In this document: one piece after another, positions 1 through 64,000 of the stretch
Layout of the letters: each line of letters begins with the position of its first letter
Position numbering within the stretch: position 1 is the first letter of the stretch
From: a virus
Length of the DNA stretch: 64,000 bases
Virus record (IMG/VR): IMGVR_UViG_3300045988_170943
Span: 32,001-96,000 of that record
Direction: 5' to 3' (one strand)
Translations under genes and position numbers: made by a program
Notes under the pieces: model-generated
Told to the model about the DNA's origin: nothing
What the model saw: the letters and a program-made list of their open reading frames with translations, nothing else
Databases searched by the model: none

Positions 1-64
1 CACGCTCTACACCCCTCTCTGGGCGCATGTTAGGGGAGGGTGCGTTTCGGTCCCCGTTACAGGA

Positions 65-1126
65 TCATGCGGCCCCCAGGGCGGCGAGCAAGGTTGTGAC
101 AAGCACGGTCGCCCCATTGTAGGTGGCGTGCAACCCATAGGCGCCCCAGATGTGCTTTTGCTTCAGCACCAGGAGACTGTTGACAAACCCGACCAGCCCC
201 GTCCAGATGACGATGAACCAGTCTGACACGCTATTGAACCCTTGTGCGTGGGCGAGCCCGAACCAGACGGTAGCGAACAGGACACCCAAGAACCTCGCCG
301 CCCTGGGGTTCTTGATGCCGGTCTGGAACGAGGACAGGATCATGCCTCGGTAGAACATCTCCTCCAGTAACGGGATAATGAACGGGGTTGCCACATACCA
401 GAGGAATACACGCCACCCGCCGGTGAGGCCACTCAGGGAAGCGGCCGTGGTGCTGGAGGACATCTTGACGCCCATGGTGACGAGCCCGTAGTTAGCCAAC
501 TGGAGTGCCAACCACATTCCGGCACCGGCGAGCACACCGAGCCCCAGGTGTTTAAGGTTGAACCCTTTCACCTGTAGGAACTCCCGCCACTTGCTGACGC
601 TCCCAGTGACCGCCGCTGTCGCCCCCACCATAACGGCCAGTTCCGCGACAGTGACCGCCAGGAGGAGACTCTGGATGCTGGCAGGGTTGCCACCGAGGAT
701 AGCGACCAGGACAGTGACAGGGATGGCGGCGACAGCGAGCCACAGGAACGCCCCGTACCCGGTGATGAGCGCGGGGATACGTTTCCATCTGCTGCGTTCC
801 GCTCGCTGCCTTGTCAGGATCAGGGCACCCATGGGGTCTACTGGGGGTATACACCAGGCCTGGGGTGTGTCTGATGGGGATACTCCAGGTTGCTGGCCAG
901 GCACAAGGGGGATGGTTGAGGCCGGTGATGGTGTGTCTGATGGCGGCAGCGCAGCCGGGGCGACATCGACTTCTGACTGGTTGCGCGCTTGAGACACGTC
1001 TGATGGGGGCTGATTTGGTATCGTGCTATCTGACACTGGCTTATTCCTTAGGTGTGGGTTCAGAAACGGATGTACGGCAGAGAGTATCGGTGAGCGATGC
1101 CCTGTTACTCCTCGCCGCACCTGCAC
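65..1126 (-). CDS. CPBP-family intramembrane metalloprotease (CAAX protease / Abi-domain-like) with Pro/Ser-rich N-terminal extension; alternative internal start at 832
   Basis: Multi-TM protein with EExxxR (EEMFYRG), FxxxH (FGLAHAQ) and HxxxN (HATYNG) motifs typical of PF02517. The N-terminal 100 aa are low-complexity with PSDTP repeats. Own promoter of the shared type at 1227-1274. Confidence 0.7.
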   Translation of the reverse strand: MQVRRGVTGHRSPILSAVHPFLNPHLRNKPVSDSTIPNQPPSDVSQARNQSEVDVAPAALPPSDTPSPASTIPLVPGQQPGVSPSDTPQAWCIPPVDPMGALILTRQRAERSRWKRIPALITGYGAFLWLAVAAIPVTVLVAILGGNPASIQSLLLAVTVAELAVMVGATAAVTGSVSKWREFLQVKGFNLKHLGLGVLAGAGMWLALQLANYGLVTMGVKMSSSTTAASLSGLTGGWRVFLWYVATPFIIPLLEEMFYRGMILSSFQTGIKNPRAARFLGVLFATVWFGLAHAQGFNSVSDWFIVIWTGLVGFVNSLLVLKQKHIWGAYGLHATYNGATVLVTTLLAALGAA

Positions 1127-1226
1127 TCAGGCTACCTACAAGCATGGGCGGCCAGGTCGGTTAGTCGTCTAGTCCGATCGTCTAGTTTTCTCGTATCCTT
1201 GCTAAAAGCACAGAGTGGCGACTACA

Positions 1227-1274
1227 GCGATACGCAGTCGCTATGACGGAAGCAACCCAGATGGAGGTGAACTA
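1227..1274 (-). promoter_or_regulatory. Shared-type extended promoter (AGTTCAC-N11-TTGCTT-N17-TATCGC) on minus strand driving 65-1126
   Basis: Plus strand shows GCGATA...AAGCAA...GTGAACT at 1227-1274, the reverse complement of the recurrent motif. Confidence 0.5.
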
Positions 1275-1630
1275 GGTCACACGGGTTGAGGCGAGCACTA
1301 ACTAGCGACCCAGCGGCACAAGGGCAGTGCGATCAGGAAGGTAGAGGGCCAGGCACACTCACCGACGTCTTTCTCTTTGATGATGCTTGGGTGGGGCGCG
1401 TTCTGGCTGGGCGGTCTGGCACCTGGCACTGTGGGTAGTGGTGTATTCAAGGCGTGTGAGGGGGCGGCGAGAGATATGGGGCTTGCTTTGTGCTTAAGGT
1501 CACGTCATACTCTTGTTGTGTGTTTTCTGCTTGATGGTGTACCGTGTAGGTGAACGTGAGTCATTTAGTATCAGTGCCGAGTGTGTGCGCTGATGCTGGC
1601 TCATCAAGATTTCGAGAAGGAGCAGAAGAG

Positions 1631-1954
1631 ATGAGTAAGAGCGACATTCCTGCTATGTTCTATCGTGTCAAGCGGGTTCTCGCGGACTGTTTTCCTGGGG
1701 CTGAGGTTGAGCACTCCTATGTGCCTGAGAGTCCTGAGAATTATGGCGGCCATACTGCTTCAGTTCGTGATGGCAGGTTCTCTGTTATGGCGGGAGTAAG
1801 TAAGAATTTCGTCGTTGTTCTTTCTGTTTTTTATGTGGGCTATGCTTACAAGGTTACCTCTTCTGCACTTTCAGATCCTTCCAGTAAGGAGATTCGTGAG
1901 TGCCTGGTTGAGTTGTGTACTGAGTCGTTCAGGAAGTACTGCCTGGATCAGTAG
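1631..1954 (+). CDS. hypothetical protein, family C (paralog of 16787-17137)
   Basis: SD gaaggagcagaagag before ATG 1631. Shared R[VI]xxDCxPGA N-terminus and FRKYC/FKKYC C-terminus with 16787-17137. Confidence 0.6.
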   Translation: MSKSDIPAMFYRVKRVLADCFPGAEVEHSYVPESPENYGGHTASVRDGRFSVMAGVSKNFVVVLSVFYVGYAYKVTSSALSDPSSKEIRECLVELCTESFRKYCLDQ

Positions 1955-1977
1955 CGTTTCTTCGAGAGGATAACGGC

Positions 1978-2388
1978 ATGTCTGTTGAGGATTGGGGCGG
2001 GGCTCCGTTTCAGGTTGTAGTGACCTGGGCGTCAGGTGAGCGTGACGTGTACACTTTTGAGGCTAAGAACAGGGACGTTCTTAAGAGGGAGATGCTGCGT
2101 GTGCTTGATGCTGACGTGGACAGTTTTCCTTCTGTGTGGGAGCGTTCTTGCGAGGCTCTTGGAGCCAGGATTGAACCATGTGGTTTTGAGTCAGATCGGG
2201 AGGGCTTTACCATCTCAGTTGACTTGAGTGCTGGTAGTGTTCCTTACGTTCACGGAATGGCGGTTAGATGGGAGTTAGACTGCGAGGTGATCCAGTGGCT
2301 TAACCGACACGATCTCATGGATGCTATGGGTGATGGCTCTGATTTGTTCTGCAATATTGCGGACTACTGGACGGAAAATGGTGAGTAG
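1978..2388 (+). CDS. hypothetical protein
   Basis: 136 aa ORF, SD-like gagagga 9 nt upstream of ATG. Confidence 0.5.
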   Translation: MSVEDWGGAPFQVVVTWASGERDVYTFEAKNRDVLKREMLRVLDADVDSFPSVWERSCEALGARIEPCGFESDREGFTISVDLSAGSVPYVHGMAVRWELDCEVIQWLNRHDLMDAMGDGSDLFCNIADYWTENGE

Positions 2389-2689
2389 TGATCTCGGGCG
2401 TCGTATTGTCACGGCTCGACTAACACCAAGAGCATGCAGTGTCTTTTTGGGGTGCTGAAGGCTGTTCTACACTCTTTGTTCTTGGTGGCGGTTTTGTACT
2501 GCTAATGTCACCCGCCTCTTCACCGGGCGGGCTGGAGAGACATCGGCAGTGGGAGGAGTGCCCCAGCACCATGAGGCCACTCCTCCCACTGCCGCATACT
2601 GGAGGGTGGCGAGTTATGTTTGTGGTGCGGCTCATATGTGTTTAGGGTTGTGCCAGGCGCTTCGGGTGATGTAGTGTTGAGTCGTCAAG

Positions 2690-3391
2690 TTGGGGACCGT
2701 AAGGCCCAGGATGAGAGCAGAGGAAGATAGCATGGACGTCAGGTCCGTTAACATCGACACTCAGGGCGGGTTCGTTACAGGGGTCCAGGATAGTAACTGG
2801 AAGGACATTGACAATCCTCCTGCACACGTCATGGAAGTCGCTTCAGCAGTTAGTAAGGTGACTGACGGGTGGACACAGTTGTCAGTTATTGAGGATTCCG
2901 ACATCCCTTATGTTTTGGCTTTTGTACCCATGAAGACAGTAGGGGTTGTCAGTAAGGAGTTTTACCTGGCAATTGACTGCTATTCCCATGAAAATATTCC
3001 CATCATGATGCATCTTAAAATTGTTCCCGGACCGACTCCCGAACCCGTTATGACCTACACCATGTTACCTGTTGGCGGTGAGTTTGTCAACGTCAAAGGC
3101 GACATTGACCGTCTAGTGCGACGTTTCAGCACTCTGTGGGACATGCAGGAAGTCATGACAGCATCAATTGGTAATGAAGAGATTGTCTTCTTCGACGGTG
3201 AGAACATTGAGAAGATCAAGGTGTACGCCAAGGAGAACTCTCCTGAGGTTATTATCTACCAGGACAACCCTAAGAAGGAGATCATCGACAAGGTTGCTGG
3301 GATCTTCAAGGGTCACACCGTCCATGTGGGGGATGATGGCGTCACTGTACTTCTTGATCTGAAGGAGGACAGTCGTGTTTGTGCTGGGTGA
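2690..3391 (+). CDS. hypothetical protein
   Basis: 233 aa ORF with coding-like composition, preceded by a structured 300 nt intergenic region. Confidence 0.5.
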   Translation: MGTVRPRMRAEEDSMDVRSVNIDTQGGFVTGVQDSNWKDIDNPPAHVMEVASAVSKVTDGWTQLSVIEDSDIPYVLAFVPMKTVGVVSKEFYLAIDCYSHENIPIMMHLKIVPGPTPEPVMTYTMLPVGGEFVNVKGDIDRLVRRFSTLWDMQEVMTASIGNEEIVFFDGENIEKIKVYAKENSPEVIIYQDNPKKEIIDKVAGIFKGHTVHVGDDGVTVLLDLKEDSRVCAG

Positions 3392-4382
3392 GGTCACCAA
3401 GATGATGACACCTGATGACGTGGTGGTTTTCCTTAACAGGGTGACCCGTTATGATCAAATCCCCACTGACATGGATGGTTTGCTTGAGAGTGTTCGTAGT
3501 GGATCCTTGTCGCTGTACAAGTTCGATGAGGATGCCACTCTTATGGTGAACACCGTGAGTCAGTGGTTCGGCGAGGGTGAAATTGTCTCGGTGGTCCTGA
3601 GGACACAGGGTAAGAGGGTTGTTTACACTCTTTCTGAGGTCAACAGTGTCACGGGATCGTCCTTGACGTGGTGGTGGCGACGTTTCAAGACTGCTGACTA
3701 CAGACCGCTTATGGAGGCGGTTGAGCAGGGTAGGGGTATCCAGTACCGTCTGCTTGAGGCACGGGACAACAGGTTCATGGTTCAGGAGGCGGTTCAGGTC
3801 GCCTGGAATACAGCCAGAGAGATTCCAGGCGACTACTCGCTACAGTTCTTCAGGAAAGTGTTTGAAGGCTTTGGAAGTAGCGTAGACATCAGGCCCTTGC
3901 ATACGTGGCAGCCGCTTGATGACTGCGATCCACAGGAATGGAATGACTTTCTTGAGAATGGGGGTGATGTCAGGATCAGAGGCAAGGATACAGTCGTGAG
4001 AGTTGGGGACAAGTTCACTGACGGGCATATCTCCTGGTGGAAGACTCTCATTCAGGGCTCAGATTTACTGAGGGTGCTTCAAGTTGCCAAGGCGAGCGGT
4101 GTGATGTCCTCCCCTGACAGGTTCTCCTACCGCAACCTTTACCGTCATGCCGAGGGATACCGTGAGGACCTATCAGACGTTAGTGCTGCCCGGAATGATG
4201 CTGCGCTCTCCCAGAACGGCCGAGTGCACATTGTTGACATGTTCGTCACAGTAAGGGACGCCAGTCCTGTCGTGTACATGCTGTCGAATCATGGCGGGCG
4301 CTACGACTGGCGGGAGTTCAACGACCTGGGTGTTATCTCTTCTTATCTTCACCGGGTGGGCTGGCGAGACAGTAACCAGTAG
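3375..4382 (+). CDS. hypothetical protein, family A (paralog of 40761-41774 and 41800-42849; distant to family B)
   Basis: GTG start with SD aaggagga. Conserved blocks VYTLSEV...WWW and SGVMSSPxRFxYRxLY...GYREDLSD shared with five other ORFs. Confidence 0.7.
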   Translation: MFVLGEVTKMMTPDDVVVFLNRVTRYDQIPTDMDGLLESVRSGSLSLYKFDEDATLMVNTVSQWFGEGEIVSVVLRTQGKRVVYTLSEVNSVTGSSLTWWWRRFKTADYRPLMEAVEQGRGIQYRLLEARDNRFMVQEAVQVAWNTAREIPGDYSLQFFRKVFEGFGSSVDIRPLHTWQPLDDCDPQEWNDFLENGGDVRIRGKDTVVRVGDKFTDGHISWWKTLIQGSDLLRVLQVAKASGVMSSPDRFSYRNLYRHAEGYREDLSDVSAARNDAALSQNGRVHIVDMFVTVRDASPVVYMLSNHGGRYDWREFNDLGVISSYLHRVGWRDSNQ

Positions 4383-4411
4383 GCCCAGCCGCCCCCATTT
4401 GCGTGTGGTTC

Positions 4412-4460
4412 AGTTCACATGCTCACTGGCTTGCGTGTTCTGTCTTGTTGGGGGTATGGT
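4412..4460 (+). promoter_or_regulatory. Shared-type promoter AGTTCAC-N12-TTGCGT-N18-TATGGT
   Basis: Motif match upstream of the 4513 start. Confidence 0.5.
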
Positions 4461-4512
4461 TGAGTCATCGCCAGAGGGAAGAGCCCGCTGGCAGGACTCG
4501 GAGGAGAGTACT

Positions 4513-4920
4513 ATGGGCCTTAACCACGTGATTATTTCGGGTTGGGTTGTTGCCAACATTACTACTGATGACGCTAATAAGCGGGCGAACGCTTTTCGTG
4601 ACGCCTGCCGGAAGCGTTCCGAGTACGCCCAGATCGATGTTAATGTTGAGGATAAGGGCGGCCTCCCTAGTAGGATCCAGTTTATGGTGACAGGGGACTC
4701 CGATTCCCTGACGGATGACCTTAATGACCTGGTTGAGTCCACTATTACGGCAGGTCTTAACATTCAGGACCATTTTGTTCGGGGAACTTTATCAGTGACA
4801 GATCTTCGTCAGGTCAAGATGGGTGCTATTCCGGCGATGGCGGTCTATGGTTTTGACTTTGATGGTAAGGTTAAGGCTAGGGTTGAGGTATGCCCTAATG
4901 GCAGGGTTATCAGGGACTAG
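4513..4920 (+). CDS. hypothetical protein, family D (paralog of 43574-43987)
   Basis: SD ggaggagag before ATG 4513. Strong similarity (DDLNDLVESTITAGLN / VTDLRQVK) to 43574-43987. Confidence 0.7.
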   Translation: MGLNHVIISGWVVANITTDDANKRANAFRDACRKRSEYAQIDVNVEDKGGLPSRIQFMVTGDSDSLTDDLNDLVESTITAGLNIQDHFVRGTLSVTDLRQVKMGAIPAMAVYGFDFDGKVKARVEVCPNGRVIRD

Positions 4921-4937
4921 TTCTGCGTCCTGTTGTC

Positions 4938-4990
4938 AAACCGCCTTGTGGACAGTGTTGGACTACTGTCCACAAGGCGGTTTCGTTCTT
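4938..4990 (+). terminator. Rho-independent terminator-like hairpin (17 bp stem) plus T-rich tail
   Basis: aaccgccttgtggacag ... ctgtccacaaggcggtt followed by tcgttctt. Confidence 0.55.
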
Positions 4991-5061
4991 GATATGTGTG
5001 TTCAGTGTTTCAGCAGTAGACGTTTTGTTGGACACGAAGAGCACACGCATGGGTGTGGCCT

Positions 5062-5109
5062 GTTTCACTTGCTGCGGGGTTGCGTGGGCTGTTACAGGTG
5101 CTCTAGTAT
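5062..5109 (+). promoter_or_regulatory. Shared-type promoter GTTTCAC-N11-TTGCGT-N18-TAGTAT
   Basis: Motif match upstream of 5165. Confidence 0.5.
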
Positions 5110-5164
5110 TGAGTCATCAGCCAAGGGCAACAGGTCCGAGGCACGAGTCCTATAGGAGGACAAG

Positions 5165-5563
5165 ATGAACGCCATGGCCGCCACCGCCGAGAAGACCACC
5201 ACTATCTCTGTGAATGAGATGCGTGACTATGTTTTGAATGTCGTCAATGGTGACGGTTCTCTTTTCGTCTGGGGGATTATGAACCTTCCCAGCGACATTG
5301 TGCCAGAGTTCGGCATGTACGCTCCGATTGTGGATCAGGGGCGCACGAAGCGCCTTCGGCGAATGACGAAGGAGGAGAACCTGTTCGTTCTCTCTAGCAA
5401 GGAGCGACCTGGCTCAGTCAAGATCGTAGTCAAGAACGCTGATGGTTACTGGAGTGAGCATGGGGCGATTCTGGACCCGGTTCATTTCACCACGGAGGGC
5501 CTGGATGAGGTCTACGACGCCTGGAAGGATGATGCTGATCAGGAGTCCGAGGAGTGGGCGTGA
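5165..5563 (+). CDS. hypothetical acidic protein
   Basis: SD taggagga before ATG, 132 aa. Confidence 0.55.
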   Translation: MNAMAATAEKTTTISVNEMRDYVLNVVNGDGSLFVWGIMNLPSDIVPEFGMYAPIVDQGRTKRLRRMTKEENLFVLSSKERPGSVKIVVKNADGYWSEHGAILDPVHFTTEGLDEVYDAWKDDADQESEEWA

Positions 5564-5884
5564 CTTGTTGCACCCTGTTTCGTTCCTAGTGGGGGGTGGG
5601 CGTAGCCTTCTTGCCCCTGGCAATAAGAGTCGTGGTGGATGGCACGCTGAAGTATGTGTGTCACCTACCACGACTCTTGCGTTCTTCTGGTGGGTGCTTG
5701 CTGGTGTCGTTTCTGGATGCTCTTATGTTGGGGTGCTGTGACTGTCGTATCGGGGCTGCCTCGATGGTTTGTGGATCTGGGGCGGTAGAGAGTCGAGCCT
5801 GTTCTCTCCTGAAGGGGGCAGGAACCAACGAGCGAGACCCGCGGCAGGAACGGGGTGTATCCGTAGCAAGAGAGTGTGTGGCTC

Positions 5885-5932
5885 AGTTCACTCCCCTTTG
5901 AGGTTGTGTGGTCTCGTTCAGGTGCGTATAGT
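5885..5932 (+). promoter_or_regulatory. Shared-type promoter AGTTCAC-N12-TTGTGT-N17-TATAGT
   Basis: Motif match upstream of 5994. Confidence 0.5.
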
Positions 5933-5993
5933 TGTGTCTGCCAGAGAGGAAGAGCGTAAGGCTCTCCTCGCAGATTGAAGGGAAAGAGCAGCA

Positions 5994-6410
5994 ATGACCA
6001 CCAACTCGGTCTATGGGAGCATTGACGCATACATGGATCGCTCTGACCTGAAGCCTCTGATCGACGACCTGATGAGGGCTCTTGGCGCTGGAGCCCAGGT
6101 CACCGTAGAGAAGTACAGGGATCGTCACCATTCTGTCGTGTTCTCTCTGCTGACTGGTGAGGACATTGATCAGGCAGCGGTCATGGATGCTGTTCGCGCC
6201 ATCACGGAGGGCCGGGTTAGCAGGGGTGTCGTGTACTTCGTTGATCTGCGTGGCATGAGGTCAGGCATGTCACCTGAGATCACCTTGTTTGACCTGTCTC
6301 GTTCTTCGAGTGCCGTCGTTGAGGGAACCTGGTTCGGGGTGAGTGCTCAGGCTGAGGACTTTCTTGAGCCGGATTACTCTGTTGTGCACTACAGTGAGAT
6401 GCCCTGGTAA
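5994..6410 (+). CDS. hypothetical protein, family E (paralog of 38565-38966)
   Basis: Shared blocks GxID, MDAVRAI/MRAIQEV, V[YT]FVD[LM]R...P.[IM]T[LV][FY]DL. Confidence 0.6.
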   Translation: MTTNSVYGSIDAYMDRSDLKPLIDDLMRALGAGAQVTVEKYRDRHHSVVFSLLTGEDIDQAAVMDAVRAITEGRVSRGVVYFVDLRGMRSGMSPEITLFDLSRSSSAVVEGTWFGVSAQAEDFLEPDYSVVHYSEMPW

Positions 6411-6560
6411 GGGCTGGTACGTATGGTGTGCGCTTTCGCCATGAAGAATACCATTATCTGGTTCTGCTAGAGGAAGAGGATCATGTTTTCATCGGTTGTG
6501 TCGGCTGGCACTGTTTTTACTCCAGGGGATGGTGCAGGTAGTATTGTCTCTTAATGGGCG

Positions 6561-7028
6561 ATGGTTGTGGTAGCGACTTTAGGTTTTGTCTTTGCTTTGA
6601 TAGCGGTTTTGATTCTTATAGCCGGGCACAAGATTGAGGATCCTAAAGAGAACATGGTGGCCCTTATGACTTTCCTTGCCGTCTTTGTTGCTGCCGACTT
6701 CTGTTTCTCGAGGGCAAGCGTATTCTATCGGCAGTCGTTTCCAGGTGAATCAACTGTTGAGGGCACTGTCGTCAAAGTCATGGACGTTGGGTCTGATGGT
6801 GCCGAACTGCTGTTTGACGACGGCAAGTCGGTGCGCATGTACAATTCGGGGAACGATTTGAAGGACGTTCAGGGTCTAAGAGTTCTTCTGACGTGTGACA
6901 CAAACAAAAACACCAACGACAGTTTCGATGACATCAACAAGTGCGAGTATGAGAAGGTTGTTTCAATTCCTTCCTCCACCCCTAGTGGGAGCAGTGGCGA
7001 GGTTCAGCAAAAGCACAATTCGAACTGA
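6561..7028 (+). CDS. small membrane protein, family F (with 16126-16626 and 40207-40692)
   Basis: Two N-terminal hydrophobic helices. C-terminal domain with conserved L[KT]CD motif as in the other two members. Confidence 0.55.
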   Translation: MVVVATLGFVFALIAVLILIAGHKIEDPKENMVALMTFLAVFVAADFCFSRASVFYRQSFPGESTVEGTVVKVMDVGSDGAELLFDDGKSVRMYNSGNDLKDVQGLRVLLTCDTNKNTNDSFDDINKCEYEKVVSIPSSTPSGSSGEVQQKHNSN

Positions 7029-7171
7029 AGAGAGTAGTGTGCACAGGGTAATTGTGCTTTGCTTCTTTAGGTGCAAAGTAGGTCAAGGTCGCCTTCGTCT
7101 GGTATTAGGTGGTTGGGTTGCCACATATATAGTGGCAACCAGGTCATTCCCCATAATGCCCTGTGTAACCC

Positions 7172-7219
7172 AGTTCACTGATCATCGTGTTGACTTCGTT
7201 CCTGATTCGATCATATACT
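7172..7219 (+). promoter_or_regulatory. Shared-type promoter AGTTCAC-N11-TTGACT-N18-TATACT
   Basis: Motif match upstream of 7272. Confidence 0.5.
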
Positions 7220-7271
7220 TAAACCATCGCAAGACACACAGGGTGACTTGCAGCAATTGTAGGAGATAGAA

Positions 7272-7778
7272 ATGAGTATTGCTGTTGAGACGACTCAGAA
7301 GTTTTTTGAAGGTGTCGAGGAGGCTGCTAAGAACGGACAGGTTTTCAGCCAGGACGCTGGTATTGATGATGGTCTTGTACTGACTGTTAGTCCTGACGGT
7401 GGCGCTGTATGTCACCTTTTCAGAGAGCAGGTGGCTACCCTCCCTGCTGGCAGCACCCCGGATGAGGTGCTTGCCTTCTAGTCTGAGTCTGTCCGCAAGT
7501 TTGCTCCATCCTACAGTGAGGCTGCCGGAACGATGACTTTTGTCAAGGACCTGAGGGTGGGGGATGTCATTGTTGACGAGGACGGCCTGAACGCTAAGGT
7601 CGTCTGCACGCTCGGCGGTGATCCTACCTATGTGACGCTTATCTCCCACGGATATATTACTGCTAGAAATTATGACGGTAAGCAGATCCAGAAGTTTCGG
7701 GAATACCCTGAGGGCAGTATGAAGGCTGTTGATCTACTGTGGGCCTCTGACGGCGACATCCTCTATCAGAACGACTAA
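7272..7778 (+). pseudogene. Family G gene interrupted by a single in-frame TAG (7479-7481); encodes two ORFs of 69 aa (7272-7481) and 81 aa (7533-7778) that correspond to the N- and C-halves of the intact paralog 48227-48706
   Basis: 7272 and 7533 are in the same frame and no other stop lies between them. The paralog has Tyr at the TAG position (EILNYYSTSIRQ vs EVLAF*SESVRK). Confidence 0.6.
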
Positions 7779-7809
7779 CCCACCAAATTCTGGCCTCATA
7801 GGCTTCCTA

Positions 7810-7866
7810 CCCCTGTGCCAGGCGCGCAACTCACTTTACGTGCGCGCCTGGCACAGGGTTTTATTG
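7810..7866 (+). terminator. Rho-independent terminator (18 bp stem, TTTTATT tail)
   Basis: cccctgtgccaggcgcgca ... tgcgcgcctggcacaggg then ttttattg. Confidence 0.6.
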
Positions 7867-8005
7867 TGGCGGGCCATCATGTCCGGGTACTGGATACCTG
7901 TTGCTACAGGCGGTTAGTGTGGCGTTGACGTGTCTTGCCTCGTGTGGTATGGTTAGTGCTGACAACTATAGTGAAACCATGTGCTAGGAAGGCAGAGGTG
8001 CGTGT

Positions 8006-8170
8006 ATGGATGCTGCTGATGTTCAGAATGTCCTTGAGGGCGTTCTTAGGGATGCTTACAAGAACAAGAATCTTGACCGTGAACTTATCGAAGTGGTAAG
8101 TTACCTTATTGAGATGATTGTGAGTGGGGCGATGGAGCCTGTTCTTGACTATGACGGCTACTACGACTAA
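8006..8170 (+). CDS. small hypothetical protein (54 aa), not in ORF track
   Basis: TTGACG-N17-TATGGT promoter about 50 nt upstream, ATG at 8006, coding-like composition. Confidence 0.35.
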   Translation: MDAADVQNVLEGVLRDAYKNKNLDRELIEVVSYLIEMIVSGAMEPVLDYDGYYD

Positions 8171-8234
8171 GTATAGGCAGAGCAGTGTGTAGCGCAGAGA
8201 ATCCTGAGGCGGAAGAAGGGTTAAGGTACAGGGG

Positions 8235-8960
8235 ATGACTATGGGCAGTGAGAGCGGTTCGTTTAACGTTGAGCATTTATTGAAGGAGTTCTCTATAGGT
8301 GTGAACAAGTGCGCTGGAGGGGTACACAAGACGTCTATCTTCTCAATGAATGAGAAGGCTGTGGATGGTGTCCTATTCGGTATGGCCAGTGTGCTTGCAG
8401 GCGGATCATTCCAGGTGTCCGCTTACGGCCGCATTCCTCTGCATGGGCTTGATGACCACTACTTCGGGTTGAGGTGCGGCGAGATCTATGGGGATGACGA
8501 GTGTGTTCACGGTAACATTGAGGCATCTGTCGTGGTTGACATCGATGATGGTGAGTGTACGTCTGCGACTCTCATGACCAAGGATGATGACGGCAGTGTC
8601 CTCATGGAAAGGAAACTTGACAACAACCTGGCCAGTAGTGAGGTTGTTGAGTCCGTCCAGAAGTCACGCATTATCATGGAACTCAAGAAGGTTTTCAAGG
8701 GGTCACAGGTTGTTGATGGTATGCTCCATATCCCTGTGAGCGGGGACACCGTAGTTGTCAGTATCAGGGACTACCTGTGGAACGAGGTCGGTGAGAACGA
8801 GGAGGGGAAGGACAGTGTTCTCCTGACCTGCACAGATCTCAGTGGTTGCGAGTATTCCTATGCCGGATACGTTGGCAGCATGTTCCCTGAGTGCCGCATC
8901 GTTTGCCAGGAAAGTCGGGACAAGGTTCGGGTGAGTGTACCTGTCCTGTATCTTGGTTAG
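8235..8960 (+). CDS. hypothetical protein
   Basis: 241 aa ORF; antisense ORFs in the region are shorter and overlap it. Confidence 0.55.
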   Translation: MTMGSESGSFNVEHLLKEFSIGVNKCAGGVHKTSIFSMNEKAVDGVLFGMASVLAGGSFQVSAYGRIPLHGLDDHYFGLRCGEIYGDDECVHGNIEASVVVDIDDGECTSATLMTKDDDGSVLMERKLDNNLASSEVVESVQKSRIIMELKKVFKGSQVVDGMLHIPVSGDTVVVSIRDYLWNEVGENEEGKDSVLLTCTDLSGCEYSYAGYVGSMFPECRIVCQESRDKVRVSVPVLYLG

Positions 8961-9257
8961 CCCTAACGGCACTAGATTCTTTTGTGAGATGCAGTTGGCG
9001 TAGTGTCACCTGACTCGATTCTCGTCCTGATGGCGCCTAACTCTGCACTACTGGAATGTCGGTCTGACTCTCCAGTTTTACCCGTGTGACTCAGTTCACG
9101 TACCAAGGCTGATGTTATTGATAGAGCAGCAGCCTTCTACTCTTTTGTGCTCTATCTCACTTAATCACAGATTGCCTTTAATCCCTGATTCAGGGTATGC
9201 TTGGCGTATCAAGCCGAGGGCACGAAGAGTCCTGACACTAGAACAAGGAGCACCATT

Positions 9258-9890
9258 ATGTCTTGCACCACCGATTTCCTCGCTAAGAGGAACAAGAATT
9301 TCCGTGAGGTCATTGAGGCAGAGAGTTCTATTGAACTCATCTACGCTATGCAGGTGCTTCATCCCGCCCAGATGACTCAGGTGGCAGAGATGTCGCGCCT
9401 TGTTCACAAGGACTACACTGAGAAGGTCCGTAAGATTACGGGCGACTTCTCGTCGCTTGTGATTCGTGACACTGACGGAGAAAGTGACAGCGAGTACATT
9501 GTTGTTCGTTATGATGCCCTCTATGATGGTGGTCGCGGAAAGTGGAGCAAGGACAATCGTTTTGGCTACAAGGGAGGCGTGTCTACTGACACCCTGGACG
9601 CTCTTTGGCGTGCGTTTGAAGTCCTTGTAGATTGTCCTTATGACATGTACTACGAGAACAGGGAGGAGATTAAGGATTGCCTTGAGGAGGAGCACGCCCA
9701 GGCTGTTGTCCTCTCTAAGTTGCTGGGTACCGACAAGGCACTTGAAATGTTCTCCTTCTGCATTGAGTACGTAAATGGGTTCAAGATCGTTTCGACTGGC
9801 GGCATCTTTGATGGCAAGTTCGGAGTGATTGTCGTCAAAGATCACAAGGATCGGCGCTATCGTGTTGGCACTCGTGCAACCAGTAAGTAG
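9258..9890 (+). CDS. hypothetical protein
   Basis: SD gaacaaggagc before ATG 9258. Upstream AGTTCAC element at 9095. Terminator hairpin follows. Confidence 0.55.
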   Translation: MSCTTDFLAKRNKNFREVIEAESSIELIYAMQVLHPAQMTQVAEMSRLVHKDYTEKVRKITGDFSSLVIRDTDGESDSEYIVVRYDALYDGGRGKWSKDNRFGYKGGVSTDTLDALWRAFEVLVDCPYDMYYENREEIKDCLEEEHAQAVVLSKLLGTDKALEMFSFCIEYVNGFKIVSTGGIFDGKFGVIVVKDHKDRRYRVGTRATSK

Positions 9891-9928
9891 TGACTGATGC
9901 TCTGAAGTCATGTCATAATCGCTAGCTA

Positions 9929-9990
9929 CGGGTGAGCCCCATCTGCCTTATAGGAACTGTTGCCCACAGTTTTGGCAGATGGGGCTCACC
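9929..9990 (+). terminator. Long perfect hairpin (18 bp stem) downstream of 9258-9890
   Basis: gggtgagccccatctgcc ... ggcagatggggctcaccc. Confidence 0.5.
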
Positions 9991-10053
9991 CACGTTGTGT
10001 TAGGTAGGGGTTATTGCTGAGGCAAGAGCAACACATCTTTATAGTTGTGACCT

Positions 10054-10100
10054 ACTTCACTCACATCTGGGTTGCTTCCATCAAGGTTGGTGTGTATCGT
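10054..10100 (+). promoter_or_regulatory. Shared-type promoter ACTTCAC-N11-TTGCTT-N17-TATCGT
   Basis: Motif match upstream of 10160. Confidence 0.5.
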
Positions 10101-10159
10101 TGTATCCATCAAGGGGCGAGAGCAAAAGGCTTGAGCCAGAAGACACGAGGAGAACAGCA

Positions 10160-10534
10160 ATGAGTGATAGCACTGTGAAGAACGTTCGTGAGATTGAGAC
10201 CCGTCTCCTGGCTGGGACGATTGTTGAAACCCGTAAGGTCCTGAAGGTCGTTGACGGTGAGGTGCGTGAGTACACCACCATCCTCACTGAGAGCGATTTC
10301 GAGGAGTATGACCCCTATGATGAGGAGGCGTACTACCCGATTGGTGACACCTTCCCTGGTGCCATCGAGGGTGGTGAGAGACTTCTTGGCCACCAGCACG
10401 TCATCAAGACCTTCGTGGACGGTGACACCTGGGAGAGCACTTGGGGTTGCCACTTTGTCAGCGAGACTACTGGTGAGATTGTGGCGACCATGTACTGCCG
10501 AGGAGAGCACATGGGAACCTACTACGGGAAGTAA
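10160..10534 (+). CDS. hypothetical protein, family H (paralog of 12338-12694)
   Basis: SD cacgaggagaa. Shared blocks KVVDGEV[RK][ED]Y[TV]TI[LV]TE[SA]D and FPG...W...HWG..F with 12338-12694. Confidence 0.65.
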   Translation: MSDSTVKNVREIETRLLAGTIVETRKVLKVVDGEVREYTTILTESDFEEYDPYDEEAYYPIGDTFPGAIEGGERLLGHQHVIKTFVDGDTWESTWGCHFVSETTGEIVATMYCRGEHMGTYYGK

Positions 10535-10551
10535 GTTTCCGTCATCTGTAT

Positions 10552-10606
10552 GGGCTGAGGTCACGTCAGAACACACTCTCTGACGTGACCTCAGCCCGTT
10601 TTCGTG
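10552..10606 (+). terminator. Rho-independent terminator (19 bp stem + GTTTTCG)
   Basis: gggctgaggtcacgtcaga ... tctgacgtgacctcagccc then gttttcgtg. Confidence 0.65.
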
Positions 10607-10663
10607 TCTCTTCTACCGGCACTCTCCCATGTGCAGGTTTCCGCGCTCAAAGGGTTGCGACCT

Positions 10664-10710
10664 AGTTCACTTCTGTTCGGGTTGCAGGATGGGGTACAGG
10701 TGCGTATAGT
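10664..10710 (+). promoter_or_regulatory. Shared-type promoter AGTTCAC-N11-TTGCAG-N17-TATAGT
   Basis: Canonical instance of the recurrent motif. Confidence 0.55.
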
Positions 10711-10767
10711 TGTAGTCATCAAGGCCGGAGGAAACAGGTCCGACGGCAGTAGACAAAAGGAACGGTT

Positions 10768-11151
10768 GTGATGGCTCTCTCTCAGCAGGATAAGGACCAG
10801 ATGAAGCATGAGCGTATTCTCCGTGAGGTGACCGCGAAGGCCAAGGACGCTTTGGTTGGCAAGACCATTGAGCAGGTCAACGAGAATCGGTACATGAGCG
10901 CTGACGGAAGCGTGATCACCAAGGCCATCATCAATGCCCGCGGCAGTATCGCTAACGTTGTGATTGAGGGGGCTGATTTCAGTCAGAGAGGAATGGTGGG
11001 TGCCACTATCTCGGATGTTGACTTCGTTCCTCTTCACCATGTCGGCCCGATGGGTTGGTCCATCAAGATCTACTCTGGTGGTCGCCACTCCTACATGGTG
11101 GGGGAGATTTTTGGTGACACTGACCCGGCTGAGGCGGTTCAGGTCTACTGA
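10768..11151 (+). CDS. hypothetical protein
   Basis: 127 aa ORF, leader with aaaaggaacgg SD-like before ATG. Confidence 0.55.
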   Translation: MMALSQQDKDQMKHERILREVTAKAKDALVGKTIEQVNENRYMSADGSVITKAIINARGSIANVVIEGADFSQRGMVGATISDVDFVPLHHVGPMGWSIKIYSGGRHSYMVGEIFGDTDPAEAVQVY

Positions 11152-11162
11152 CGGCACCCCTT

Positions 11163-11216
11163 AACGACTGAGACCCAGGAGGTTTATTCTCTTCATGGGT
11201 CTCAGTCGTTTGCGTG
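11163..11216 (+). terminator. Rho-independent terminator (14 bp stem)
   Basis: aacgactgagaccc ... gggtctcagtcgtt then tgcgtg. Confidence 0.55.
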
Positions 11217-11339
11217 TCCTATGCTTTTACCTGACCATCACAGCCGACGTCTATCAGCAGAAGATAACGGTGACGATACTGCTGATAGACTCAAAGTGGA
11301 TAGGACTGCTGTAGGCAGCCCTATTGTTGAGTGTATTCC

Positions 11340-11387
11340 AGTTCACATCTAATGGAGTTGACTTCTTGCATCTCCATCACGTATGGT
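11340..11387 (+). promoter_or_regulatory. Shared-type promoter AGTTCAC-N11-TTGACT-N18-TATGGT
   Basis: Motif match upstream of 11418. Confidence 0.55.
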
Positions 11388-11417
11388 TAAGGGACGAAAG
11401 AAGAGGGGGGATCACCA

Positions 11418-11966
11418 ATGTTCGGTATTGAGAACGTCAAGGGCTTCATTAGCGACGCGGTAACGTGGGCTAGCACCCATGAGTATGCTGATGGTGGTGA
11501 CAACACCTATACCAGTACAGACGGTTACCTTAGTCTCACGATTAACCCTGGAGGAATCTCTGCCAGGGCTGTTCTCCCTGTCTTTTCTGACAATGGCAGG
11601 TGGGAGATGGCTTTTGTGGCGGAACGCGACACACTCACCCCGAAAGCGGTCAAGGAGGCTGTTCAGGAGGTAGCCACCGAGCATGATGTCATGTACCAGA
11701 TTGCGAGGTCTCTTGCCTCCTATGGGTGGTATGTAAGTGTTCTTCACACTGACGGAAAATCTCTTACTGCCAAGCGCTACGGGGGACACGACATCTGTGT
11801 ACACAATGACCTCATTGAACGTTCCGTCTACATCGGAGGGAATGGGCAGAGTATTGCCTTAATGCATTTGAGCAATGCCGGGCTATTGAAGACCAACAAC
11901 AATGCGTCTGAGCATCGCGGTCGCTATCGGATTGCTGACTGGCTGTTTAACGGTTACGATTTCTAG
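11418..11966 (+). CDS. hypothetical protein, GW family (with 17305, 21910, 29096)
   Basis: SD agaagagggggg. Shared central block ...[AS]L...GW.V... with three other ~170 aa ORFs. Confidence 0.6.
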   Translation: MFGIENVKGFISDAVTWASTHEYADGGDNTYTSTDGYLSLTINPGGISARAVLPVFSDNGRWEMAFVAERDTLTPKAVKEAVQEVATEHDVMYQIARSLASYGWYVSVLHTDGKSLTAKRYGGHDICVHNDLIERSVYIGGNGQSIALMHLSNAGLLKTNNNASEHRGRYRIADWLFNGYDF

Positions 11967-12232
11967 GTCATCGTATATCCTGATGTGCTGATTCAACCAC
12001 TAAAGAGCGCACACAAGGGGATTACGGTCAGAGTGCTTCCTAGATTCCAGTAGAGCCAGCAAAGTGACTGTACAAGCCCCCTGTGGTCTTCTGCGGCATG
12101 TTCCCACGCAACATGACCTGGGTTCTTGACTGTGGACGTTCTAGGAGTCCTAGGGGCCAGTGAGCATGAGATGCGTCAGAGGAGACAGGACGTCCCTTCT
12201 GACGCAACGTTTACACACTTGGATAGTGACCC

Positions 12233-12285
12233 AGTTCACGTAATGTGTGGTTGCGGCCAGCCTGATCTACATGTATCGTTATAGT
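12233..12285 (+). promoter_or_regulatory. Shared-type promoter AGTTCAC-N11-TTGCGG-N17-TATCGT(TATAGT)
   Basis: Motif match upstream of 12338. Confidence 0.55.
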
Positions 12286-12337
12286 CATCAAGGCGAGAGC
12301 AAAGGGCTCGGAGCCAAGATAGAACAAGGAGACTGCA

Positions 12338-12694
12338 ATGACTACAGCCGCTCACATCACCCGCACTGTTTACACTGAGGCCCTTGACGGTCAGACGATT
12401 GTTGAGGTCAGCACCACTCGCAAGATTGTTGACGGTGAGGTCAAAGACTATGTGACGATTGTCACCGAGGCGGACCTTGCAGACTGTGAGAATGGGGAGG
12501 ACCCACAGGGAATCACCTTCCCTGGTCGCTTCATCGACTTGGAAGCGGTCAACAAGATGGTCGGGTACCCTTTTGAGGTGTATATGTTCGAGGATGGTGA
12601 GGACTGGTCCGACCACTGGGGTGTTCGGTTCACGAACGGGTATAGGTACAAGGACCTTGTCCTGCACTGCCGTGGTGGTGAGCCCCTGTCCTGA
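12338..12694 (+). CDS. hypothetical protein, family H
   Basis: SD gaacaaggagac. Paralog of 10160-10534. Confidence 0.65.
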   Translation: MTTAAHITRTVYTEALDGQTIVEVSTTRKIVDGEVKDYVTIVTEADLADCENGEDPQGITFPGRFIDLEAVNKMVGYPFEVYMFEDGEDWSDHWGVRFTNGYRYKDLVLHCRGGEPLS

Positions 12695-12721
12695 ACGGAG
12701 ATCTAGCCACCCAAACTGATG

Positions 12722-12785
12722 GCGACTTTCATGCCTAGGGTAAGGGTGATGGCCCTAGGCATGAAAGTCGCGCTGTGCTTTTCTG
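12722..12785 (+). terminator. Rho-independent terminator (19 bp stem + TTTTC)
   Basis: gcgactttcatgcctaggg ... ccctaggcatgaaagtcgc then gctgtgcttttc. Confidence 0.65.
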
Positions 12786-12832
12786 GCAAAACAGAAGTAC
12801 AGATGGTGGAGAACCGAGACGGCGAAAGAGGA

Positions 12833-13252
12833 CTACTTGGTGCCTTCCGTCGTCTTGGTAGTCATTGCTGAGGCCAGGTTGCTGAGTACCTGTGCCGCAT
12901 CGTACTGGCTGTTTTCCTGAAGATGGCTCATGATCTCAATAGTGGTGGGGAGTGAGGTCACAATGACTTGGTACTCACGGCTGCTCACCTCGAAAACTAC
13001 GCCAGCGGTGAAACAGATAATGCCCTCCCCGTCGGTACGGCAACCAAGAATGGACACTAGGCCGTCAGATTCAACGATCATTCGAGTAACAGCGGGAATG
13101 CTGTTGCCCCGATAGTCATCCTCGTTTAGGTTTCGAAAGATGGCCTCCCCTAGAGCACTGTTGGCCCGGTTGAAGGTGTCCACTAGCCGCGCAGTCAGGA
13201 CGGCGTGGTCCTTGCTGAGGACGTCCCATGGGATGTTTGAGCGTGCGGACAT
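12833..13252 (-). CDS. hypothetical protein immediately downstream of IS copy 1 right end
   Basis: 139 aa ORF with SD cgaggagatagcc before ATG. Confidence 0.5.
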   Translation of the reverse strand: MSARSNIPWDVLSKDHAVLTARLVDTFNRANSALGEAIFRNLNEDDYRGNSIPAVTRMIVESDGLVSILGCRTDGEGIICFTAGVVFEVSSREYQVIVTSLPTTIEIMSHLQENSQYDAAQVLSNLASAMTTKTTEGTK

Positions 13253-13324
13253 GGGCTATCTCCTCGAAGTGCTGGGGTGTCGTTTACTTGCACTAGGCTA
13301 CTCGCCATCTACTGTTCCTGTCAA

Positions 13325-13500
13325 TCATGATTCGAGCGAAGTAAGCGTATGACTATTCCTTGAGATAAACCGTATCTATTGTATTCCCAATAGGTAGGTC
13401 CCTTGTCGGAATTGTCGTGCCGCTGGTTGTCTGAAACCACTCCAGGTGGTCCACCGCAGAAACCCTAGACTCTGCGGGGCACATCCCTTTACTCACCTCC
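13325..13500 (-). ncRNA. Putative omega-RNA (reRNA) of TnpB copy 1: conserved scaffold overlapping the tnpB 3' end, plus a copy-specific 3' segment
   Basis: Nucleotide conservation among the three copies runs through the tnpB C-terminal coding region to about 9 nt past the stop, then diverges. This matches the known IS605 omega-RNA layout. Confidence 0.4.
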
Positions 13501-14925
13501 TTGGAAGGTGCAGCAGGAACGTCAGTTTTTGGTTTGTTCTGTGGCGCCTTTGGTGTGGGCCGGTTCTTCGTGCCAGGATGCTTGAGCGGTTTTACATGGC
13601 ACTTGGAGCGGCGGACACGCTTGGTCTTTGTAGCGTGCCGCTTCCGTGTCTGGCACGCCTTAGCGTGATTCACCTTCTGAGCGATGTTCGCCGCCGCATT
13701 AATGTCCCGATGGTGTGTAACACCACAGGTAGTGCAGTGTGGCTGGGAGTAGTTCTGCATGTCTAGATTCGACTGGCAGGCGTGGCACTTTCTGGACGTA
13801 TAGGCCGCATTGACTTTGAGGACCCTGCCGCCGTCGGCCTCAATCATGTCACGGGTACGTCTGTACACCTCGCCACGGAACCACCTACCGAACTTCATGG
13901 TGTTCTTGATATGGGATAGGTCCTCAAACACCACCAGAGCATTGTCATACTTCCAGGCCGCGTCAGCAACCTCCTGAGCAATGAGGATACTCAGTTCCTT
14001 ACGACGATTCGATAGATGCTCTCTGTGAGAAACCGCCTCCTTGTCCTTGCCTTTTCTCTTCAGGGAAGCGACCTGTCTGGCTCCACGTTTGATCTTGTTG
14101 CTCAGCGACCTCGAACGCTGGCCTAAAAGAGATCTCTCAACGACCTGTTTCTTCTCAGTGTCCCAGACGACGTAAGCGGCCGGATTGGCGACTCCGACGT
14201 CCACACCAATGACGTACCTGGAAGAGAACTCGGGGCGGCCAGGATCCGTCGTGCCATGGAACCCGAACATGACCCTGTTGTTCTTGTCAACCCAGACGTC
14301 TGGTACACCAGGCTCACAGCCCGGCTCTAGTAGTTGAGGTGGCGTCGGGAAGTGCAGTGTCACCCACTGACCCTGGACAACCATGTCAAGAGAAATACGT
14401 TCTGGTGTGACACTGAAGTTCTTGTGGTAGCCCTTGTCTGTAGCGGACAGGGCCAGACGAGGCTGTAGGGCCCTGGGTTTAGAGTCTTTGACGGTCCTTC
14501 TCCACCCAGCCGAGACGTAACCAGTGTAGTTCCCGGAAGCAACTCCTGCTCTGGTGGTCCAGGATCTTAGATTGACAACTACTTGCTCTCTGAACATACG
14601 TTCCAATCTGGAACTACCGCTTCTGAGCCGCTTCTTCACCTCACTGGGGAGAAACAGACCCATTCTCCGACCTGCCTCAGCGGGTTTGTATCTGTCGAAG
14701 TAGGTCACCAGAGCGAGGTTCTGCTCAGTCAACTCCCGTAAGGCATAGTGAGCAGATAACTCTGCATCCTTCCTGATACCGTCCAGGACTTCATCAAGAT
14801 CCAGAGGATCACCACTCTTGCTGAATGCAGCGTACGGCACCCTTGGGTATGTGCGAGACACAACAGTCTTAGACGGCATCCGGTGAGCCTCCTCTCAAAG
14901 AAGTCGTACGTGTGTATCCTAACAC
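13344..14925 (-). mobile_element. IS605-family (IS1341-like, tnpB-only) insertion sequence, copy 1
   Basis: One of three near-identical tnpB units. Ends estimated from where the three copies stop aligning (about 45 nt upstream of start, about 9 nt past stop). Confidence 0.6.
13353..14879 (-). CDS. tnpB: TnpB-like RNA-guided endonuclease (RuvC-like plus zinc finger, OrfB_IS605 type), 508 aa, ATG start
   Basis: RuvC-I IGVDVGVANPAAYVVWD, RuvC-II ALVVFEDLSHIKN, CxxC...CxxC zinc finger (CHACQ ... CTTCG), RuvC-III HHRDINAAANIA. Long basic C-terminal tail. Confidence 0.85.
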   Translation of the reverse strand: MPSKTVVSRTYPRVPYAAFSKSGDPLDLDEVLDGIRKDAELSAHYALRELTEQNLALVTYFDRYKPAEAGRRMGLFLPSEVKKRLRSGSSRLERMFREQVVVNLRSWTTRAGVASGNYTGYVSAGWRRTVKDSKPRALQPRLALSATDKGYHKNFSVTPERISLDMVVQGQWVTLHFPTPPQLLEPGCEPGVPDVWVDKNNRVMFGFHGTTDPGRPEFSSRYVIGVDVGVANPAAYVVWDTEKKQVVERSLLGQRSRSLSNKIKRGARQVASLKRKGKDKEAVSHREHLSNRRKELSILIAQEVADAAWKYDNALVVFEDLSHIKNTMKFGRWFRGEVYRRTRDMIEADGGRVLKVNAAYTSRKCHACQSNLDMQNYSQPHCTTCGVTHHRDINAAANIAQKVNHAKACQTRKRHATKTKRVRRSKCHVKPLKHPGTKNRPTPKAPQNKPKTDVPAAPSKEVSKGMCPAESRVSAVDHLEWFQTTSGTTIPTRDLPIGNTIDTVYLKE

Positions 14926-15166
14926 AGGATCAGTGAAGTATGCCAGTACATACCAAGACAGGGAAACAATGTCAGGCTACAGTAGAACAGCCACAACTCT
15001 CTTAGTGCAGGCGATAACGGCAGGGACCACTGTGGCCCGCCTCACTTTACCCCCATAGTGTGGGCGTTGACTTCCTGGCTGCCCTTGTAGTAGGCTGGTT
15101 CCAGCAGAGCAGCCCTGCATTTGGTAGGGTCACACGAGCAGGAAGGCTAGGGGCGCAAGTGGCTAA

Positions 15167-16103
15167 CAATGATGATGACATGACTCCTGAGGGGTTTATT
15201 CACCGACTCCAGGAAGAGGTCATTTCTCAACGTGACTGGATCGCCTGGGACATGGGGTGCAGCCCGAATGGCTCCCGCTACCTCAGTGTTGGTGAGGGGG
15301 ACCTGGCGACCATTTATGCGGACTGGGGTGAACGCGACAGTGACGAGGATCCCGAGGAGGTGGAGTGGGCTGTGTATAACCGTCACGGGGAGTGCGTGCT
15401 TGAGAAGTACTTCTTGGATGAGGGCACGAGTATGGATGTCTCTGAAGTCGCCAGTGAAATGATTTTCATGGCTCGTGAGCAGAGTGAGTCACTTGACCTG
15501 TGCTGCCGAGTTGAGGACGCTGTGGCTGACGTGGAGGTGCGAACTTTCTCCACCAGTAATGGGCGCATGGTTTTCCTGAAAGACTCCGAGACTCTTGAAG
15601 GGTGCACCATCAGTGCAACGTTCGAGTTCACTGAGTCTGAGGGCGGGCTGATTACTGGCGGGACGTTCTCGTTCAGTGGCGACGGTTTCACTGACATACT
15701 GAACGCCGAGGTGGACGTGACTGAATGGCCAGTTAACAGCCTGGTTGATAGCCTGTTCGTCCCGGTCCTGTCACAGAGGGAGAACTGGATCGGTAGCCTT
15801 TTTGCCCCCTGGAGCCCGCTGGCTCTTCCCCCGGGTTGCAGCAACATTATCGAGTGCTTTGCCTCCCAGGAACAGGTGGACTACTACAGGGACGACTGGA
15901 ACATGCGTTGCGGTGTACGCAGTGTGGGAGACGGGGGTTACGCTGAGATTGAGTACACTCCTAATGGGGTTCAGGTCACTTGCGACAGTGAGGAAGGCGA
16001 GGGGCACGACTTTGTGCTGTTTGACAGTCATCGTGACGCCGCAGAGCATGCCCTAGAGAAGGCCTGGAAGCACTGGGTTGAGAAGAACTCAAAGTCAGAG
16101 TAA
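15167..16103 (+). CDS. hypothetical acidic protein
   Basis: Large ORF. TTGACT-N18-TAGGCT promoter at about 15076-15106. Start chosen at the first ATG after the predicted TSS. Confidence 0.5.
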
Positions 16104-16125
16104 CAAGATAGGGGCGTGATGCTAT

Positions 16126-16626
16126 ATGGGTAGGTTTGCTGTAGTGCTGCCGTTGGCGATCAGTGGCGGCGAGGAGCATTCCGGGGTCAACTATCCTTTT
16201 GTAGTTACTATTCTAGGCATGGTTGCCATCATGGCTTTAGCGATTGTGCTATCGCGTGTGGACCGCTCCCCAGAGTATATCCTTTTAGGGGTAGTGGGTT
16301 GTGCCTTTGTGTTCATTTTTTCTTTTTGCGTCTCCCCTTCAGTGGGATATACGGTATGGACTAGTCACAGCCCCTACAAGATAACAAGCACGTTGACGAA
16401 GGTGGAAGAGAGCAGCGATCGCCCAGGTCAGTCAGATGTGACCCTCAGTGAAGAGGGGAAGGTCAGAGTCAACGAGCGCGTGAGTAACCTTACAAATCTC
16501 GTGGGGAAGGAAGTCGTTCTCAAGTGCGACTACGACAAGATGCCAGAGAAGAAGATCACCACTGAGACCGAGTGTGATCTCAGTGGTTTCGGGACTGCCC
16601 CTAAGCCACCCTCTGTGTCGAACTAG
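16126..16626 (+). CDS. small membrane protein, family F
   Basis: Two TM helices, then a C-terminal domain ending ...LKCDYDKMPEKKIT...GTAPKPPSVSN. Near-identical tail in 40207-40692. Confidence 0.65.
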   Translation: MGRFAVVLPLAISGGEEHSGVNYPFVVTILGMVAIMALAIVLSRVDRSPEYILLGVVGCAFVFIFSFCVSPSVGYTVWTSHSPYKITSTLTKVEESSDRPGQSDVTLSEEGKVRVNERVSNLTNLVGKEVVLKCDYDKMPEKKITTETECDLSGFGTAPKPPSVSN

Positions 16627-16661
16627 AACACCTCTTCACCTATCTTCTGGCAGTGTGTCAT

Positions 16662-16709
16662 GGTTCACACATTCCTGGGTTGCGGCACCTAGATGGCTTG
16701 CCCTATGCT
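16662..16709 (+). promoter_or_regulatory. Shared-type promoter GGTTCAC-N11-TTGCGG-N18-TATGCT
   Basis: Motif match upstream of 16787. Confidence 0.5.
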
Positions 16710-16786
16710 TAGGGGTGTCAACAGGAAGCATCCACCCCGGACGGACTCTAAGAGACCCGTCTACTATGCACCCAAGGAGAGATCTC

Positions 16787-17137
16787 ATGACTAACTTGAC
16801 CCCCGTCTCAGCAAACAACGCCATTGAACTGGCCGTTCGCGTTGGGCGCATCATCTCGGACTGCATGCCTGGGGCGACTCTCACCTACACCAGGGACCTG
16901 GACGCGAAGCCGGGTATGGATGCAGGAGGCGTTATCGCCGACTCAGGCAACTATGTCATCAATGTCGCCATTATGGGGCAGGACGGGGTTCACAATGGGA
17001 TGTTTGAGATCCATTACGGCAGCAAAGAGTTCAAGGTTCAGGGCTTCCTGTTCGATTGGATGACGAATGACATGATTCGTGAGACCATTGTTGACACCAG
17101 TATGGAGGCATTCAAGAAGTACTGCTCCAACAACTAA
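16787..17137 (+). CDS. hypothetical protein, family C
   Basis: SD ccaaggagagatctc before ATG 16787. Paralog of 1631-1954. Confidence 0.6.
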   Translation: MTNLTPVSANNAIELAVRVGRIISDCMPGATLTYTRDLDAKPGMDAGGVIADSGNYVINVAIMGQDGVHNGMFEIHYGSKEFKVQGFLFDWMTNDMIRETIVDTSMEAFKKYCSNN

Positions 17138-17201
17138 GCCACATCATCTTTCTCTTGGGCTTCCTCTCGCTAAGGGGTGGCCCAAGATCATTTTGTGGGC
17201 C

Positions 17202-17249
17202 AGTTCACACAACAGGCGGTTGCTCAGCGTCCCGTCCGTGGTGTATAGT
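17202..17249 (+). promoter_or_regulatory. Shared-type promoter AGTTCAC-N11-TTGCTC-N18-TATAGT
   Basis: Motif match upstream of 17305. Confidence 0.55.
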
Positions 17250-17304
17250 ATTAGCCATCAGGAGGAAAACAACGGGTTACCTCCACTGAACATCGGGAGC
17301 AAAA

Positions 17305-17811
17305 ATGTCCTACCTTGCGGACAACATGATTAAGGTCGCCGGTCGCTACGGCTTCGCTGGCAGCATCCAGGAGGACGACAACGTTGTCACTTTCACCAGT
17401 GACGACAAGAGCCTTCAGATCATCGGCAGGCATGAGATTGAGGTCACCTTGTCTATGACGGTCAACGGGCAACCTTTCAATCTGGAGGACGGCGCTGGTA
17501 ATTTCGCTGAGCACTCTATCGAGATGGCGGTCAGTCGTCTACTGGAGGGCCGCAAGGCCATGGAGGACTGCGTTAACGCCCTGAATGACGCTGGCTGGAA
17601 CGTAGAGGTCGTCAAGACAGACTACTCCAGAGGCTATGTGCGCATGACTAAGGGGAACAAGAAGGCCTATATGCAGCCTCCGTCTGGCAGTAGTGTCACC
17701 ATTAATGGCGATAACCGGAGGACTGCGGCCAAGGATCTGTATAACGTCGGCTTTCTTAGCAGCCACAAGCAGATTCCTGGGTGCAGTGGGGTCTACCCTA
17801 TTGCAAAGTGA
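17305..17811 (+). CDS. hypothetical protein, GW family
   Basis: Closest to 29096-29605 (CVNALNDAGWNVEV vs CVSALEGAGWSVTK; INGDNRRTAAKDLYN vs INGKSRRSAAKILHD). Confidence 0.65.
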   Translation: MSYLADNMIKVAGRYGFAGSIQEDDNVVTFTSDDKSLQIIGRHEIEVTLSMTVNGQPFNLEDGAGNFAEHSIEMAVSRLLEGRKAMEDCVNALNDAGWNVEVVKTDYSRGYVRMTKGNKKAYMQPPSGSSVTINGDNRRTAAKDLYNVGFLSSHKQIPGCSGVYPIAK

Positions 17812-18018
17812 TTGGCCCTCCCACATAATCAGGGGACGCCAATAACCTCGTAAGAAGGGCATGGGCTGCGCTTTCCGTCAGTAGAGGGTGTGGCCCATGC
17901 TGCAAATGAGTATGTTGTTTGCTTGGTCTTGCAGTAGAGGTCGTGCTACAATCGGCTGCAAAGTCCAACAGAGGTTGTAGCGAATCAGCACAACAGGCAA
18001 TAGAAGGAGGCGATTCGG

Positions 18019-18594
18019 ATGAGCGCTCGTGAGATGTTCTCCACGCTGGACACTACTCTGACGATGGCTTCAGGGGTTGAGGCGAGGTCGCAGACAGTTA
18101 CCACGCACAGGTCCACTACAGATATAGACGCTTTACTGCCAACACAGGATCACATCAGCATTGAGGCAATCTGCTACCAGGACGCTGGCGGCGACTCGTG
18201 GCGTTCTATCCTGCTGACAGCCATGTACAAGTATAAGAAGATCCTATCATATTCTCTACTGCCGTCCTCAATGTTCCCTGAGGGCTCTGGTGGCGGAGTG
18301 GCAGACGAAGAGGTTCCTTCCAGTGTTCACAGGTTTATCAGGCAGGCAAGAGTCATCGCCCGGCTACTGCATTATATTCCGGGGGCAAAGTCTGCTGACA
18401 ACACTGTTGAGGTCACGTTCAGTAGCGGCAGACATGAGTTCGTGGAGGTCTCTGAGGACGCGAACAATCCTGACACTGTGCTGGTGAGTGTCTGGCCTCA
18501 GAAGGGGGTTCGTGAGATGGTCGCCGAGTTGCGTGAGCCGTTCAAGGGTCTCATTGTCCGCAACTATGATGACGGGTTCTCAGTAGTTCTGTAG
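18019..18594 (+). CDS. hypothetical protein
   Basis: Strong SD aaggagg before ATG, 191 aa. Confidence 0.55.
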   Translation: MSAREMFSTLDTTLTMASGVEARSQTVTTHRSTTDIDALLPTQDHISIEAICYQDAGGDSWRSILLTAMYKYKKILSYSLLPSSMFPEGSGGGVADEEVPSSVHRFIRQARVIARLLHYIPGAKSADNTVEVTFSSGRHEFVEVSEDANNPDTVLVSVWPQKGVREMVAELREPFKGLIVRNYDDGFSVVL

Positions 18595-18882
18595 GCAGAA
18601 ACTCGGGATAGAGGGACACCATTCAGTGCCGAAAATCCCTATCCACTAGAACCTCAAAAGATAAGGAAAACGAGAGGAAACGGCTGTGGAGAACATCACC
18701 ACTTACACCATCTACATCGAAACTGCTCTCCCCTTCAACGGGATGAAGACCCTGGAGAAGCGGATCAAGAGGTTCCTCAAAGAGGTTGGGCTTGATTTCC
18801 GCACCGATTTCGGTAACTCTCAGGACACTGGCAACTACAATGCTTTATTCGAGTAGAAGAGAAAGCTCCAGAAGACGAGCAG

Positions 18883-19188
18883 ATGGCGAAGTGGCTTATC
18901 AGTGGTGAGTCAGTCGTTCACAAGACGGTTATTCCTTTCTTCGAAGGCAATGAAGGTGTCATCAACTGCGAGGATAACTGCGTCCAGTTCGCTGCATCAC
19001 AGATCATTGATTACGACAGCACCGAGTTCTTCTCTCGCTCCCAGACGACACGGTACAAGCGGCACAAGGATACAGGAGAATTGAGGCAGGAGCGCACGGT
19101 CGTCAATGACACAAGTGTTAGATGGTATTCCACCGCTGTGCCCGCCTTGCTTTCACGTATATCTAGTGGTGTTTCTGGGGGCGCCTAA
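18883..19188 (+). CDS. hypothetical protein
   Basis: 101 aa ORF; weaker translation signals. Confidence 0.35.
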   Translation: MAKWLISGESVVHKTVIPFFEGNEGVINCEDNCVQFAASQIIDYDSTEFFSRSQTTRYKRHKDTGELRQERTVVNDTSVRWYSTAVPALLSRISSGVSGGA

Positions 19189-19258
19189 ACGCCCTCATAA
19201 GGGAGTCCTGTGACCTATGGTTGTTGCCCCTCCCCCGAAGAATGTGCGCGTGTGCCCC

Positions 19259-19307
19259 AGTTCACATAGCACTGGGGTTGCGGTCACCGGCCCTAGTGCT
19301 CTATGCT
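19259..19307 (+). promoter_or_regulatory. Shared-type promoter AGTTCAC-N12-TTGCGG-N18-TATGCT
   Basis: Motif match upstream of 19364. Confidence 0.5.
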
Positions 19308-19363
19308 GGTGCCACAAGCCAAGGACAACAGGTCTGAGGCGGCAGCCGGAAGGAAACCTCACC

Positions 19364-19945
19364 ATGAACGTCACCCCGATCACTGACCTGTCCGTCCCCA
19401 CCACTAAGGTTGTTGTCAAGGCCGTTCGTGACGCTTTCGGCGAGAAGGCCGGACAGATCACTGGTGTCCAGTGGGTTGATAGCGATGGTCGTGAGGCAGC
19501 CAAGGTGTCCACCCATGTCGGAGACACTGAGGTTGAGGTGCAAGTCGTTGAGGTCCGTAACACTGGGTTCACTTTCACCATCACCACCAAGGATAGTCAG
19601 GGTGAGGTCCTTTCTGACTTTCTTGGTCACCATGTTAAGGTCGATGAGATGAGGAAGATCATCTCAAAGACCTATGACACCGCGTGGCGAGTCACCCTCA
19701 TGCGTGGCCTCCTGAAGGATCGCGGATACGATGTTTCTCCTATCAGCGATGCCAACATGTTCACCGTCTACGACCAGGGCCACCATAACAGCGCTGAGGT
19801 TGATGTCCAGATCCATAAGGGGATCATTGACGTCGGCTCTGAGAACGGCCGCAAGTTCGCCCAGAAGGTTGCTCTGGCTGGAGCGCTCAGCGGAACAGTC
19901 ATCCTTGATGAGAACTATGGGTCCATTGTTCGGGATACTCTCTGA
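19364..19945 (+). CDS. hypothetical protein
   Basis: SD ggaaggaaacc before ATG 19364. Promoter and terminator flank it. Confidence 0.55.
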   Translation: MNVTPITDLSVPTTKVVVKAVRDAFGEKAGQITGVQWVDSDGREAAKVSTHVGDTEVEVQVVEVRNTGFTFTITTKDSQGEVLSDFLGHHVKVDEMRKIISKTYDTAWRVTLMRGLLKDRGYDVSPISDANMFTVYDQGHHNSAEVDVQIHKGIIDVGSENGRKFAQKVALAGALSGTVILDENYGSIVRDTL

Positions 19946-19964
19946 GACCTGAGAACAGAACATA

Positions 19965-20015
19965 CCCTTGGGTTACGCTGGCCGTCAGTATCCAGCGTAA
20001 CCCAAGGGCGTTACT
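19965..20015 (+). terminator. Hairpin terminator (17 bp stem)
   Basis: cccttgggttacgctgg ... ccagcgtaacccaaggg. Confidence 0.5.
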
Positions 20016-20100
20016 ACTTGCCTCCGCCTTCCTGAAGTAGAGCCAGTCGAGCAAGGTAAACTTTCCTGTAGGAAGTGCTAAAAGTCGAGAAGAGGTCAAG

Positions 20101-20757
20101 ATGCACAAACCCGGGACCATCGCCAGCATTGTTGAAAACGTTAACGTCAATGGGGTTCATGAGACGTTCGGCAGTGTTGAGTCAGCATCTAGGAACGGCT
20201 GGTACGACTGGTTCTGTGACAGCACCATGTTGAAGCACCGCACAAAGAAGTTCCTCCCTATTCTTAGCGGAATCTCAGGCGAGGGCAAAGTCAGGGCTGA
20301 TAGCAGGGTGACTTTTAAGAATGCGTGCGGCCAACGCCTGTACGACCTAATGACACTGAAAACTAGGGACACACTCTTATGCATTGAGAACTTCCCAGAA
20401 CGCAACGGGGCCCAGTGGCTTGTCACCACCTATCATAGTGGAGACGTGGGAGAGAAAGGAGAGGAGTACAGGTTCAACGACACAGGCGCCCTCACAGCAT
20501 GGCTTAACACACCCTGGGAACAGGTCGGAGACGACGGAGACTCAGGCGACGTTGAGCCTGTTAGCGACTTGCATCTAGGGGCAGGAGATGAAGACGCTGG
20601 CGGCCGCTCGAAAGAGTCCAGCAGCAAAAGTGTGCCCTTGGAGGAGATGCTTGAAGTCATAGAGGAGATCCTTCATGGAGACCCCTGGATGTCGGATCGC
20701 CAGCGGGAAGCCCTTGAAAACGCAATGAGGTTCATCGACAGTAAGACCGGCAACTAA
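20101..20757 (+). CDS. hypothetical protein, family I (paralog of 44965-45372) with acidic C-terminal extension
   Basis: Shared NGWYDWFC...K[HN]R[TS]KKF block with 44965-45372. Confidence 0.6.
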   Translation: MHKPGTIASIVENVNVNGVHETFGSVESASRNGWYDWFCDSTMLKHRTKKFLPILSGISGEGKVRADSRVTFKNACGQRLYDLMTLKTRDTLLCIENFPERNGAQWLVTTYHSGDVGEKGEEYRFNDTGALTAWLNTPWEQVGDDGDSGDVEPVSDLHLGAGDEDAGGRSKESSSKSVPLEEMLEVIEEILHGDPWMSDRQREALENAMRFIDSKTGN

Positions 20758-20812
20758 CCTCAAAGCAAATTAGTCGCCGGTCCTTGCTGGCAGACAATCT
20801 CCCGCCTGTTGC

Positions 20813-21262
20813 CTAGACAGAGGCCACATGCTCAGCGACAGTGAGCAGGGCCGAACTCAGGTAGCCATGCTCCTCAACGTCACCACCAATAGTCGTAGCG
20901 AACGACCCGTCCTCGCTGTGGCGGATGTCAGCAACGTGCTCACCTAGCACGGACACATGGTAGCCGTCAGCATCCTCCGTGACATCAGCGTCTACCAGGC
21001 GGCGGAGACGACCCTCAACGGAGACACTTGTGTCAGCCAGGGCAACGCGCATGAACTCCCATGTTGCCGCATGGGTCATATCCAGTCGAAAACTTGGTGT
21101 GACGGACCCGCCCACGCGACCGATACCGTACATGTCACCAACGATCACAAGAGCGACGCTGCCGAGAATCACAGCATCATAGTCGTCGTTGTGGACAGTG
21201 CGAACGACTGACTTAGGGAACTGGTTGCGGATCCATTTTTGCATGTTCTCAACAGTGCTCAT
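20813..21262 (-). CDS. hypothetical protein
   Basis: 149 aa ORF. Downstream partner of the 21344-21676 minus-strand pair. Confidence 0.45.
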   Translation of the reverse strand: MSTVENMQKWIRNQFPKSVVRTVHNDDYDAVILGSVALVIVGDMYGIGRVGGSVTPSFRLDMTHAATWEFMRVALADTSVSVEGRLRRLVDADVTEDADGYHVSVLGEHVADIRHSEDGSFATTIGGDVEEHGYLSSALLTVAEHVASV

Positions 21263-21343
21263 GTGTGTCTCCTATCTTGTGAGTGTTTGTTGCTGGCTGA
21301 GTCGAATCTTGCGTGACTACCATAGTACGTATTGGGAAGTCAG

Positions 21344-21676
21344 TCAACTCTCATCAATCTCATCAGCATCGACCCATTTCTCACTGAGACCTAGATACTC
21401 GCAGTACGGAACGTACTCAGTCGCCGATCCGGCGATGCCATTGGCAGCGTCCTCTAGCGCCTGAAGCATCTCCTCCGCTGTATCCGTTTCGTCCGAGAGA
21501 TTCGCACGGATGTCCTCGGGAGTGCCGTACACGGTGTTGAGCCACGTTCGAATGTCGTCACGGCTAGTGTCATCAGTGACAATGAGTTGTCCACCTGTGC
21601 CAATCTCATCGGTGACGACTTTCACGGTGTCGCGGTGGATACGGACGAAGTAGCCACCACTGTTGTTGGTACTCAT
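21344..21676 (-). CDS. hypothetical acidic protein
   Basis: 110 aa ORF, upstream member of a two-gene minus-strand block. Confidence 0.45.
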   Translation of the reverse strand: MSTNNSGGYFVRIHRDTVKVVTDEIGTGGQLIVTDDTSRDDIRTWLNTVYGTPEDIRANLSDETDTAEEMLQALEDAANGIAGSATEYVPYCEYLGLSEKWVDADEIDES

Positions 21677-21909
21677 CTCAGAATCTCCTCAATTTACTCA
21701 GTAGAGGCCCTTCACCTCGCCGATGATTCGAGCATACACTGCGACTATAACAGACTGCAACGCTCTCACGTGTGATGCGCACCATATGTCAAAGTTGCCG
21801 GTGCTCCAGACTCTCCCCATGCTGCTCTATGACCCATGTCACTCGTTCTTGAGTTGACTGCCCATGGTGCTGGTGGGTATGGTTGAGTCACAAGCAAGGA
21901 GGAAGAACA

Positions 21910-22431
21910 ATGGATAGCCAAGTCAAGGACATTATCAAGGAAGCGCTGAATTTGTACGCTTCTAGGGGCATTGATGATGAAATGTTCTACACTGAGGATC
22001 GTGACATTTTCATCTTTGTCAGGTCGGGAGGTATGGTCGCTCAAGCGATTCTTCCTATTGGTGATTCTTTCGCCGAGTTTGAGGTGACGCACTACAATCT
22101 TCACCCTAACTCCATTGCGGAGATTGTTCAGACGGCGATTATGCACCGTGAGATCATGCTCGCCTGCATTAAAGCCCTGGATTCTAAGGGATGGAGTGTG
22201 TCTGCGTATAGGCCATTCTTCTATAAGGGGGTTGCTGTTGAGCGAGATGGCGAAAAAGCCCTCCTGACTGACCTAACAACCGCATCCGTCACTATCGAGG
22301 GGGACGGGTTTGAGGCTGTCGTTGAAGACCTCCACCAAAGCGGCATCCTCAGGGATCGAAGGTTCATGACACCTAGAGTGTTTACTTTCTCAAATGCCAC
22401 GATCAATGCGGCAGTTAACGCCCTGGACTAA
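21910..22431 (+). CDS. hypothetical protein, GW family
   Basis: SD caaggaggaagaaca before ATG 21910. CIKALDSKGWSVS block. Confidence 0.6.
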   Translation: MDSQVKDIIKEALNLYASRGIDDEMFYTEDRDIFIFVRSGGMVAQAILPIGDSFAEFEVTHYNLHPNSIAEIVQTAIMHREIMLACIKALDSKGWSVSAYRPFFYKGVAVERDGEKALLTDLTTASVTIEGDGFEAVVEDLHQSGILRDRRFMTPRVFTFSNATINAAVNALD

Positions 22432-22466
22432 AAGAACAACCAGTACATTTGATGAAGGAAGATAAG

Positions 22467-23111
22467 ATGACCAACTCTGACACTGGCACCATTGAGGCGA
22501 TCTGCGAGGCCATGAAGGCCATCGAGAACGCTAACTGCTCCAACGACTTGGTGTGGTCTCTCGACAAGATCCCCCTGAAGTACGCCCCAGAGTGGGGTTT
22601 CAAGTGCCCTGCCGTCAACAAGGATCTAACCCAAAAGATGCGCACCATGACAGGTGATGACCGTCTGTTCGTTGTGGCCGAGAACACCACCGACCTCTGG
22701 GATCATGGGATCGTCCGCTACGTTGAGGACAACGAGTGGGGATGGATAGTTGACGGATATGGCGACGAAGACAATAGTGTCCACCCTGAGGACATTGAGG
22801 CCGTCTGGGGTGCCTACCTGAAACTGACTGACAGCACGTTTACTGTGGACCCAGGTGAGTTCCGCTGGGATGAGGACTACCTTGAGTACGTCCGTAATCA
22901 GGCCGTCAAGGTTTCTGGTGTCATTGGAATAGACAAGGCGTGTGAACTCATGGTCAAGGTGTTTGAGGACGCTGACTTCAAGGTTAAGGGCATGAGGGAC
23001 ACCTCCCCTGAGCATGGGCGTGTTGGAATCGTTATTGTAACCAACTATGACGGCGAAGAGCACCTTGTTGGTTATGGCCGCCCCAGGGTGCGTTTCCACC
23101 AGGTCTCCTAG
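22467..23111 (+). CDS. hypothetical protein, family J (paralog of 37899-38546)
   Basis: Shared blocks (KYAPEWGFKCPAVNK vs MKWGLECPAVDK; C-terminal YEVGHGRPKI vs LVGYGRPRV). Confidence 0.65.
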   Translation: MTNSDTGTIEAICEAMKAIENANCSNDLVWSLDKIPLKYAPEWGFKCPAVNKDLTQKMRTMTGDDRLFVVAENTTDLWDHGIVRYVEDNEWGWIVDGYGDEDNSVHPEDIEAVWGAYLKLTDSTFTVDPGEFRWDEDYLEYVRNQAVKVSGVIGIDKACELMVKVFEDADFKVKGMRDTSPEHGRVGIVIVTNYDGEEHLVGYGRPRVRFHQVS

Positions 23112-23134
23112 TCGCCCTTACTCCAAGGGGTGAC

Positions 23135-23746
23135 ATGTTAGAAGGGACACCAATAGTGGTTAACAGGTTGGATGACTACTGCCATATAGATGACCCGTTC
23201 GCCCGCACTGCCATCAGTTTCGTCATGAACTCGCGCGACTTCACTGGCGGACTGATCGAGGCAGTGTACAAGACCGTCTACATGAGCAGTTACGATCCAG
23301 ATGCCCTGTGTCAAATCCTGTGCGAGATCCCCAGGCAGGTGTTCGCACTGAACCGGTCAATCACCGCTGGAGACGCCCTTGTGAGTAGTGTTGTTGACGA
23401 TCTGGTGGCAGAAATGTGCCGTGCTGTGTGGAGGGTTGAACCTGAGGACACTCCGCTCTTCAAGGCGCTAGAGGTTCAGTCAAGCAGCAGGGTTCTTGCA
23501 GAGGGGGAGGATAAGGTCTCTTGGTCTCCAGCGTTCACCTGGCAGGACTCTAATATGCCATGCCTGGCAGTCAACTTCTACAGCGGCATGATTTACGTCA
23601 GCGATTACACATATAAGGGCGTTGTAGCGGACAGGTACACTTCATGGCCTATCAAAAGGTGGATTTTCCGTTCCCGGCCGGTCGCTCGTGAGATTGTCGG
23701 CCAGTACCATGAGACTGAACCGCTGAGGGAGATGGAGTACTTCTAA
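23135..23746 (+). CDS. hypothetical protein
   Basis: 203 aa ORF. Confidence 0.5.
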   Translation: MLEGTPIVVNRLDDYCHIDDPFARTAISFVMNSRDFTGGLIEAVYKTVYMSSYDPDALCQILCEIPRQVFALNRSITAGDALVSSVVDDLVAEMCRAVWRVEPEDTPLFKALEVQSSSRVLAEGEDKVSWSPAFTWQDSNMPCLAVNFYSGMIYVSDYTYKGVVADRYTSWPIKRWIFRSRPVAREIVGQYHETEPLREMEYF

Positions 23747-23891
23747 CAGGTTCAGTGTCGCCCCTATTCATGTGATAGAAGAGCACGGATAGGGGACACC
23801 AGACAGCAGTCAGGGGAGTTCGAGATGCACCCATCTGATTTGCGCACCTAGACACCACATCTCAGGCAAATCAGGCCCCTCTATGTGGCAT

Positions 23892-23938
23892 AGTTCACAC
23901 GAACCTGGGTTGCAGCACTCTGGCTGGCCGTGTAGTAT
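23892..23938 (+). promoter_or_regulatory. Shared-type promoter AGTTCAC-N11-TTGCAG-N17-TAGTAT
   Basis: Full motif match, but no ORF-track gene lies downstream; see small ORF 23992-24153. Confidence 0.5.
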
Positions 23939-23991
23939 GGAGTCATCAGCCAGGGAGCACAAGGCTTCCGGCCAGAAGAAGGAGCACAAGA

Positions 23992-24153
23992 ATGGACATT
24001 AGTTTCGCTGTCGCAGTCATTGAGAAGATGATCTCCGACGTGGAGGCCCGCATCAAGGTTGAGGACAACATGACCAGCAGGACAGTGCTCACGATCAAGT
24101 TGGATGCTTATAAGGAGGTTCTGGCTGAGGTTGAGCCTATGGCTAACGTCTGA
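23992..24153 (+). CDS. small hypothetical protein (53 aa), not in ORF track
   Basis: SD gaagaaggagcacaag before ATG, directly downstream of a full promoter motif. Confidence 0.45.
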   Translation: MDISFAVAVIEKMISDVEARIKVEDNMTSRTVLTIKLDAYKEVLAEVEPMANV

Positions 24154-24711
24154 TCTCTGTCAACACCTTTGAGGGTGGCACACTGGTTAGTGAGAGACCA
24201 AGCGTGCCACCCTATTCCTGTGCTGGAGGCGATGACGCGATATGTACCCCCTTTACGTCTAGGTGACTCTCAAGGCAGAGGTTGTGTGTTTCTCTGTGGC
24301 ACCTTAGTTCGCTGGCTCAAGAGTTGGTGCAGGGGATGAGGTCGGGTGATTGCTGGCGGTGTCAGATGTTTTCTGACCTTGCGGCTCAGCAGTGTCATGC
24401 TGCTCGCCGTCTTCTGGGGCACTGGGCTGGCTGCTAAGACCGGAAGACGGGATACTGAAGGGTGCAGTGGCTCCGTAGAGGTGCCTTTGTATAGGCCGAC
24501 TGTCTCTGTCGTCTACTTGAAGCCCAGGAGGAATAAGTTCTATGGAATCGCCATTCGTGCGGCTTGGCTACCAGAATAGAGCCGCAAGGGTTACCATTAT
24601 AGTAAAAATCACTATTACTGCTGGACCGATTCTGCCATGCCTGACAAAACTGACGACGAAGAGCAACATAATTAGTGTTACCACTCCGATTATTAAGGTT
24701 ACCATTTTTGC

Positions 24712-25017
24712 CTAGTTCACCGGTTTGCGGGTTGGCGTATAGGTTGGGTGGTTGCTGTTATCGGGCGTACTTGTTTCGTGTGTGACTGAGTGATGACTCA
24801 TGCTGCTAGATATATCGTGCTCTGGATATACAGCATCGCCAATTACAAATATTCCGGAAAGAATAGGTCCGAACAGCGCCCCAAATAATATGATAGCAAA
24901 TAGCATTTCGTCAATCTTGGAGCCCCACTTTACAAGCATCCACAAAATGAGGATGCCAACCACTATCAGTGCGATACCAAAAACCACGTCAATCACCTCA
25001 GGTCCTTTCTGCTGCAT
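24712..25017 (-). CDS. small membrane protein in low-GC islet
   Basis: 101 aa, two hydrophobic helices. Local GC is clearly lower than the flanks. Confidence 0.45.
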   Translation of the reverse strand: MQQKGPEVIDVVFGIALIVVGILILWMLVKWGSKIDEMLFAIILFGALFGPILSGIFVIGDAVYPEHDISSSMSHHSVTHETSTPDNSNHPTYTPTRKPVN

Positions 25018-25172
25018 GCACCTTCACATGTTAGCAGATCGTTGAGGAAAAGCAAGAGGGTGAAGCGAATCTTACTGCCGATCATTTTCTTGAGCGTCAG
25101 AGGTGTTGATGTGAAACCGCCCCGCCCTGTTACAACAGAACAGGGCGGGGCGGTTGAGAGGGGCCTGACGGC

Positions 25173-25832
25173 TCACACCTGGGGGAGAAACTTGCTCACA
25201 GGGATGAGCATAACCTCAGACTCGACGAACGAGTCCTGGCTCTTAAGATCCTCGCCGAGCCAGAAGAGCGAATTTGCAACCATATCAACAATCTTCCCCG
25301 AAGGATCCGTCTCGCCGCCGCTCCCGCTGTAGAAGTTCATGGAAATCATGTCACTGTCCTCCACGCTGAAAGTAATGTCTACAGAGGAGGTGTCGTCAGT
25401 GTCTTCGGAACCGATCTCCACCTCAATGGTGTTCTCAGCAACACTACCCACCCAATCAGCCTCATCCGAGAGGTTGCGAACAAGGTAGGTGGCGACCTCA
25501 GACTCCGCCTTGACGCCCTTGACGTGCTCGATAATTGCCGCAATGGCCCCGTACACGGACATCTCAGAGATTCGACGCACCTCCTCCTCAAAGCGCCCAG
25601 CCGTCTCAGTTACGCGAGAGACAAGGACGTTATCAGAGGTGTTGGAGTATCGAATGCGGACGTTGTTGACAGTAGTCCAGATGTAGTTATCGTTCATGTA
25701 GACTTCAACACACGGGATGTTGAGCGCGAAAGCGGTCTTGACAAGAACGCGAACAGGAATTGACTCCTTGCGAAGAGAATTGAATGTCTTGCGGTCGAAC
25801 TTGCTGAACACCTGGATGCTAACATTCTCCAT
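25173..25832 (-). CDS. hypothetical acidic protein
   Basis: 219 aa. Minus-strand shared-type promoter at about 25880-25935 (GTGAACT at 25929-25935). Confidence 0.55.
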   Translation of the reverse strand: MENVSIQVFSKFDRKTFNSLRKESIPVRVLVKTAFALNIPCVEVYMNDNYIWTTVNNVRIRYSNTSDNVLVSRVTETAGRFEEEVRRISEMSVYGAIAAIIEHVKGVKAESEVATYLVRNLSDEADWVGSVAENTIEVEIGSEDTDDTSSVDITFSVEDSDMISMNFYSGSGGETDPSGKIVDMVANSLFWLGEDLKSQDSFVESEVMLIPVSKFLPQV

Positions 25833-26058
25833 GATTCCCCCTCAGGGTCTTGCCTTGGGCCGGTTGCCCTTTGGCTGATAACCCAACCATACCCCACCCG
25901 CCAGCCAGGAGGCAACCCCACTGTGAGTGAACTGGGCCACACATCACAACACTGCCCCCAGCCGTGACCCGCATTGACCTGCCAATGGCTGGGAGTGGTG
26001 TTGTTGAAGATAGAACGGGTGGGGTGAGCCCGACTGTTCTCGCCCCACCCGTTCGGAG

Positions 26059-26880
26059 TCACCCGAGCACTACAGCATCCTTCTGGGCCTCAACAATCAG
26101 AGCATATGCGTCAGCGATGCGTCCAGCCCACACCATGGGCATGGAGTCGCTATAACTCTGGGCGCGAATCTCACGAACCGTCTCAATCAGCATGTTTGAG
26201 GCCAGCATCTCATCCACACTGGGGGCATACACCCCAACGTCCACACCCCAGCGGGCAGACTGAGCATTGGCCTCCAAGGCAGCCTGAACGCGCTCATCAT
26301 CGGGGATCTTGAAGTCCTCATGCAGGGGTACATTGATTCCGTCATCGTTGCGCATGTACTCGCGCCACACAGTGCGGAACAGGTCGAGATGAGCCAGGGG
26401 AACATACCACTCTCCCGCATGAGGCCCAGAGATGTTCGTCATCATCTTAGCGTCATAGTGCTCAGGGAGCCGCTTCGTGACCTCAACCACGCCATCGGAC
26501 ATGACCGCATACAGGGCAGGTGCAGGGCGAGAAACGATACCGTTAATGATGACAGAACGCGAGTAGTACTCATCGTAGCGTTCACGAACCACCTCCCGCT
26601 TATCTCGGCTCCCCAAGTGGAAGGTGTCGTAAACCTCACCATCACAGAAGGTGGATACAGCCTCGTAAATCAGGCCGTCAGGGGCGATAAAGTAGGTGTT
26701 TCTCCCAATGATGGTGGGGTGATCGCCATCCCACGAAGGGAGAGTCGTCTTAACTGTCTCCTTGCGCGATGAACGGCCGTAACCTCCATACCCCTCGCAG
26801 CGGATCCTGACCTTGACGGGCTTGGCTCCCGCCTTGATTGCGGCGTCCTGGCTCTCGGTCATGGTCTTAACGGTAATCAA
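26059..26880 (-). CDS. hypothetical protein
   Basis: 273 aa ORF. Confidence 0.55.
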   Translation of the reverse strand: MITVKTMTESQDAAIKAGAKPVKVRIRCEGYGGYGRSSRKETVKTTLPSWDGDHPTIIGRNTYFIAPDGLIYEAVSTFCDGEVYDTFHLGSRDKREVVRERYDEYYSRSVIINGIVSRPAPALYAVMSDGVVEVTKRLPEHYDAKMMTNISGPHAGEWYVPLAHLDLFRTVWREYMRNDDGINVPLHEDFKIPDDERVQAALEANAQSARWGVDVGVYAPSVDEMLASNMLIETVREIRAQSYSDSMPMVWAGRIADAYALIVEAQKDAVVLG

Positions 26881-27119
26881 GGGAGTCTCCTTTTGTGCGG
26901 TGTGTGTTTGTTGACTGATGTGAACACTACCTACTGTTCAGAGATGTGTCAACCATATGGTGTGTGAACTAGAACATAGTCGCACGAGATTTGAGCATAA
27001 CCGCTAGTAAGCACCAGAACCAACCTTCCGAAAGTGGGCATTCAAGGTTGGTTCTGGTGCTTCTATTGGAGGCATCTGAATGAACTTAGTAATGAGTCCC
27101 GGCCAGGATATTGGCTGAC

Positions 27120-27410
27120 TTACTCGACATTCCCCTCGCGCTTGTCCCACGTATCTGTTGGTACCACCTCAAAGCCGACCTGAACTCCAACCTTGTCCAC
27201 CAGGCTCATCGCCTTTGCCATGGCTTCGCTTGGTGACTTTGCGTCAATGGTGACAACCACGTCAATCATGCCCGGAAAATCAGTCGAGTCACTGATAGCG
27301 GGGTGGTATCCTTCAAGGTTGGTCATGATGTCATCCACCATAGCGTCCTCATCAGGGTACTCGTTGGGGTTGACGTTGATCGTGGCATTGTACAGCATGC
27401 ATTCTCCCAT
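27120..27410 (-). CDS. hypothetical protein
   Basis: 96 aa ORF; hairpin 26995-27060 downstream. Confidence 0.45.
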   Translation of the reverse strand: MGECMLYNATINVNPNEYPDEDAMVDDIMTNLEGYHPAISDSTDFPGMIDVVVTIDAKSPSEAMAKAMSLVDKVGVQVGFEVVPTDTWDKREGNVE

Positions 27411-27584
27411 GTGTCAAGTGTGAAGCAAGTTCTGCCATTGTAGCACATGTGCGTCAAGGGTGGCAACACGTTCCAGCAGAACCAGGTAGGTAAGGAAGTT
27501 GGGAGACGTGGCTCATAGGGGCTGAACGCCTCCCATCTCTTTTAGCCCATCCTCCCTTTTACAAAGGAGGGTGTTGGGAAATGT

Positions 27585-27950
27585 TTACGCCCAGGTGACA
27601 TCTTCAACATGCTCCCAGGATAGCCCCAGAGTGTTGAGCAGTGCATCCTCGGCAGCCTCGCGGTCAGAGTTCTCCATGCCTACCTCACCATCAGACCCAG
27701 GAACAGTGACTTCAATGTCACTCATCCAGTAGGGCGGCTCAGTATCCACCCCGTACAGGCTGTCCACGCCAGGCGGGATGACGTCAGAAACTCGAAGAAC
27801 CCACGGCCCGCCATTAATGTCGGTGTCGCTGGAGAGAAACCACTGGAGGACAATCTTAGTGCCGTCAGACACCAGCGCCTTAGCCTTCTGCTGTGTAGTG
27901 CTCATCAATGCTCTCTTTGAAGTAACGGTCGTTAACCTTTGCGACAACAA
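27585..27950 (-). CDS. hypothetical protein
   Basis: 121 aa ORF. Confidence 0.45.
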   Translation of the reverse strand: MLSQRLTTVTSKRALMSTTQQKAKALVSDGTKIVLQWFLSSDTDINGGPWVLRVSDVIPPGVDSLYGVDTEPPYWMSDIEVTVPGSDGEVGMENSDREAAEDALLNTLGLSWEHVEDVTWA

Positions 27951-28148
27951 CCTAGATGCTCATCAGCATAAACCTACACTGCTGTAGTAGTCAAACACGG
28001 CACGAGTGATCTGCCGCACACCCACACAACAGAGAGAGTGGAACGTACTGCACCGACCTGAACCTAATCACTATAGGGACACCAATATTAGATGACGCGG
28101 GGCAAGACACCCAGAACCTTCTCTATGCGCGCTCTATATAAGTGACCC

Positions 28149-28197
28149 TGTTCACACCCCTACAGGTTGACGACTCCGGGCATGGGATGTCTATACT
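28149..28197 (+). promoter_or_regulatory. Shared-type promoter TGTTCAC-N11-TTGACG-N19-TATACT
   Basis: Motif match upstream of 28252. Confidence 0.5.
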
Positions 28198-28251
28198 GGG
28201 GCCAGTTGGTGCGCATACACGCGAACCCACCATATTACTCCAGGAGGAAAA

Positions 28252-28656
28252 GTGTCCAAGATTATTCTCATCGTCAAGAGCATCAACAACACCGAGAAGC
28301 CGCTTGAGGCCCACGTTGGCGAGATCGACCGTGACGACCTGGATGATGCGGTCAAGGAGATGACTGACTCCAAGTATCTCGGTCGCACCTGGTCATCAGA
28401 CGATGCTGACGACCTGAAGAATGCCGCCGAGGACAAGGGTGCATACTTCATGGATGAGGCAGAAAACGACAGTGACTCCTACAACATCGTCACCCGCCAC
28501 TCTGACTACCTGGAAGACGGGGACGATGAGGTGACAGTGGTCATCAACTACACCTGTGGCGATGATCGCTCAATCGATGTCGCTACAGCGCGTACTGTGG
28601 CCACGTTCGACGGGGAGACCCGCGACCTGCTCTTCGACTACATGGCGAGTCTCTAA
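28252..28656 (+). CDS. hypothetical acidic protein (GTG start)
   Basis: SD ccaggaggaaaa before GTG. Confidence 0.55.
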   Translation: MSKIILIVKSINNTEKPLEAHVGEIDRDDLDDAVKEMTDSKYLGRTWSSDDADDLKNAAEDKGAYFMDEAENDSDSYNIVTRHSDYLEDGDDEVTVVINYTCGDDRSIDVATARTVATFDGETRDLLFDYMASL

Positions 28657-29095
28657 GGCCCTCCTGCTCGCGTTAAGGCGTGAGTGGCGGGGTGTCAGAG
28701 AAATAGTTTCTGGCGTCATAAAAAAGACCAATACATCACACTTAAGTACTTAGATAGGATTCAGTCATGGATAACCGCATGGCATCTGTTATTATTGGAG
28801 ATCTGCTTCAAGAAACTAGCGCAAACGTGATAGCGTCTACTGACGAACTCCGAAAGGATATGCTATTGGATCGCCTTGAAGTTCTTGAGATCGCCTTTTC
28901 TCTTGCATGTGATGGGGATCTCATTGATGAGGACCCGAACTCCTAGCCCAAGTAGCAATAATGCACACCCCGCTCCTTGTGTTCCAGATCACATGCTACC
29001 AGGTTGCACCCATTTCGTGCACTCTGATATGGTGAACCCACCCAAGCGGGTGAGACACAAAGGTCCCATCCCTCGCCCAGAAAGAGAGACCGGTA

Positions 29096-29605
29096 ATGGC
29101 GGCGACAATCTTCGAGTCCGTCGAGGATGATGTGCGTGAGGCAGTCATCGCGCTCAACGTTAATGGCGAGATGGTAGCAGACGACTCCGGGGCTACCTTC
29201 AATAGCAAGAGCCTGACCATCTTCGCCCGCCCTGGATTCACTAGGGCGACTGTTCGGCTTGCCATTGAGGGCCATGAAGTTGAAGAGACCCTGACCATGC
29301 AGACCACTAGGCCAAAGTCCATCTGTGTGCTCGTGGAGGGGATGACTGAACGGCTCACTACTCTATCGAAGTGCGTGAGTGCCCTTGAGGGCGCTGGATG
29401 GTCGGTTACTAAGACCCAAGGGGGCATAGTGTTCATGGGCAACAAGAATAAGACGGTGTTCATGGCGGCGAACACCTGGGACATCTTCATCAACGGGAAG
29501 AGTCGCCGAAGTGCTGCAAAGATCCTCCATGACGCTGGGATCATTGAGGATACGAAGAGTATCCCCTATCAGCCGGGAACCTACCATCTCACCCGGAACG
29601 ACTAA
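29096..29605 (+). CDS. hypothetical protein, GW family
   Basis: Paralog of 17305-17811. Confidence 0.65.
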   Translation: MAATIFESVEDDVREAVIALNVNGEMVADDSGATFNSKSLTIFARPGFTRATVRLAIEGHEVEETLTMQTTRPKSICVLVEGMTERLTTLSKCVSALEGAGWSVTKTQGGIVFMGNKNKTVFMAANTWDIFINGKSRRSAAKILHDAGIIEDTKSIPYQPGTYHLTRND

Positions 29606-29616
29606 GGGGCGGACTC

Positions 29617-30249
29617 ATGACGTCGCCTCCACTCGTGCTCAGTGTTCGGGTGGGGGCAGAAGTGTATCAACTGATCATACTCTCCTGGGTGGCCTCATGT
29701 GGTATGTGGGTCCCCAGGAGGAAGAGTTCTTCCACCCGATGCGCCCGCCAAACGGTATGCTACTCAGAGCAAGTACAGCACCTAGAGTCAGGACGCGTAA
29801 CAATGCTAGAACAAGAGGATAAAAGGTCGCCTTGGTGGTGGTTCCTTGACTTCCTGATCGGGTACCTGCCTTTCCTTCCTGTCCAGATGTTCGCCCTCCA
29901 TGACATGATGTCACAAATGGAAACAGGTGGAGGGAAGGTTTTCGCAGTAGCGTGCTACATATGCATGGTTGCTATATTCAGCGGATACTTGTCGGAATTT
30001 GGTTGCAGTCTTCGAAAACGCTGGTGCAAGAGGGGCACTGGCGAAGACGGCCTCAAGGATACGAATGTCGCAGCAGGGAAGGAATCATCCGAAGTATACA
30101 GGGTAGATCGTGTTGATCTTGTTGGTGGTGACGAGTACGACTTGTTCATGAAATACGGGCTGGGGCAACAGCACGAGGACACCAACACCCCGGAAGAAGT
30201 CTGCACACCAAGGGAGAGGTTTTACGCCGGACAAAAGGATCAGAGGTAA
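29617..30249 (+). CDS. membrane protein; tandem paralog of 30252-30665
   Basis: Shared C-terminal GG[DE]EYDLF[MV]KYGLG motif with the next ORF. Confidence 0.5.
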   Translation: MTSPPLVLSVRVGAEVYQLIILSWVASCGMWVPRRKSSSTRCARQTVCYSEQVQHLESGRVTMLEQEDKRSPWWWFLDFLIGYLPFLPVQMFALHDMMSQMETGGGKVFAVACYICMVAIFSGYLSEFGCSLRKRWCKRGTGEDGLKDTNVAAGKESSEVYRVDRVDLVGGDEYDLFMKYGLGQQHEDTNTPEEVCTPRERFYAGQKDQR

Positions 30250-30251
30250 CA

Positions 30252-30665
30252 TTGAGGCAAGAAAACCGAAGATCGAGAAGCCAACATTTCAACGACTTAC
30301 TTGTCGGGCATGCTGTCCATCTTATTGTGTCATGGACATGCTTGTCCATAATGCTAACTCAAGCGGGCGCACCGGCACGGGTGTGGGTCATAGTGGGGGT
30401 TGCAAGCACGTTCAATGCGTTGTACCACTCTGATAAGATAGCCGACATTGGGCGAATACTCCGAGAACAGGGCAAGACAGATGCCCATTGCAACACATTA
30501 ACCCAAAACAGCACGAAAAACAAAACCCCCACCAGTGATCGCATTGAACTAGTAGATGGTGGCGAGTATGATCTGTTCGTGAAGTATGGGTTAGGGGAAG
30601 ATGGTGACAAAAATGTTCAACGAGGAGAGGGTCATGTCCAGCAAAGATGCCAGCAGTTTGAGTGA
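30252..30665 (+). CDS. membrane protein; tandem paralog of 29617-30249
   Basis: Same C-terminal motif; hydrophobic N-terminus. Confidence 0.5.
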   Translation: MRQENRRSRSQHFNDLLVGHAVHLIVSWTCLSIMLTQAGAPARVWVIVGVASTFNALYHSDKIADIGRILREQGKTDAHCNTLTQNSTKNKTPTSDRIELVDGGEYDLFVKYGLGEDGDKNVQRGEGHVQQRCQQFE

Positions 30666-31032
30666 GATTGATTCTGCGTTCAGTATCGTAAAGAAGGTGC
30701 ACCATGAGGTCATTGAAAATGGTGGCAGCGTTGCTGACGCAATCAGAATGCTCACACGCTTAGCGGAAGAGGGTGGGTACACGCTGCGCATAAATGGATG
30801 CAAGGTGCTAGTACGCAAGCCACCAAAAGACGCCGCATCAATTCGCCTCAACAGGGGGCGCCGCAGCACCAACAGTGTGCAGTTAGAGATGGTGGACGCT
30901 ATCATGAACGAGGTAAAGGATAAGCCTCATAGCAGCGTATGGGGAAGTCGTGAGGTATGGGATGCTCGACACCGGAGTGCGTACAGAGTGTTATGCCAAA
31001 AGGATACACCAGTAGGCGATAGGGTCATCTGA
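30601..31032 (+). CDS. hypothetical protein (start uncertain)
   Basis: 143 aa ORF overlapping the end of the previous one; alternative start at MSSKD. Confidence 0.4.
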   Translation: MVTKMFNEERVMSSKDASSLSEIDSAFSIVKKVHHEVIENGGSVADAIRMLTRLAEEGGYTLRINGCKVLVRKPPKDAASIRLNRGRRSTNSVQLEMVDAIMNEVKDKPHSSVWGSREVWDARHRSAYRVLCQKDTPVGDRVI

Positions 31033-31131
31033 CCTAGCCCTGTAGTATGAGTCACAAGTGGGCAGGGTTGATCTGTTGTGCGCCCGTCTGGTACCATGAG
31101 GAACACAGCAGTTCAAGGAGGTTTTGGTGAT

Positions 31132-31506
31132 ATGCTGCTTGATATCCCCAACGACATTGCAAGACTGTTTATCATGAAGCAGATCGCTACGAAGATGCTT
31201 CTGGAAGAGCCGTTTAATACTCACGAAGAGATGCGATTCAGTGAGGAGTTGATGCTGGACGTTGAAGTCGAGGACGGTCTAGCACAGGTTACTCTCTACG
31301 ACGCGGCTCTGCGGAGCATCATCCCAGTCAAGTCAGACAAGCACCCCAACGGGTGGCCACTGACTAGGGAGGGACTGTCACCAAACGACCTAGATGAGAT
31401 CGACTCCCTTGTGTACACTTTCTTCTTCTCTCACTACCCAAGTCAGGAGCGAACTTTCCTAGTGCACACCTGGGAGAACGCTTTTCACCGCTTCATTGTG
31501 AGTTAA
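31132..31506 (+). CDS. hypothetical protein
   Basis: SD caaggagg 10 nt before ATG 31132. Confidence 0.5.
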   Translation: MLLDIPNDIARLFIMKQIATKMLLEEPFNTHEEMRFSEELMLDVEVEDGLAQVTLYDAALRSIIPVKSDKHPNGWPLTREGLSPNDLDEIDSLVYTFFFSHYPSQERTFLVHTWENAFHRFIVS

Positions 31507-31561
31507 CAAGCCCCCAGAACGAGATCTCTACATCATCACACATCAAGGAAAGGATACTGTT

Positions 31562-32050
31562 GTGTCAACATACTCGTACATAGACAATCTGAAGTTTGAC
31601 GCCAACTTCAAGGGGGCGAAGATTTCTAAAGAGGAATGGGATAATCTTGTGAACGACACGCTTGATATGACTTTCCTTACTAGCGTGATCGATTTCAAGC
31701 CAAAGTTCAACAAGGCGGGGCATGTCACTAAAGTCAATGCCGAGGATGCAGGAAGAGATAACTCGGCACTATATCTCCCTGACGAACTGCGGGTCATGAA
31801 GAGATTCCTTGACGATCGTGGTGTCAAATACACCCTGGAGTTCGATGTCATCACTGGTCGAACCGCAGAGATCAACCGGTTCAAGATTAGCGACAAGAAC
31901 CCTGACGTCATGATCTCAACATGTGAGGTAGTGTTCAAGGGCTTCGTGCCTATCACCGAGGTGGACAGAGAGAACATTCCAGAGTACGGAAGCACCCTTT
32001 ACGACTTCTCTATCCCCAGTAAGCCGTACTCGCCGGACCCCTCAGTGTGA
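31562..32050 (+). CDS. hypothetical protein, family K (paralog of 56058-56555 minus)
   Basis: GTG start with SD aaggaaagga. Similarity along the whole length to 56058-56555. Confidence 0.6.
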   Translation: MSTYSYIDNLKFDANFKGAKISKEEWDNLVNDTLDMTFLTSVIDFKPKFNKAGHVTKVNAEDAGRDNSALYLPDELRVMKRFLDDRGVKYTLEFDVITGRTAEINRFKISDKNPDVMISTCEVVFKGFVPITEVDRENIPEYGSTLYDFSIPSKPYSPDPSV

Positions 32051-32256
32051 ACTCCCTATAGGTGTCGCATACCCTTACACCCCTTGATGCATCCGTGCTC
32101 CCCTGTAGCGTGTGATCTGTTTCACCAGATCGCGTGTTGCAGGGGAGCATGCTTGCAGGCTATACTGACACCACAAGCCAGAATCTCGTGTTCACCCGGA
32201 TCACAGTGGACTGAGACACCACAAACACACAGCAGACACTAGAGAGGTGCAATAAC

Positions 32257-32853
32257 ATGACTGACCACTCCGCATCGTACTGGGTGATTCTCAAAAACCG
32301 CCACGGCGAGTACATGCCTACACAAATGCATGTAGATGAGAGTACTCCAGGGAATCTGAGGAGCATGATCAAGTTCATGCTCCACGACACCGACACCTTC
32401 CAGCAATTCTTTCTGGACATGTGCAAGGAAATTACACGCATCAAAGGGGCCGACGTCTTAGACAAGGACGAGTTCACGTCCATAGGATTCTTCATTTCCA
32501 AGAACTCACTACTCCAGTCACATGATGATGAACCGTTCGTGCTGTACCTGGAAGCCTTGGAGGATCGAGTTGGTGAGGACAGGTTTCCTCCTCGATTCAC
32601 CACCAAAGAGGAAGCCATTAAGCATGCCACTTCACACAAGAGTAATGGGATCAGTATCCTCCTTGACCCCTACTCAGGTAAGGGCAGCATGGGCACCTAC
32701 TGGTTCTGGTCAACCAAAACCAAGTTCCCCCTCTCCTACTACATTGACAGCGACACACACGACACGCCTAAGGTCAGTGTCACTGTCTCTCCTGGCGAAA
32801 TCATGCGGGTGGACGGCTACATGATGAGTGCCGATGAGAAGGAGATTGCCTGA
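32257..32853 (+). CDS. hypothetical protein
   Basis: 198 aa ORF. Confidence 0.5.
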   Translation: MTDHSASYWVILKNRHGEYMPTQMHVDESTPGNLRSMIKFMLHDTDTFQQFFLDMCKEITRIKGADVLDKDEFTSIGFFISKNSLLQSHDDEPFVLYLEALEDRVGEDRFPPRFTTKEEAIKHATSHKSNGISILLDPYSGKGSMGTYWFWSTKTKFPLSYYIDSDTHDTPKVSVTVSPGEIMRVDGYMMSADEKEIA

Positions 32854-32964
32854 CACTCAGGGCTATCCACAGACCCCGGACGCTTTCACCTTTAAGCGTC
32901 CGGGGCTGCTCTGTCGGGGCGACTTTCCATCTAAGCACGGAGTCAACAAGCATCTAGCGTATTA

Positions 32965-33759
32965 TCAAGAATCTATGTCGTCTATACTAGGTATTTGCAT
33001 GTCTGGGATACCCCATGTTACCCAGTTCGACTTGATACTATATCCTAGTTCCTTGTTGACACGTGCTGCCACCCTTTCAGCGATGTTGTCAGCAGAACTC
33101 TTGATCTTGAAAAGCGACTCGTCCGACAGCATGCGATAAGTCAACCTGATGAAGTTCAGGATAGGAACTACATTTGCCTGAATACAATCACACTCGTTCC
33201 TCAGGATCATGTTTCCGTCATCACCCTCCTGTAGGCAGGGATGAATCATGGAGTAAGCAGTATCCTCAAGACAACGCTTCAGCACTGACACATCCTCATC
33301 AGAGAGATCACGAGGAAAGCCTGTGTACTCAGCATTGAACTTGAAAAGAGTCATGTCAGGAACATAAGCATCTACCTTAACACGGGCATGAAACCCTATG
33401 CTGACCAAACCATCCTTATCGAGCAGGTGAATTGCAATCTGGTCAGGTGATTCGTAGTCATCACTCACTCTCGCCTCAGCGACATAGAATGGGGGATTGA
33501 TGTTATTGACCTTGCACACATCCTCAAGATCAAGAACATTGGTAGGTAGAGTCACCTCAACATGATCCTCGTCCAACACATTGTCCTTGGCCCTGATGAC
33601 AGCATTCTGGATATTGTCTCCATCGCTGACTGAACTGGTGACTGATCCATCTGGCAGAGTAAACTCGATTGACAGAACCTCTCTTCCGTTCAAAGGAGTA
33701 AGGACACTGTTGAGGTACCCAGCGATCTCATTCATCTTTGTCTTTCCATTCTCAGTCAT
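32965..33759 (-). CDS. hypothetical protein
   Basis: 264 aa ORF, first of a minus-strand low-GC block. Confidence 0.5.
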   Translation of the reverse strand: MTENGKTKMNEIAGYLNSVLTPLNGREVLSIEFTLPDGSVTSSVSDGDNIQNAVIRAKDNVLDEDHVEVTLPTNVLDLEDVCKVNNINPPFYVAEARVSDDYESPDQIAIHLLDKDGLVSIGFHARVKVDAYVPDMTLFKFNAEYTGFPRDLSDEDVSVLKRCLEDTAYSMIHPCLQEGDDGNMILRNECDCIQANVVPILNFIRLTYRMLSDESLFKIKSSADNIAERVAARVNKELGYSIKSNWVTWGIPDMQIPSIDDIDS

Positions 33760-33810
33760 ACTAAAACCTCTCTCTGGTGTTTTTGTAACCCGTCACTTCA
33801 GGACGCACAA

Positions 33811-34218
33811 TCAGGACGTCTCACTCTGTAGTCCACGAATAGCGCTGGTAAGTAAATGGGTTTCTATCTCACGGATACGCTCTACGCTTACTCCTTTCAC
33901 AACGAACGCCCTTCCACCTTTAGATACAACATTGCTGATATAGGCCCGTGTACGCACTTCAAGGTCACTCAGTGAAGATGCCTCAACTCGCACTATATAC
34001 CTACCTAAAACATGTCCACGAAAAACATCATCTGCACATAGGTGTCTAATATAGGTTCGCTTTCCATTGCTTTTGACTTCAATGTGGTAACTATAATGTT
34101 CGATATACGTTTCCGCATCTTTCTCTCTCTGTTGGTTTGTTCGTCTTTTAAAGAAATCTGCCACATTCCTATTGAGATTCTTAATCATTCTTGATGGCGT
34201 AACATTCATTGAGATCAC
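33811..34218 (-). CDS. hypothetical basic protein
   Basis: 135 aa ORF in low-GC block. Confidence 0.45.
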   Translation of the reverse strand: MISMNVTPSRMIKNLNRNVADFFKRRTNQQREKDAETYIEHYSYHIEVKSNGKRTYIRHLCADDVFRGHVLGRYIVRVEASSLSDLEVRTRAYISNVVSKGGRAFVVKGVSVERIREIETHLLTSAIRGLQSETS

Positions 34219-34268
34219 CCTCGTTATCTATCGGTCTATTCTGGACGCTCTCTTATTTAGAATAAGTT

Positions 34269-34547
34269 TTACCCCATACTCATAACTGAATTAGCAAAAG
34301 CAGCGGAAAGAAACACGACAGCAAGCGAGACGACCAGTCCTGTAGCAATCGACGCGATCATCGCAGCAGCCATCACCCAGAGCCAGGATGCTGAGATGAC
34401 ACCAAGCACTTTCAGCAGTGATGTTGCGGCAAAGCATGTAACGACCACAACCGCTGCGATGACGGCACCCCACCTGAATAGGGTCCTCTTGTCACTATCC
34501 TGTGCGTTAAAGGCGCCATCTGTGATGCTGTTAAAATCTGCGCTCAT
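34269..34547 (-). CDS. small membrane protein
   Basis: 92 aa, predicted TM helices. Confidence 0.45.
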   Translation of the reverse strand: MSADFNSITDGAFNAQDSDKRTLFRWGAVIAAVVVVTCFAATSLLKVLGVISASWLWVMAAAMIASIATGLVVSLAVVFLSAAFANSVMSMG

Positions 34548-34551
34548 GATT

Positions 34552-34857
34552 TCAGTTCTTCCTCCTGTTCTTACTGTCCAGGCGCTTAGTTCCAGCGTCC
34601 AGAATCGTGTTACCGAACGACTCCACTGCTGACATGAAGGCGATGACTAGGGCCAGTCCAAGCAGGATTGCAGGGACAACGAGCCACCAGGGGATTGTGA
34701 TAATGTCAGCAACCCTGAGCACGATGGTTCCAGAGACAGCGCCAATACACAGAACAAAACGAGTGAACGAGGTCATCAGCAGGAAGATCTTGCGGATCCT
34801 GGCTATGTGAGCAATCCTGTTGGTAAGTAGTACGCTCTTGCCTTGTTGTGCTGTCAT
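34552..34857 (-). CDS. small membrane protein
   Basis: 101 aa, predicted TM helices; adjacent to the previous one. Confidence 0.45.
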   Translation of the reverse strand: MTAQQGKSVLLTNRIAHIARIRKIFLLMTSFTRFVLCIGAVSGTIVLRVADIITIPWWLVVPAILLGLALVIAFMSAVESFGNTILDAGTKRLDSKNRRKN

Positions 34858-35092
34858 TGTCTGCTGGGCCTTTCTGATGGTTCTGTGTGTTGCCTGCTTT
34901 TTGCTGACACACCTTCAATCTGATCAGCATCATCTCATACTTCCAGGCGAAAGTCCAGTTAAAGGTGTGTGATGTGGGTGTCAATCTTGCTGCAACAATT
35001 TGTGTGTCAAGTATCACATGTATACACAGTGCACTTGGGCGTAGAATGGCTTACAATCGCGTGTATATACCTGCACACAGAAAGGATAGTTC

Positions 35093-35647
35093 ATGACACT
35101 GGTCAGCAGCACTAATGTCAGTGCAAACAGAGGGTTTATTCTGCTTGAGGTTGTCCTCTTTCTGGCGATTGTTGGTTGCCTGTTTCTGGCGAGCATGTTC
35201 TGGCAGAGTTCACCCGACATATTTCTTAGTCGCATGCAGCGGAACGCACGGAGAGAGGCGTCTGAGATCTTGGCAAGCGTCGTCGGTGTGCTTGTGATTT
35301 TTGTTATGCTTACTGTGCTTCCGGGATTCGCTAACGGGCTCATCGGCTACACCAGTCAGGTCTACCAGGTTCAGGGCATTGTCAAGGACGCTGCCGAGAC
35401 CAACTGCTCGACAGAGGGTGAGGACTGTGCCCCAGATTTTCTTGGCAAGGTGTACATGGATGGCATCACCTTCAGCCATGATGGCGAGCAGCCAGGACCG
35501 TCTGGGGAGAGGCTTCGTCCCACTGATGTGATTGAAAAGAAGGTCACCGCTCAGTTCAGGTGCAAGAACATCAGCGGCCGCATCTTGAGCGCTCAGGAGG
35601 TCCTGGACACCTGTGACAAGGCACGCATCACTGCTATCGAGGGATGA
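35093..35647 (+). CDS. type IV pilin / pseudopilin-like protein (class III prepilin signal)
   Basis: N-terminus ...NRG|FILLEVVLFLAIVG: Gly-Phe cleavage site, Glu at +5, hydrophobic helix. Confidence 0.5.
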   Translation: MTLVSSTNVSANRGFILLEVVLFLAIVGCLFLASMFWQSSPDIFLSRMQRNARREASEILASVVGVLVIFVMLTVLPGFANGLIGYTSQVYQVQGIVKDAAETNCSTEGEDCAPDFLGKVYMDGITFSHDGEQPGPSGERLRPTDVIEKKVTAQFRCKNISGRILSAQEVLDTCDKARITAIEG

Positions 35648-35989
35648 GCGTACCTGGATTAGGCGTCCTATCCGTCCATAAAGAGACAACCCGGAGGCCA
35701 TATGTTTTAGCACTCCGGTTTGTTCATTTGTGCTCTGGTTAAACACAAATGCTATGACAAGTTATCACCACTTGCGCGCCTTCTTCTTGTCGTCATCGTT
35801 AGAGTAGTCGCCCCAGCCTCGCTTAATCTTCTCCCAGGGGTCGGGGTTTGGGTCAAATGGATCAGCCATATTCTTCTCCTCAATGTGTACGGCTTTTGCT
35901 TACTGGACTGAACCATGTCCTCACCGATTCTGGTTCTGGCAACCTTAAGACCACGAGAGGTGAACCACTGGTGCTTGTTCACCTCTGGA

Positions 35990-36679
35990 TTACTTAGTCA
36001 GGATAGTAGGCACACAGAAGAAAATGGGTGAGATGTCGTGTTCCTCCTCATATGAGATAGGATCGTTTGGGAAGATGTCGTAGTAGTCGAAGATGTTGCC
36101 GTCCTGAGGGTGCTCAGGCTCTCCACAGGTCTCTGCTCGAAGGTCACGGATGACCTTTCTCAAGGACTCCTCCATCTTACGAGCATCCTTGTCGAGGAGG
36201 TTGTTCCTGCTGCCCTTGCGAGTAACGGAGACAAGTGCTCGGTACTTCTCTGACGACCACTTGGTGGCGCTGAACTCCACCTTAAAGTCGTCAGAGGGCA
36301 TCTCAACACCTCGTGCAAGAAGGTTGAGATAGACCCATTCCGCCACCTTCTGAGCGCGTCCAGCATGGTTCTTGATCATGGGGAACTCAAGATTCCATTT
36401 GGGCTGACGCGGACTCCTGAATGTACCTGTGTACAACTTCTCGCACCCGAAAGCGACAACACTTCCGTTCTTGAAGGACCTCTGAGCGAGTACTTCACCA
36501 CCCTTCTCAGTCCAGTCGTAGTGGAAAAACCTGTACGCCTTGACCCGCCACAAGAGACCGCTCTCATCAGTGTGAAGCCACTTCTCCTGACCAAGAAGAA
36601 TCTTCGGCTCAACACCGAAAGCCTGCTGAATGTGGTGCTTTGCAAAGAGAATGGTGTTGTCTCTGAGGTCGTTTCCCAT
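35990..36679 (-). CDS. hypothetical protein (start refined to MGNDLRDNT)
   Basis: SD aaggagaggg before ATG 36679. Co-directional with the ligase-like gene. Confidence 0.5.
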   Translation of the reverse strand: MGNDLRDNTILFAKHHIQQAFGVEPKILLGQEKWLHTDESGLLWRVKAYRFFHYDWTEKGGEVLAQRSFKNGSVVAFGCEKLYTGTFRSPRQPKWNLEFPMIKNHAGRAQKVAEWVYLNLLARGVEMPSDDFKVEFSATKWSSEKYRALVSVTRKGSRNNLLDKDARKMEESLRKVIRDLRAETCGEPEHPQDGNIFDYYDIFPNDPISYEEEHDISPIFFCVPTILTK

Positions 36680-36925
36680 GGTCCCTCTCCTTTTTGTTCC
36701 TGCTGTGGACCTTCGAACCTTCTGTCTTGACTGATGAGTCAATGCTAGGCCGACCAGGGGTCCCAGGCAACCCCAAAACAAGTGAACCAGATCACTTGAA
36801 TACCAAAGAGGATTTTGATGTGACTGCCTTGCTGCTGCCTGTGTCGCATACATCACAACATTTTTTGATCGACCAAGCAAAAAAGAGGCGACCTCAGTCG
36901 GTTAGAACCAAGGCCGCCTCACACC

Positions 36926-37624
36926 TCAGCGGCGCTTACCACGTCCGCGACGGCGACGGCTCTGGGAGGGCTTGGGGCGCTCATCCATCTCAGGGAAGAA
37001 GTCCTTGCAGCGTACCTTGAAGCGCGGCTCAATCAGGTTTCCGTTCTCGTCGGCGACCCAGAACACGATCCCCTCAATGTTTCGGGCACGGAAGTCAGCG
37101 AAGATGGGCTCCAGCATCGCAAAGGGGTCATCACTGGCAAGGATCTCCTGAATGGCAGGGAACTCGGTGGCTCGCTCACAGCCATGGATCCGCAACTCAT
37201 CAGCAGCAACCTTCTCAGGGTTACCGTTGATCTTAGGTCCCAACAGTTCGAAGGTGGTGTCCTTAGGCGGCTCGGCCCCGTTGTCCTCAATGAATCGAGC
37301 GATAGCCCGGTTGAGGAACTTCTTCATGGAGGAAGAATCCTTGGGCTCCCACCCGAAAGTGATGCCAGTGTTAGGGTCTGTCTCCAGGGGAATGAACCCC
37401 TCAGGTGCCTCCTTGCCAGGACGCACAGCCCGGCGAGTAAACCACTCCCCATCAGCGTCACAGAACACGGCTGTCCCGTCGCGCTTGAACGTGGGAACGA
37501 TTCGCTTCCCCTCGGCCAGGGTGTTGGAAATGAGGTCACGGATGTCTCCACGAATAGTGTGGAGTACCGTGCGGTCGCCCTCCTCGTTGAAGTGGAGGTT
37601 AAAAATGACGGGCATCTTCTTCAT
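36926..37624 (-). CDS. putative ligase-like nucleotidyltransferase (weak motif-level call)
   Basis: KRDGT (motif I-like KxDG), EGIVFW (motif IV-like), FKVRCK (motif V-like), basic C-terminal tail. Order fits covalent nucleotidyltransferases but spacing is atypical. Confidence 0.25.
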   Translation of the reverse strand: MKKMPVIFNLHFNEEGDRTVLHTIRGDIRDLISNTLAEGKRIVPTFKRDGTAVFCDADGEWFTRRAVRPGKEAPEGFIPLETDPNTGITFGWEPKDSSSMKKFLNRAIARFIEDNGAEPPKDTTFELLGPKINGNPEKVAADELRIHGCERATEFPAIQEILASDDPFAMLEPIFADFRARNIEGIVFWVADENGNLIEPRFKVRCKDFFPEMDERPKPSQSRRRRGRGKRR

Positions 37625-37898
37625 TGCTACTGCCCCTTTCTCCTGGTCATCGGTGCCAGGGTTGGTATCTTGCCTGTTTGTGGCACCACTATAGGCAGGT
37701 CGCCCAGACAGTCGCAAGCCCTGAATCAGTGAAGCGGGTCACAAACGCGAGGCACTGGCTCTATCAACATGTGCCCCATGTCACCAATGTTTCCGCTTGC
37801 CTCTAGGTGCTTGCTGGTGTAGAGTGTGGGACGGTGCCAGGCGTATGATGCTGAAGTTGTAACATCCTGGAAAGTCCTATCGTGAAAGAGAAGCAAGC

Positions 37899-38546
37899 AT
37901 GTCTGACAATACTGACGGCATTGTTCAGAGTACTCGTGAGGCGATGGCCCGTATCAGGGAGGTAAGGTCGGGTAATGACCTGGCTTGTGCTTTAGATGAC
38001 CTCCCCTTGGAGGCTGCTATGAAGTGGGGTCTGGAGTGCCCGGCTGTTGACAAGGTGTTCACTGCCTGGATGCGTGAAGCATGTAGGGACGCAGTGTTTG
38101 TTGTGGATGAGTACGCGGCCAACAATGACTTTGAACTCACCATCGTCTACTACGACTACGATGATGGCTACTGGTACGTCTCTGGGTGGGTAGTGGGTGA
38201 CGAGAATGTTCACTACAAGGACATGGAGGCGGCCCGAGAAGCCTACCTGTACCTCAGCAAGGACCGGCACCCTTGCGAGACTGCCCAGGAGTATGGGACA
38301 ACTGAGGAGTATCTTGCTGACATCCGCCAGAAGGCCATCAAGATCAGCGGGATCGTTGGTGTACGTCGAGCGTGCGAACTGATGACTGATGCCGCTGAAC
38401 GTGCCGGGTACGTGGTTGAGGATCTGGGTGAGACGTCCGAGGAGAACTACTACATTGGTGTCATCACCATGGTCGGGAAGGACGGGACAGAGTACGAGGT
38501 TGGTCATGGCCGACCCAAGATCTGCCTGAGCGACATCAAGAAGTAA
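37899..38546 (+). CDS. hypothetical protein, family J
   Basis: Paralog of 22467-23111. Confidence 0.65.
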   Translation: MSDNTDGIVQSTREAMARIREVRSGNDLACALDDLPLEAAMKWGLECPAVDKVFTAWMREACRDAVFVVDEYAANNDFELTIVYYDYDDGYWYVSGWVVGDENVHYKDMEAAREAYLYLSKDRHPCETAQEYGTTEEYLADIRQKAIKISGIVGVRRACELMTDAAERAGYVVEDLGETSEENYYIGVITMVGKDGTEYEVGHGRPKICLSDIKK

Positions 38547-38564
38547 GTAGCAGGAGGACAGGCC

Positions 38565-38966
38565 ATGTGGTTGAATACTGTTAGCGGCGAAATTGACCTC
38601 AAAATCAGTAGGGATGAGGTGGAATCCTTCACCAGCAGACTCAAAAGCGCAATCGGGGAGGATGGAGACCTCAACGTGGCTGCTAGAGACTCTTGGAGGA
38701 AAGGGCATCTCAGTGTCTCCTTCACCTACAGCACCAGCAAGGATATTCACGAGTTCTCAACCATGAGGGCTATCCAGGAGGTAGCGGACCAAAACGGCCG
38801 CAACCACTATGTCAGCGTGACATTCGTTGACATGAGAAACTTCGCTGACGCCAGATCTCCACGAATGACTGTATATGACCTTAGAATGTCAGAGATGCCA
38901 GTGATTGAGATGGAGGATAATTCTTTCACGGCGGACATTGAGTCGATGACCCCTTGGATGCTGTGA
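38565..38966 (+). CDS. hypothetical protein, family E
   Basis: Paralog of 5994-6410; SD gcaggagg. Confidence 0.6.
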   Translation: MWLNTVSGEIDLKISRDEVESFTSRLKSAIGEDGDLNVAARDSWRKGHLSVSFTYSTSKDIHEFSTMRAIQEVADQNGRNHYVSVTFVDMRNFADARSPRMTVYDLRMSEMPVIEMEDNSFTADIESMTPWML

Positions 38967-39045
38967 CCCTATCGCCTTAAGTTGAGGGGAGCGTCAGAGT
39001 CATAGCATGCGCGGTGGTCGCACCCTCAGTGTCATTGTGTGAGCC

Positions 39046-39093
39046 AGTTCACTCGCCCCAGTGTTGCATTCACCGTTACCCCATGTGTACGCT
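39046..39093 (+). promoter_or_regulatory. Shared-type promoter AGTTCAC-N11-TTGCAT-N18-TACGCT
   Basis: Motif match upstream of 39147. Confidence 0.5.
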
Positions 39094-39146
39094 GTAGCCA
39101 GAAGCCGGGAGGAAGAGCCTGACCGGCAAGAGTAACAGGAATTAAG

Positions 39147-39527
39147 ATGGCTGACTTCTTCGATAGCGATGTTGTTGCCTCCGGCGTGGAGCAGTATGTC
39201 CTCTTTGGTATCCCCACGCGGGCGGTAGCCACCACTTTCAATGGAGAATACGACCTCGTTTCGCCTTATGGTTCCACTGGTGACGAGGATGAGGGGATCG
39301 AGATCTGGCTCTCCGGCGAGGAGGGTGAGGATGAGGACGGGATCTTCATCCGTGGCACCATTGAGCGCGGTGTTCCGGGCGACCTGATTGCCCGGGAGAT
39401 CGACACTGTTGATGCCTGGCAGGATGAGGATGGGACTCCCCATGTCCTTATCGCTGCTGGAGGCTACGAGGTTGTTCTCACTGGCGATCCTGATGCTCTG
39501 GGGTGGGTGGCTTCTCTGGGGGTTTGA
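39147..39527 (+). CDS. hypothetical acidic protein
   Basis: Promoter plus SD on the plus strand; preferred over the antisense 39000-39539 ORF. Confidence 0.5.
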   Translation: MADFFDSDVVASGVEQYVLFGIPTRAVATTFNGEYDLVSPYGSTGDEDEGIEIWLSGEEGEDEDGIFIRGTIERGVPGDLIAREIDTVDAWQDEDGTPHVLIAAGGYEVVLTGDPDALGWVASLGV

Positions 39528-39750
39528 CAGCAAGCGCAAGACAAGAAGAGCGCGTGAGGGGCCTCTGTCGTTCGGTAGCAGGCAGAGTCCCCTTACGACC
39601 TTCTGCCCAACTACCTACAGGGACACATGTTGTGTGCCACAGGCCCAGATGTTGCCTTTAGGGTGCCTTGTCGTGTATAGTCAGCAAGAGAGAGCATCAG
39701 ATCATCTAGAGTGCTCTGTGATGTTTGCATGAAATGGGAGGGACCCCGTA

Positions 39751-40161
39751 ATGAACAAGACGTTTAGTGCGTACATCGAGTACCATGGCAAGTACACTGC
39801 CGCCCTGAGACTGTTTGAGCGATTCAAGGGGAAGTTCGACAGTCTCCAGGGCGAGGGAGGGTTCAGTTTTGTCGCTAAGATCGATGAGGATGACAGCGAC
39901 TACACGCCCATGATCTGGGTACGAGCCCATGGGACACCTGAATCGGATTCCATCTTTGAGGACCTTCTTAAGTACGTGACCAACAAAATGATCCATACCC
40001 CACACGAAGGGATTGGGAAAGTGTACGCCAAGACTGTCGTCATTGACCCAGTTGATGACGAGTTCTTTATCCCCGAGATCTATGTGACGAAGTACGAGAC
40101 CGACCAAGACGGTATTGTTCAGAGCAGTGTCGAGACGTACATCAGTGACGAGATTGTATGA
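39751..40161 (+). CDS. hypothetical protein
   Basis: 136 aa ORF. Confidence 0.5.
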   Translation: MNKTFSAYIEYHGKYTAALRLFERFKGKFDSLQGEGGFSFVAKIDEDDSDYTPMIWVRAHGTPESDSIFEDLLKYVTNKMIHTPHEGIGKVYAKTVVIDPVDDEFFIPEIYVTKYETDQDGIVQSSVETYISDEIV

Positions 40162-40206
40162 CCTGACTAGCCCTGTTGGTTCAGAGACGATGAGAGCGGA
40201 GATTCG

Positions 40207-40692
40207 ATGACCCCACTGTTATTGACTGCTGGCATTTCTGGCGGTGAAGCGTCAACGACAAAATCTGACGACATCTATCTTCTCTCCGCTATGGTTGTGA
40301 TTATGGGTTTTTTCGCAATTGCTTTCCTTTTGGGCGATAAAGCCGGCAAGGTCTTGTTGTTTTACGCTACTGTGGTTGTTACCCTCCTTTTCTGGAAGCC
40401 GCACCTTTTCGTCTACGAGAAGACAGTAACCGAACATGCCCCTTACACGATCACTGGGACGGTACTCAAAATCGATAAGAACGACCTTGCGGAGTACAAC
40501 CCCACGGTCACTCTGAACAGCGGAGAGAAAGTCAAGGTCACGGAGGATGCGAAGGACCTGTACCAGTTCATCGGCTCACAAGTGACTCTCAAGTGTGACT
40601 ATGATGAGATGCCAGACAAAAAGATCACTAGCAGCACTTCCTGTGACTTTCAGGGTGCTGGCTCTACCCCAGCCCCTAGCGTATCCAACTAG
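40207..40692 (+). CDS. small membrane protein, family F
   Basis: Paralog of 16126-16626 (TLKCDYDEMPDKKIT...STPAPSVSN). Confidence 0.65.
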   Translation: MTPLLLTAGISGGEASTTKSDDIYLLSAMVVIMGFFAIAFLLGDKAGKVLLFYATVVVTLLFWKPHLFVYEKTVTEHAPYTITGTVLKIDKNDLAEYNPTVTLNSGEKVKVTEDAKDLYQFIGSQVTLKCDYDEMPDKKITSSTSCDFQGAGSTPAPSVSN

Positions 40693-40760
40693 GGACACCA
40701 CCACTGCAACCATGATCCGTGCACGTGCTTGAAAAGTAGAACCTGAGGAGGAATAGGAGT

Positions 40761-41774
40761 ATGAGCGACACGCGAGAGGTTACAGAGTCCATGGCCCCGA
40801 ATGAGGTCGTGGCATTCCTAAACGATGGAACCCAATCAGGTTCTATCCCTGCCGCACTGGATGACATTCTTGACGACATCCGTGACGAGCAACTATCCTT
40901 GCATGGTTTTGATGAGGGCGAGACACGTGTGGTGAACGCCGTCAATGACTGGTTCGATGACGACAAGATCGCGTGCCTGGTGTGCGAAACAAAGAATGAG
41001 CAAGTCGTCTACACGCTCTCTGAGGTTCAGGACGTCTCAGGGTCCTTTCTGGTGTGGTGGTGGAAGAAGTATGACGCCAGCGCCTACACTGAGTTGATGG
41101 GCGCAATCAAACAGGGGCGAAAGTTCCAGTTCCTCCTACATGAGGGGCAAGGCAACAGATTCCTCATCAATGAAACGATCCAGGAGGTCTGGGAAGTTGC
41201 AAGAAACATCCCCAGAAAGCACTCACTGAAGTTCTTCAAGAGGGTCGTGAAAGAGGAGGCATACTTCTCTAACTCATGGGAGACTGTTGACGACTACCAT
41301 TCCCGGCACTGGCGGCAGTGGCTCTCCAGGGGCGGTTTCGTCAGGTTCAAACCCAAGGGCATTGACATGTTTGTTTGCGTCAGTGACGACCGCAACAAGG
41401 GAGCGCTTTCTTTCTGGCAGGAACTCATCGAAGATGGGGACACGCTGGGAGTGCTCAGAGATGTGGATAAGAGTGGGGTCATGTCCTCCCCCAGCAAGTT
41501 CCCATACCGTGACCTGTGCAGCAAGGTCAAGGGGTACCGTGAAGACCTCTCGGACGTCAAAATTGCCAATAACGACCCCAACCTCTCTGAGAACGGGCGA
41601 GTGAACATTGTTTACATGTTCGTCACCGTGAACAGGTACAATGAGCCATCCGTGTACATGCTGTCAGACCACTTCAAATCTTATGACTGGAGGGTATTTG
41701 ACGACATCGAAGTCATCTCCCCATACCTGCACAAGGTGGGGTGGACTAACAACACCCAAAACAACGAAGAGTGA
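40761..41774 (+). CDS. hypothetical protein, family A
   Basis: Paralog of 3375-4382; tandem with 41800-42849. Confidence 0.7.
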   Translation: MSDTREVTESMAPNEVVAFLNDGTQSGSIPAALDDILDDIRDEQLSLHGFDEGETRVVNAVNDWFDDDKIACLVCETKNEQVVYTLSEVQDVSGSFLVWWWKKYDASAYTELMGAIKQGRKFQFLLHEGQGNRFLINETIQEVWEVARNIPRKHSLKFFKRVVKEEAYFSNSWETVDDYHSRHWRQWLSRGGFVRFKPKGIDMFVCVSDDRNKGALSFWQELIEDGDTLGVLRDVDKSGVMSSPSKFPYRDLCSKVKGYREDLSDVKIANNDPNLSENGRVNIVYMFVTVNRYNEPSVYMLSDHFKSYDWRVFDDIEVISPYLHKVGWTNNTQNNEE

Positions 41775-41799
41775 AATAAAGGACAGATTAGGATCTAGC

Positions 41800-42849
41800 A
41801 TGAATAACGCAAAAGAGATTACCGACGACAGCACCCCGAACGAGGTCGTAGCATACCTGAACAACAAGATACAATCAGGCGAGTCACCTTTCACAACGCA
41901 TGATGCTCTTACGGACATTCAAGATGGAGAACTGACCCTGCCAAGATTTAATACTTCGGCTACCATGATTGCCAACATAGTGAACAACTGGCTTGACGGC
42001 AGTGGGGTTGCGCATATTGTGTGTGACGGGTTGACTAAAAACCTAATCGTCTACACTCTTTCAGAGGTTCAGGAAGTATCCGGCTCCTCTTTGGTGTGGT
42101 GGTGGAAGGAGATTGACTCTACCGCCTATATCCGCCTTATATCACCTATTAGAAAAGGGTACGAACTCCAGTTCCTCCTGCATGAGGCGCGCGACAACCA
42201 CTTCATGCTCACTGAGACCGTCCAGAAGGTTTGGGACGCCGCCAGAAGCCTCCCTATAGAGCACTCATTGAGGTTCTGCAAGAAGATTCTCGGAGAACAC
42301 CTGAGAGTGTGGGACACTGCACTTGGCACTAAGCCTGGCTCATGGGAGAACGTTCACGAGTCGCGTTCTCCATCGTGGGAAAGGTGGATTGCAAATGGAG
42401 GAAAAATTGAGTTTGTCACCAACTATGATGTTACAGTTGTTCAAGTAACACCAGAGCAGAACGAGGGACTGATCAAGTACTGGCAGAACCTCATAGAAAA
42501 CGAGAACGACCCAACCAAGGTACTGGATGTGCTTCAGGATGTGGATTATAGTGGAGTCATGTCATCCCCCAGCAGGTTCCCATACCGTGACCTGTACAGC
42601 AAGATCAATGGGTATCGTGAAGACCTCTCAAACATCCAGTATGCCCGCACCGACCCGAACCTATCTGACTACGGGTGGTTGAACATTGTAGACGTGTTCG
42701 TGACAGTAGACGAAAACAGCAAGCCGTTCGTGTACATGCTTTCAAACAACCCAGCCGACTACGGGTGGACACTCTGGGAGAACATCTCATTCATATCCCC
42801 ATACCTGCACAAGGCGGGTTGGAAGATAGACGACAAGCCACAACAGTAG
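41800..42849 (+). CDS. hypothetical protein, family A (tandem duplicate)
   Basis: Start refined to MNNAKEI. Same conserved blocks as 40761-41774. Confidence 0.7.
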   Translation: MNNAKEITDDSTPNEVVAYLNNKIQSGESPFTTHDALTDIQDGELTLPRFNTSATMIANIVNNWLDGSGVAHIVCDGLTKNLIVYTLSEVQEVSGSSLVWWWKEIDSTAYIRLISPIRKGYELQFLLHEARDNHFMLTETVQKVWDAARSLPIEHSLRFCKKILGEHLRVWDTALGTKPGSWENVHESRSPSWERWIANGGKIEFVTNYDVTVVQVTPEQNEGLIKYWQNLIENENDPTKVLDVLQDVDYSGVMSSPSRFPYRDLYSKINGYREDLSNIQYARTDPNLSDYGWLNIVDVFVTVDENSKPFVYMLSNNPADYGWTLWENISFISPYLHKAGWKIDDKPQQ

Positions 42850-42859
42850 AAAGTGACTC

Positions 42860-42907
42860 AGTTCACACCTGGTGGTGTTGACGGCCAACAACCCGGCCAC
42901 ATATGCT
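42860..42907 (+). promoter_or_regulatory. Shared-type promoter AGTTCAC-N11-TTGACG-N18-TATGCT
   Basis: Motif match upstream of 42964. Confidence 0.55.
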
Positions 42908-42963
42908 TACCTCATCAAGCCAGCAGGCAAGAAGCCACCAGGCGCAAGGCAAGGAGAACAACA

Positions 42964-43305
42964 ATGACCATCAACCCCACCAATGCCCCTACTGACGTCA
43001 TCAAGTTCCACGAGTCCGCCAAGAAGGCGTTCATTGGCAAGTCAGTGTGGACCGTGGACACGCTGCAACAGCGCACCACCGAGGGCATCATCCACCGCAC
43101 CCGAATCGTGATCTGCGATGAGGAAGGATTTGGTGGAGGCACACTTCAGAACGGCGGCGAGATCCGCAACGTCGGGGCCTTTGTTGGAGCCTTTGGAAGC
43201 ACTATTGATGACGTTCGTTTTGAGAAGTGGGACGAGGGGGTGTACCGCTTCTGGCTATGGAACAATGTCACCCACGATGTGGCAGAGTTCTACTACCACT
43301 GCTAA
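42964..43305 (+). CDS. hypothetical protein
   Basis: SD caaggagaacaaca before ATG 42964. Confidence 0.55.
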   Translation: MTINPTNAPTDVIKFHESAKKAFIGKSVWTVDTLQQRTTEGIIHRTRIVICDEEGFGGGTLQNGGEIRNVGAFVGAFGSTIDDVRFEKWDEGVYRFWLWNNVTHDVAEFYYHC

Positions 43306-43341
43306 CAGCCCACACAAGTCACCACAACAGGTGGCAAGAGT

Positions 43342-43389
43342 GCCGCTACCCACCCTGACCTATTCGGTGCGGGTAGCGGTTTTCTTTCG
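43342..43389 (+). terminator. Rho-independent terminator
   Basis: gccgctacccac ... gtgcgggtagcggt then tttctttcg. Confidence 0.6.
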
Positions 43390-43573
43390 TCCATCATGGT
43401 CGCAATAAGCCCCTAGAGCAGAGGACACAAGACGGCTTATTAGCCCGTCGCCTCAACCAGCAATGTGTCCCACTTCATTTCTTCTCATGTTGACAACAGT
43501 CGCCCTGTGTGCATATATTTGAAGTACGTTTAAGGGAGCACCGGCTACATTGAAAGACCCCAAGGAGAAGAAG

Positions 43574-43987
43574 ATGGCTAATGGTTCCGTACTGATTTCG
43601 GGGTATGTGCGTGCTCGCATCAGCATGGAGGACGCTGAAAAGAGGGCGGAGAAGTTCAAGAAGGCCACCACGAAGCGATCCGAGAGCGCGACCGTTGAGG
43701 TTGATATCGAGGATATTCGTGAGATTAGCAAGAAGATTAAGTTCCTTGTTGCAGGAGATTCTGAGAGCCTGACCAACGACATCGACGACTTGGTTGAGTC
43801 CACGCTGTCGAAGGGCCTCAACTACAAAGATCACGCTGTTTGGGGAAAATTTGCGGTAACTGATCTGCGTCAGGTTAAGCCGGGTTGCACCCCAGCAATG
43901 TCAGTCTTCTCGCTCGACTTCGACGGCCACCCTAGAGAAAACGTCGAGGTCAGTAACACTGGTAAGGTCTATAGGCGCTGGATCTAA
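43574..43987 (+). CDS. hypothetical protein, family D
   Basis: SD aaggagaagaag before ATG 43574. Paralog of 4513-4920. Confidence 0.7.
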   Translation: MANGSVLISGYVRARISMEDAEKRAEKFKKATTKRSESATVEVDIEDIREISKKIKFLVAGDSESLTNDIDDLVESTLSKGLNYKDHAVWGKFAVTDLRQVKPGCTPAMSVFSLDFDGHPRENVEVSNTGKVYRRWI

Positions 43988-44057
43988 GTACCCCACGATC
44001 GTTATCATCTTGCTCGTGGGGTACTTGCTCGTATCCCTAACACAGTAGACGTGACCT

Positions 44058-44105
44058 GGTTCACACTGTAGCGTGTTGACTACCTCTCCTCCTATCATGT
44101 AGGGT
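44058..44105 (+). promoter_or_regulatory. Shared-type promoter GGTTCAC-N11-TTGACT-N18-TAGGGT
   Basis: Motif match upstream of 44162. Confidence 0.5.
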
Positions 44106-44161
44106 GGAGACACAAGCCAGGAACAACAGGGTTGCTGGCGAATACGCACAAGGAGTCGGAA

Positions 44162-44749
44162 ATGACCGCTTACACGTTCTCGAAGTTCGCCAACCCTACC
44201 TCGGATGTCGTACCTCAGCCGGTTGTCGATCTGGCTTTGGAGTTCACGCCTACTGCTACCATTTCTGCCAACGAAGGCGTTTTCGTCTGGGACAACTTCA
44301 AGGCGAACGGTGTGCGTGCCTTCTGGTACGACAATGATGTTGTGCTGGTGCATGTCACCAAGGTGGTTTTCGGGAAGCCGTTCACTTTCACTACTAAGTG
44401 GAACCTTGACTTTGAGGATGAGTGGCCCACTGGTACTCATCTCATTTGGGCTGCGCGTGAGGGGCTGGCTCAGGCTAACGCTCTGGTGTACCTCATTAAC
44501 TATCTGGAGGTCAACGGTCTCGGAGTAGCCGGGAAGATTGACCCTGAGGAAACTGTCATCACTCTGGATAGTGGACGCAAGGTCATGCTCCGTGTGGACT
44601 ATGACAATGAGACCGAGAGCGTGGTGTTCTCCTGGGATGCGGATGGTGCTCTTGATGACATCCTTTCTGCCTTCCAGACTCTTGATGAGATTGAGTACGA
44701 GGCCCCTGGGGGAAAGCGCATCGCCTTCAGCGCCTCCCTGTTCGCCTGA
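44162..44749 (+). CDS. hypothetical protein
   Basis: SD caaggagtcggaa before ATG 44162. Confidence 0.55.
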   Translation: MTAYTFSKFANPTSDVVPQPVVDLALEFTPTATISANEGVFVWDNFKANGVRAFWYDNDVVLVHVTKVVFGKPFTFTTKWNLDFEDEWPTGTHLIWAAREGLAQANALVYLINYLEVNGLGVAGKIDPEETVITLDSGRKVMLRVDYDNETESVVFSWDADGALDDILSAFQTLDEIEYEAPGGKRIAFSASLFA

Positions 44750-44862
44750 GAGGCCACGTAAACTACTCACCCCAGGATCCTCTAGGCACAGGAGAGGATC
44801 CTGGGGTGGGCTTTGTCCGTGAAGAAGGCTGCGGGCGCTCTACCATCAGGGTAGTGTGTCGC

Positions 44863-44909
44863 AGTTCACTCGACTGGAAGTTGCCCCTAGCGCTGGGAGC
44901 ATGTAGTAT
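44863..44909 (+). promoter_or_regulatory. Shared-type promoter AGTTCAC-N11-TTGCCC-N17-TAGTAT
   Basis: Motif match upstream of 44965. Confidence 0.5.
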
Positions 44910-44964
44910 GATGTTCAGAAGTCAGGGGACAAAAGGTCTCATGACAAAACGCGAAGGAGACAAC

Positions 44965-45372
44965 ATGAGCAAGACTGTCACTGAGATTGTTAAGGCCGTC
45001 GCTGAGAATGGACTGGATGCCACTTTCGGCACTACTAACGCCGCTATCGATAATGGCTGGTATGACTGGTTTTGTCAGGACCGCTCACTGAAGAACAGGT
45101 CAAAGAAGTTCATGACCATTCTCAATCGGCTTACTAATGGCGGCAAGGTCAGCCTGGATGGTGAGGTTACCTTCCTGAACAAGTACGCAGAGCATCTGTT
45201 CGATGTCATGATTCTAGAGTCCACTGAGGGCACCATTTTTGTCGAGAATGACCCTCAGGAACATGGGGCGCGTTGGGCTGTTAAGGTGAACGGAAACCAC
45301 CCCACTGAGGGGTTCCTGAAGTTCGACAGTGTTCATGGCCTTGTTGCGTGGCTGAACGAGCCCTGGGGCTAA
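44965..45372 (+). CDS. hypothetical protein, family I
   Basis: SD gaaggagacaac before ATG. Paralog of 20101-20757. Confidence 0.65.
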   Translation: MSKTVTEIVKAVAENGLDATFGTTNAAIDNGWYDWFCQDRSLKNRSKKFMTILNRLTNGGKVSLDGEVTFLNKYAEHLFDVMILESTEGTIFVENDPQEHGARWAVKVNGNHPTEGFLKFDSVHGLVAWLNEPWG

Positions 45373-45432
45373 CTCGCTCTTACGGAGAGGTAAGAGCGCA
45401 GTATCTCACCCCTTCCTTGCAGGGAAGCGTAT

Positions 45433-45478
45433 GCAGTGCCGTACAGTTGACTATATGAGTTGACTGTACGGCACTGCT
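45433..45478. terminator. Near-perfect 19-20 bp hairpin with 6 nt loop in a 270 nt intergenic spacer
   Basis: gcagtgccgtacagttgact / agttgactgtacggcactgc. Confidence 0.4.
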
Positions 45479-45645
45479 GTCGCTGATGTTGAGTTTCCCT
45501 GCTAGATTTGACGCATCGGAGGGCGGTGGGTACGAGTGTGGCCTATTTCACTAGAGTCAACATTGATCATGTCTCACGGGTGGTGCTATGCTCATACCAG
45601 ATGCCAAGAACAAGAGGTTGTTGGCCAATATTTGAAGGAGTCACA

Positions 45646-46155
45646 ATGTCCGCCACTATCAAGCCCGCCACCAAGTACATTACCTCCAATGAGGCAATCT
45701 GTGAGGAAAACGTGGTAGAGAAGGGTGACTGGGCTGACTTCCTTGAATCATCCATTAAGGGAATGCACGTGACCGATGTGTACGTGACTACCCGTAAGGC
45801 CGCCCACAATAAGTGCCCTCAGGGAATTGACTGTGATGACTCGAACGAGGGTGACTCTGCGGTAGTCATTGAGGGTCCCGTGAACCGTGTTGTTCTGCTT
45901 GGTCACTCTGCCCCCGATTTTGACAACGATGTCAAGTTGAATGTGCTCAGTTACGACAACTCCGACAAGAGGGTGAACAGTGTGTCCATTGAGGGCATCA
46001 ACACCTACTGGTTCACACAGGGCACTGAGGGCGGAGAGTACTACACCGTCAAGATCGGCCGCCACAATTCGCCTATTATCATTGAGGTCCTGACCTACTC
46101 CGACTCCCTCGGTGATGTGGGCGTGCCATACATTGTGGTCCAGGACGCCCGCTGA
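45646..46155 (+). CDS. hypothetical protein
   Basis: SD gaaggagtcaca before ATG 45646. Confidence 0.55.
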   Translation: MSATIKPATKYITSNEAICEENVVEKGDWADFLESSIKGMHVTDVYVTTRKAAHNKCPQGIDCDDSNEGDSAVVIEGPVNRVVLLGHSAPDFDNDVKLNVLSYDNSDKRVNSVSIEGINTYWFTQGTEGGEYYTVKIGRHNSPIIIEVLTYSDSLGDVGVPYIVVQDAR

Positions 46156-46170
46156 TAAGCCACTAACTGT

Positions 46171-46217
46171 CGCCCTGGCATGAGGTTCTACCGTTCATGC
46201 CAGGGCGGCTTTATTTA
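46171..46217 (+). terminator. Rho-independent terminator
   Basis: cgccctggcatga ... tcatgccagggcg then gctttattta. Confidence 0.6.
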
Positions 46218-46254
46218 CCGCTGTCAGAGTTCACGCAAAACATGACTGTGGCCC

Positions 46255-46302
46255 AGTTCACATGTTTACCAGTTGCGCATGTTCAAGGTCATGCCGTATG
46301 CT
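46255..46302 (+). promoter_or_regulatory. Shared-type promoter AGTTCAC-N11-TTGCGC-N18-TATGCT (second AGTTCAC copy at 46228-46234)
   Basis: Motif match upstream of 46341. Confidence 0.5.
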
Positions 46303-46340
46303 TACACCATCAAAGGAAACAAACACAAAGGAGGATAGCC

Positions 46341-46751
46341 GTGAGCGCGCCCCTGGATCTCACCACCTACTTCACCAGCCCGAACACGGACAGTGGTGAG
46401 AAGTTCACTTATGAGAGTGAGATCGCTCTTGGATTAACTAGGGCCGCTGGGAAGTTCTCTTCCATCAGCGGTGAGGTTCTGACTGCTATCAAGCGTCTGG
46501 CTCACGAGGCTGGCAGTCACGTGACCATCCTCAACCCTCCGTCGTCTTTGCTTTCACGTGAGCACCCGCTCATTGTTGCTATTGGGTTCGAGGTGGTAGA
46601 GATTCACCTGGATTACGGACGCATCCAGGTGAACGTGCTCGAAGGCTGGCAGGACGTTCACGCCAACCTCGCTGGGTACACGACGTATGTCCAGTCCGAG
46701 GCGTGGAAGAGCCTGGGTGAGCACATGGCCCATATGGTCCACTGGCAGTAG
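46341..46751 (+). CDS. hypothetical protein (GTG start)
   Basis: SD caaaggaggatagcc before GTG. Confidence 0.5.
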   Translation: MSAPLDLTTYFTSPNTDSGEKFTYESEIALGLTRAAGKFSSISGEVLTAIKRLAHEAGSHVTILNPPSSLLSREHPLIVAIGFEVVEIHLDYGRIQVNVLEGWQDVHANLAGYTTYVQSEAWKSLGEHMAHMVHWQ

Positions 46752-46920
46752 CCATCACGGATGATACGACTGGGGTGGGCGCGTTTGGTATGAAGAACGT
46801 GCCCACCCCGGTTCTCCTTGTCTTCTTGCCACGCTCGCACTATCGTCAACACGCCTCTTAGTCTGATCAACCAGCAGCAGCACCCCATGAAGCACGCTAT
46901 CTGCCTGTAGAGTGAGACTC

Positions 46921-46967
46921 AGTTCACACATAGCGGGGTTGCAGTCTGCCGCGGCAACCTGTACGCT
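46921..46967 (+). promoter_or_regulatory. Shared-type promoter AGTTCAC-N11-TTGCAG-N17-TACGCT
   Basis: Motif match upstream of 47018. Confidence 0.55.
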
Positions 46968-47017
46968 TAAACCATCAGGAACACGACGGCGATTACCGCC
47001 AGAACGGAGACAGACAG

Positions 47018-47506
47018 ATGAGCATCAATCTTGTTGCCAACATGGTTATTGGCAAACGCGAGACTGTCAACATTCTCAACCCCGACGAGAATGAGAGTTG
47101 GGTTTCTTTCCGCCGCGCCGAGTTCAATTTCGACTCCGTGAGCGACTTTATTACCGTGGTTAAGAGGTTGTTCCTCATGGATCACCCTCACTCCGATCTT
47201 CTGATGAACGAGCGTGACAGGGAGGCGGTTCGTATCCCTACTTTCCTCCAGGTCGCTGAGGATCTTGGTGCGGAGGTTGAAGATGTTGAGCGACCTGGTG
47301 ACAGGGATTGTCTGTCTGGTGGGTTCGGGGACGATGCCGCGATCCTGTTTGGTGGAACCGTCTTCCCTGACGAGGACAACACCTACCTGGCTCTTTTCGG
47401 CAGTTCAGCATCCGGGGACCGGAAGTGGCCAGGCCACAAAGACGTGGTAGATGCTGTTAGGGGAGGCTTCGTCGCCCAGGAGGCCAAGAACCTGGGAATC
47501 AAGTAG
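47018..47506 (+). CDS. hypothetical protein
   Basis: 162 aa ORF after the promoter. Confidence 0.55.
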   Translation: MSINLVANMVIGKRETVNILNPDENESWVSFRRAEFNFDSVSDFITVVKRLFLMDHPHSDLLMNERDREAVRIPTFLQVAEDLGAEVEDVERPGDRDCLSGGFGDDAAILFGGTVFPDEDNTYLALFGSSASGDRKWPGHKDVVDAVRGGFVAQEAKNLGIK

Positions 47507-47531
47507 AAGTACGTTAACCCTAGGGTGGTGT

Positions 47532-47579
47532 ACTTCACATGACCTTGGGTTGCTTCACCTGGTAGGGGTGACATATACT
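47532..47579 (+). promoter_or_regulatory. Shared-type promoter ACTTCAC-N11-TTGCTT-N18-TATACT
   Basis: Motif match upstream of 47634. Confidence 0.5.
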
Positions 47580-47633
47580 AGAGTCATGACAGGGAGCAAT
47601 AAGAGCGCTCTGACTAGATAGAAAGGCTCAGTT

Positions 47634-48014
47634 ATGTCAGGCTTCTTCCGTAAGGCCCAGGCAGAGTCGGAGATTGATACGGTTATGCGTAACGTCTGTG
47701 ACGCCTTCCGTGATGAGTTCAATGTGGAGCCATCCATCTCTGACGATAGTGCACCCTTCTCCTTCCGTGCGTACCACTTTGACGCGCGTTGCAAACACCT
47801 TGTTATCGCCCGTCGAGTCATTGATCACTGGGTGATTGATGTTGCTCTTCAGATCCCTCGCAAGGATGAGATTCTTAAGGGACAGTCAACCACTACTGAT
47901 GTATCCTATGGTGGGGTCAAGGCGGCCATCTCGAACGCTCTCTACCATGGGGTCGTTGTGGATCGTATCAGCGGTGAGGTTATTCGTCGTCTCGGACACA
48001 GGCGCTCCGCCTGA
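47634..48014 (+). CDS. hypothetical protein
   Basis: 126 aa ORF. Confidence 0.5.
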   Translation: MSGFFRKAQAESEIDTVMRNVCDAFRDEFNVEPSISDDSAPFSFRAYHFDARCKHLVIARRVIDHWVIDVALQIPRKDEILKGQSTTTDVSYGGVKAAISNALYHGVVVDRISGEVIRRLGHRRSA

Positions 48015-48226
48015 CAGTTTCTACACATAAACAACAGGTGTATGTGACGTGGATCGTTCGGTTTCATGCAGGCCGCCCACCAATACCGTCGCTCGCAGTG
48101 GGGTGCTGTTGTTGCACACATCACTACCACCTAAGTTGAATGACCTCTTGTGGTCGTGTACACTGAAAGCACCTAAGGGCAGAAGGCGGGCAGGGCCGAC
48201 TGCAAGACGAACAGGAAGAGAAGACC

Positions 48227-48706
48227 ATGATGGACGCGAAGGGCTTCATCAACAAGATCGAGCAGGCCATGAAGAACGGTGAGACCTTTACTCACGCTGT
48301 TGGCAGTTACGGCAGTTTTGAAGTCACTGTTTCCCCTGATGGTAGTGCAGTGTGCAAGTTGGAGGACGAAGAGCACAGTACTCTTCCTGCCGGTAGCAGC
48401 CCGGAAGAGATCCTTAACTACTACTCAACAAGTATCCGCCAGTCGTCCTACTCTTACGACACTGAGGGTGGAGGGTCCGTGACCTTTGTGAAGGACCTCC
48501 AGGTCGGCGACGTCATTCTCTACAGCCTGCATGGCGACGGGAACGCTAAGGTTGTCTCTGTAGACACGACTGACAGTGAGATCGTTGTGACTTTCGTTGT
48601 CCATTCTCCTGGCAGGACGTGGAAGCAGGTTGATACCTACCCTGCCGGGTCTATGATGGAGTTCGATCTCCTTTGGGGGGCTGACTGGGTTCCTGAGGAG
48701 AAGTAG
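48227..48706 (+). CDS. hypothetical protein, family G, intact fused form (N-half ~7272-7481 product, C-half ~7533-7778 product)
   Basis: SD gaacaggaagagaagacc. Collinear similarity to both halves of the interrupted locus. Confidence 0.65.
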   Translation: MMDAKGFINKIEQAMKNGETFTHAVGSYGSFEVTVSPDGSAVCKLEDEEHSTLPAGSSPEEILNYYSTSIRQSSYSYDTEGGGSVTFVKDLQVGDVILYSLHGDGNAKVVSVDTTDSEIVVTFVVHSPGRTWKQVDTYPAGSMMEFDLLWGADWVPEEK

Positions 48707-48882
48707 TATCCGGTTGAGGTCTTGTACTTGTGGGGGCAAGAAGATCCCGTTACCACAAGCACAAGACGCCCCAGTTCTCCTATCGATTTCAAGTGGCATG
48801 AAGTGAACGCGGCTCTCATTAGTGCCCCATTGTGAAACATTTTCCGCATTCTCACTAAAAAATAGGACAGGAGAAGATAGTT

Positions 48883-49359
48883 ATGGCTGAGATCTTCGTC
48901 AAGGATATGTACGCATTCGCTAAGGGCGTCACCTTCAACAGGGACACCAACGGGTTGCACTATCGTCCAACCCTGGCGCTACAGAGGTATCTGAGTGGCC
49001 CCAGTAGCCCGATCCTTATTAGTCCTGACAATTACAGGATTGTTTTCGGGAAGAAGATGTTCTCCATCACGGACGTCTCTGGTATGGCTGGCGCCGGAAT
49101 CAACCATGGTGACACTTTTGACATCGTGTTCCAGATTGATCCCGTATCGCACTACAACAACATCTCTGATGGTGCTTTTGAGGCCGTCAAGAGGGACCTC
49201 TGGTACTTGGCCCGCTGGTTTGAGATGAGCCCGGATGAGGCCAAGAAGATCGATGCAGAGATCGCCAAGGATAATGAGATGAGTCTAGATGGCCTCAACT
49301 CTGTTCTTCAGGCCTGGGGTTTGGCGCCTGTCCCTCAGTCCAAGACATTCAACCTGTGA
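48883..49359 (+). CDS. hypothetical protein
   Basis: SD aggagaagatagtt before ATG. Confidence 0.55.
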   Translation: MAEIFVKDMYAFAKGVTFNRDTNGLHYRPTLALQRYLSGPSSPILISPDNYRIVFGKKMFSITDVSGMAGAGINHGDTFDIVFQIDPVSHYNNISDGAFEAVKRDLWYLARWFEMSPDEAKKIDAEIAKDNEMSLDGLNSVLQAWGLAPVPQSKTFNL

Positions 49360-49515
49360 GTTCGCAAACACTATCCTTGATCAGACACCCCTTTTCTGTC
49401 GCTATGTGACCGGTTACACATCATAGAAAGACATGCATTAGGTGGAAGTGCTCTACAATGATCACGTGAGCAGTCACTCATACTTGTCATTCAAGACCAC
49501 TCACACTCAACGCAA

Positions 49516-50199
49516 ATGAAGGAGAACAGGATCGTGCCCCCAGAAGGACTCACGCCCCTATCTATCAGCGAGTTCGCAGCCAAGTACGGCCCCATCATGG
49601 AGATTGTTGGGATGAGCCGTCAAGGAGTGAAAGACATCCTTGCTATGGCATATGGTGTGTTTCCGTCTCCAGGGAATGGGTACAACGTTACCAGTACTGG
49701 AATTGTTGCGTCCGCTTTCCAGGAGTCTTCTCTGCCTCTTTTGCACCGTCGTCGTCAGGTGTCTGCCACTACGATTTTCAATGCCACTGTTGGGGCATCG
49801 GGTAGGCAGGGTCAGTGGGGTTTCACTATGCAGCAGCACGGCCGCAGAATCATGGCGGCTATCTCTAACCGTGATGGCTGGTTCAAGGTCATGGATGATG
49901 GCCCTGGCTTCAAGTACTATCATGCAGTTAGTGGGGTGAAGTGGGCCGACACCCCGATTCACTACAATAGTGGCGTCAGATCTTCCCGCAATGAGCCTGT
50001 TTTCCTTGATGGCATTCGAGAGATGATTGAGGAGTTGCAGCACATTGTCGCATTAAGGCCTACCATCCCTGAAACCGGGCGAAAGGCGAGACTGTTCTCC
50101 AAGTCCCCAAACGGTTCCCTACTGGACATGCGTGTGCTCAACAACCCCAACATCTGGCAGGAGACACAGAGCAAGGGAGAGGCCGATCAGCAGGAGTAG
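49516..50199 (+). CDS. hypothetical protein (possible GTG start at 49534)
   Basis: 227 aa ORF; aaggagaac lies inside the first codons, suggesting the downstream GTG. Confidence 0.5.
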   Translation: MKENRIVPPEGLTPLSISEFAAKYGPIMEIVGMSRQGVKDILAMAYGVFPSPGNGYNVTSTGIVASAFQESSLPLLHRRRQVSATTIFNATVGASGRQGQWGFTMQQHGRRIMAAISNRDGWFKVMDDGPGFKYYHAVSGVKWADTPIHYNSGVRSSRNEPVFLDGIREMIEELQHIVALRPTIPETGRKARLFSKSPNGSLLDMRVLNNPNIWQETQSKGEADQQE

Positions 50200-50322
50200 G
50201 GCATTCTTCTAGCGTGTGACTAGCATTACTGGGTTCCAGGTTGAAGATGCTGCTGTTGTGTCATAGCCTGGTGACAGGTTGACCAAAGAGCGGAAGACAC
50301 TAACACGGAAAGAGAAGCCACG

Positions 50323-51423
50323 ATGACAGTCAAGATTAATGACGCCAAGTATAAGGTGCTCGGCATGCTGGCCGAGATCTCCGATGACGAGTTCACCAGG
50401 TGGAGTGAGAAGCAACTTCATGCCGTCCAGCGCAGCATCATTGAGCGAGTGTCTTCTGGCCCTGAGAAGATCAAGGGCTTCAACAAGAGGATCACCGATC
50501 TCTTCAACAAGGCATCCTATGTCAACAATAACGTGGTTTGCTACGTTGCTGTTGACGACGAGGAAGAGATCATCCTCTACTCTCTCGCCAAGACTTCAGC
50601 AAATAGTTTTGACCGCCACGAGTACGACACGTTCGGCTGGGACTTGGACACACTGAGCCATGACGATGACAGGATTGAGAACGTTGAAGTTCTTGCCGAT
50701 GTTATTGACAAGGCTAATGACCTTCGACGCAATTTCTTGCAGGCGACCGGCAGTCGTTTCGAGACCTGGAACGCATGTCAGGACCTTTGGGTCACCTGCT
50801 ACATAGCGAACGAGCAAATTTCTATGGCTGCCCAGCAGATGCATGACTTCATCGACCAGATCATGAGTTTCGTTCTTGGTGAGACGGGCTCTTTCAAGCC
50901 TAAGAAGGATCCCATCGGTGAGATTGAGTACTGGTTCTATGACGGGGGAACCATCTCTATCAAGAACGGGTACTACACTGAAACCTACAAGGTAGGCCCC
51001 CAGTACTTTGACGGTATCAAGACCTCCTGGATTTATCGGGCTAATGCCGTGGGACTCTCTGGGGATGCGGCTGATCTGATGAACGACATCCTTAAGAGCG
51101 GTGTCATGGCCTCCACAGAGAAGTTCGACTACTCGGAAGTGTACTCCCAATTCCCCGGGTACAGTAAGGAACTGACTGATCTGAGCAAGATGCAGGACGA
51201 CAAGACCTTCAACTATGGTGGAGACACTGACATCATTGACGGTTTCGTTATCGCCGACGAGGTGAAGAACGTTGACGACTCCTGGGCCCACGCTAGCGGC
51301 TACTACTCCGTAGCGGTCCTGTCTCGAAGCATCGACGAGGACACCTACTCCTGGAAGGAAATCTACGACTGGGGTGAGGTGTATGATTATCTCGTTCGGG
51401 CAGGCATGAAGGTCGAAGAGTGA
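50323..51423 (+). CDS. hypothetical protein, family B (with 54757-55854 and 56838-57881; distantly related to family A)
   Basis: Shared C-terminal core SGVM[AS].....F.Y...Y.....G[FY]....[LP]SD with family A. Confidence 0.65.
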   Translation: MTVKINDAKYKVLGMLAEISDDEFTRWSEKQLHAVQRSIIERVSSGPEKIKGFNKRITDLFNKASYVNNNVVCYVAVDDEEEIILYSLAKTSANSFDRHEYDTFGWDLDTLSHDDDRIENVEVLADVIDKANDLRRNFLQATGSRFETWNACQDLWVTCYIANEQISMAAQQMHDFIDQIMSFVLGETGSFKPKKDPIGEIEYWFYDGGTISIKNGYYTETYKVGPQYFDGIKTSWIYRANAVGLSGDAADLMNDILKSGVMASTEKFDYSEVYSQFPGYSKELTDLSKMQDDKTFNYGGDTDIIDGFVIADEVKNVDDSWAHASGYYSVAVLSRSIDEDTYSWKEIYDWGEVYDYLVRAGMKVEE

Positions 51424-51529
51424 GAACGCTAGCGCGATGTAAGGGCCACTTGTATCTGCGTGTCAGGCAGATCTCAAAGAAGTAAGAGGTCACCTGAACG
51501 GCAGCAGGCGACGAAGGACTTTGTGACTC

Positions 51530-51577
51530 ACTTCACTAGCCTCATGGTTGATCGGCCGTGAAGGTTGTGTCTATACT
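51530..51577 (+). promoter_or_regulatory. Shared-type promoter ACTTCAC-N11-TTGATC-N18-TATACT
   Basis: Motif match upstream of 51616. Confidence 0.5.
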
Positions 51578-51615
51578 GGAGTCATCACAGCGCAAGAACA
51601 CTTGAAGGAGTGATC

Positions 51616-51927
51616 ATGTTCTCTACATTCCCTGCCGTTATGCTCTCGCTGCCCACCCTCTTCGGCGGCGACAAGGCGACACCAGCCCCTTCGCACAACT
51701 CCCGTTTCAAGCACTGGGAGGGTAAGCGCGTCTGGGAGCCGCCCATTGGTGAAGAATCTGAGGGTAGTGTCGATTATGACTACTACGAGATGGCGCCTGA
51801 TGGGACGATTCGAGGTCACAAGCACGTCATGCACAAGCATGTCTGTGTGGCGCCTGATAACTGCCCGTTCGGTGGGGTTGATGAGTACTGCTTGGAGTGC
51901 CACTACGGGCTCCCCAAGCACGTGTGA
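51616..51927 (+). CDS. small Cys/His-rich protein with hydrophobic N-terminus (possible secreted metal-binding protein)
   Basis: SD gaaggagtgatc. C-terminal HKHVCVAPDNCPFGGVDEYCLECHYG cluster. Confidence 0.5.
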   Translation: MFSTFPAVMLSLPTLFGGDKATPAPSHNSRFKHWEGKRVWEPPIGEESEGSVDYDYYEMAPDGTIRGHKHVMHKHVCVAPDNCPFGGVDEYCLECHYGLPKHV

Positions 51928-52032
51928 CCCACTCCACCACTAAGATTGTTGCCTGAACCTTGATAAAGCATGTACGCTAGTGCCATCAAGGCTCAGGCAA
52001 CAAGGCATCTGAACCGTTTAGGAAGAAACACC

Positions 52033-52209
52033 CATGAGCACCAACAGTGCCAAGACTCTCGTTCATATTTCTTACGCTCTGTTCGCCATGGCTACAGTGT
52101 TTGGGGTTGCCGCCATCGTTGGCGGTCACTCCAACGCTTTTATGACTGGGTTGCTGGGGCTGGGTGGGGCTCTGTTTTACGCCAAGGCCGAGAAGACCGC
52201 CAACGAGTA
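52033..52209 (+). CDS. small membrane protein (58 aa), not in ORF track; abuts IS copy 2 left end
   Basis: Hydrophobic, Gly-rich helix-forming sequence; SD-like aggaagaaacaccc. The overlapping 91 aa track ORF is Arg-rich and read as a wrong-frame artefact. Confidence 0.4.
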
Positions 52210-52214
52210 GTGTC

Positions 52215-53795
52215 TATTTATACCGTCAACCAGTCAAGTTCTTGAGAGGAGGCTCAACAGAAGTGCCTAGAACCATTGTGTCGCGCACGTATCCTCGTAC
52301 ACCGTATGCTGCGTTCAGCAAGACTGGTGAGCCCTTAGATCTTGATGTGGTACTGGCTGGTATCAGGAAGGATGCTGAACTGGTTGTCCACTATGCCCTA
52401 CAAGAGATGACTGAGCATAATCTCGCTCTGGTGACCTATTTTGACAGGTTCAAGCCTGCTGAGGCAGGGCGGAGAATGGGTCTGTTTCTCCCTAGCGAGG
52501 TGAAGAAGCGGTTCAAAAGTGGGGCCTCACGACTGGAGAAGATGTTCCAGGAGCAGGCCGTGACTGCCTTACGTTCCTGGGCCACCAGATCTGGGGTTGT
52601 CTCTGGGAACTACACTGGCTACGTCTCCGCTGGCTGGAAGAGAACAGTCGGGGACTCCAGGTCAAGGGCCCTACAGCCTCGGCTCGCCCTGTCTGCTACA
52701 GATAAGCAGTACAGGCGTATGAGTGTTACACCAGAACGTATTTCTCTTGACATGGTTGTTCAGGGCCAGTGGGTGACACTGCATTTTCCTGTTCCTCCAC
52801 AACTTTTAGAGCAGGGCTGTGAGCCAGGTGTTCCAGACATCTGGGTTGACAGTCAAGGTCGAGTGATGTTTGGTCTCCATGGCATGACAGATCCTGGCAG
52901 ACCGGAGTTCTCACCCAGGTACGTCATTGGCGTGGATGTGGGGGTCACTAACCCGGCCGCCTATGTTGTCTGGGACACTGAGAAGAGGGAAATTGTCGAG
53001 AAGTCTCTGCTTGATCAGAGGGCGCGGTCTCTGCATAACAAAATCAAACGCGGGGTTAGGCAAGTGTCCTCTCTACAGAGGAAGAACCGCCCCGAGGAGG
53101 CCGTGCCCCATAGGGCGCATCTATCGAATCGGCGTAAGGAACTGAGTATCCTTGTGGCTCAGGAGGTCGCGGACGCTGCCTGGAGGTATGGTAACGCCCT
53201 GGTGGTGTTTGAGGATCTGAGCCATATCAGGAACACCATGAGGTTTGGACGTTGGTTCCGTGGCGAGGTGCATAGAAGAACACGGGACATGGTTGAGGCT
53301 GACGGTGGACGAGTGATGAAGGTGAACGCGGCGTACACCTCGAAGAGGTGTCATGTCTGTCAGTCTGATCTGGACATGAGCGACTACAGTAGCCCTGTGT
53401 GTCACTCATGCAACATCACTCATCACCGGGACGTCAACGCGGCGGCGAATATTGCCCAGCGGGCCAACGTCAAGAAGGCTTGTCAGACCAGGATGCGGCA
53501 CACCACGAAGACGAAGCGTGTCCGCCGCTCCAAGTGCCGGATAAAACCACTGAAATATCCTGGTACGAAGAACAAACCAACACCCAAGGCGCCCCAGAAC
53601 CGACCTAAGACTCATGCTCACTCGTCTCTTCCAAAGATGGAGGTGAGTAAGGGGATGTGCCCCGCAGAGTCTAGGGTTTCTGCGGTGGACCACAGGGAGT
53701 GGTTTCAGACAACCAGCGGCACGACAGTTCTAAAGGAGAACCTATCTATTGGGAATACAATAGATGTGGTTTATCCTAAGGAATAGTCATACTCT
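52215..53795 (+). mobile_element. IS605-family (IS1341-like, tnpB-only) insertion sequence, copy 2
   Basis: Aligns to copies 1 and 3 from about 45 nt upstream of the start to about 9 nt past the stop. Confidence 0.6.
52263..53786 (+). CDS. tnpB: TnpB-like RNA-guided endonuclease, 507 aa, probable GTG start (the track ORF from 52164 is an upstream over-extension)
   Basis: Same RuvC/zinc-finger motifs as copy 1. SD gagaggagg, then GTG at 52263, aligns with the ATG of copy 1. Confidence 0.85.
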   Translation: MPRTIVSRTYPRTPYAAFSKTGEPLDLDVVLAGIRKDAELVVHYALQEMTEHNLALVTYFDRFKPAEAGRRMGLFLPSEVKKRFKSGASRLEKMFQEQAVTALRSWATRSGVVSGNYTGYVSAGWKRTVGDSRSRALQPRLALSATDKQYRRMSVTPERISLDMVVQGQWVTLHFPVPPQLLEQGCEPGVPDIWVDSQGRVMFGLHGMTDPGRPEFSPRYVIGVDVGVTNPAAYVVWDTEKREIVEKSLLDQRARSLHNKIKRGVRQVSSLQRKNRPEEAVPHRAHLSNRRKELSILVAQEVADAAWRYGNALVVFEDLSHIRNTMRFGRWFRGEVHRRTRDMVEADGGRVMKVNAAYTSKRCHVCQSDLDMSDYSSPVCHSCNITHHRDVNAAANIAQRANVKKACQTRMRHTTKTKRVRRSKCRIKPLKYPGTKNKPTPKAPQNRPKTHAHSSLPKMEVSKGMCPAESRVSAVDHREWFQTTSGTTVLKENLSIGNTIDVVYPKE

Positions 53796-53815
53796 GCTTA
53801 CTACTCTAATCGGCC
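53640..53815 (+). ncRNA. Putative omega-RNA of TnpB copy 2
   Basis: Conserved segment ...ccccgcagagtctagggtttctgcggtggaccac...gtggtttcagacaaccagcggcacgac... shared with the other copies; divergence begins about 9 nt after the stop. Confidence 0.4.
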
Positions 53816-53978
53816 GCTTGTCCGTGTTTGTGTCAGCCGCTACGGGCAGGATTGGTACAGTGTTGACACTGCGGACGGAGGCGTTGCGGGCATCAAAAAG
53901 GCTTTCAAGGATGCGATGGAGATCGAAGAGTACATCCACACTGGAGGCAACAACTAGAACTCCCGCACTGGCGGCAAA

Positions 53979-54025
53979 GTGGGTCACACCTCATACTCGA
54001 CAGGTGTGACCCACTTCAGTATTTC
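53979..54025 (+). terminator. Hairpin terminator (13 bp stem) downstream of IS copy 2
   Basis: gtgggtcacacct ... aggtgtgacccac then ttcagtatttctg. Confidence 0.5.
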
Positions 54026-54220
54026 TGATGTGCGGATTGACCAACCCTAGCTCTTGCAATCTTGTCTGGTGACAGTGGTCAAGACGTACTTAACTGCTGT
54101 CACTTCTCCACTTCGGTTATCATGGGAATTCATGCTGGTGCTTGACGTGACTCCTATGGTAGTGTATTATTGTGTGTGGCAGTGATCCTGCTATCAAGAG
54201 TAGTTGTAGAAGAGGATGCA

Positions 54221-54532
54221 ATGAGCGACAGCCTTGGTGATAACAAGTTTTTCAAGTTTGCCAATTGTGCAGTTAATGTCATGCTTGTTATTGTGGGCAT
54301 TCTGCTTTTTCTAGCGGTTTTTCATCTAATCAACATGCGTTCTACTGCTGTTTCAGTAATCTTGTGCGTTCTTATGTTGATGACATCTGTTGCTGTAGGG
54401 TGCGCCATTGTTGCCGACATTCAGATGAAACGCAAGAAAAACATTGGTAACGGTTTAAGTGAGAATGGCGACGCGGCAAGCAGTCGTGATGGTGAAAGCG
54501 TCGCCATTCTCAGCCCGACGAACGCCACATAA
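54221..54532 (+). CDS. small membrane protein in low-GC islet
   Basis: Start refined to MSDSLGDNKFF; three hydrophobic helices. TTGACG-N17-TATTAT promoter upstream. Confidence 0.5.
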   Translation: MSDSLGDNKFFKFANCAVNVMLVIVGILLFLAVFHLINMRSTAVSVILCVLMLMTSVAVGCAIVADIQMKRKKNIGNGLSENGDAASSRDGESVAILSPTNAT

Positions 54533-54756
54533 GCCCCATCTACCATTTTGCTTGATTATTGTTTGACTCATGTGTCCATTTGATGGCTGCGTGGAAGAAA
54601 TCTAGCGTGTGTGCTTGCTTGACCGGTGCTTGACTGGAGCAGAGTAGAATGAGTACAACATAGCATACTGGCAGTTGAGCAGATCCCATGAAGCACCCAC
54701 CTATGAGGACGCCATCGGAGAAATCCGAAATAACCGAACACGTAAGGGGAGAAAAC

Positions 54757-55854
54757 ATGACGTCTCAGGACTCACAGCACCACCAGAACCTTGCTGTCCT
54801 TAGAGAGATAGTCGAGGATGAACTTGTAAGACATGGCAGTAGCGTCACTGACCTGGAAATGCTTGATGCTGTGCGACCCAGGTACGACCAGCATCCTGAT
54901 TCAACTGGAGATTTGATCAGGGTTCACCTGAATCCTATGTGGCTCATTTCTGATCATGTTGCCACGTTTATTGTGCGCAACCCTGACGGAACGTTCACTG
55001 CCTTTACCCTGTCGGAGGTAGTTATTGATGATCTTCCAGGAGGTTGCGTAAAGGTCTGGGGGTTCCAAGTTCTTTGGGACGACGATTACGAGAAGACGAT
55101 CAAGGTATGGGACTTGTGCAGCAACCTTGATAACCTTCGCCGCAAACGACTCAACCTTCCACGCGAATCAGACAAGTGGGACCTATACCAGTTAGCCCAG
55201 CAGGTTTGGTCCATTTGCCACCAGATTGCCGAGATTCTTGAGGTGGATGAGTACACGCTTGAAGAAGATGTCCCCAGTATCATCAATCGGATACTTCAGT
55301 GCGTGCTCCTTGTCCACATTGGTGAGGCCAAGGTTGAGAGGGAACGTCTCGTGGTCGCTGACCGTGAGAGCAGTGGGCTGGAACTGACTGACCGGAATGT
55401 TCCGCGAGTCATGCACGCAACAGGTCTCTGGCTGCAAAAGGGTGGCATTCTAGGGTTCGGTCACTCTTCCTTCTTCAGGCTCCCCAGTTACGCCTACCAA
55501 GGGTTCCATGTCGGCCCTGAGTATGCTGGTGGGATCATGGAGAAGTGGATCGATGACGCCAAGAAGGTTCGCAACGAGAAGAAGGTGCTAGAACTTCTGA
55601 ACGACATTGCCAACAGTGGGGTGTCATACTCAGACAGCATTGATTTTGATTGGCGAGACATCTACTCGTATATCCCTGGTTTCTGTGACGACCTGAGCGA
55701 CATTGAATCTGTCCGTGTGGTTGTTGAAGAGAACACCCATGAGTATGCTGTAGCCGGGTTCGTCATGAAGGATAATCCTAACGGAAAGGCCACCTATTTA
55801 TACCTGATTGACGACGGCCAACTTTTCTGGACGTCATGGAGCACCAAGCGATGA
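54757..55854 (+). CDS. hypothetical protein, family B
   Basis: SD taaggggagaaaac before ATG 54757. Conserved C-terminal core. Confidence 0.65.
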   Translation: MTSQDSQHHQNLAVLREIVEDELVRHGSSVTDLEMLDAVRPRYDQHPDSTGDLIRVHLNPMWLISDHVATFIVRNPDGTFTAFTLSEVVIDDLPGGCVKVWGFQVLWDDDYEKTIKVWDLCSNLDNLRRKRLNLPRESDKWDLYQLAQQVWSICHQIAEILEVDEYTLEEDVPSIINRILQCVLLVHIGEAKVERERLVVADRESSGLELTDRNVPRVMHATGLWLQKGGILGFGHSSFFRLPSYAYQGFHVGPEYAGGIMEKWIDDAKKVRNEKKVLELLNDIANSGVSYSDSIDFDWRDIYSYIPGFCDDLSDIESVRVVVEENTHEYAVAGFVMKDNPNGKATYLYLIDDGQLFWTSWSTKR

Positions 55855-56057
55855 GAACATTGAGAAGCCTTTCAGGGGTGCGATGGACATTGAGGCTGAC
55901 AACTGTGCTCCCACTGAATACGGCAGACAGGGCACCCCGTTTTAGTGGCGTGTGACGCTGATTGGTGCTTAGATAGTAAGGGTGCGTGCATAGAGTTTTC
56001 TACTCTGCACGCACCCTTACTGCCTCTCTTGATCGAATCTTGACTTATCTATCAAAG

Positions 56058-56555
56058 TCAGCGGTATGTGAACTTAGTGGGTATTTTTGCTGGCTTGTAG
56101 TCAGAGAAAGTCACTACTCCTTCAGCAACCATGACGTGAGGATCGCTGCTGGACACGGAGTACTTGGAGACGTCCAGATTGTCTTCTCCTAGCAGAGTGA
56201 ACTCAAGAGAGAAGGTAATGCCATGATCGTCCATGAACTTCTTGAACGTCTGAAGTTCTGATGCCAGTTCATATGCCTTCCCATCTTCGTATGAGACCTC
56301 GTAATCAAGCCCCTTGATATAGTCGCCAGTAAAGGTCAGTTCAGGACGGAACTCAATAACATACGTCAGGAATGAATCTTTTAGTCGATTCTCAATCAGT
56401 TCATTCCAGTCCTTCAGTGAGATCAGCCGACCACTGAAATCAGAAGTGAATGAGACGTCATCAATGCTGGAATAGTACCCCATATCGCACCACGCTTTCT
56501 GTGAGACTGTTGGATGCAGGTTGCTCTTTACCCTATCACATGCTTCGTCCGTCAA
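56058..56555 (-). CDS. hypothetical protein, family K
   Basis: Paralog of 31562-32050. Confidence 0.6.
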   Translation of the reverse strand: MTDEACDRVKSNLHPTVSQKAWCDMGYYSSIDDVSFTSDFSGRLISLKDWNELIENRLKDSFLTYVIEFRPELTFTGDYIKGLDYEVSYEDGKAYELASELQTFKKFMDDHGITFSLEFTLLGEDNLDVSKYSVSSSDPHVMVAEGVVTFSDYKPAKIPTKFTYR

Positions 56556-56837
56556 TCCAGCCTAAGCATGTGACCTATAACACAAGAGGTGTCAGTAGAG
56601 GGGTAAAACATTATCATCTGTGAGAGCGTTATCGTGGGGGATCTTGTAGTGATACTTGCCCCGGCAACCGCAACTAGGGGCGACCCTCAGAGGTGGGAAG
56701 TCCATGCTGTACCTCACTAGCATGGGCTGTATGATCAGTGTCACTACTTTCTAAGGTTGAGCCGCCACTCGCAACTGGTGTAACCTGGATGCAAGTCAAC
56801 CAACAAGTAGACAGCAACAGGCGAAAGGGTACGCACC

Positions 56838-57881
56838 ATGGCGGCGAAGAACCGTAACGACCGGAAGAACAACGCGATCTCTGAGGGAGATAGTGTCTAT
56901 GAGGCGCTTGCTATCCTTTCTAGGATCTCCGATTCTGTGATCCGAGAGAACACCCCAGGCCGGAACTTCGTCAAGGAAATTGTGTCTAAGGCAGCATGCG
57001 TCCCAAACTTTGACGCCGAGTCCACTAAGTTAGCGAACCAGGCTGCCTCCCTCAGTGGCGTTGTTTGCTCAGTTGTCACGGAGGAGAACAGTAAGTGTAT
57101 CCTCTACACACTCACTAAGGCGAGCACTCCTGTCCTCATGGAGGAGGTGTACAGTTGGAGCGTCAGCACCATGAGCGGTGACGACTACCACCTGATGGAG
57201 GCGTTCGCTTGTGCCGTTGATGCCGCGATCTCGATTAAGCGGAACATCGCCCTGAAGAAGGGCAACAAGTACCTGACCCATAACGAGATCCAGGCCCTCT
57301 GGGCTCTTCTCAACTCGGTCGATACGAAGGTCCCCAACGTGTACGGGACGGCCAAGATCATCACCCAGATTGCCCGCCACGTGCTCGGGAATGAGGCGTT
57401 CATCGGAACCGAACATGACTTCAACATCAACCACAACTCCTACAACGTCTCGTGGGAGTGGGTCTCTAACGGTGGCATTGTCGAGTTCAACGACATCGTT
57501 TACGAGGTCGGCCCAAAGTTCATGGACGGGCTTGAGAGTTACTGGGGCGACTGGGCGACTGAGGCTGCACCTTGGGACATGGTTGAACTCCTGAATGAGG
57601 TGAAGGATAGTGGCGTCATGACTGCTGGGCCAGCGTTCTTCGACTACTCCACCCTGTACTCCAAGGCGCCTGGCTTCTGTGAGGGGCCTAGTGACCCGAC
57701 ACTGATGCAGATCAACAACCCCTACAATGTTGACGTTGACATCGCGGATGGGTTTGTGATGGAGTTTGAGGGCGACAAGTACGCCATCGTGCTCTCCAAC
57801 TCCCACGACGACGCGGACAAGTACGAGTGGAAGATGATCACGAGTGACCGCTTCCTCCGGGGTATTGGTGCCCTGACCTGA
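56838..57881 (+). CDS. hypothetical protein, family B
   Basis: Conserved C-terminal core; the antisense 289 aa ORF is read as a shadow. Confidence 0.65.
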   Translation: MAAKNRNDRKNNAISEGDSVYEALAILSRISDSVIRENTPGRNFVKEIVSKAACVPNFDAESTKLANQAASLSGVVCSVVTEENSKCILYTLTKASTPVLMEEVYSWSVSTMSGDDYHLMEAFACAVDAAISIKRNIALKKGNKYLTHNEIQALWALLNSVDTKVPNVYGTAKIITQIARHVLGNEAFIGTEHDFNINHNSYNVSWEWVSNGGIVEFNDIVYEVGPKFMDGLESYWGDWATEAAPWDMVELLNEVKDSGVMTAGPAFFDYSTLYSKAPGFCEGPSDPTLMQINNPYNVDVDIADGFVMEFEGDKYAIVLSNSHDDADKYEWKMITSDRFLRGIGALT

Positions 57882-58019
57882 TAGGACACAACTCCCCCAC
57901 TCAACCCAGCAGGCAGGTGTGGCGTATGTCACCAGCACTGCTGCACTCGCGTGGGCTCTAGTTGTGTATAGTTAGAGACGGCGAAAGCAACCAAAACGAT
58001 CCTGAAGGAGAACCAAAAC

Positions 58020-58616
58020 ATGGGTATGCGCTCTGTCTTCGCAGCCATCAGCATCAACGACAACGGGGAGAAGGTACTGGACTATGCGACAGTTCAGTGG
58101 GCTTCCTACATCCCCCGTACTCTCGCCTATGGGTTCAGCCGTCTGGACGATGAGGGCAAGAACTCGCTGATCGATGTGTTCGTTAGGGGGTGCCAGCAGT
58201 TTGACCATATGTCTTGTATCGAACGATATGTTGTCTATGGCTGGTGCTGGAAGTACGTCCACATTATGGATGGATTCAGCGTCAAGATTGGCAAAAATAA
58301 AGGCCGCGATGTTATTGTGGGCGTTGACTCGGGAATTCGAGACGATACTCCTCCGCAGCAGCACAAGGTGGACAGCCTGGATGCGGCGAAAGAGTTCATT
58401 GCGGATCGCGGCCACAATCAGGACGGTGTTTCTGCCCTCTACGATCCTGAGAAGCAGACGTTCCACTTCATCTCCAATGACACCTGCCACCTCTATAAGG
58501 CTATATACAACGAGGACAGCAAGGTTGTCATGAGGGTTCCTAAGGGTGAGTGGGTGTCGTACTCTGTAGAGGAACTGGCCAGTCTTGGTGAGGACTTCGA
58601 CATGAGCGACGACTGA
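58020..58616 (+). CDS. hypothetical protein
   Basis: SD ctgaaggagaacc before ATG. Confidence 0.55.
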   Translation: MGMRSVFAAISINDNGEKVLDYATVQWASYIPRTLAYGFSRLDDEGKNSLIDVFVRGCQQFDHMSCIERYVVYGWCWKYVHIMDGFSVKIGKNKGRDVIVGVDSGIRDDTPPQQHKVDSLDAAKEFIADRGHNQDGVSALYDPEKQTFHFISNDTCHLYKAIYNEDSKVVMRVPKGEWVSYSVEELASLGEDFDMSDD

Positions 58617-59025
58617 ACCTCTCCGAGCACTTTTACTTGCGCTGCCACCACCCGCCCTATTCCAGAGGCGAGCAGTGGCAGCGCTTCATTCCACCCTGCT
58701 CTGACAGTAGCGGAGTAGGACTTGCTGCATGACCAGTTGGCGGATCCAACAATGTTCAGGATAAAGGTAGAACAGCCTTGTAACGTACAGCAAGCGTGTG
58801 TCTTCTGTTGACTTCAGCGGTTGGGTGTAGTATGATTGGGAGTTGACCAACCAATAGGATACAGGGAGCAGGAGTGAGGCATGGTTGCACTGATTCTAGA
58901 TGAGTTCTGGGTAGCGGCAAAATCAAAACAGGGGGAGGCAGAAATGTCGAGCCTGCAAGAGTATCTGGACTCTTGCAGACCCACAATTAAACTGAAGCAC
59001 ACCACCAAGAGGGAGGGTAATAGGA

Positions 59026-59535
59026 ATGGCTGAGAGCAGCGAGAGTGAAGTTAACCATGAGCCCGCAGAACCGGAGTTGAAGGATCCTCTGTATAGTAGT
59101 GCGGACGTGTGGCTTGGCGCGTTGAGCAATGCGTCACTTATGTGCTTTGTTGCCTTTATTGTATCCATCATCTTCAATGATCCTATGTTGCTTCTAGGGG
59201 CCGCTTCGGGTGCTATAGCAGGTGGTATTGCTTCTGTGTTCCTGGCTCCTGAAGGCTGTAGGCGTACAGGAGTACGTGTCAGGAGATTACTTTGTAGAGA
59301 TAGGCAGGCGGTCGCTCTTGTACGCACGAAGGATCAACTAGACGCGCCCGTTGACAGGTCTGACGTCCAGGATTCTTCTACTACTTCATCTCATGGCGAT
59401 CCTGACAGTGTTGATGATGTCATTGTGGAACGGCCCGACCTGGATTTGTTTGAGTTTTACGGCCTGAGTGGCGAGCACACTCAAGATACAAGCACTGGTA
59501 ATGAGAACGTCAAACTTGTGAGAGAAGCGCACTAG
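59026..59535 (+). CDS. membrane protein
   Basis: SD agagggagggtaatagga. Two or three TM helices in the N-terminal half. Confidence 0.5.
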   Translation: MAESSESEVNHEPAEPELKDPLYSSADVWLGALSNASLMCFVAFIVSIIFNDPMLLLGAASGAIAGGIASVFLAPEGCRRTGVRVRRLLCRDRQAVALVRTKDQLDAPVDRSDVQDSSTTSSHGDPDSVDDVIVERPDLDLFEFYGLSGEHTQDTSTGNENVKLVREAH

Positions 59536-59548
59536 GAGAGGTAATAGA

Positions 59549-60058
59549 ATGAAGGCTTGTGATTATGGTGTAGAACCGGATTTCATTGTTCGCACTCAGG
59601 AGGAGTGGAGCAACCTCAGCAATAGCATTGCACTGACACGCCGACGGAGGCGCCCTATTGTCGTTATTGACTCACCTGCCATTTATAACATCATCATCGA
59701 CGGGAAGTCGTCCCTGTATGAGGTACACGTGGTCGGTGAGACCCGCCTATGCAGTGCCCTGAACTTCACGATCCACACAGTGAAGGATGATGCGATCATT
59801 GAACTGGCAGATGTGGGCAGAATTGGGAAAATGTGTGGCAGATCCAGGGTCTTCGAGATGAGATACACCACTGTCATGGCGATGACCGGTGAGGCGAAGG
59901 TGAATGATGCTTTCCGGTCTGAGGTTCTGGTCGCCGACTATGATCTCATCCTCAATGGTGGTCCGAGCGAGTTGTTTTCTAGGACCATGAACACCAACTT
60001 CTTCAAGGAGATAGCATCCTACTTGGGTGGCGAAGGAGAGAACCAGGTCGGCTTCTGA
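59549..60058 (+). CDS. hypothetical protein
   Basis: SD ctaggagaggtaataga; 13 nt after the previous stop (likely co-transcribed pair). Confidence 0.5.
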   Translation: MKACDYGVEPDFIVRTQEEWSNLSNSIALTRRRRRPIVVIDSPAIYNIIIDGKSSLYEVHVVGETRLCSALNFTIHTVKDDAIIELADVGRIGKMCGRSRVFEMRYTTVMAMTGEAKVNDAFRSEVLVADYDLILNGGPSELFSRTMNTNFFKEIASYLGGEGENQVGF

Positions 60059-60412
60059 TCGCGTAGAAGAGAGTGGAGCGGGGAATTTATTTCTCTCTCT
60101 TCTCTTATCCCCTCAAGTCACACCCCACCGGTATTGACTCCTACCCTCACCTTAGTGCGCCATCATTGACGGGGCTCTGACTACCCCCAGTGCGCAGTAA
60201 TCTGCTTGCTTTAGTAGGGACACTGTTCCAAGTGTCAGCAACGAGCGCCTGTACTGTCGCTCGCAGTCACCTACATCAAGGGTGCTCTTGCTCGCACTGG
60301 TGATGTTGTGTTCGGGCTCACACCGGATGACACACGCAAGGTCACACCCCTTGTAGTAGAATGAGCCCTAAAGTAAGAACCGAATCTGATCACACAGGCA
60401 GGAGTAGGGTAA

Positions 60413-61108
60413 GTGGACATGAATCCGCGTAAGATCGGTGCCATCATTCTTGTTGTGCTCGCGCTCGCGTTCTCGTGCGTGCGGATCGCGGGAGACAACA
60501 AGCCCACAGGAGAGACCACTAAGGATGCAGCCGACTCACAGGCAGTAGTCGAGACCATCAACAACGCCAAGGAGATCCGGGCAACCAAGTCCTGGTTCAC
60601 CTGGGGCGACGAGTGGACAGTCTACGCCGACGACAAAGAGGTGGGGAAAGTCAGGGGTAAGACCTGGCCTGTCCTAGGGGACACCTACTCCCTCTACACG
60701 ACCAATGGGAACCTTGTGGGGTCAGAGTCGGAGAACCCACAGATCATCTCCCACAAGGCCGGAATCTACGACTGGAACAACCAGGAGACTGGACACCTGG
60801 ATGCGGAGATTCTGACATTCCTGGCAAAGGTCCAAGTCTACCACGGTGACACCAAGGTAGGGGTGTCTCAGCAGAAGTTCGGCCTCACCTTCAACACTGA
60901 CATCAAGGATAACAATGATGTTACCGGATGGAAGATGAGTCGCGCGTTCTTCTCCTTCACATCCGACCTCACCATTACGAAGAAGACCGACACCGAGGTC
61001 ACTGGCATGGACGCACTGTGGGTGTCACTCATGATGAGTGAAATCCATGACGCAAAGTCCAGCAGCGACAGCGGGAGCAGCAGCCGAAACCGCTCATCAC
61101 GCCACTAA
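60413..61108 (+). CDS. secreted or membrane-anchored protein (N-terminal signal/anchor, Ser-rich C-terminal tail)
   Basis: Hydrophobic N-terminus KIGAIILVVLALAFSC; SD caggagtagggtaag. Confidence 0.5.
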   Translation: MDMNPRKIGAIILVVLALAFSCVRIAGDNKPTGETTKDAADSQAVVETINNAKEIRATKSWFTWGDEWTVYADDKEVGKVRGKTWPVLGDTYSLYTTNGNLVGSESENPQIISHKAGIYDWNNQETGHLDAEILTFLAKVQVYHGDTKVGVSQQKFGLTFNTDIKDNNDVTGWKMSRAFFSFTSDLTITKKTDTEVTGMDALWVSLMMSEIHDAKSSSDSGSSSRNRSSRH

Positions 61109-61131
61109 CCCTACAGCAATGGAGAATCAGC

Positions 61132-61416
61132 ATGAACCAGTATATTCAGCAGATAGATGATTTCAATAAGTGGTGGACTAGGGCAGAGTTACAAGTTACG
61201 GCTCTATCTGCCCTGTCCGCTCACAATGATGCAACAGCCATTCAGGACCAGATGAGCCAGGTTGTTGACCTGCTGAAGCAGATTGCTGAGTCGCAAAAAG
61301 TGCAGACCGCGATCCTTGAAGGCATCGCAAAAGACAAGGGCATTAAGAACACCTGGGATGCGCACAGGGAGACAGATCACACGTTAAATGCTGCCACAGA
61401 ACGTAGCATTGAGTGA
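61132..61416 (+). CDS. hypothetical helical protein
   Basis: 94 aa ORF; lower-GC segment. Confidence 0.45.
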   Translation: MNQYIQQIDDFNKWWTRAELQVTALSALSAHNDATAIQDQMSQVVDLLKQIAESQKVQTAILEGIAKDKGIKNTWDAHRETDHTLNAATERSIE

Positions 61417-61442
61417 GTGACGAGTAACTGGAAAGGTCACTA

Positions 61443-62093
61443 ATGACACGTGTAAACGTCCACAACACTACCGACTGGGATCGTGTTGACTGGAGTAACC
61501 CAGATCTGACTGAAGTGGTTGTTGACATTGATGACCCATATACGGTTATCGATGGCACCGGTAGATGTGACACGAACATTGGTATCGCGGTTGTTGTTGA
61601 TTCCAGGATTGGGGTGGTGAAGAACGTGGGCCATCTTGTTGTCAAACCGCACCCCATTGTCAGATTTCATAAAGATAATCTACGCATTAAAAACTGTACT
61701 GCCGTAAACGTTAATGATGGGGTGATTGTCACTAAAGTTACTGGTTCGAATCTTTTCATGGATGGCTCATCCCTGGTGCTTGTCGCAGAGAATTGCGATG
61801 TCATGTCCATGTCCGGTGATTCTCAAATCAACAAGGCCATTGATTCTGTGATTGACTCCATGATCGATAAGTCAACTATCTGTTTCGCAGATAAGAACAC
61901 CTGTATCAAGTTGATGGAAGATATGTCACAGGTGGATCGTCTTGAAGGGCACATCCTCATGCTTGACGGGTGCGCTTGTGTCGAGAAGATGACGAATGCA
62001 GCAATTGTTGAGACAGCCAGGTGCCGTACCATCGTTCGTAACGTAGAAGACGGTTCCAAGGTGGAGGTAGCGTATGACTATTCCTTAGAATGA
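61443..62093 (+). CDS. hypothetical protein (repetitive, Val/Asp/Asn-rich); 3' end overlaps the TnpB copy 3 stop region
   Basis: 216 aa ORF in a lower-GC segment; convergent 16 nt overlap with tnpB copy 3. Confidence 0.45.
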   Translation: MTRVNVHNTTDWDRVDWSNPDLTEVVVDIDDPYTVIDGTGRCDTNIGIAVVVDSRIGVVKNVGHLVVKPHPIVRFHKDNLRIKNCTAVNVNDGVIVTKVTGSNLFMDGSSLVLVAENCDVMSMSGDSQINKAIDSVIDSMIDKSTICFADKNTCIKLMEDMSQVDRLEGHILMLDGCACVEKMTNAAIVETARCRTIVRNVEDGSKVEVAYDYSLE

Positions 62094-62230
62094 ACCCCAC
62101 CCACAGTATTAGCGGATAGGTTCGCCTTTGGAATTGTCGTGCCGCTGGTTGTCTGAAACCACACATTGTGGTCCACCGCAGAAACCCTAGTGTCTGCGGG
62201 GCACATCCCCTTACTCACCTCCCTAGAAGG
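62050..62230 (-). ncRNA. Putative omega-RNA of TnpB copy 3
   Basis: Same conserved 3' scaffold as the other copies; copy-specific sequence after TCATACGCT. Confidence 0.35.
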
Positions 62231-63640
62231 TGTAACAGAGGGGTGAATCTTTGGCCTGTTCTGTGGGGCCTTAGGTGTTGGTTTGTTCTTCGTACCAGGA
62301 TGCTTGAGCGGCTTTGCATGGCACTTGGATCTTCTGATGCGCTTCGTCTTCGTGGCGTGCCGTCTCCTGGTCTGGCAGGCCTTGGCATGGTTGGCTCGCT
62401 GAGCAATATTCGCCGCAGCATTCAGGTCACGGTGATGGGTGATGTCGCATGAATGGCATACGGGATTACTGTAGTCGCTCATGTCCAGGGTAGCCTGACA
62501 CACATGACACCTTTTCGAGGTGAATGCCGCGTTCACTCTGAGGACCCTACCTCCGTCGGACTCAACCATGTCCCGAGTACGCCTGTGGACCTCGCCACGA
62601 AACCAGCGGCCGAACTTCATGGTGTTCTTGATGTGAGACAAGTCCTCAAAGGAGACGATGGCATTGTCATAACGCCAGGCTGCGTCCGCGATCTCCTGAG
62701 CAATGAGGATACTCAGTTCCTTACGACGATTCGACAAGTGAGCCCTGTGAGAAACCGCTTCCTCATCCTTGCCTTTTCTCTTCAAGGATGTTACTTGTAC
62801 CTGCCCGCGCTTGATCTTGTTGCTCAGTGATCTTGCTCTTTGATCGAGTAGAGATTGCTCAACAATCTCCTTATTCTTGGTGTCCCATACCACATAGGCG
62901 GCAGGGTTGGTAACTCCAACATCTACACCAATGATATAGCGCTCAGAGAACTTTGGTCGGCCAGGATCGGTTTTCCCATGAAAACCAAACATCACACGGT
63001 TGTTCTTGTCAACCCAGATGTCTGGGACACCAGGTTCACAACCATCCTCCAACAACTGCGGAGGCACCGGAAAATACAGTACCACCCACTGACCTTGAAC
63101 AATCACCTTCAACTCAATACGATCCGACTTAACAGTCATCTCTCTATATTGCCTATCGGCAGCAGAAAGAGATAATCTAGGTTGCAGAGATGATGGTTTT
63201 GAGTCCCTAACTGTCCTTTTCCAGCCGGTAGAGACATAACCACTATAGTTTTGGTTAACGGCCCCTGCTCTGGTAGCCCAGGACCTTAGATTGGTGACTA
63301 CTTGCTCTCTGAACATACGTTCAAATCTGGAACTACCGCTCCTGAACCGCTCCTTCACCTCAACTGGAAGTTTCAGGCCCATCATATATCCTGCACCTGA
63401 TGGTTTAAGTCTGTCGAAGTAGGTCACCAGCGCAAGGTTCTGCTCGGTCATCTCCCGCAAAGCATAGTGGGCGACCAGTTCAGCATCCGCTCTGATGCCG
63501 TCCAGGACTTCCTTGAGGTTTAGAGGATCGCCACTCTTGCTGAACGCAGCATACGGTGTGCGAGGGTACGTGCGAGACACAGCGCCTCTAGGCACTTCTG
63601 GTGAACCTCCCCTCAAGGACTTGACCGGCTAACGGTGTGT
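62069..63640 (-). mobile_element. IS605-family (IS1341-like, tnpB-only) insertion sequence, copy 3
   Basis: Aligns to copies 1 and 2. Confidence 0.6.
62078..63595 (-). CDS. tnpB: TnpB-like RNA-guided endonuclease, ~505 aa, probable GTG start
   Basis: Same motifs. SD gaggggagg then GTG (plus-strand cac at about 63593-63595) aligns with the copy 1 ATG. Confidence 0.85.
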   Translation of the reverse strand: MPRGAVSRTYPRTPYAAFSKSGDPLNLKEVLDGIRADAELVAHYALREMTEQNLALVTYFDRLKPSGAGYMMGLKLPVEVKERFRSGSSRFERMFREQVVTNLRSWATRAGAVNQNYSGYVSTGWKRTVRDSKPSSLQPRLSLSAADRQYREMTVKSDRIELKVIVQGQWVVLYFPVPPQLLEDGCEPGVPDIWVDKNNRVMFGFHGKTDPGRPKFSERYIIGVDVGVTNPAAYVVWDTKNKEIVEQSLLDQRARSLSNKIKRGQVQVTSLKRKGKDEEAVSHRAHLSNRRKELSILIAQEIADAAWRYDNAIVSFEDLSHIKNTMKFGRWFRGEVHRRTRDMVESDGGRVLRVNAAFTSKRCHVCQATLDMSDYSNPVCHSCDITHHRDLNAAANIAQRANHAKACQTRRRHATKTKRIRRSKCHAKPLKHPGTKNKPTPKAPQNRPKIHPSVTPSREVSKGMCPADTRVSAVDHNVWFQTTSGTTIPKANLSANTVGGVHSKE

Positions 63641-64000
63641 GTGATAAAAAAGGATTAGTGGAGAGCACCAGCACGAGCAGGATAACGTAACAATACTGGG
63701 CCACAGTGGAATAGACACTGACGGGTTCTGGGTGGGAGAGGTTCTTGTTGAAGACCTAGACGGCAAGAACAATGGTGACACCTTGGGTGGGGAAAGCAAC
63801 CTGTTGACAGTGTATCCACCATATGCTGTCAACCACAGCAGCAAGACGGTTCCCTACAGTTTTAACAAGGAGGATCTGTTGAGTATTGGGTTCTCAGATG
63901 TTGTCGTAAAACGTAGCAGCAAGTGAGTGATGCCACTTGAATCGCATTAGCGACTTCAGAGAGTGTGCCACCTAATCACAATACCAGCAGTGAGGTTAGG

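Follow-up and report, generated by a model that had tools for sequence, protein, structure and literature searches.

The 64,000-nt stretch analysed here (the window) raises the question of whether the promoter layout that recurs in front of its many small genes amounts to a single regulatory unit, and of what might read it. The window originates from a ~420-kb metagenomic genome, circular or permuted, that is listed as viral in IMG/VR, where a viral relative is also present, and that probably comes from the human mouth. The sequence examined covers ~84 kb of this genome, and no hallmark viral gene was seen in it. Judged by its place in IMG/VR and by a small number of PHROG matches, the source genome appears to be that of an uncultivated, jumbo-phage-like entity in which nearly all genes are ORFans. 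Pfam or PHROG matches are almost absent among the 95 window genes, divergent paralogues are numerous, and neither a window protein nor TnpB had a relative among 185,579 reference genomes.

The heptamer AGTTCAC occurs 32 times in the window (11.3 expected), and AGTTCAC-N11-TTG occurs exactly 16 times against 0.27 expected, a number reached in 0 of 100 shuffles. A 31-column PWM gave 42 matches of ≥ 10 bits within the window versus 2.6 in shuffles, and a composite search, requiring the dyad, a -35 at N10-12 and TAnnnT, returned 40 sites (33 on the + and 7 on the - strand), which confirms and exceeds the first-pass annotation, which had proposed one layout at more than 25 sites with a sigma70-like core (TTGc/a.., 17/18 nt, TAnnnT). 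Although 76% of the window codes, 38 of the 40 sites are intergenic, and 37 have a same-strand start codon 74-140 nt downstream (median 103, IQR 100-107). The gap preceding the -35 is N11 in 33 sites, N12 in six and N10 in one, while the spacer from -35 to -10 is 18 nt long at 26 sites and 17 nt long at 12 others. Coordinates are collected in the table below. All 23 positions annotated earlier as strong were recovered; among those annotated as weak, 37.78, 48.1 and 56.73 kb are genuine degenerate copies, while at 8.0, 15.08, 54.13 and 58.8 kb a sigma70-like core stands without any convincing upstream element. Twelve sites are additional (9154, 21778-, 21836, 26970-, 28012-, 28986, 32119, 36788-, 43472, 45545, 50223 and 51931). 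The best explanation as a whole, which we consider fairly probable, is that about 40 small genes each carry their own ~110-bp copy of a single promoter-leader cassette.

Table. Cassettes, related dyads and hairpins in the window (CM, covariance model; hairpins lie 3' of the gene given unless stated otherwise)
Feature	Position	Strand	Gene	Sequence	Leader hairpin	Details
Dense zone	2621..52033	.				~50 kb, small ORFan genes, mostly + strand; 40 composite sites
Dyad	1253..1281	-		TGTGACCTAGTTCACC		N11, TTGCTT, 17, TATCGC; PWM 34.8; no ORF start within 140 nt
Degenerate cassette	2621..2710	+	2711-3391	TGTGGTGCGGCTCATA		N12, TAGTGT
Cassette	4404..4512	+	4513-4920	TGTGGTTCAGTTCACA	4466-4496	N12/18/TATGGT; CM 24.5 bits
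Cassette	5054..5164	+	5165-5563	TGTGGCCTGTTTCACT	5116-5146	CM 22.5 bits
Cassette	5877..5993	+	5994-6410	TGTGGCTCAGTTCACT		N12/17/TATAGT
Cassette	7164..7271	+	7272-7481	TGTAACCCAGTTCACT	7225-7256	TTGACT-18-TATACT
Second dyad	9085-9100					61 bp upstream of dyad in 9146..9257
Cassette	9146..9257	+	9258-9890			Non-training CM match 9209-9240
Cassette	10046..10159	+	10160-10534	TGTGACCTACTTCACT	10111-10141	CM 25.3 bits
Cassette	10656..10770	+	10771-11151	TGCGACCTAGTTCACT	10720-10751	
Short-leader cassette	11332..11417	+	11418-11966	TGTATTCCAGTTCACA		TTGACT-18-TATGGT
Cassette	12225..12337	+	12338-12694	AGTGACCCAGTTCACG	12288-12319	
Longer-leader cassette	16654..16786	+	16787-17137	TGTGTCATGGTTCACA		
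Cassette	17194..17304	+	17305-17811	TGTGGGCCAGTTCACA	17258-17289	
Cassette	19251..19363	+	19364-19945	TGTGCCCCAGTTCACA	19314-19344	CM 27.3 bits, best match
Weak cassette	21677..21786	-	21344-21676	TATGGTGCGCATCACA		Back-to-back with 21828..21909
Short-leader cassette	21828..21909	+	21910-22431	TATGACCCATGTCACT		
Cassette	23884..23991	+	23992-24153	TGTGGCATAGTTCACA	23946-23977	
Cassette	25833..25941	-	25173-25832	TGTGGCCCAGTTCACT	25848-25878	Top PWM score, 37.2
Cassette	26881..26978	-	26059-26880	TATGTTCTAGTTCACA		TTGACA
Weak long-leader cassette	27873..28020	-	27585-27872	TGTGCGGCAGATCACT		
Cassette	28141..28251	+	28252-28656	AGTGACCCTGTTCACA		
Cassette	28978..29095	+	29096-29605	TGTGTTCCAGATCACA		
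Cassette	32111..32256	+	32257-32853	TGTGATCTGTTTCACC		Dyad and -35 within terminator stem 32094-32151
Cassette	36680..36796	-	35990-36679	AGTGATCTGGTTCACT		
Cassette	37625..37743	-	36926-37624	TGTGACCCGCTTCACT		Back-to-back with 37770..37898
Weak cassette	37770..37898	+	37899-38546	TGTGCCCCATGTCACC		N12
Cassette	39038..39146	+	39147-39527	TGTGAGCCAGTTCACT	39100-39131	
Cassette	42852..42963	+	42964-43305	AGTGACTCAGTTCACA	42916-42947	Conserved in L003
Short-leader cassette	43464..43549	+	43550-43987	TGTGTCCCACTTCATT		TTGACA
Cassette	44050..44161	+	44162-44749	CGTGACCTGGTTCACA	44112-44143	
Cassette	44855..44964	+	44965-45372	TGTGTCGCAGTTCACT	44918-44949	
Cassette	45537..45645	+	45646-46155	TGTGGCCTATTTCACT	45599-45630	TTGATC; PWM 22.9; CM 26.1 bits
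Cassette	46247..46340	+	46341-46751	TGTGGCCCAGTTCACA		
Cassette	46913..47017	+	47018-47506	TGAGACTCAGTTCACA		
Cassette	47524..47633	+	47634-48014	GGTGGTGTACTTCACA		
Weak cassette	48110..48226	+	48227-48706	TGTTGCACACATCACT		
Variant	49405..49533	+	49534-50199	TGTGACCGGTTACACA		Perfect-type dyad, weak -35 (CATGCA), TACAAT
Weak cassette	50215..50322	+	50323-51423	TGTGACTAGCATTACT		TTGAAG; PWM 12.9; conserved in L003, L013
Cassette	51522..51615	+	51616-51927	TGTGACTCACTTCACT		Homology with divergent lineage L016 begins at first base
Cassette	51923..52033	+	52034-52210	TGTGACCCACTCCACC		58-aa gene, immediately 5' of TnpB element
Variant	56484..56584	-	56058-56483	TGTGTTATAGGTCACA		Dyad, N13, TTGACG
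Weak cassette	56730..56837	+	56838-57881	TATGATCAGTGTCACT		N12
Terminator-like hairpin	4935..4986	+	4513-4920			22 bp
Hairpin	5624..5679	+	5165-5563			23 bp
Hairpin	7809..7860	+	7533-7778			19 bp
Hairpin	10548..10601	+	10160-10534			22 bp, T-rich tail
Hairpin	11163..11210	+	10771-11151			19 bp
Bidirectional hairpin	12722..12771	.	12338-12694 / 12833-13252			19-21 bp, between convergent genes
Hairpin	17858..17901	+	17305-17811			19 bp
Hairpin	19962..20011	+	19364-19945			19 bp
Hairpin	25115..25155	-	25173-25832			18 bp
Hairpin	26013..26054	-	26059-26880			15 bp
Hairpin	32094..32151	+	31562-32050			26 bp; overlaps dyad and -35 of 32111..32256
Bidirectional hairpin	32872..32907	.	32257-32853 / 32965-33759			13 bp, between genes
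Hairpin	36883..36922	-	36926-37624			16 bp, T6 tail
Hairpin	39553..39597	+	39147-39527			16 bp
Hairpin	43985..44027	+	43550-43987			16 bp
Hairpin	44766..44810	+	44162-44749			18 bp
Hairpin	45433..45477	+	44965-45372			20 bp
Hairpin	46169..46209	+	45646-46155			16 bp, T-rich tail
Hairpin	46766..46815	+	46341-46751			20 bp
Bidirectional hairpin	55974..56022	.	54757-55854 / 56058-56483			18-19 bp, between genes

The elements of the cassette follow each other in a fixed register: a 16-bp palindrome, a non-conserved gap of 10-11 bp, the -35 (gGTTGC/A), a spacer of 17-18 bp, the -10 (TAnnnT), the predicted start (the A of C-A-U-C-A, placed solely by reference to the -10 and to a conserved CA), a bipartite hairpin and an AGGAG ribosome site. 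It is kept in two related lineages of 394 kb and 398 kb, the latter being the more divergent one (GC 43-46%). Across 27 orthologous pairs the background identity is 0.78, while it reaches 0.96 in the GTG and 0.89-1.0 in the TTCAC of the palindrome, 1.0 in both GTTGC and the TA of the -10, and 0.93-1.0 in the CATC of the start; the gap positions stand at 0.63-0.7. This pattern indicates that purifying selection is acting on exactly the motif positions.

AGTTCAC had been described as an invariant heptamer at the position of an UP element or class I activator; it is indeed a fixed element at a position suited to an activator, not free-standing and not an UP element, being the promoter-proximal half of the palindrome TGTGaCCyAGTTCACa. 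When the only criterion for picking sites was a TTG...TAnnnT core close to a start codon, the complete palindrome re-emerged with equally informative arms, and both arms are genuine. Its form, TGTGA-N6-TCACA, is that of CRP/FNR-family sites. The ideal CRP site of E. coli is TGTGATCTAGATCACA, and the consensus TGTGACCTAGTTCACA equals it at 14 of 16 positions. The palindrome is centred at about -53.5/-54.5 relative to the predicted start, which differs from the activating positions known for E. coli CRP sites (-41.5 and -61.5; PMC6050953), and its geometry therefore departs from that of canonical CRP class I or II sites. A search of the window for a CRP/FNR, helix-turn-helix or sigma protein gave no match, even at a threshold of E < 0.05.

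Most jumbo phages depend on the host polymerase (PMC13282480), and we propose that the core promoter would be used by a host RNA polymerase of the sigma70 type. The palindrome would be bound by a dimeric helix-turn-helix protein of CRP/FNR-type specificity, either encoded by the phage itself or a CRP homologue of the host, that would activate rather than repress and would touch the polymerase at a rigid distance, so that the ~40 promoters would be switched together. The cassettes apparently form one regulon under a single putative DNA-binding protein. Alternatively, these promoters may work without an activator, given that their core sequences (TTGAC/TTGC, TAnnnT) are already fairly good. A dedicated alternative sigma factor, also suggested by the first-pass annotation, is unlikely, as the canonical -35 and -10 are the best-conserved positions of the cassette.

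The leader carries a further conserved element, absent from the first-pass annotation. Predicted transcripts open with CAUCA, followed by a two-part hairpin of 23-25 nt that starts 4-8 nt into the RNA and has an AAnAG loop (C[AAnAG]G), and then by an unstructured, purine-rich AGGAG Shine-Dalgarno region. The hairpin is supported by the folds of single leaders and by covariation, with 64% of cells paired versus 52% in shuffled alignments (0 of 500 shuffles as high) and a drop to 41% when the partner was slid, as well as by a sharp positional minimum of the mean folding energy (-6.6 kcal, only at +58, background ~-3); the ribosome site is open (-1.2 in the same profile). All covariance-model matches with E < 0.1, non-training copies included, lie 53-58 nt after the dyad. 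The hairpin may stabilise the mRNA or give an RNA-binding regulator a handle shared by all these transcripts. Among precedents, the PeSL promoter/stem-loop cassette of T4-type phages comes nearest. Most leaders measure 44-57 nt, a narrower range than the 40-110 nt given before.

Between 4.4 and 52.3 kb the cassette is carried by 36 of 74 genes, the remainder lying in short operons or after core-only promoters, so the view that nearly every gene is its own transcription unit was overstated. Around 35 long hairpins lie downstream of window genes and would insulate the transcription units. The dense cluster ends at ~52 kb, and only 1-2 weak matches occur in the 8 kb adjoining each end of the window. 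Individually promoted, often hairpin-terminated small ORFans in a ~420-kb genome listed as viral fit the earlier guess of a phage early or moron regulon, and the cassette region would be hyperplastic and probably devoted to early functions or host takeover. The products of the cassette genes are soluble, with a transmembrane segment in one of 36 versus 17 of the 59 other window genes.

Across the window, a composite scan for the dyad together with a -35 (allowed at N10-12) and TAnnnT (allowed at 16-19) retrieved 40 sites, and the repeated promoter layout that the first-pass annotation had read by eye (AGTTCAC-N11-TTGNNN-N17/18-TAnnnT) was thus borne out. The heptamer AGTTCAC occurs 32 times in the window against 11.3 expected, AGTTCAC-N11-TTG 16 times against 0.27 expected (0 of 100 shuffles came close), and a position weight matrix built from 25 sites and applied with a cut-off of ≥ 10 bits gave 42 matches compared with 2.6 in shuffled sequence. 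Although coding sequence makes up 76% of the window, 38 of the 40 composite sites are intergenic; 33 lie on the plus strand and seven on the minus strand, matching gene orientation, and 37 are located 74-140 nt 5' of a same-strand start codon (median 103, IQR 100-107). TTCAC and TTG are separated by 11 nt at 33 sites and by 12 nt at six, and the core is sigma70-like, as had been claimed, with TTG(C/A), a spacer of 18 nt (26 sites) or 17 nt (12 sites) and TAnnnT. All strong sites of the first pass were recovered by the composite scan together with about a dozen that had been missed, and four of the seven "weak variants" (8.0, 15.08, 54.13, and 58.8 kb) turned out to have a sigma70-like core only, with no convincing upstream element. 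The proportion of genes served, put at nearly every gene, has to be lowered to about half: the full cassette precedes 36 of the 74 genes between 4.4 and 52.3 kb, and the genes of this interval that do not have it either follow the previous gene by < 60 nt (short operons) or possess a core-only promoter. The cluster stops near 52 kb, and the 8-kb flanks on each side of the window hold one or two weak matches.

In the alignment of the sites, conservation runs 8 bp further upstream of the heptamer (tGTGaCCyAGTTCACa), and AGTTCAC, described earlier as a stand-alone element, is one half of a 16-bp palindrome (TGTGACCYAGTTCACA) whose flanks show no AT bias. Because the right arm had served to choose the original sites, they were re-ascertained without the dyad, using only a TTG-N20-22-TAnnnT core located 25-100 nt from a start codon. 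Fifty-three such cores were obtained, at 51 of the 95 genes, and the full 16-mer reappeared between -26 and -11 relative to TTG, its two arms being equally informative. In weaker copies, what stays invariant in the right arm is TCAC (AGATCAC, GCATCAC, ATGTCAC), and the element can therefore be written as TGTGA-N6-TCACA, the 16-bp inverted repeat characteristic of CRP/FNR sites, which is present 24 times in the window with ≤ 1 mismatch versus 4.0 ± 2.1 expected. The ideal E. coli CRP site is TGTGATCTAGATCACA, from which the consensus TGTGACCTAGTTCACA differs at two positions (14/16 match). Two divergent, back-to-back cassette pairs were also observed (listed in the table).

Downstream of the -10 the transcripts would read nnnnnCAUCA(A/G), where the C-A sits 6-7 nt past the hexamer and likely corresponds to -1/+1. 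Counted from this predicted start, the palindrome is centred at -53.5 (17-nt spacer) or -54.5 (18-nt spacer) and spans -46 to -62, wholly upstream of the -35. As in CRP/FNR-dependent promoters (E. coli CRP class I/II, GlxR, Vfr, SyCRP1), TGTGA-N6-TCACA is held at a fixed, stereospecific distance from a sigma70-type core; real E. coli CRP sites have this form, but CRP activates from -41.5 or -61.5 (PMC6050953). We consider that the promoters carry a predicted CRP-type operator and do not class them as CRP-dependent, because the predicted centre at -53.5/-54.5 fails the canonical E. coli class I/II geometry. They also depart from chromosomal CRP/FNR regulons, as about 40 near-consensus sites are packed into 50 kb of a mobile genome instead of being dispersed. 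No report or precedent of CRP-type boxes organising a phage early regulon was found in the literature, and searches with Pfam and PHROGs detected no CRP/FNR, sigma or other regulator protein among the 95 window proteins and no regulator among 20 proteins of the flanks and another region. Of the earlier suggestion that the upstream block is an UP element or a class I activator site, what stands is the upstream, activator-type position; an UP element is rejected since the block is palindromic and not AT-rich, and the class I geometry does not fit. Also rejected were a sigma54 promoter (TGGCAC-N5-TTGC; wrong spacing), an ECF-type -35/-10 pair (the 11-bp gap is too short) and a lac-type operator, the form of which is TGTGA-N4-TCACA.

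Most leaders are predicted by folding to form a 23-25-nt bipartite hairpin that begins at +4 to +8 of the predicted RNA and consists of an outer stem of 3-5 bp, an internal loop of 1-2 nt, an inner stem of 3-5 bp and an AAnAG pentaloop closed by C-G. The stems vary in sequence between copies with complementarity kept: in a plain MAFFT alignment scored against 500 shuffles, 64% of the cells were paired, compared with 52% after shuffling (0/500 reached the observed value) and 41% when the partner was slid by one column, and double changes were found in eight of the nine pairs. Mean folding energy, calculated in 26-nt windows for 36 sites, is about -3 kcal everywhere, with a sharp minimum of -6.6 at +58 (counted from the A of AGTTCAC); over the Shine-Dalgarno region of the 36 sites it is only -1.2, so that the ribosome site stays unobstructed. 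When a covariance model of the hairpin was run over 153 kb, matches with E < 0.1 were returned only 53-58 nt 3' of a dyad, among them copies outside the training set on two contigs of a related 394-kb genome (L003 12755, L003 13657, and, on the minus strand, L006 10759). A loose hairpin descriptor (119 matches vs. 98 in shuffles) was not enriched overall and is informative by position alone. Rfam and tRNA scans of the window were empty, with no Rfam family for any part, and visual inspection of the leaders revealed no boxA-like sequence and no conserved block besides the hairpin and the Shine-Dalgarno sequence.

Two related lineages were available in IMG/VR: a 394,300-bp genome with ~85% DNA identity to the window, in which cassettes occupy orthologous positions, and a more divergent one of 398,101 bp (L016, IMGVR_UViG_3300045988_154284, 46% GC), to which a short contig (L012, 43% GC) also belongs. 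For 27 orthologous pairs pooled from four related contigs, background intergenic identity was 0.78, and within the cassette it reached 0.96 for GTG, 0.96-1.0 for T2, T3, and A5, 1.0 for GTTGC, 1.0 for the TA and 0.93 for the last T of the -10, and 0.93-1.0 for the CATC of the start, as opposed to 0.63-0.7 at non-motif positions. It is hence the motif-defining positions, and exactly these, that are spared substitutions. The architecture persists in the divergent lineage, as TGTGATTCAGTTCAC-N11-TTGCGC-18-TATGCT followed by the leader hairpin at L016 18118 (minus strand) and as TGTGAacagcaTCAC at L012 3002; half-sites and spacing are kept there and the central six bases drift, which is the pattern that a dimeric HTH protein reading TGTGA/TCACA would impose.

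As the main explanation, we propose that the core promoter would be used by the sigma70-type polymerase of the host, on which the majority of jumbo phages depend (PMC13282480), and that a dimeric protein of CRP/FNR specificity, either a host CRP homologue or phage-encoded, would bind the palindrome at its rigid distance and co-regulate about 40 promoters. This protein is most likely an activator, because its predicted site is located entirely 5' of the -35. The 5' hairpin may stabilise the mRNA or serve as a common handle for an RNA-binding regulator, and the long 3' hairpins would insulate the transcription units. Alternatively, the palindrome could be an operator for a repressor, either of a phage shut-off/lysogeny type or supplied by the host, that silences all cassette promoters together, e.g., early genes later in infection. 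Dimeric HTH repressors typically bind palindromic 16-mers, the core promoter seems competent by itself (TTGAC/TTGC, 17-18-nt spacer, TAnnnT, all under selection), and a second, tandem dyad upstream of some promoters (e.g., 9085 + 9146) would make cooperative binding possible. We nevertheless regard repression as unlikely, since a site at -46 to -62 overlaps neither the -35, the -10 nor the start, the usual targets of simple repressors, and since the rigid distance to the -35 (N11 in 33/40) favours a stereospecific contact with the polymerase.

Known systems offer partial parallels to an upstream dyad and to a leader hairpin. In the late promoters of P2/P4, the small phage activator Ogr/Delta binds a dyad near -55 and contacts the polymerase; the P2 element has TGT-N12-ACA arms next to a poor -35 and serves a handful of promoters. 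The cassettes resemble it as a phage regulon with a dyad at about -55 on every promoter, upstream of a sigma70 core, and differ from it in having TGT-N10-ACA arms, a well-conserved -35 and about 40 promoters. The boxB loops of lambda are GNRA-like purine pentaloops (GAAAA/GAAGA), and stabiliser hairpins of the ompA type lie close to the RNA 5' end. Like lambda nut/boxB, the predicted leader hairpin is short, has a pentaloop rich in purines and lies near the 5' end of (presumed) early transcripts, and its start 4-8 nt from the predicted 5' end recalls the ompA type; unlike boxB, it has a bipartite stem and a C[AAnAG]G loop, and it is found on about 20-25 separate transcripts, not two. A bolder reading, to which we attach a rather small likelihood, takes the cassette as a control handle acting at two levels. 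On the DNA, about 40 or more near-ideal CRP-type sites may couple the whole host-takeover gene set to the cAMP/CRP-family nutritional signal of the host, and once replicated they could titrate a global regulator off host promoters. On the RNA, the AAnAG hairpin that every transcript would carry at its 5' end may be a boxB-like tag read by one phage RNA-binding protein, which may antiterminate through the inter-gene hairpins or stabilise or silence all early mRNAs together.

Hairpins of ≥ 13 bp with ≤ 1 mismatch follow 35 genes (the longest has 26 bp), and about 30 of the post-gene hairpins have folding energies of -28 to -45 kcal. Some of the hairpins overlap the dyad, -35 or spacer of the next promoter (see table). 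Convergent genes share long perfect hairpins in three places, resembling bidirectional terminators, and most long hairpins of the window are without a clear U-tract.

Among described systems, the PeSL (promoter-early stem-loop) cassette of T4-type phages comes closest (Arbiol et al. 2010; Comeau et al. 2014). It combines a sigma70 early promoter with a stem-loop, occurs some 50 times within hyperplastic ORFan regions and is implicated in modular shuffling (PMC2839356, PMC4122927). Both systems comprise dozens of ~100-bp intergenic copies of a sigma70-like promoter with a stable stem-loop, concentrated in hyperplastic regions directly 5' of ORFans, and equip each gene with a promoter and a terminator of its own (predicted ones here); in some of the present copies, too, stem-loop and promoter overlap. 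The counterpart of the PeSL stem-loop would be the 35 post-gene hairpins of ≥ 13 bp, for which a role as terminator or attenuator is predicted, with T-rich tails at only about 17 of the 57 hairpins of ≥ 9 bp. Where PeSL has an AT-rich, UP-like tract 5' of the -35, a GC-neutral 16-bp palindrome is found here at a fixed distance, along with a conserved 5'-leader hairpin with a conserved loop, in a ~420-kb genome without detectable similarity to T4-type or any GenBank phage. What is new relative to PeSL is accordingly the transcription-factor-type palindrome, the extra leader hairpin and the unrelated ~420-kb genome.

The contig L016 is a mosaic, with blocks 70-90% identical to window 32.8-37.7 and 51.5-55.9 kb lying ≤ 16 kb apart and unrelated genes between them. 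It carries the window blocks 51.5-52.2, 54.7-55.9 and 32.8-37.7 kb in an order different from that of the window, and the mosaic indicates heavy shuffling of modules in this region. The cassette could be a recombination or mobility module in the style of PeSL or morons, the copies of which are alike through recent duplication or gene conversion, with no dedicated DNA-binding regulator. Many cassette genes are paralogues, the leaders of paralogues 10160 and 12338 are near-identical, and T4-type PeSLs were shown to mediate shuffling of this kind (PMC2839356); moreover, in one of the reordered L016 blocks homology sets in precisely with the first dyad base (L016 5260 = window 51522), and a break between the window and L003 falls inside cassette 51923-52033. 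Compared with PeSL, cassette-mediated recombination is only hinted at by these two cases; most of the synteny breaks seen lie elsewhere, at gene or TnpB borders. As a full account this is improbable: the sequence between the conserved blocks is random (partly N6, N10-11, the -35/-10 spacer), orthologue substitutions gather in the gaps and spare the motif, which speaks for selection on function and not for recent copying, and the hairpin stems differ in sequence with pairing kept. Cassette-wise shuffling probably occurs as a by-product, a secondary consequence compatible with a regulated host-type promoter.

That a phage-encoded sigma factor or RNA polymerase reads AGTTCAC/GGTTGC, the sigma70-like hexamers being coincidental, is very improbable, and a dedicated sigma factor, as put forward in the first-pass annotation, is unlikely: jumbo phages without their own polymerase often encode sigma homologues (PMC13282480) and the GGTTGC block is longer than a plain -35, but the 11-bp AGTTCAC-TTG gap is too short for a -35/-10 pair, the upstream block is palindromic, unlike a sigma-type element, the canonical hexamers are conserved, with TTG-N20/21-TAnnnT and CA at +1 forming the best-conserved skeleton, and no sigma-like protein is found within the window.

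Few parts of this almost wholly dark-matter genome have a logic that can be read, and the cassette is among them; it marks about 40 soluble ORFan proteins as a presumably co-regulated set and as good candidates for host takeover or anti-defence. From it follow predictions of a single DNA-binding specificity (TGTGA-N6-TCACA at -54) and a single RNA element for a regulator to recognise, and through these the regulator, and perhaps the host, may be reached in practice; the expectation is that the host possesses, or the phage encodes, a CRP-type protein. The PeSL idea would extend from T4-type phages of 170-250 kb to an unrelated ~420-kb lineage, with a transcription-factor site replacing the UP element.

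Exact look-ups placed window proteins on metagenomic contigs of 0.2-1 Mb, the longest of 420,306 bp, and on ENA ERZ27262911 k119_16908 (418,686 bp); at least 214 related contigs exist. The window bridges both ends of the latter (by coordinate arithmetic, record 418,686 ~ window 37,666 and record 1 ~ window 39,168), and the genome is therefore circular or circularly permuted. About 1.5 kb of the window (about 37,667-39,167) are absent from k119_16908, the end of which falls within the leader of cassette 37625-37743. Two of the runs that carry this genome, ERR589474 and ERR589661, are numbered near the ERR5894xx runs of a Chinese oral/gut cohort, from which numerous jumbo phages of the mouth have been described (preprint 10.1101/2020.07.06.186817). 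We infer a human-mouth origin for the genome. Nucleotide and protein comparison (megablast, tblastn) with 50,697 GenBank phage records gave no similarity beyond weak matches of TnpB, no relative was found among 185,579 reference genomes scanned with the 366-aa protein and subsequently by TnpB alignment, and protein searches, one with a single sequence and one with a profile, did not reach beyond a narrow lineage (12 clusters each). Scanning IMG/VR with an exact pattern returned one true relative and two chance matches in 40%-GC contigs.

Coordinates of features in the window and, for one TnpB copy, in a contig (L006) of the 394-kb relative
Feature	Position	Strand	Remark
TnpB-only element, ~1.58 kb	13343-14862	-	no TnpA
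TnpB-only element, ~1.58 kb	52220-53795	+	no TnpA
TnpB-only element, ~1.58 kb	62062-63639	-	no TnpA
TnpB-only element, fourth copy	L006 1772-3331		elsewhere in the 394-kb relative
Divergent cassette pair	21677-21909		dyads 21778-/21836+, 58 bp apart
Divergent cassette pair	37625-37898		dyads 37735-/37778+, 43 bp apart
Hairpin shared by convergent genes	12722-12771
Hairpin shared by convergent genes	32872-32907
Hairpin shared by convergent genes	55974-56022
Hairpin overlapping next promoter	4401-4438
Hairpin overlapping next promoter	19266-19302
Hairpin overlapping next promoter	32094-32151
Hairpin overlapping next promoter	47506-47536
Six-member family gene	3375-4382
Six-member family gene	40761-41774
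Six-member family gene	41800-42849
Six-member family gene	50323-51423
Six-member family gene	54757-55854
Six-member family gene	56838-57881
Small membrane protein gene	34269-34857
Small membrane protein gene	35093-35647
Small membrane protein gene	54221-54532
Small membrane protein gene	59026-59535

Pfam significance was limited to three TnpB genes and one CAAX protease among the 95 crude gene calls; PHROGs added an RNA ligase match for the window proteins and a few matches in the flanks, and for the 20 proteins of the flanks and another region the two databases together yielded almost nothing. The TnpB copies of the window are 76-79% identical in protein sequence, the homology of the elements begins ~40 nt 5' of the start codon and ends just past the stop codon (...AAGGAATAGTCATAC), and the last ~100 residues, rich in K, R, and P, look as though they overlap an omega-RNA scaffold. 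Against plasmids and phages the nearest TnpB relatives, mostly haloarchaeal, share 25-32% identity, which is uninformative on the host. The site of the 52-kb copy holds two cassette genes in L003 and in L013, another related contig. Many window genes belong to divergent paralogue families, the largest of which has six members (335-366 aa, pairwise identity 20-47%) and is found only within this phage lineage; its AlphaFold2 model, although confident (pLDDT 83.5, pTM 0.77), had no PDB match at E < 0.1 in Foldseek. A hydrophobic 19-mer segment is encoded by one of 36 cassette genes versus 17 of 59 other genes, and the small membrane proteins are mostly on non-cassette genes (examples in the table). 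Cumulative GC skew climbs almost monotonically from 0.12 to 1.86 over window 1-64000, in parallel with the excess of plus-strand genes.

Follow-up and report, generated by a model that had tools for sequence, protein, structure and literature searches.

Multigene families, or 'genomic accordions', are known from large eukaryotic DNA viruses, as in the amplification of K3L in poxviruses and in MGF110/360/505 of African swine fever virus, and large phages carry host-takeover or early gene modules, such as the host-takeover module of SPO1 and the early genes of T4 and T5. In T4-like phages, hyperplastic regions consist of small variable genes flanked by PeSL (promoter-early stem-loop) cassettes (Arbiol et al. 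2010, PMC2839356; Comeau et al. 2014, PMC4122927). The content and order of these regions vary between close relatives, with breakpoints located at the motifs (PMC2839356, PMC4122927).

The window, by which we mean the whole 64-kb stretch of DNA analyzed here, contains ~85 small genes, whose products are mostly acidic and lack known domains. Its coding fraction is 77% with a median spacer of 150 nt, and most genes are laid out as units of one or a few. Like the T4-like PeSL regions, it has small variable genes, a repeated short composite promoter/stem-loop motif, and a gene order that changes in relatives. However, in the T4 PeSL a terminator precedes an early promoter, whereas the window motif comprises a CRP-like box, −35 and −10 elements, and a hairpin inside the transcript; moreover, the window region extends over at least 64 to 85 kb, has ~40% of its genes in paralog families, and suggests recombination at its cassettes through the boundaries of its segments. 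With genomic accordions it shares lineage-specific accessory paralogs, variable tandem copy number, inter-paralog recombination, and a presumed role in host interaction, but the element is of prokaryote type (sigma-70-like promoters and Shine–Dalgarno sites) and its copies are all old (≤50% identical). Host-takeover modules likewise encode dozens of small, often acidic proteins, each with a strong host-type promoter and RBS and mostly on one strand, whereas the window has, in addition, a leader hairpin and a conserved box farther upstream, and shows much more extensive paralogy. Hyperplastic regions rich in paralogs thus have precedents in T4-like phages and in large eukaryotic DNA viruses, and the present one overturns no current ideas.

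The window is likely a hyperplastic accessory region in which paralogs arose by many old small-scale duplications of cassette-driven units that were later remodelled. Both tandem and dispersed duplications, sometimes of two to three genes at once, would have generated 12 paralog families, which would later have been altered by gene loss, by unequal crossing-over or gene conversion among the paralogs, by shuffling of cassettes, and by exchange with related phages. Each unit would be driven by a CRP-like box, a sigma-70-type −35/−10 promoter, a 5′ leader hairpin, and a Shine–Dalgarno site, and the cassettes might co-ordinate early expression. The proteins could act on variable host targets, whether in takeover, anti-defence, or exclusion, and this would account for how the families diversified.

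Paralog families and their age

To group the genes, every ORF of at least 50 aa in the window was taken into an all-versus-all BLASTP. The labels 22449, 21883, 54688, and 9201 in this search correspond to genes 22467, 21910, 54757, and 9258, respectively. All 13 groupings proposed in the initial annotation were significant (13/13), although its list was incomplete, as family J gains 9258 and 5165 and a three-copy TnpB family had been missed. Iterated jackhmmer recovered the same clusters and also placed 9201 and 5165 in J. Approximately 34 of the 84 non-TnpB genes are paralogous at 20 to 50% amino acid identity, and ~40% of the window genes fall in 12 lineage-restricted families when A and B are counted as one. 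The paralogs described below lie on the plus strand unless stated otherwise.

Family A consists of A1 (3375..4382), A2 (40761..41774), and A3 (41800..42849), which are 38 to 47% identical with E-values of 1e-76 to 1e-106; A1 is 47% identical to 40761 and 38% to 41800, and the tandem neighbors A2 and A3 match each other at 1e-106. A1 has an 81% ortholog in the related genome L012, and A3 has orthologs of 72 to 74% in L013 and L014, where A2 has no separate gene. In family B, B1 (50323..51423) matches B3 (56838..57881) with an E-value of 1e-31 and has a 40% ortholog in the 534-kb relatives, while B2 (54757..55854) has a weaker BLASTP link to the family (2e-11) and is the most widely conserved subtype, represented in the 534-kb and 398-kb relatives by a 69% ortholog. 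The two families had been proposed to share a C-terminal core, and B3 indeed links them: 3375 and 56838 align over their full length, including SGVM..GYREDLSD, with an E-value of 2e-16. Judged from these alignments, A and B are one superfamily of six members.

The remaining families are smaller. The two C genes (1631..1954 and 16787..17137) align with an E-value of 3e-7. D1 (4513..4920) lies directly 3′ of A1, an adjacency also present in L012, and D2 (43574..43987) lies one gene beyond A3; they are 50% identical (2e-47). E1 (5994..6410) and E2 (38565..38966), the latter directly 3′ of the J gene 37899, match at 3e-13. Within family F, 16126..16626 and 40207..40692 are 37% identical (6e-25), while the divergent membrane protein encoded at 6561..7028, which carries the L[KT]CD motif and two hydrophobic segments, reaches only 2e-4 against 40207 and is joined by jackhmmer. 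The frame of G1 (7272..7778) is interrupted by an in-frame TAG at 7479–7481, and BLASTP matches both of its parts, 7272 and 7533, to the uninterrupted G2 (48227..48706; 6e-16 and 4e-9); the ortholog of G1 in L012 has Trp at the TAG position. The H genes (10160..10534 and 12338..12694) match at 1e-14, and their upstream leaders are 81% identical. The GW family (E-values of 1e-9 to 9e-15) comprises 11418..11966 (3e-9 versus 21883), 17305..17811 and 29096..29605 (9e-15 between them), and 21910..22431 (1e-9). The I genes at 20101..20757 and 44965..45372, the start of the latter being placed by the promoter cassette at 44855, are 41% identical (4e-32). Family J contains 22467..23111 and 37899..38546 (5e-37), together with the two additional members 9258..9890 (1e-9 versus 22449) and 5165..5563, which comprises the N-terminal domain only (5e-7 versus 22449) and has 130-aa homologs. 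Family K pairs 31562..32050 with 56058..56555 on the minus strand (32% identity, 5e-25), and the tandem pair 29617..30249 and 30252..30665 matches at 3e-10.

As the initial annotation had stated, domain and family searches of the window proteins left the paralog families without a recognizable domain. No sequence or fold match to described anti-defence, defence, or toxin-immunity families was found among the window proteins, and no deposited phage matched the window. Structure models of B1 (50323) and of the J protein 22467 (pLDDT 87) matched no known fold. Among 1.84 billion representatives, A/B matches were confined to 20 clusters, and J homologs were found only on similar large contigs. These lineage-restricted families, including the two modelled without a match to a solved fold, are candidates for new host-interaction proteins. 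Between window genes and their relatives, ortholog dN/dS ranges from 0.05 to 0.7 and is mostly ~0.1 to 0.3, indicating that the genes are real; they are under purifying selection.

The duplications had also been described as old and free of assembly artefacts, and this holds. The window contains no near-identical DNA repeats, the maximum being 76% identity overall and 75% outside the TnpB genes, and two independent assemblies, of 420 kb and 121 kb, match it at 100% identity; together these observations exclude an assembly artefact. While the paralogs are 20 to 50% identical, orthologs in relatives are 45 to 97% identical; for A1, D1, E1, and H, the orthologs in L012 are 50 to 81% identical and the paralogs 31 to 50%. 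In addition, the 534-kb and 398-kb relatives carry B1 as well as B2. As orthologs are closer than paralogs and both B genes occur in relatives, the duplications predate the divergence of the relatives, and as all copies other than TnpB are at most 50% identical, there was no recent amplification.

Gene order and the scale of duplication

The initial annotation explained the paralogs by a large segmental duplication that produced two collinear halves, at ~1 to 24 kb and 37 to 58 kb, followed by shuffling, deletion, and tandem re-duplication. A compact seven-gene block (3375–7778) does share six of six families (A, D, J, E, F, and G) with a 16-gene block (37899–48706), with p = 0.005 for these sizes, and A-D, J-E-F, and A-D-G are alike in relative order and strand. 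Moreover, the A, D, and G pairs are of similar divergence (43 to 50%), and A-D adjacency is kept in relatives for both paralog sets. However, the block sizes were chosen post hoc and other window sizes gave p = 0.013 to 0.27; the shared block spans only ~4.4 kb rather than a half; and the longest collinear chain has three genes (J-E-F), followed by A-D with two, with p = 0.15 to 0.8 in gene-order permutations. Of the proposed partial conservation of order, the micro-synteny of A→D and J→E→F, with zero to two intervening genes, stands, whereas collinearity beyond chance does not. The order within the blocks is A-D / J-E-F / G at 3375–7778 but J-E-F / A-A-D ... G at 37.9 to 48.7 kb, with the sub-blocks swapped.

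The distribution of the families also speaks against two halves. All copies of C, H, GW, and the tandem pair lie within the first 31 kb and none in the 'second half', whereas B lies wholly in the latter, at 50 to 58 kb. The nearest paralogs of the F and J genes of the second block are 16126 and 22449, outside the first block, and not the copies within it. Paralog identities spread from 22 to 50%, indicating several duplication ages. Furthermore, L012 has E, A, and D genes of the first-half type around a single-copy ortholog of 39147, in the order of the second half, which implies that gene order is fluid and was not inherited from two halves. The reading as two collinear halves is weakly supported, and we consider an origin by one large segmental duplication improbable, while the clustering at block level (p = 0.005–0.057) leaves room for one multi-gene duplication among the many small ones that we favor.

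Promoter cassettes and remodelling among relatives

A common promoter had been suggested for the gene set, and most window genes do have such a promoter, in a stereotyped cassette that also contains a leader hairpin. In the example at 12225..12340 (plus strand), a TGTG-N6-TTCAC box is followed by a −35 element (GTTGC), a −10 element, an AUCA start, a hairpin, a Shine–Dalgarno site, and ATG. The window holds ~28 cassettes, and in 17 of them the box lies 95 to 107 nt from the start codon. Strict matches to the box number 17, against 0.5 expected, and the same two-tier hairpin is present in 12 of 14 leaders (z −1.4 to −5.1). The box, TGTGryyyAGTTCAC[A], fits the CRP site TGTGA-N6-TCACA in sequence and is a candidate CRP-like site, with its center estimated near −53, whereas canonical CRP positions are −41.5, −61.5, and similar; the −35 and −10 elements are predicted to be of sigma-70 type. 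This shared cassette is a concrete starting point in the search for the regulator and for the class of expression.

Comparison with related genomes bore out the tandem re-duplication (40761/41800) and later shuffling that had been proposed, as tandem copy number differs in relatives and gene order differs in L012. The window and L001 have two A copies at this locus, and L013 and L014 have one; at the 40207 locus, the window has a single F gene and L014 a tandem pair. Two chimeric A genes were found: P0008 joins a 40761-type N terminus to a 41800-type remainder, and P0011 is the converse, with a different junction. As the longest exact match between 40761 and 41800 is 20 nt, collapse during assembly is unlikely, and the two sequences indicate that both chimeras were made by recombination between tandem paralogs. 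The segments syntenic with L015 run from promoter boxes to palindromes, a pattern that faster divergence of spacers could also give; one such palindrome (4938..4983), a likely terminator after D1, lies where the A1-D1 synteny block ends. Taken together, the sequences of the relatives point to repeated small-scale duplication, loss, inter-paralog recombination, and cassette shuffling. The region illustrates the routes by which the accessory gene set of a very large, uncultivated phage-like genome from the human mouth is assembled and remodelled, namely old small duplications, hybrid genes from tandem-paralog recombination, and reshuffled promoter-to-terminator units.

Additive capture of divergent alleles looks the same as intragenomic duplication, which we count against our account. 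Under such pseudo-paralogy, divergent cassette alleles would have been gained from co-infecting relatives by recombination at shared promoter/leader sequences. Consistent with this are the strongly mosaic gene-by-gene divergence from relatives (e.g., 72–97% nucleotide identity to L013), the mixture in L012 of first-half-type genes with the 39147 ortholog, the cassette sequences common to all units, and the location of synteny breaks at cassettes. However, the tandem pairs 40761/41800 and 29617/30252 and the F-F pair in L014 are most simply local duplications, the conserved stretch of the cassette (~30–40 nt) is short for homologous recombination, and divergence between the paralogs greatly exceeds that of any ortholog pair seen among relatives, so that no donor lineage is visible. 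Additive capture is an unlikely source of the families, and old small-scale duplication remains our preferred reading. More speculatively, and with little confidence on our part, the cassette could be both a regulatory switch and a recombination module for duplicating, shuffling, and hybridizing dozens of new-fold proteins such as the six A/B members, which would make the region a diversity-generating host-interaction arsenal without a described phage counterpart.

Nature of the element and its TnpB genes

The source is likely a phage-like genome of ~420 kb that assembles as a circle, from human and probably oral metagenomes. On a 418,686-bp contig assembled from a different sample, the window runs across the contig ends, which implies a circular or permuted genome. 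The core genes of the genome lie outside the window. The ~85 kb inspected (the window plus 20 kb of flanks) yielded no hallmark gene of virions or of replication, so that the term 'phage' is based on how IMG/VR classifies the relatives, three of which are viral contigs of 394, 398, and 233 kb. This absence, the circular assembly, and a Zeta-toxin/AAA_33 kinase and a CPBP (Rce1-like) protease adjoining the window would fit a giant plasmid or other non-viral extrachromosomal element carrying a contingency or immunity array, for example of polymorphic-toxin immunity proteins, rather than a phage arsenal. We consider this very unlikely: in addition to the viral classification of the relatives, a study that required a major capsid protein reported contigs of matching size, drawn from the same HMP and Chinese cohorts, to be jumbo phages or megaphages of the mouth (bioRxiv 10.1101/2020.07.06.186817). 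Our searches returned no toxin domains and no plasmid matches, the defence-system search matched only TnpB/Cas12-like genes, and a strong promoter precedes each gene or small unit instead of toxin-immunity operons.

The three TnpB-like genes encode putative RNA-guided nucleases and lie at 13353..14879 (minus strand; Pfam PF07282, E-value 3e-14), 52164..53786 (plus strand), and 62078..63616 (minus strand). All three match the NCBIfam guided_TnpB model, and all-versus-all BLASTP groups the second and third with the first. Their proteins of ~510 aa match TnpB/Cas12f models (NF040570, 6e-18) and are 76 to 79% identical, with 74 to 76% DNA identity. A pattern search of 185,579 species genomes found no relatives, and no Rfam match to an omega-RNA was found for the copies. 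Compared with IS200/IS605 TnpB elements, the window copies have no TnpA nearby and have diverged to 74 to 76% DNA identity, but they share the domain, the RuvC D-E-D and zinc-finger motifs, a sharp 3′ end of conservation, and variable insertion sites. GVDVG, FEDLS, HRDLNAA, and CxxC...CxxC are invariant, so the RuvC triad and zinc finger are kept, and conservation between copies spans from ~130 nt before the start to ~10 nt after the stop codon. The insertion sites differ between relatives, the insertion in L013 being missing at that site in the window.

Paralogous families of the window

An all-versus-all BLASTP comparison of every window ORF of at least 50 aa recovered all the paralog families that the initial annotation had named (A to K, a GW family, and a tandem pair; genes are named here by start coordinate). 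The matches comprise families A (3375, 40761, and 41800; 38–47% identity, E 1e-76 to 1e-106), B (50323/56838, E 1e-31; 54688, E 2e-11), C (1631/16787, E 3e-7), D (4513/43550; 50% identity, E 2e-47), E (5994/38565, E 3e-13), F (16126/40207, E 6e-25; 6561 versus 40207, E 2e-4, the weakest listed), G (7272 and 7533 versus 48227, E 6e-16 and 4e-9), H (10100/12338, E 1e-14), I (20101/44806, E 4e-32), J (22449/37899, E 5e-37), and K (31562/56058, E 5e-25), the four GW members (E 1e-9 to 9e-15), and the tandem pair (29617/30252, E 3e-10). Families A and B are also related to each other (3375 versus 56838, E 2e-16): the C-terminal core SGVM...GYREDLSD described for both is present, and their alignment spans the full length. 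Iterated searches gave identical clusters, with 9201 and 5165 joining J. In total, 37 of the 87 genes fall into 13 families, or ~40% of the non-TnpB genes. An extra weak pair is formed by 2690–3391 and 18019–18594 (BLASTP E 4e-4), and a possible further link is a C-terminal D-L-F-x-x-Y-G-L motif common to the tandem pair (29617–30249) and 59026–59535 (E 0.3).

Self-similarity at the DNA level outside the TnpB-type genes is limited to family A (67–75%) and to 74 nt upstream of both H genes (81%). That short stretch aside, DNA repeats reach at most 76% identity, and the match to independent assemblies is 100%, which rules out an assembly artefact or a recent duplication and agrees with the earlier view of the duplications as old. 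Ortholog dN/dS values against relatives range from 0.05 to 0.7 and are mostly 0.1–0.3. The window genes are thus real and constrained, and the duplications old.

The first copy of family G (7272/7533) is a single reading frame cut by a TAG at 7479–7481, where the ortholog in a 233-kb relative has Trp. Conservation continues downstream of the TAG, and a second assembly of this genome shows the same split. The TAG is either a recent nonsense mutation or a boundary between two halves that are translated separately; stop-codon recoding is unlikely, since TGA (38), TAG (25), and TAA (24) are all in use as stops.

Among 86 scanned proteins, only four had family matches, namely the three TnpB-type proteins and a CPBP/Rce1-like intramembrane protease (65–1126, minus strand) that is also kept in the 534-kb relatives; a fifth match came from PHROG (36926–37717, minus strand; PHROG 14301 "RNA ligase," E 8.5e-17). 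None of families A–K or GW was matched, as expected from the initial reading of these families as lacking a recognisable domain, and searches of the PDB with profiles of A/B, J, and GW found no match. The A/B profile retrieved 95 proteins from a set of 5.8 billion sequences, all unnamed and all on similar large contigs; among 1.84 billion representatives it matched only 20 clusters. J homologs are distributed likewise. Against deposited phages or plasmids, A, I, J, and TnpB showed no similarity or a marginal one only. The window proteins are small and acidic (median 165 aa, median pI 4.9), and hydrophobic segments occur in family F and several others. We conclude that these are genuine families of old date, specific to this lineage. 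Immediately left of the window is a Zeta-toxin/AAA_33 kinase gene (3763–4665 of contig L009).

Gene order in the two parts of the window

The initial annotation had also proposed that an ancient segmental duplication left two partly collinear halves (~1–24 kb and 37–58 kb). With T for TnpB, the family order is C.. A D J E F G G.. J H. GW H. T. F C GW ... I.. GW J in the first part and J E.. F A A. D. I ... G.. B. T. B K B in the second. Neighbouring family pairs showed no excess over shuffled gene orders (permutation p = 0.34–0.77), a statistic that is uninformative because large families yield many chance pairs, and neither did collinear chains (p = 0.15–0.83), the longest being J-E-F and A-D. 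Symmetric windows with common families gave permutation p = 0.04–0.27. All six families of a compact 7-gene block (3375–7778) recur in the 16-gene stretch 37899–48706 with p = 0.005 for sizes picked post hoc, and with p = 0.013–0.057 at other sizes. The sub-blocks are swapped between these blocks (A-D / J-E-F / G versus J-E-F / A-A-D ... G), and the closest paralogs of the second block's F and J genes are the copies at 16126 and 22449, not those of the first block. Moreover, duplicates of C, H, GW, and the tandem pair are confined to the first 31 kb, and those of B to 50–58 kb. What stands of the proposal is the local J-E-F and A-D order and at most one shared block, whereas the chain statistics, the swapped sub-blocks, and the families confined to one half speak against the rest. 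Because sub-blocks are swapped, the nearest F and J paralogs lie elsewhere, and duplications occur within each part, a two-halves architecture is not plausible; plausible alternatives are a single small duplication of several genes or the joint duplication of A-D and of J-E-F.

Related genomes and exchange among them

The window has a G+C content of ~52%, with 71 of its 87 curated genes on the plus strand; neither tRNA genes nor known RNA families were found in it. It is 100% identical to the ENA contig ERZ27262791:k119_142220 (420,306 bp) over 21 kb and to a 121-kb scaffold from the human cohort sample ZHAN15 (SAMEA2737933) over 14 kb. A third sample holds the same genome as a 418,686-bp contig with both ends inside the window, indicating a circular or permuted genome of ~420 kb. 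The IMG/VR viral contig UViG_3300008363_000089 (394 kb) is 86% identical and collinear with 30.5–51.6 kb of the window; two further IMG/VR viral contigs (398 kb and 233 kb, the latter L012) and ENA, HMP, and JGI contigs of 363–409 kb and 534 kb are also related, the 534-kb and 398-kb relatives having a G+C content of 46%. The same cohorts are reported to have yielded circular jumbo phages and linear contigs >500 kb from dental plaque and tongue (preprint 10.1101/2020.07.06.186817). No virion gene was seen in the ~85 kb inspected (window and flanks), so that the label "phage" rests on the IMG/VR classification of the relatives.

The 534-kb and 398-kb relatives carry orthologs of two B genes, 54757 (69%) and 50323 (40%), one gene apart, and the B duplications thus predate the whole group. 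In L012, genes of the first-half type occur in the order H, 2690, 23135, E (5994), 39147 ortholog, A (3375; 81%), D (4513; 77%), GW, 18019, H, I, G, and 8235; the 39147-like gene is a single-copy ortholog with its nearest version in the related contig L014. This arrangement shows a fluid gene order, not inheritance from two halves.

Two related contigs, L013 and L014, are collinear with 29.6–51 kb of the window and have one A gene versus the window's two; L014 has two tandem F genes. The sole A protein of L013 (P0008; 10001–10957) is 87–100% identical to 40761 over its first ~100 residues and 92–100% identical to 41800 over the remainder, while another A protein from a relative, P0011, joins a 40761-type body to a 41800-type C-terminus at a different junction. 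Both are natural chimeras of these tandem paralogs; collapse during assembly is unlikely because exact matches between 40761 and 41800 reach 20 nt at most. P0008 lacks 30 residues exactly between two DYGW-coding direct repeats that lie 90 nt apart in 41800 (42658–42678 and 42748–42768), which points to a repeat-mediated deletion. Across 29.6–51.6 kb, nucleotide identity to L001, L013, and L014 jumps gene by gene, and against L013 it spans 72–97% (31078, 97%; 30252, 72%; 38565, 75%; 39751, 96%; 47634, 78%). Such mosaic divergence indicates frequent exchange or recombination among co-circulating relatives.

Three TnpB/Cas12f-like genes had been overlooked (13353–14879, minus; 52164–53786, plus; 62078–63616, minus). 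Their RuvC and zinc-finger motifs are intact, and they share 76–79% protein and 74–76% DNA identity, with conservation running from ~130 nt before the start to ~10 nt past the stop codon. L013 has a fourth copy at a different site (18496–20016). No TnpA stands beside the window copies, and scans of 185,579 species genomes returned no TnpB relatives. These elements are probably additional insertion polymorphisms. A CRISPR array adjoining the Cas12-like genes was sought, and none was found.

A recurrent promoter and leader cassette

Many window genes are preceded by a cassette of constant order: the box TGTGryyyAGTTCAC, N10, GTTGC or TTGAC (-35), N17, TAnnnT (-10), ~6 nt, AUCA (the putative transcript start), a hairpin, GGAG (Shine–Dalgarno), and ATG, ~100 nt from the box. 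Matches to the strict pattern AGTTCAC-N6-14-GTTG number 17 in the window against 0.5 expected, and those to the box alone 66 against 23. We counted ~28 cassettes (for example, 4404–4515, 5054–5167, 12225–12340, 23884–23994, 39038–39149, 46913–47020, and, on the minus strand, 25830–25941), in 17 of which the box lies 95–107 nt from the start codon. Several start codons were corrected accordingly, including 10160, 42964, and 44965. These intergenic cassettes explain why coding density is low, at 77%, and why spacers have a median length of 150 nt. The CRP-like box fits the CRP consensus TGTGA-N6-TCACA but is centred near -53. The same two-tier hairpin forms in 12 of 14 leaders, its stems differing in sequence and covarying; in single-sequence folds, z is -2.2 to -5.1 in eleven and weaker (-1.4) in the twelfth. 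RNAalifold found no consensus structure on the MAFFT leader alignment because of register shifts among the leaders. Close relatives carry the cassette pattern often, and the 534-kb group rarely.

We favour reading the array as a hyperplastic accessory region, which would evolve by small duplications occurring repeatedly, by unequal crossing-over of paralogs, by shuffling of cassettes, and by exchange among relatives. The layout, in which each gene has its own promoter with host-type elements and the encoded proteins are small, acidic, and diversifying, fits early host takeover or anti-defence as a candidate function. Regions of this kind are already known; the lineage, the families, and the cassette are new examples.

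Synteny segments between the window and a further relative (L015) start at boxes and stop at palindromes, an arrangement reminiscent of the PeSL cassettes that T4-like phages carry (PMC2839356, PMC4122927). Four intergenic palindromes of 46–56 nt, 82–87% self-complementary, are likely terminators (4938–4983, 7811–7858, 27009–27062, and 45433–45477); one of them coincides with the end of the synteny block that spans 3375 and 4513 in the comparison with L015.

Follow-up and report, generated by a model that had tools for sequence, protein, structure and literature searches.

We analyzed a 64,000-nt stretch (the window) of a phage-like genome of roughly 415 kb from the human oral microbiome. Three open reading frames (ORFs) for a large TnpB lie in it, exactly where the earlier note had placed them, each inside an element of 1.58 to 1.65 kb that spans from NCT-nTTCTACTGTAG... 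to ...TAGTCATAC. The elements and their ORFs are as follows.

13347..14991, minus strand: copy 1, whole element, 1,645 nt; left end GCTGTTCTACTGTAG..., right end ...TAGTCATAC
13353..14879, minus strand: copy 1 tnpB ORF, 508 aa, ATG start; D227/E319/D392; CxxC..CxxC
52213..53792, plus strand: copy 2, whole element, 1,580 nt; left end truncated
52263..53786, plus strand: copy 2 tnpB ORF, 507 aa, GTG start
62072..63715, minus strand: copy 3, whole element, 1,644 nt; absent from related genome L049
62078..63595, minus strand: copy 3 tnpB ORF, 505 aa, GTG start

The ends of copy 1 were set by family alignment and by clean empty alleles in two related genomes (GTG-GCT-TACTTCGCTCG in L099 and GTA-GTC-TACTTC in L179). 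The encoded proteins are 76 to 79% identical in pairwise comparisons, and all of them carry the motifs first reported: RuvC-I (IGVDVGVxNPAAYVVWD), RuvC-II (VVFEDLSHI, with the variant VSFEDLSHI in copy 3), RuvC-III (HHRDxNAAANIAQ), and a CxxC...CxxC zinc finger (C365, C368, C382, and C385). Three motifs of 15 to 27 nt occurred 3 times apiece, compared to 0.00 to 0.08 occurrences expected by chance. The only large repeats in the 64 kb are the three tnpB copies and one paralogous ORF family. An automatic ORF list placed two of the starts further upstream (GTG at 52164 for copy 2 and TTG at 63616 for copy 3). We kept the GTG starts first noted for copies 2 and 3, because the GGAGG Shine-Dalgarno sequence is conserved and the family alignment agrees.

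Sequence and predicted structure identify the proteins as TnpB, as had been proposed; the WED-REC-RuvC-TNB fold is complete and the D-E-D triad is intact. In profile searches, PF07282 matched the copies with E values of about 1e-14 (49 to 53 bits, versus a gathering score of 26.3). The NCBIfam guided_TnpB model scored 58 to 65 bits, under its curated cutoff of 100, and the NCBIfam TnpB, Cas12f, and IS607_TnpB models gave partial matches, those to the TnpB family models falling under the NCBI curated cutoffs. The AF2 model (pLDDT 77; residues 4 to 417 confident) displayed a WED-REC-WED-RuvC-TNB architecture, in which a split RuvC domain with the D-E-D triad holds the zinc-ribbon (TNB) insertion. 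Foldseek matched this model to AsCas12f (2e-15) and ISDra2 TnpB (1e-12) over about 430 to 460 columns and to the ISFba1 IS607 TnpB (6e-9). D227, E319, D392, and the four cysteines align to AsCas12f and ISDra2 TnpB, and the catalytic residues and cysteines are invariant in a 35-member clade alignment. Identity to known TnpBs is only 25 to 32%. The predicted activity of the copies would be RNA-guided, TAM-dependent DNA cleavage.

Two related classes of nuclease were rejected as identities. AsCas12f (PDB 8J12/8DZJ) was the best PDB match in both sequence and fold and has the same domain order; however, the window is free of tandem repeats of any kind, CRISPR arrays included, and the guide here would come from the transposon flank, which argues against a type V CRISPR-Cas (Cas12f) system. 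Fanzor2 of giant viruses (PDB 9B0L) is an IS607-derived TnpB relative that is multicopy in large viral genomes and has a basic terminal extension. Fanzors are marked by a eukaryotic or eukaryotic-virus setting and by a rearranged RuvC with a DPG motif and an alternative glutamate. Unlike Fanzor2, the copies have a canonical D-V-G motif in RuvC-I and the canonical FEDLS glutamate; the expression signals of the family are bacterial (a GGAGG Shine-Dalgarno sequence and a TGnTATAAT -10 box), and the fold match is weaker (1e-8). A bacterial-type DNA polymerase III alpha is encoded in the same genome lineage.

The proteins are indeed about 100 aa longer than ISDra2-type TnpB (505 to 508 aa, versus 408 aa in ISDra2), but the extra length is not split as first described, since only about 30 residues lie N-terminal of RuvC-III and about 70 in the C-terminal tail. 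What had been called a 110-aa tail is two things. About 55 aa (residues about 403 to 457) form a conserved basic disordered tail with the motif LK[H/Y]PG..TK..PTPK, common to a clade of 500- to 545-aa proteins. Over the last ~50 codons, constraint acts on the RNA and not on the protein; synonymous variation collapses there (dS, 0.16 to 0.30; dN/dS, 0.7 to 1.1).

The features of the right ends are listed below.

13347..13484, minus strand: copy 1 putative omega-RNA scaffold, 138 nt; overlap with tnpB, last ~45 codons; MFE -47.3 kcal/mol, z -3.4; RNA-model match at 13347-13499, 161 bits
53655..53792, plus strand: copy 2 putative omega-RNA scaffold; RNA model 175 bits; MFE -55.2, z -5.4
62072..62206, minus strand: copy 3 putative omega-RNA scaffold; RNA model 177 bits; MFE -52.7, z -4.2
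13344..13346, minus strand: GCT after the copy 1 right end; the same GCT begins the left end (14989-14991)
13324..13343, minus strand: putative 20-nt guide of copy 1 (TACTTCGCTCGAATCATGAT), positioned after TCATAC-NCT by analogy with ISXfa1 (PMC10711439)
53793..53815, plus strand: TCT and putative guide of copy 2 (GCTTACTACTCTAATCGGCC)
62049..62071, minus strand: GCT and putative guide of copy 3 (ACCTCCACCTTGGAACCGTC)

Similarity breaks off shortly after the stop codon, as sharply as had been stated, and the break follows TCATAC-NCT: nucleotide similarity runs to ...AAGGAATAG TCATAC, beyond which N-C-T is also conserved. In the consensus RNA of 31 pairs, 99.2% (36 sequences) and 97.9% (96 sequences) were paired, compared to 35 to 47% in slid controls, and 16 of the 31 pairs displayed compensatory changes. 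This covariation, together with the folding z-scores of -3.4 to -5.4, supports the interpretation of the 3' ~138 nt as a conserved multi-helix omega-RNA, and it upholds the proposed layout of a structured module overlapping the 3' end of the gene and followed by variable, flank-derived sequence. No Rfam family matched the RNA, RAGATH-18 included. Downstream of TCATAC, any N is followed by C in 70 of 71 sites and by T in all 71, and the sequences at the guide position are different at all 71 sites. Since NCT follows TCATAC, the same trinucleotide recurs at the left end, and it occurs once in the empty alleles (19 sites), the guide probably starts after NCT; a start directly after TCATAC, as first suggested, is disfavored.

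The left end of copy 1 was annotated as follows.

14880..14991, minus strand: copy 1 left end and 5' leader; contains a GGAGG Shine-Dalgarno sequence and an extended -10 box that reads TGTTAGGAT, degenerate relative to the family consensus TGTTATAAT

A simple promoter scan of this region gave no match, and the consensus -10 is present in none of the three copies. The small deletion reported in the left end of copy 1 measures 7 nt; overlooked was the loss of about 95 nt from copy 2, where TCTATT is joined to TATACCG and the promoter-like -10 box is gone. Family alignment fixed the ends of the loci and revealed a conserved W-G before the left end, which begins KCT: the preceding base is G in 43 of 45 sites and the one before that A or T in 41 of 45. 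The N is equal at both junctions in 32 of 45 sites (71%), versus about 19 expected. From these patterns, WG-NCT is probably TAM plus core, and the crossover core within NCT may be CT, NC, or all three bases.

IS607 elements have a matching short motif at both junctions and a fixed right-flanking base within the scaffold (PMC10711439); their core is typically GG, with AGGAG or GAGGG TAMs (PMC13565253). The present family likewise has a short matching motif at both junctions and fixed bases after the right end, but its core is CT-based (NCT, after WG) and not GG. In the related genome L062, positions 9816 to 10439 encode a MerR-HTH plus Resolvase protein (E 2e-19) that overlaps the start of a clade TnpB ending ...TAGTCATAC. 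This TnpA-bearing element belongs to the same genome lineage as the window and has the same right-end terminus. The presence of a MerR-HTH and resolvase TnpA directly before a clade member marks the clade as IS607. We detected no serine recombinase, resolvase, or Y1 transposase in the window's 93 remaining ORFs, which upholds the tnpB-only layout; as a TnpA lies beside a clade relative, the window copies are therefore tnpA-less derivatives.

The tnpB-only organization would also be expected of a non-autonomous IS200/IS605-type element (ISDra2- or IS1341-like), moved as a single strand by a Y1 HUH transposase, with a left 4- to 5-nt TAM and the guide right after the end. The IS200_TnpB model matches (20 to 35 bits), the fold matches that include ISDra2 TnpB, and the covarying hairpin within the right end fit such an element as well. 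We nevertheless regard this origin as highly improbable. A Y1 transposase was absent from the window and from the surroundings of the relatives examined, whereas a clade member adjoins a serine recombinase. Neither two subterminal hairpins nor a 4- to 5-nt motif was found: the left end has no conserved hairpin across the family (consensus energy, -3.2 kcal/mol), and the left flank conserves only 2 nt (W-G). Moreover, each junction carries NCT and an empty site has it a single time, a pattern that peel-and-paste insertion does not give. The serine-recombinase TnpA, the NCT at both junctions, and the hairpin-less left end thus rule against the ISDra2/IS605 layout that had been assumed.

Compared with IS607-family TnpBs that have a right-end RNA (ISXfa1; ISFba1, PDB 8IAZ), the copies share the RuvC/zinc-ribbon nuclease, a guide RNA at the gene 3' end, a serine-recombinase TnpA partner (beside a clade member), a short identical junction motif, and fixed bases after the right end; no terminal inverted repeats were noticed. 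They differ in length (505 to 545 aa in the clade, versus about 390 aa), in the conserved basic disordered tail, in lacking tnpA and an Rfam match, and in their low identity to known TnpBs. ISDra2 TnpB (PDB 8H1J, 8EXA, and 8BF8) has the same fold and D-E-D triad (DRDxN-type RuvC-III), an omega-RNA overlapping the tnpB 3' end, and a guide taken from the flank; in contrast, ISDra2 has a Y1 transposase, end hairpins, a 5-nt TAM (TTGAT), and no shared junction motif.

Three further sites in the window are occupied in related genomes.

40731..40751, minus strand: vacant site CAG-GTT-CTAC; element present here in L094
58759..58780, minus strand: footprint, first 10 nt of the left end (GCTGTTCTAC); full element here in L125
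46223..46240, minus strand: vacant site; element present here in L127

Conversely, the copy 2 site reads CAG-TCC-GCTTACTACTCTGAT in the related genome L050, inside a 247-aa ORF, and the copy 3 site reads GAG-GCC-ACCTCCACCTTGGAACC in L049.

The copies had been described as recently diverged, probably mobile units. However, synonymous sites among copies 1 to 3 are saturated (dS, 1.1 to 4.6), and in a set of 127 related copies, valid pairs that reached 95% identity always came from the same genomic site. Copies at different sites are 68 to 90% identical (median, 74.6%), and none of the 127 had a near-identical counterpart at a different site. Recent divergence is therefore refuted, and with no detectable recent transposition the copies are at most candidate mobile units today; the comparisons indicate an ancient divergence of copies that are still intact. 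Gene conversion has made mosaics of the copies that share a site. Over residues 1 to 457, dN/dS is 0.03 to 0.18 with dS above 1, and all 25 full-length copies that we examined have intact reading frames. These values point to long-term strong purifying selection on the TnpB protein and agree with the claim that the genes are not relics. It is hardly credible that the copies are old insertions in decay, with a 3' conservation that merely reflects slower drift. The truncated left end of copy 2, promoter box included, the lack of a consensus -10 in all three copies, and the 10-nt footprint of a lost copy would suit decay, but the low dN/dS at saturated dS, the intact frames, the invariant catalytic residues in the 35-member clade alignment, and the compensatory changes in the RNA helices refute it at the level of the family. 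Any one copy, and copy 2 in particular, could nevertheless be transcriptionally silent.

We consider it quite likely that each locus is a transposase-less IS607-family derivative with TnpB and an omega-RNA in a phage-like genome, maintained by cut-and-repair retention or homing. The tnpB mRNA or a 3' transcript would be processed into an omega-RNA with the scaffold end TCATAC(NCT) and a guide of roughly 16 to 20 nt of adjacent flank. The TnpB-RNA complex would cut W-G-N-C-T plus the directly following flank match, that is, the uninterrupted (empty) allele, and repair from an occupied genome copy would restore or spread the element, either keeping it in place after excision or carrying it by homing from one co-infecting genome to another. 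First insertion would have occurred by serine-recombinase crossover at the short matching core, with TnpA in trans, and ectopic recombination among the many paralogs would yield mosaic copies and inversions. The branch is distinctive, but its kind is already known; it is not a new kind of system.

Alternatively, the copies may have ceased to be selfish elements and been domesticated by the phage, for example to keep out related competitor phages by RNA-guided cleavage or to act as regulators. Strong, long-term purifying selection, orthologous positions fixed across genomes with no recent transposition, at least 5 to 6 tnpB copies per genome, the conserved extra C-terminal tail, and the absence of the family from 185,579 bacterial and archaeal species genomes would favor domestication. 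We think it rather unlikely, as the guides are whatever flanks the site, the copies still have the core motif and both of their transposon ends, presence/absence polymorphism is clean at 19 sites, and the catalytic triad is intact, unlike that of TldR-type regulators. To exclude competitors, the nuclease would cut their empty alleles, which at the molecular level is what homing does as well; domestication therefore overlaps the cut-and-repair explanation and does not replace it.

More tentatively, the TnpB/omega-RNA units of these IS607 derivatives may act as RNA-guided homing gene drives between co-infecting oral phage-like genomes. A unit would cut the uninterrupted allele (W-G-N-C-T plus guide match) in a rival genome, and recombination would copy the unit in, at times dragging in or deleting neighbor DNA; any empty allele that survived would be a resistant one in which the core or TAM had mutated. 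Three observations fit homing. Empty alleles are enriched for mutated cores: in 19 of 32 allele pairs, the C-T core of the empty allele does not match that of its occupied counterpart, with per-position differences of 41% and 31%, versus 14.6% in the surrounding 80 nt. Copies 2 and 3 are not clean insertions; each stands in place of host DNA found in the nearest related genome (1.5 kb and about 170 nt). Selection is strong on genes that have no linked transposase or detectable transposition. In behavior only, the units would resemble the free-standing homing endonuclease genes of T-even phages (Seg, Mob), which are nuclease genes at fixed inter- or intragenic sites, present or absent in related phages, with neighbor DNA replaced as in co-conversion; unlike in Seg and Mob, target recognition would depend on an RNA guide and a short motif rather than on protein. 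The conserved basic tail could, as a prediction, be an adaptation to this homing lifestyle.

The three ORFs recognized in the earlier note were all found at the positions it had given:

13353-14879, minus strand: tnpB of copy 1, 508 aa
52263-53786, plus strand: tnpB of copy 2, 507 aa
62078-63595, minus strand: tnpB of copy 3, 505 aa

Their products are 76-79% identical to one another, and each carries the RuvC-I, RuvC-II, CxxC...CxxC and RuvC-III motifs that had been quoted for them. Three conserved strings of 15-27 nt in the 3' region occur exactly 3 times each in the 64 kb (expected, 0.00-0.08). As had been described, a three-copy alignment showed nucleotide homology that starts upstream of the start codon and ends sharply on the 3' side, at ...AAGGAATAG TCATAC. 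At the left end, the small deletion reported for copy 1 was recovered (7 nt near the Shine-Dalgarno sequence), and a larger one of ~95 nt in copy 2 had been overlooked. Zero transposases of any kind were present among the 93 other window ORFs, in agreement with a tnpB-only organization. A 216-aa ORF (window 61443-62093, plus strand) extends into copy 3 at the right end of the element, which supplies the final 7 codons and the stop. Because the homologue of this ORF in a related genome (locus L049) extends much further, we conclude that copy 3 truncated a host gene.

Pfam searches matched the proteins to PF07282 (Cas12f1-like TNB; E about 1e-14), with OrfB_IS605 sub-threshold only. The NCBIfam TnpB, Cas12f2 and IS607_TnpB models covered residues about 220-402, scoring under their curated cutoffs. 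In a PDB sequence search, the catalytic triad (D227, E319 and D392) and the zinc ligands aligned with those of AsCas12f (E 3e-8) and ISDra2 TnpB (E 1e-3). We built an AlphaFold2 model from 43 sequences; residues 4-417 were modelled with confidence, whereas residues 418-508 came out disordered. Using Foldseek, about 430-460 columns aligned with AsCas12f (2e-15), ISDra2 TnpB (1e-12), the IS607 TnpB ISFba1 (6e-9) and Fanzor2 (1e-8). The PF07282 match and these Cas12f/TnpB fold matches confirmed the TnpB assignment. They also indicate that the N-terminal 220 residues form an ordinary WED/REC lobe; the "extended" N-terminal region is indeed longer than that of ISDra2, but by ~30 aa only. At E below 1e-30, an exhaustive profile-free search returned 72 cluster representatives (33-42% identical), which have in common the triad and the zinc ligands as well as a basic motif in the tail, LK[H/Y]PG(RDR)TKxxPTPK. 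Since these relatives are almost all 490-545 aa long and share the tail motif, the large size singled out in the earlier note is real but normal within a distinct clade.

The basic C-terminal tail, described earlier as ~110 aa, consists of two parts. Among 25 intact copies, third-codon-position entropy was 0.9-1.4, compared to 0.1-0.6 at positions 1 and 2, until about residue 455, beyond which the codon periodicity vanishes. Among the three window copies, dS over residues 1-457 was 1.1-4.6.

Substitution ratios among the three window copies
Residues 1-220: dN/dS 0.12-0.16
Residues 221-402: dN/dS 0.03-0.07
Residues 403-457: dN/dS 0.11-0.18
Last ~50 codons: dN/dS 0.7-1.1, dS 0.16-0.30

Residues 403-457 are genuine protein under strong selection, and the last ~50 codons are kept as nucleic acid.

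To describe the RNA, we built a consensus and a covariance model from 36 distinct 3' modules. The consensus contains seven helices with 31 pairs, and pairing reached 99.2% in the 36 modules versus 35-47% when the partners were slid. Matches to the covariance model numbered exactly three in the window, with another 100 in unrelated loci. Over 96 distinct sequences pairing was 97.9% and 16 pairs had changed on both sides, in an alignment that is model-fitted and so biased towards structure. Two divergent matches retained helices 1, 2, 3 and 5 via compensatory changes. Folded singly, each window copy adopted the same two-domain shape (z from -3.4 to -5.4). Folding and covariation thus bear out the structured, omega-RNA-like 3' module that had been proposed. 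Its 5' edge was set by a variant locus (L037/L039) that is unrelated in sequence 5' of AUGUGCCCC. Rfam gave zero matches over the whole window at the gathering threshold, and no meaningful match to the 3' module at E up to 10. A loop-to-3' pseudoknot (UAGGG with UCCUA) was dropped, as the partner was neither conserved nor covarying. Distant clade members (L054-L057) gave no match to the RNA model, from which we infer that their RNAs differ. In one pair of these loci, L054 and L055 (12.4-13.8 kb), from a different virus-like genome, a canonical 426-aa TnpB in one sample is replaced by a 205-aa ORF in the other.

We counted junctions in 171 copies at 71 distinct sites, 45 of which had both ends available. 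TCATAC, the last 6 nt of the element, is followed by a base N (T at 42 sites, G at 22, C at 6, A at 1), then by C in 70/71 sites and T in 71/71, with random sequence beyond. Where both ends were available, the left end starts with K-C-T-n-T-T-C-T-A-C-T-G-T-A-G and is preceded by G in 43/45 and, before that, A/T in 41/45, with no conservation further out. N was identical at both junctions in 32/45 sites, both C/C cases included, against about 19 expected. Queries joining the left flank, a single NCT and the right flank aligned unbroken to other genomes at 19 sites, the trinucleotide being single in these element-free (empty) alleles; the elements are therefore discrete insertions. At the site of copy 1, an intact empty allele (GTG/GCT/TACTTCGCTCGAATCATGG) was present in L099 and a mutated one (GTA/GTC/TACTTC) in L179. 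A sigma-70 promoter scan around copy 1 found nothing. One copy in L004 has an inverted right-end remnant (GTATGACTATTCCTTAG; 2863-2880) directly before its left end, which suggests nested or abutting insertions, and one in L026 (4982-5125, minus strand) carries a 13-nt tandem duplication (TACTGTAGTCCAG) within its left end.

The ISDra2-type layout implied earlier did not hold; the elements are IS607-type instead. NCT stands at both junctions, and the conserved left-end hairpin expected for IS605 is absent, the consensus fold being negligible. In L062, which also has a main-family copy, a 207-aa MerR-HTH plus Resolvase protein, a serine recombinase (E 2e-19), overlaps the start of the gene for a roughly 517-aa clade member; behind this gene lies a weak RNA-model match, and its element ends in ...GTGTAGTCATAC. 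Recombinase and clade TnpB in L062 form the IS607 arrangement. IS607 elements insert through recombination of matching short motifs, and their RNA scaffold includes the first base beyond the right end, which is invariant (PMC10711439). The usual IS607 motif is GG (PMC13565253), whereas the junction motif of the present clade is CT-type. By analogy with IS607, the guide should start after NCT, and W-G-N-C-T should act as both TAM and core (the C-T of NCT).

The three copies had been read as recently diverged, probably mobile units. We compared 127 copies whose body spans 1 kb or more, and 61 pairs were >= 95% identical. Fifty-nine of these shared a common right flank, and the other two arose artefactually from a locus that was truncated at its end. 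Different-site pairs were 68-90% identical (median, 74.6%). The pairwise comparison of copies gave no apparent indication of recent transposition; with dS at 1.1-4.6 and no valid pairs of >= 95% across sites, the three window copies are old paralogs kept by selection. Same-site copies were sometimes only 77-91% identical despite both flanks being 95-100% identical. L112 and L155, for example, are identical outside a tract of about 600 nt that diverges by roughly 20%; this tract resembles a paralog from another site (90.7%) more closely than it does its ortholog. Mosaic bodies between near-identical flanks were likewise seen in L118 versus L133, L002 versus L123 and L008 versus L032. Because the divergent tracts are nearer paralogs elsewhere than orthologs, these mosaics point to frequent gene conversion among paralogs. 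Between L005 and L015, two inverted copies have exchanged flanks, which amounts to the inversion of a 1.85-kb segment with a 451-aa ORF and the gene of a Dam-type methylase; in L015 the copies lie at 6402-8044 (minus strand) and 9891-11527 (plus strand).

All three window copies are absent from the nearest related genome, IMGVR_UViG_3300008363_000089: copy 1 cleanly, copy 2 with two ORFs totalling 1.5 kb in its place, and copy 3 replaced by a host-ORF stretch of about 170 nt. In 32 allele pairs, one member occupied and the other empty, the two bases of the core differed in 41% (C) and 31% (T) of cases, compared to 14.6% for the flanks, an excess of core mutations that is suggestive only, the alleles being phylogenetically non-independent. 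The idea from the first three cases that all empty alleles are TAM-mutated was ruled out, since CT is intact in 13/32. In the same comparison, the 12 guide-side nt differed by 0-16% per position, much less than the 12 left-side nt (6-28%). A guide-target search matched only own flanks and homologous empty alleles; the copy-1 guide also matched L051-L053 with 3 mismatches, but the flanks there showed no homology and we took this match for chance. The window itself has vacant sites, all on the minus strand, at 40731-40751, 46223-46240 and 58759-58780, where L094, L127 and L125, respectively, carry elements. Because the third retains a 10-nt left-end footprint (GCTGTTCTAC), loss of an element there is suggested.

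Outside the elements, almost nothing in the window could be annotated. No Pfam family was found at the curated cutoff for 92/93 other window ORFs, the sole exception (65-1126, minus strand) encoding a CAAX/Rce1-like membrane protease domain (E 1e-14). The window has no tRNA. A paralogous ORF family of no assigned function (3375-4382, 40761-41774 and 41641-42849, plus strand; two in tandem; 61-86% nucleotide identity over 42-228 nt blocks) and a 59-nt inverted repeat with no relation to the TnpB elements (1223-1281 and 10046-10104; arms separated by 8.8 kb and 78% complementary) were also noted. An "Inocle" host genome was ruled out, as window GC is about 52% and Inocles have 24-32% (PMC12340149). 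Among known phages and plasmids, only partial matches (25-32% identical) turned up. In GenBank phages, 24 kb of the window had no match at the nucleotide level, and in GTDB species genomes neither peptide patterns nor the right-end 25-mer identified a relative. No IMG/VR relatives were found for the 139-aa neighbour of copy 1. The same TnpB protein occurs on contigs of 398-424 kb, and relatives are found on ones as long as 539 kb. One of the assemblies concerned is of human oral metagenomic origin (PMC8153819), and for several IMG/VR contigs the samples carry HMP numbers. Neighbouring genes in other loci encode, among other proteins, an intein-bearing DNA polymerase III alpha, a Dam-type methylase, NrdI and Ser/Thr kinases. 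In L015 (1-310), of the same genome lineage, the polymerase gene has a weak intein-splicing domain match.

Judged from sequence, the system is in all probability a real, intact TnpB/omega-RNA system, IS607-type and tnpB-only, and the earlier note had rightly recognized a guide-RNA module in such an element. It belongs to a distinct IS607-type TnpB clade that is multi-copy (at least 5-6 per genome) in the sampled phage-like genomes of roughly 400-540 kb and has distant relatives in other virus-like contigs. The hallmarks of the clade are proteins of 500-545 aa whose tail is basic, disordered and conserved, an omega-RNA of its own that Rfam lacks, and a junction motif of CT instead of GG type. 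It is not a new mechanism class, and 505 aa is unattractive for a compact editor. With ends, scaffold, probable guide start and candidate TAM defined, there is enough for a direct test of a new TnpB/omega-RNA pair. The 71 sites, 19 with empty alleles, form a natural population data set, in which the surplus of empty alleles with a mutated core, like the mosaicism of the copies, is testable as a signature of homing and resistance. The main interest of these data is their bearing on how TnpB genes persist without a transposase in large phage genomes.
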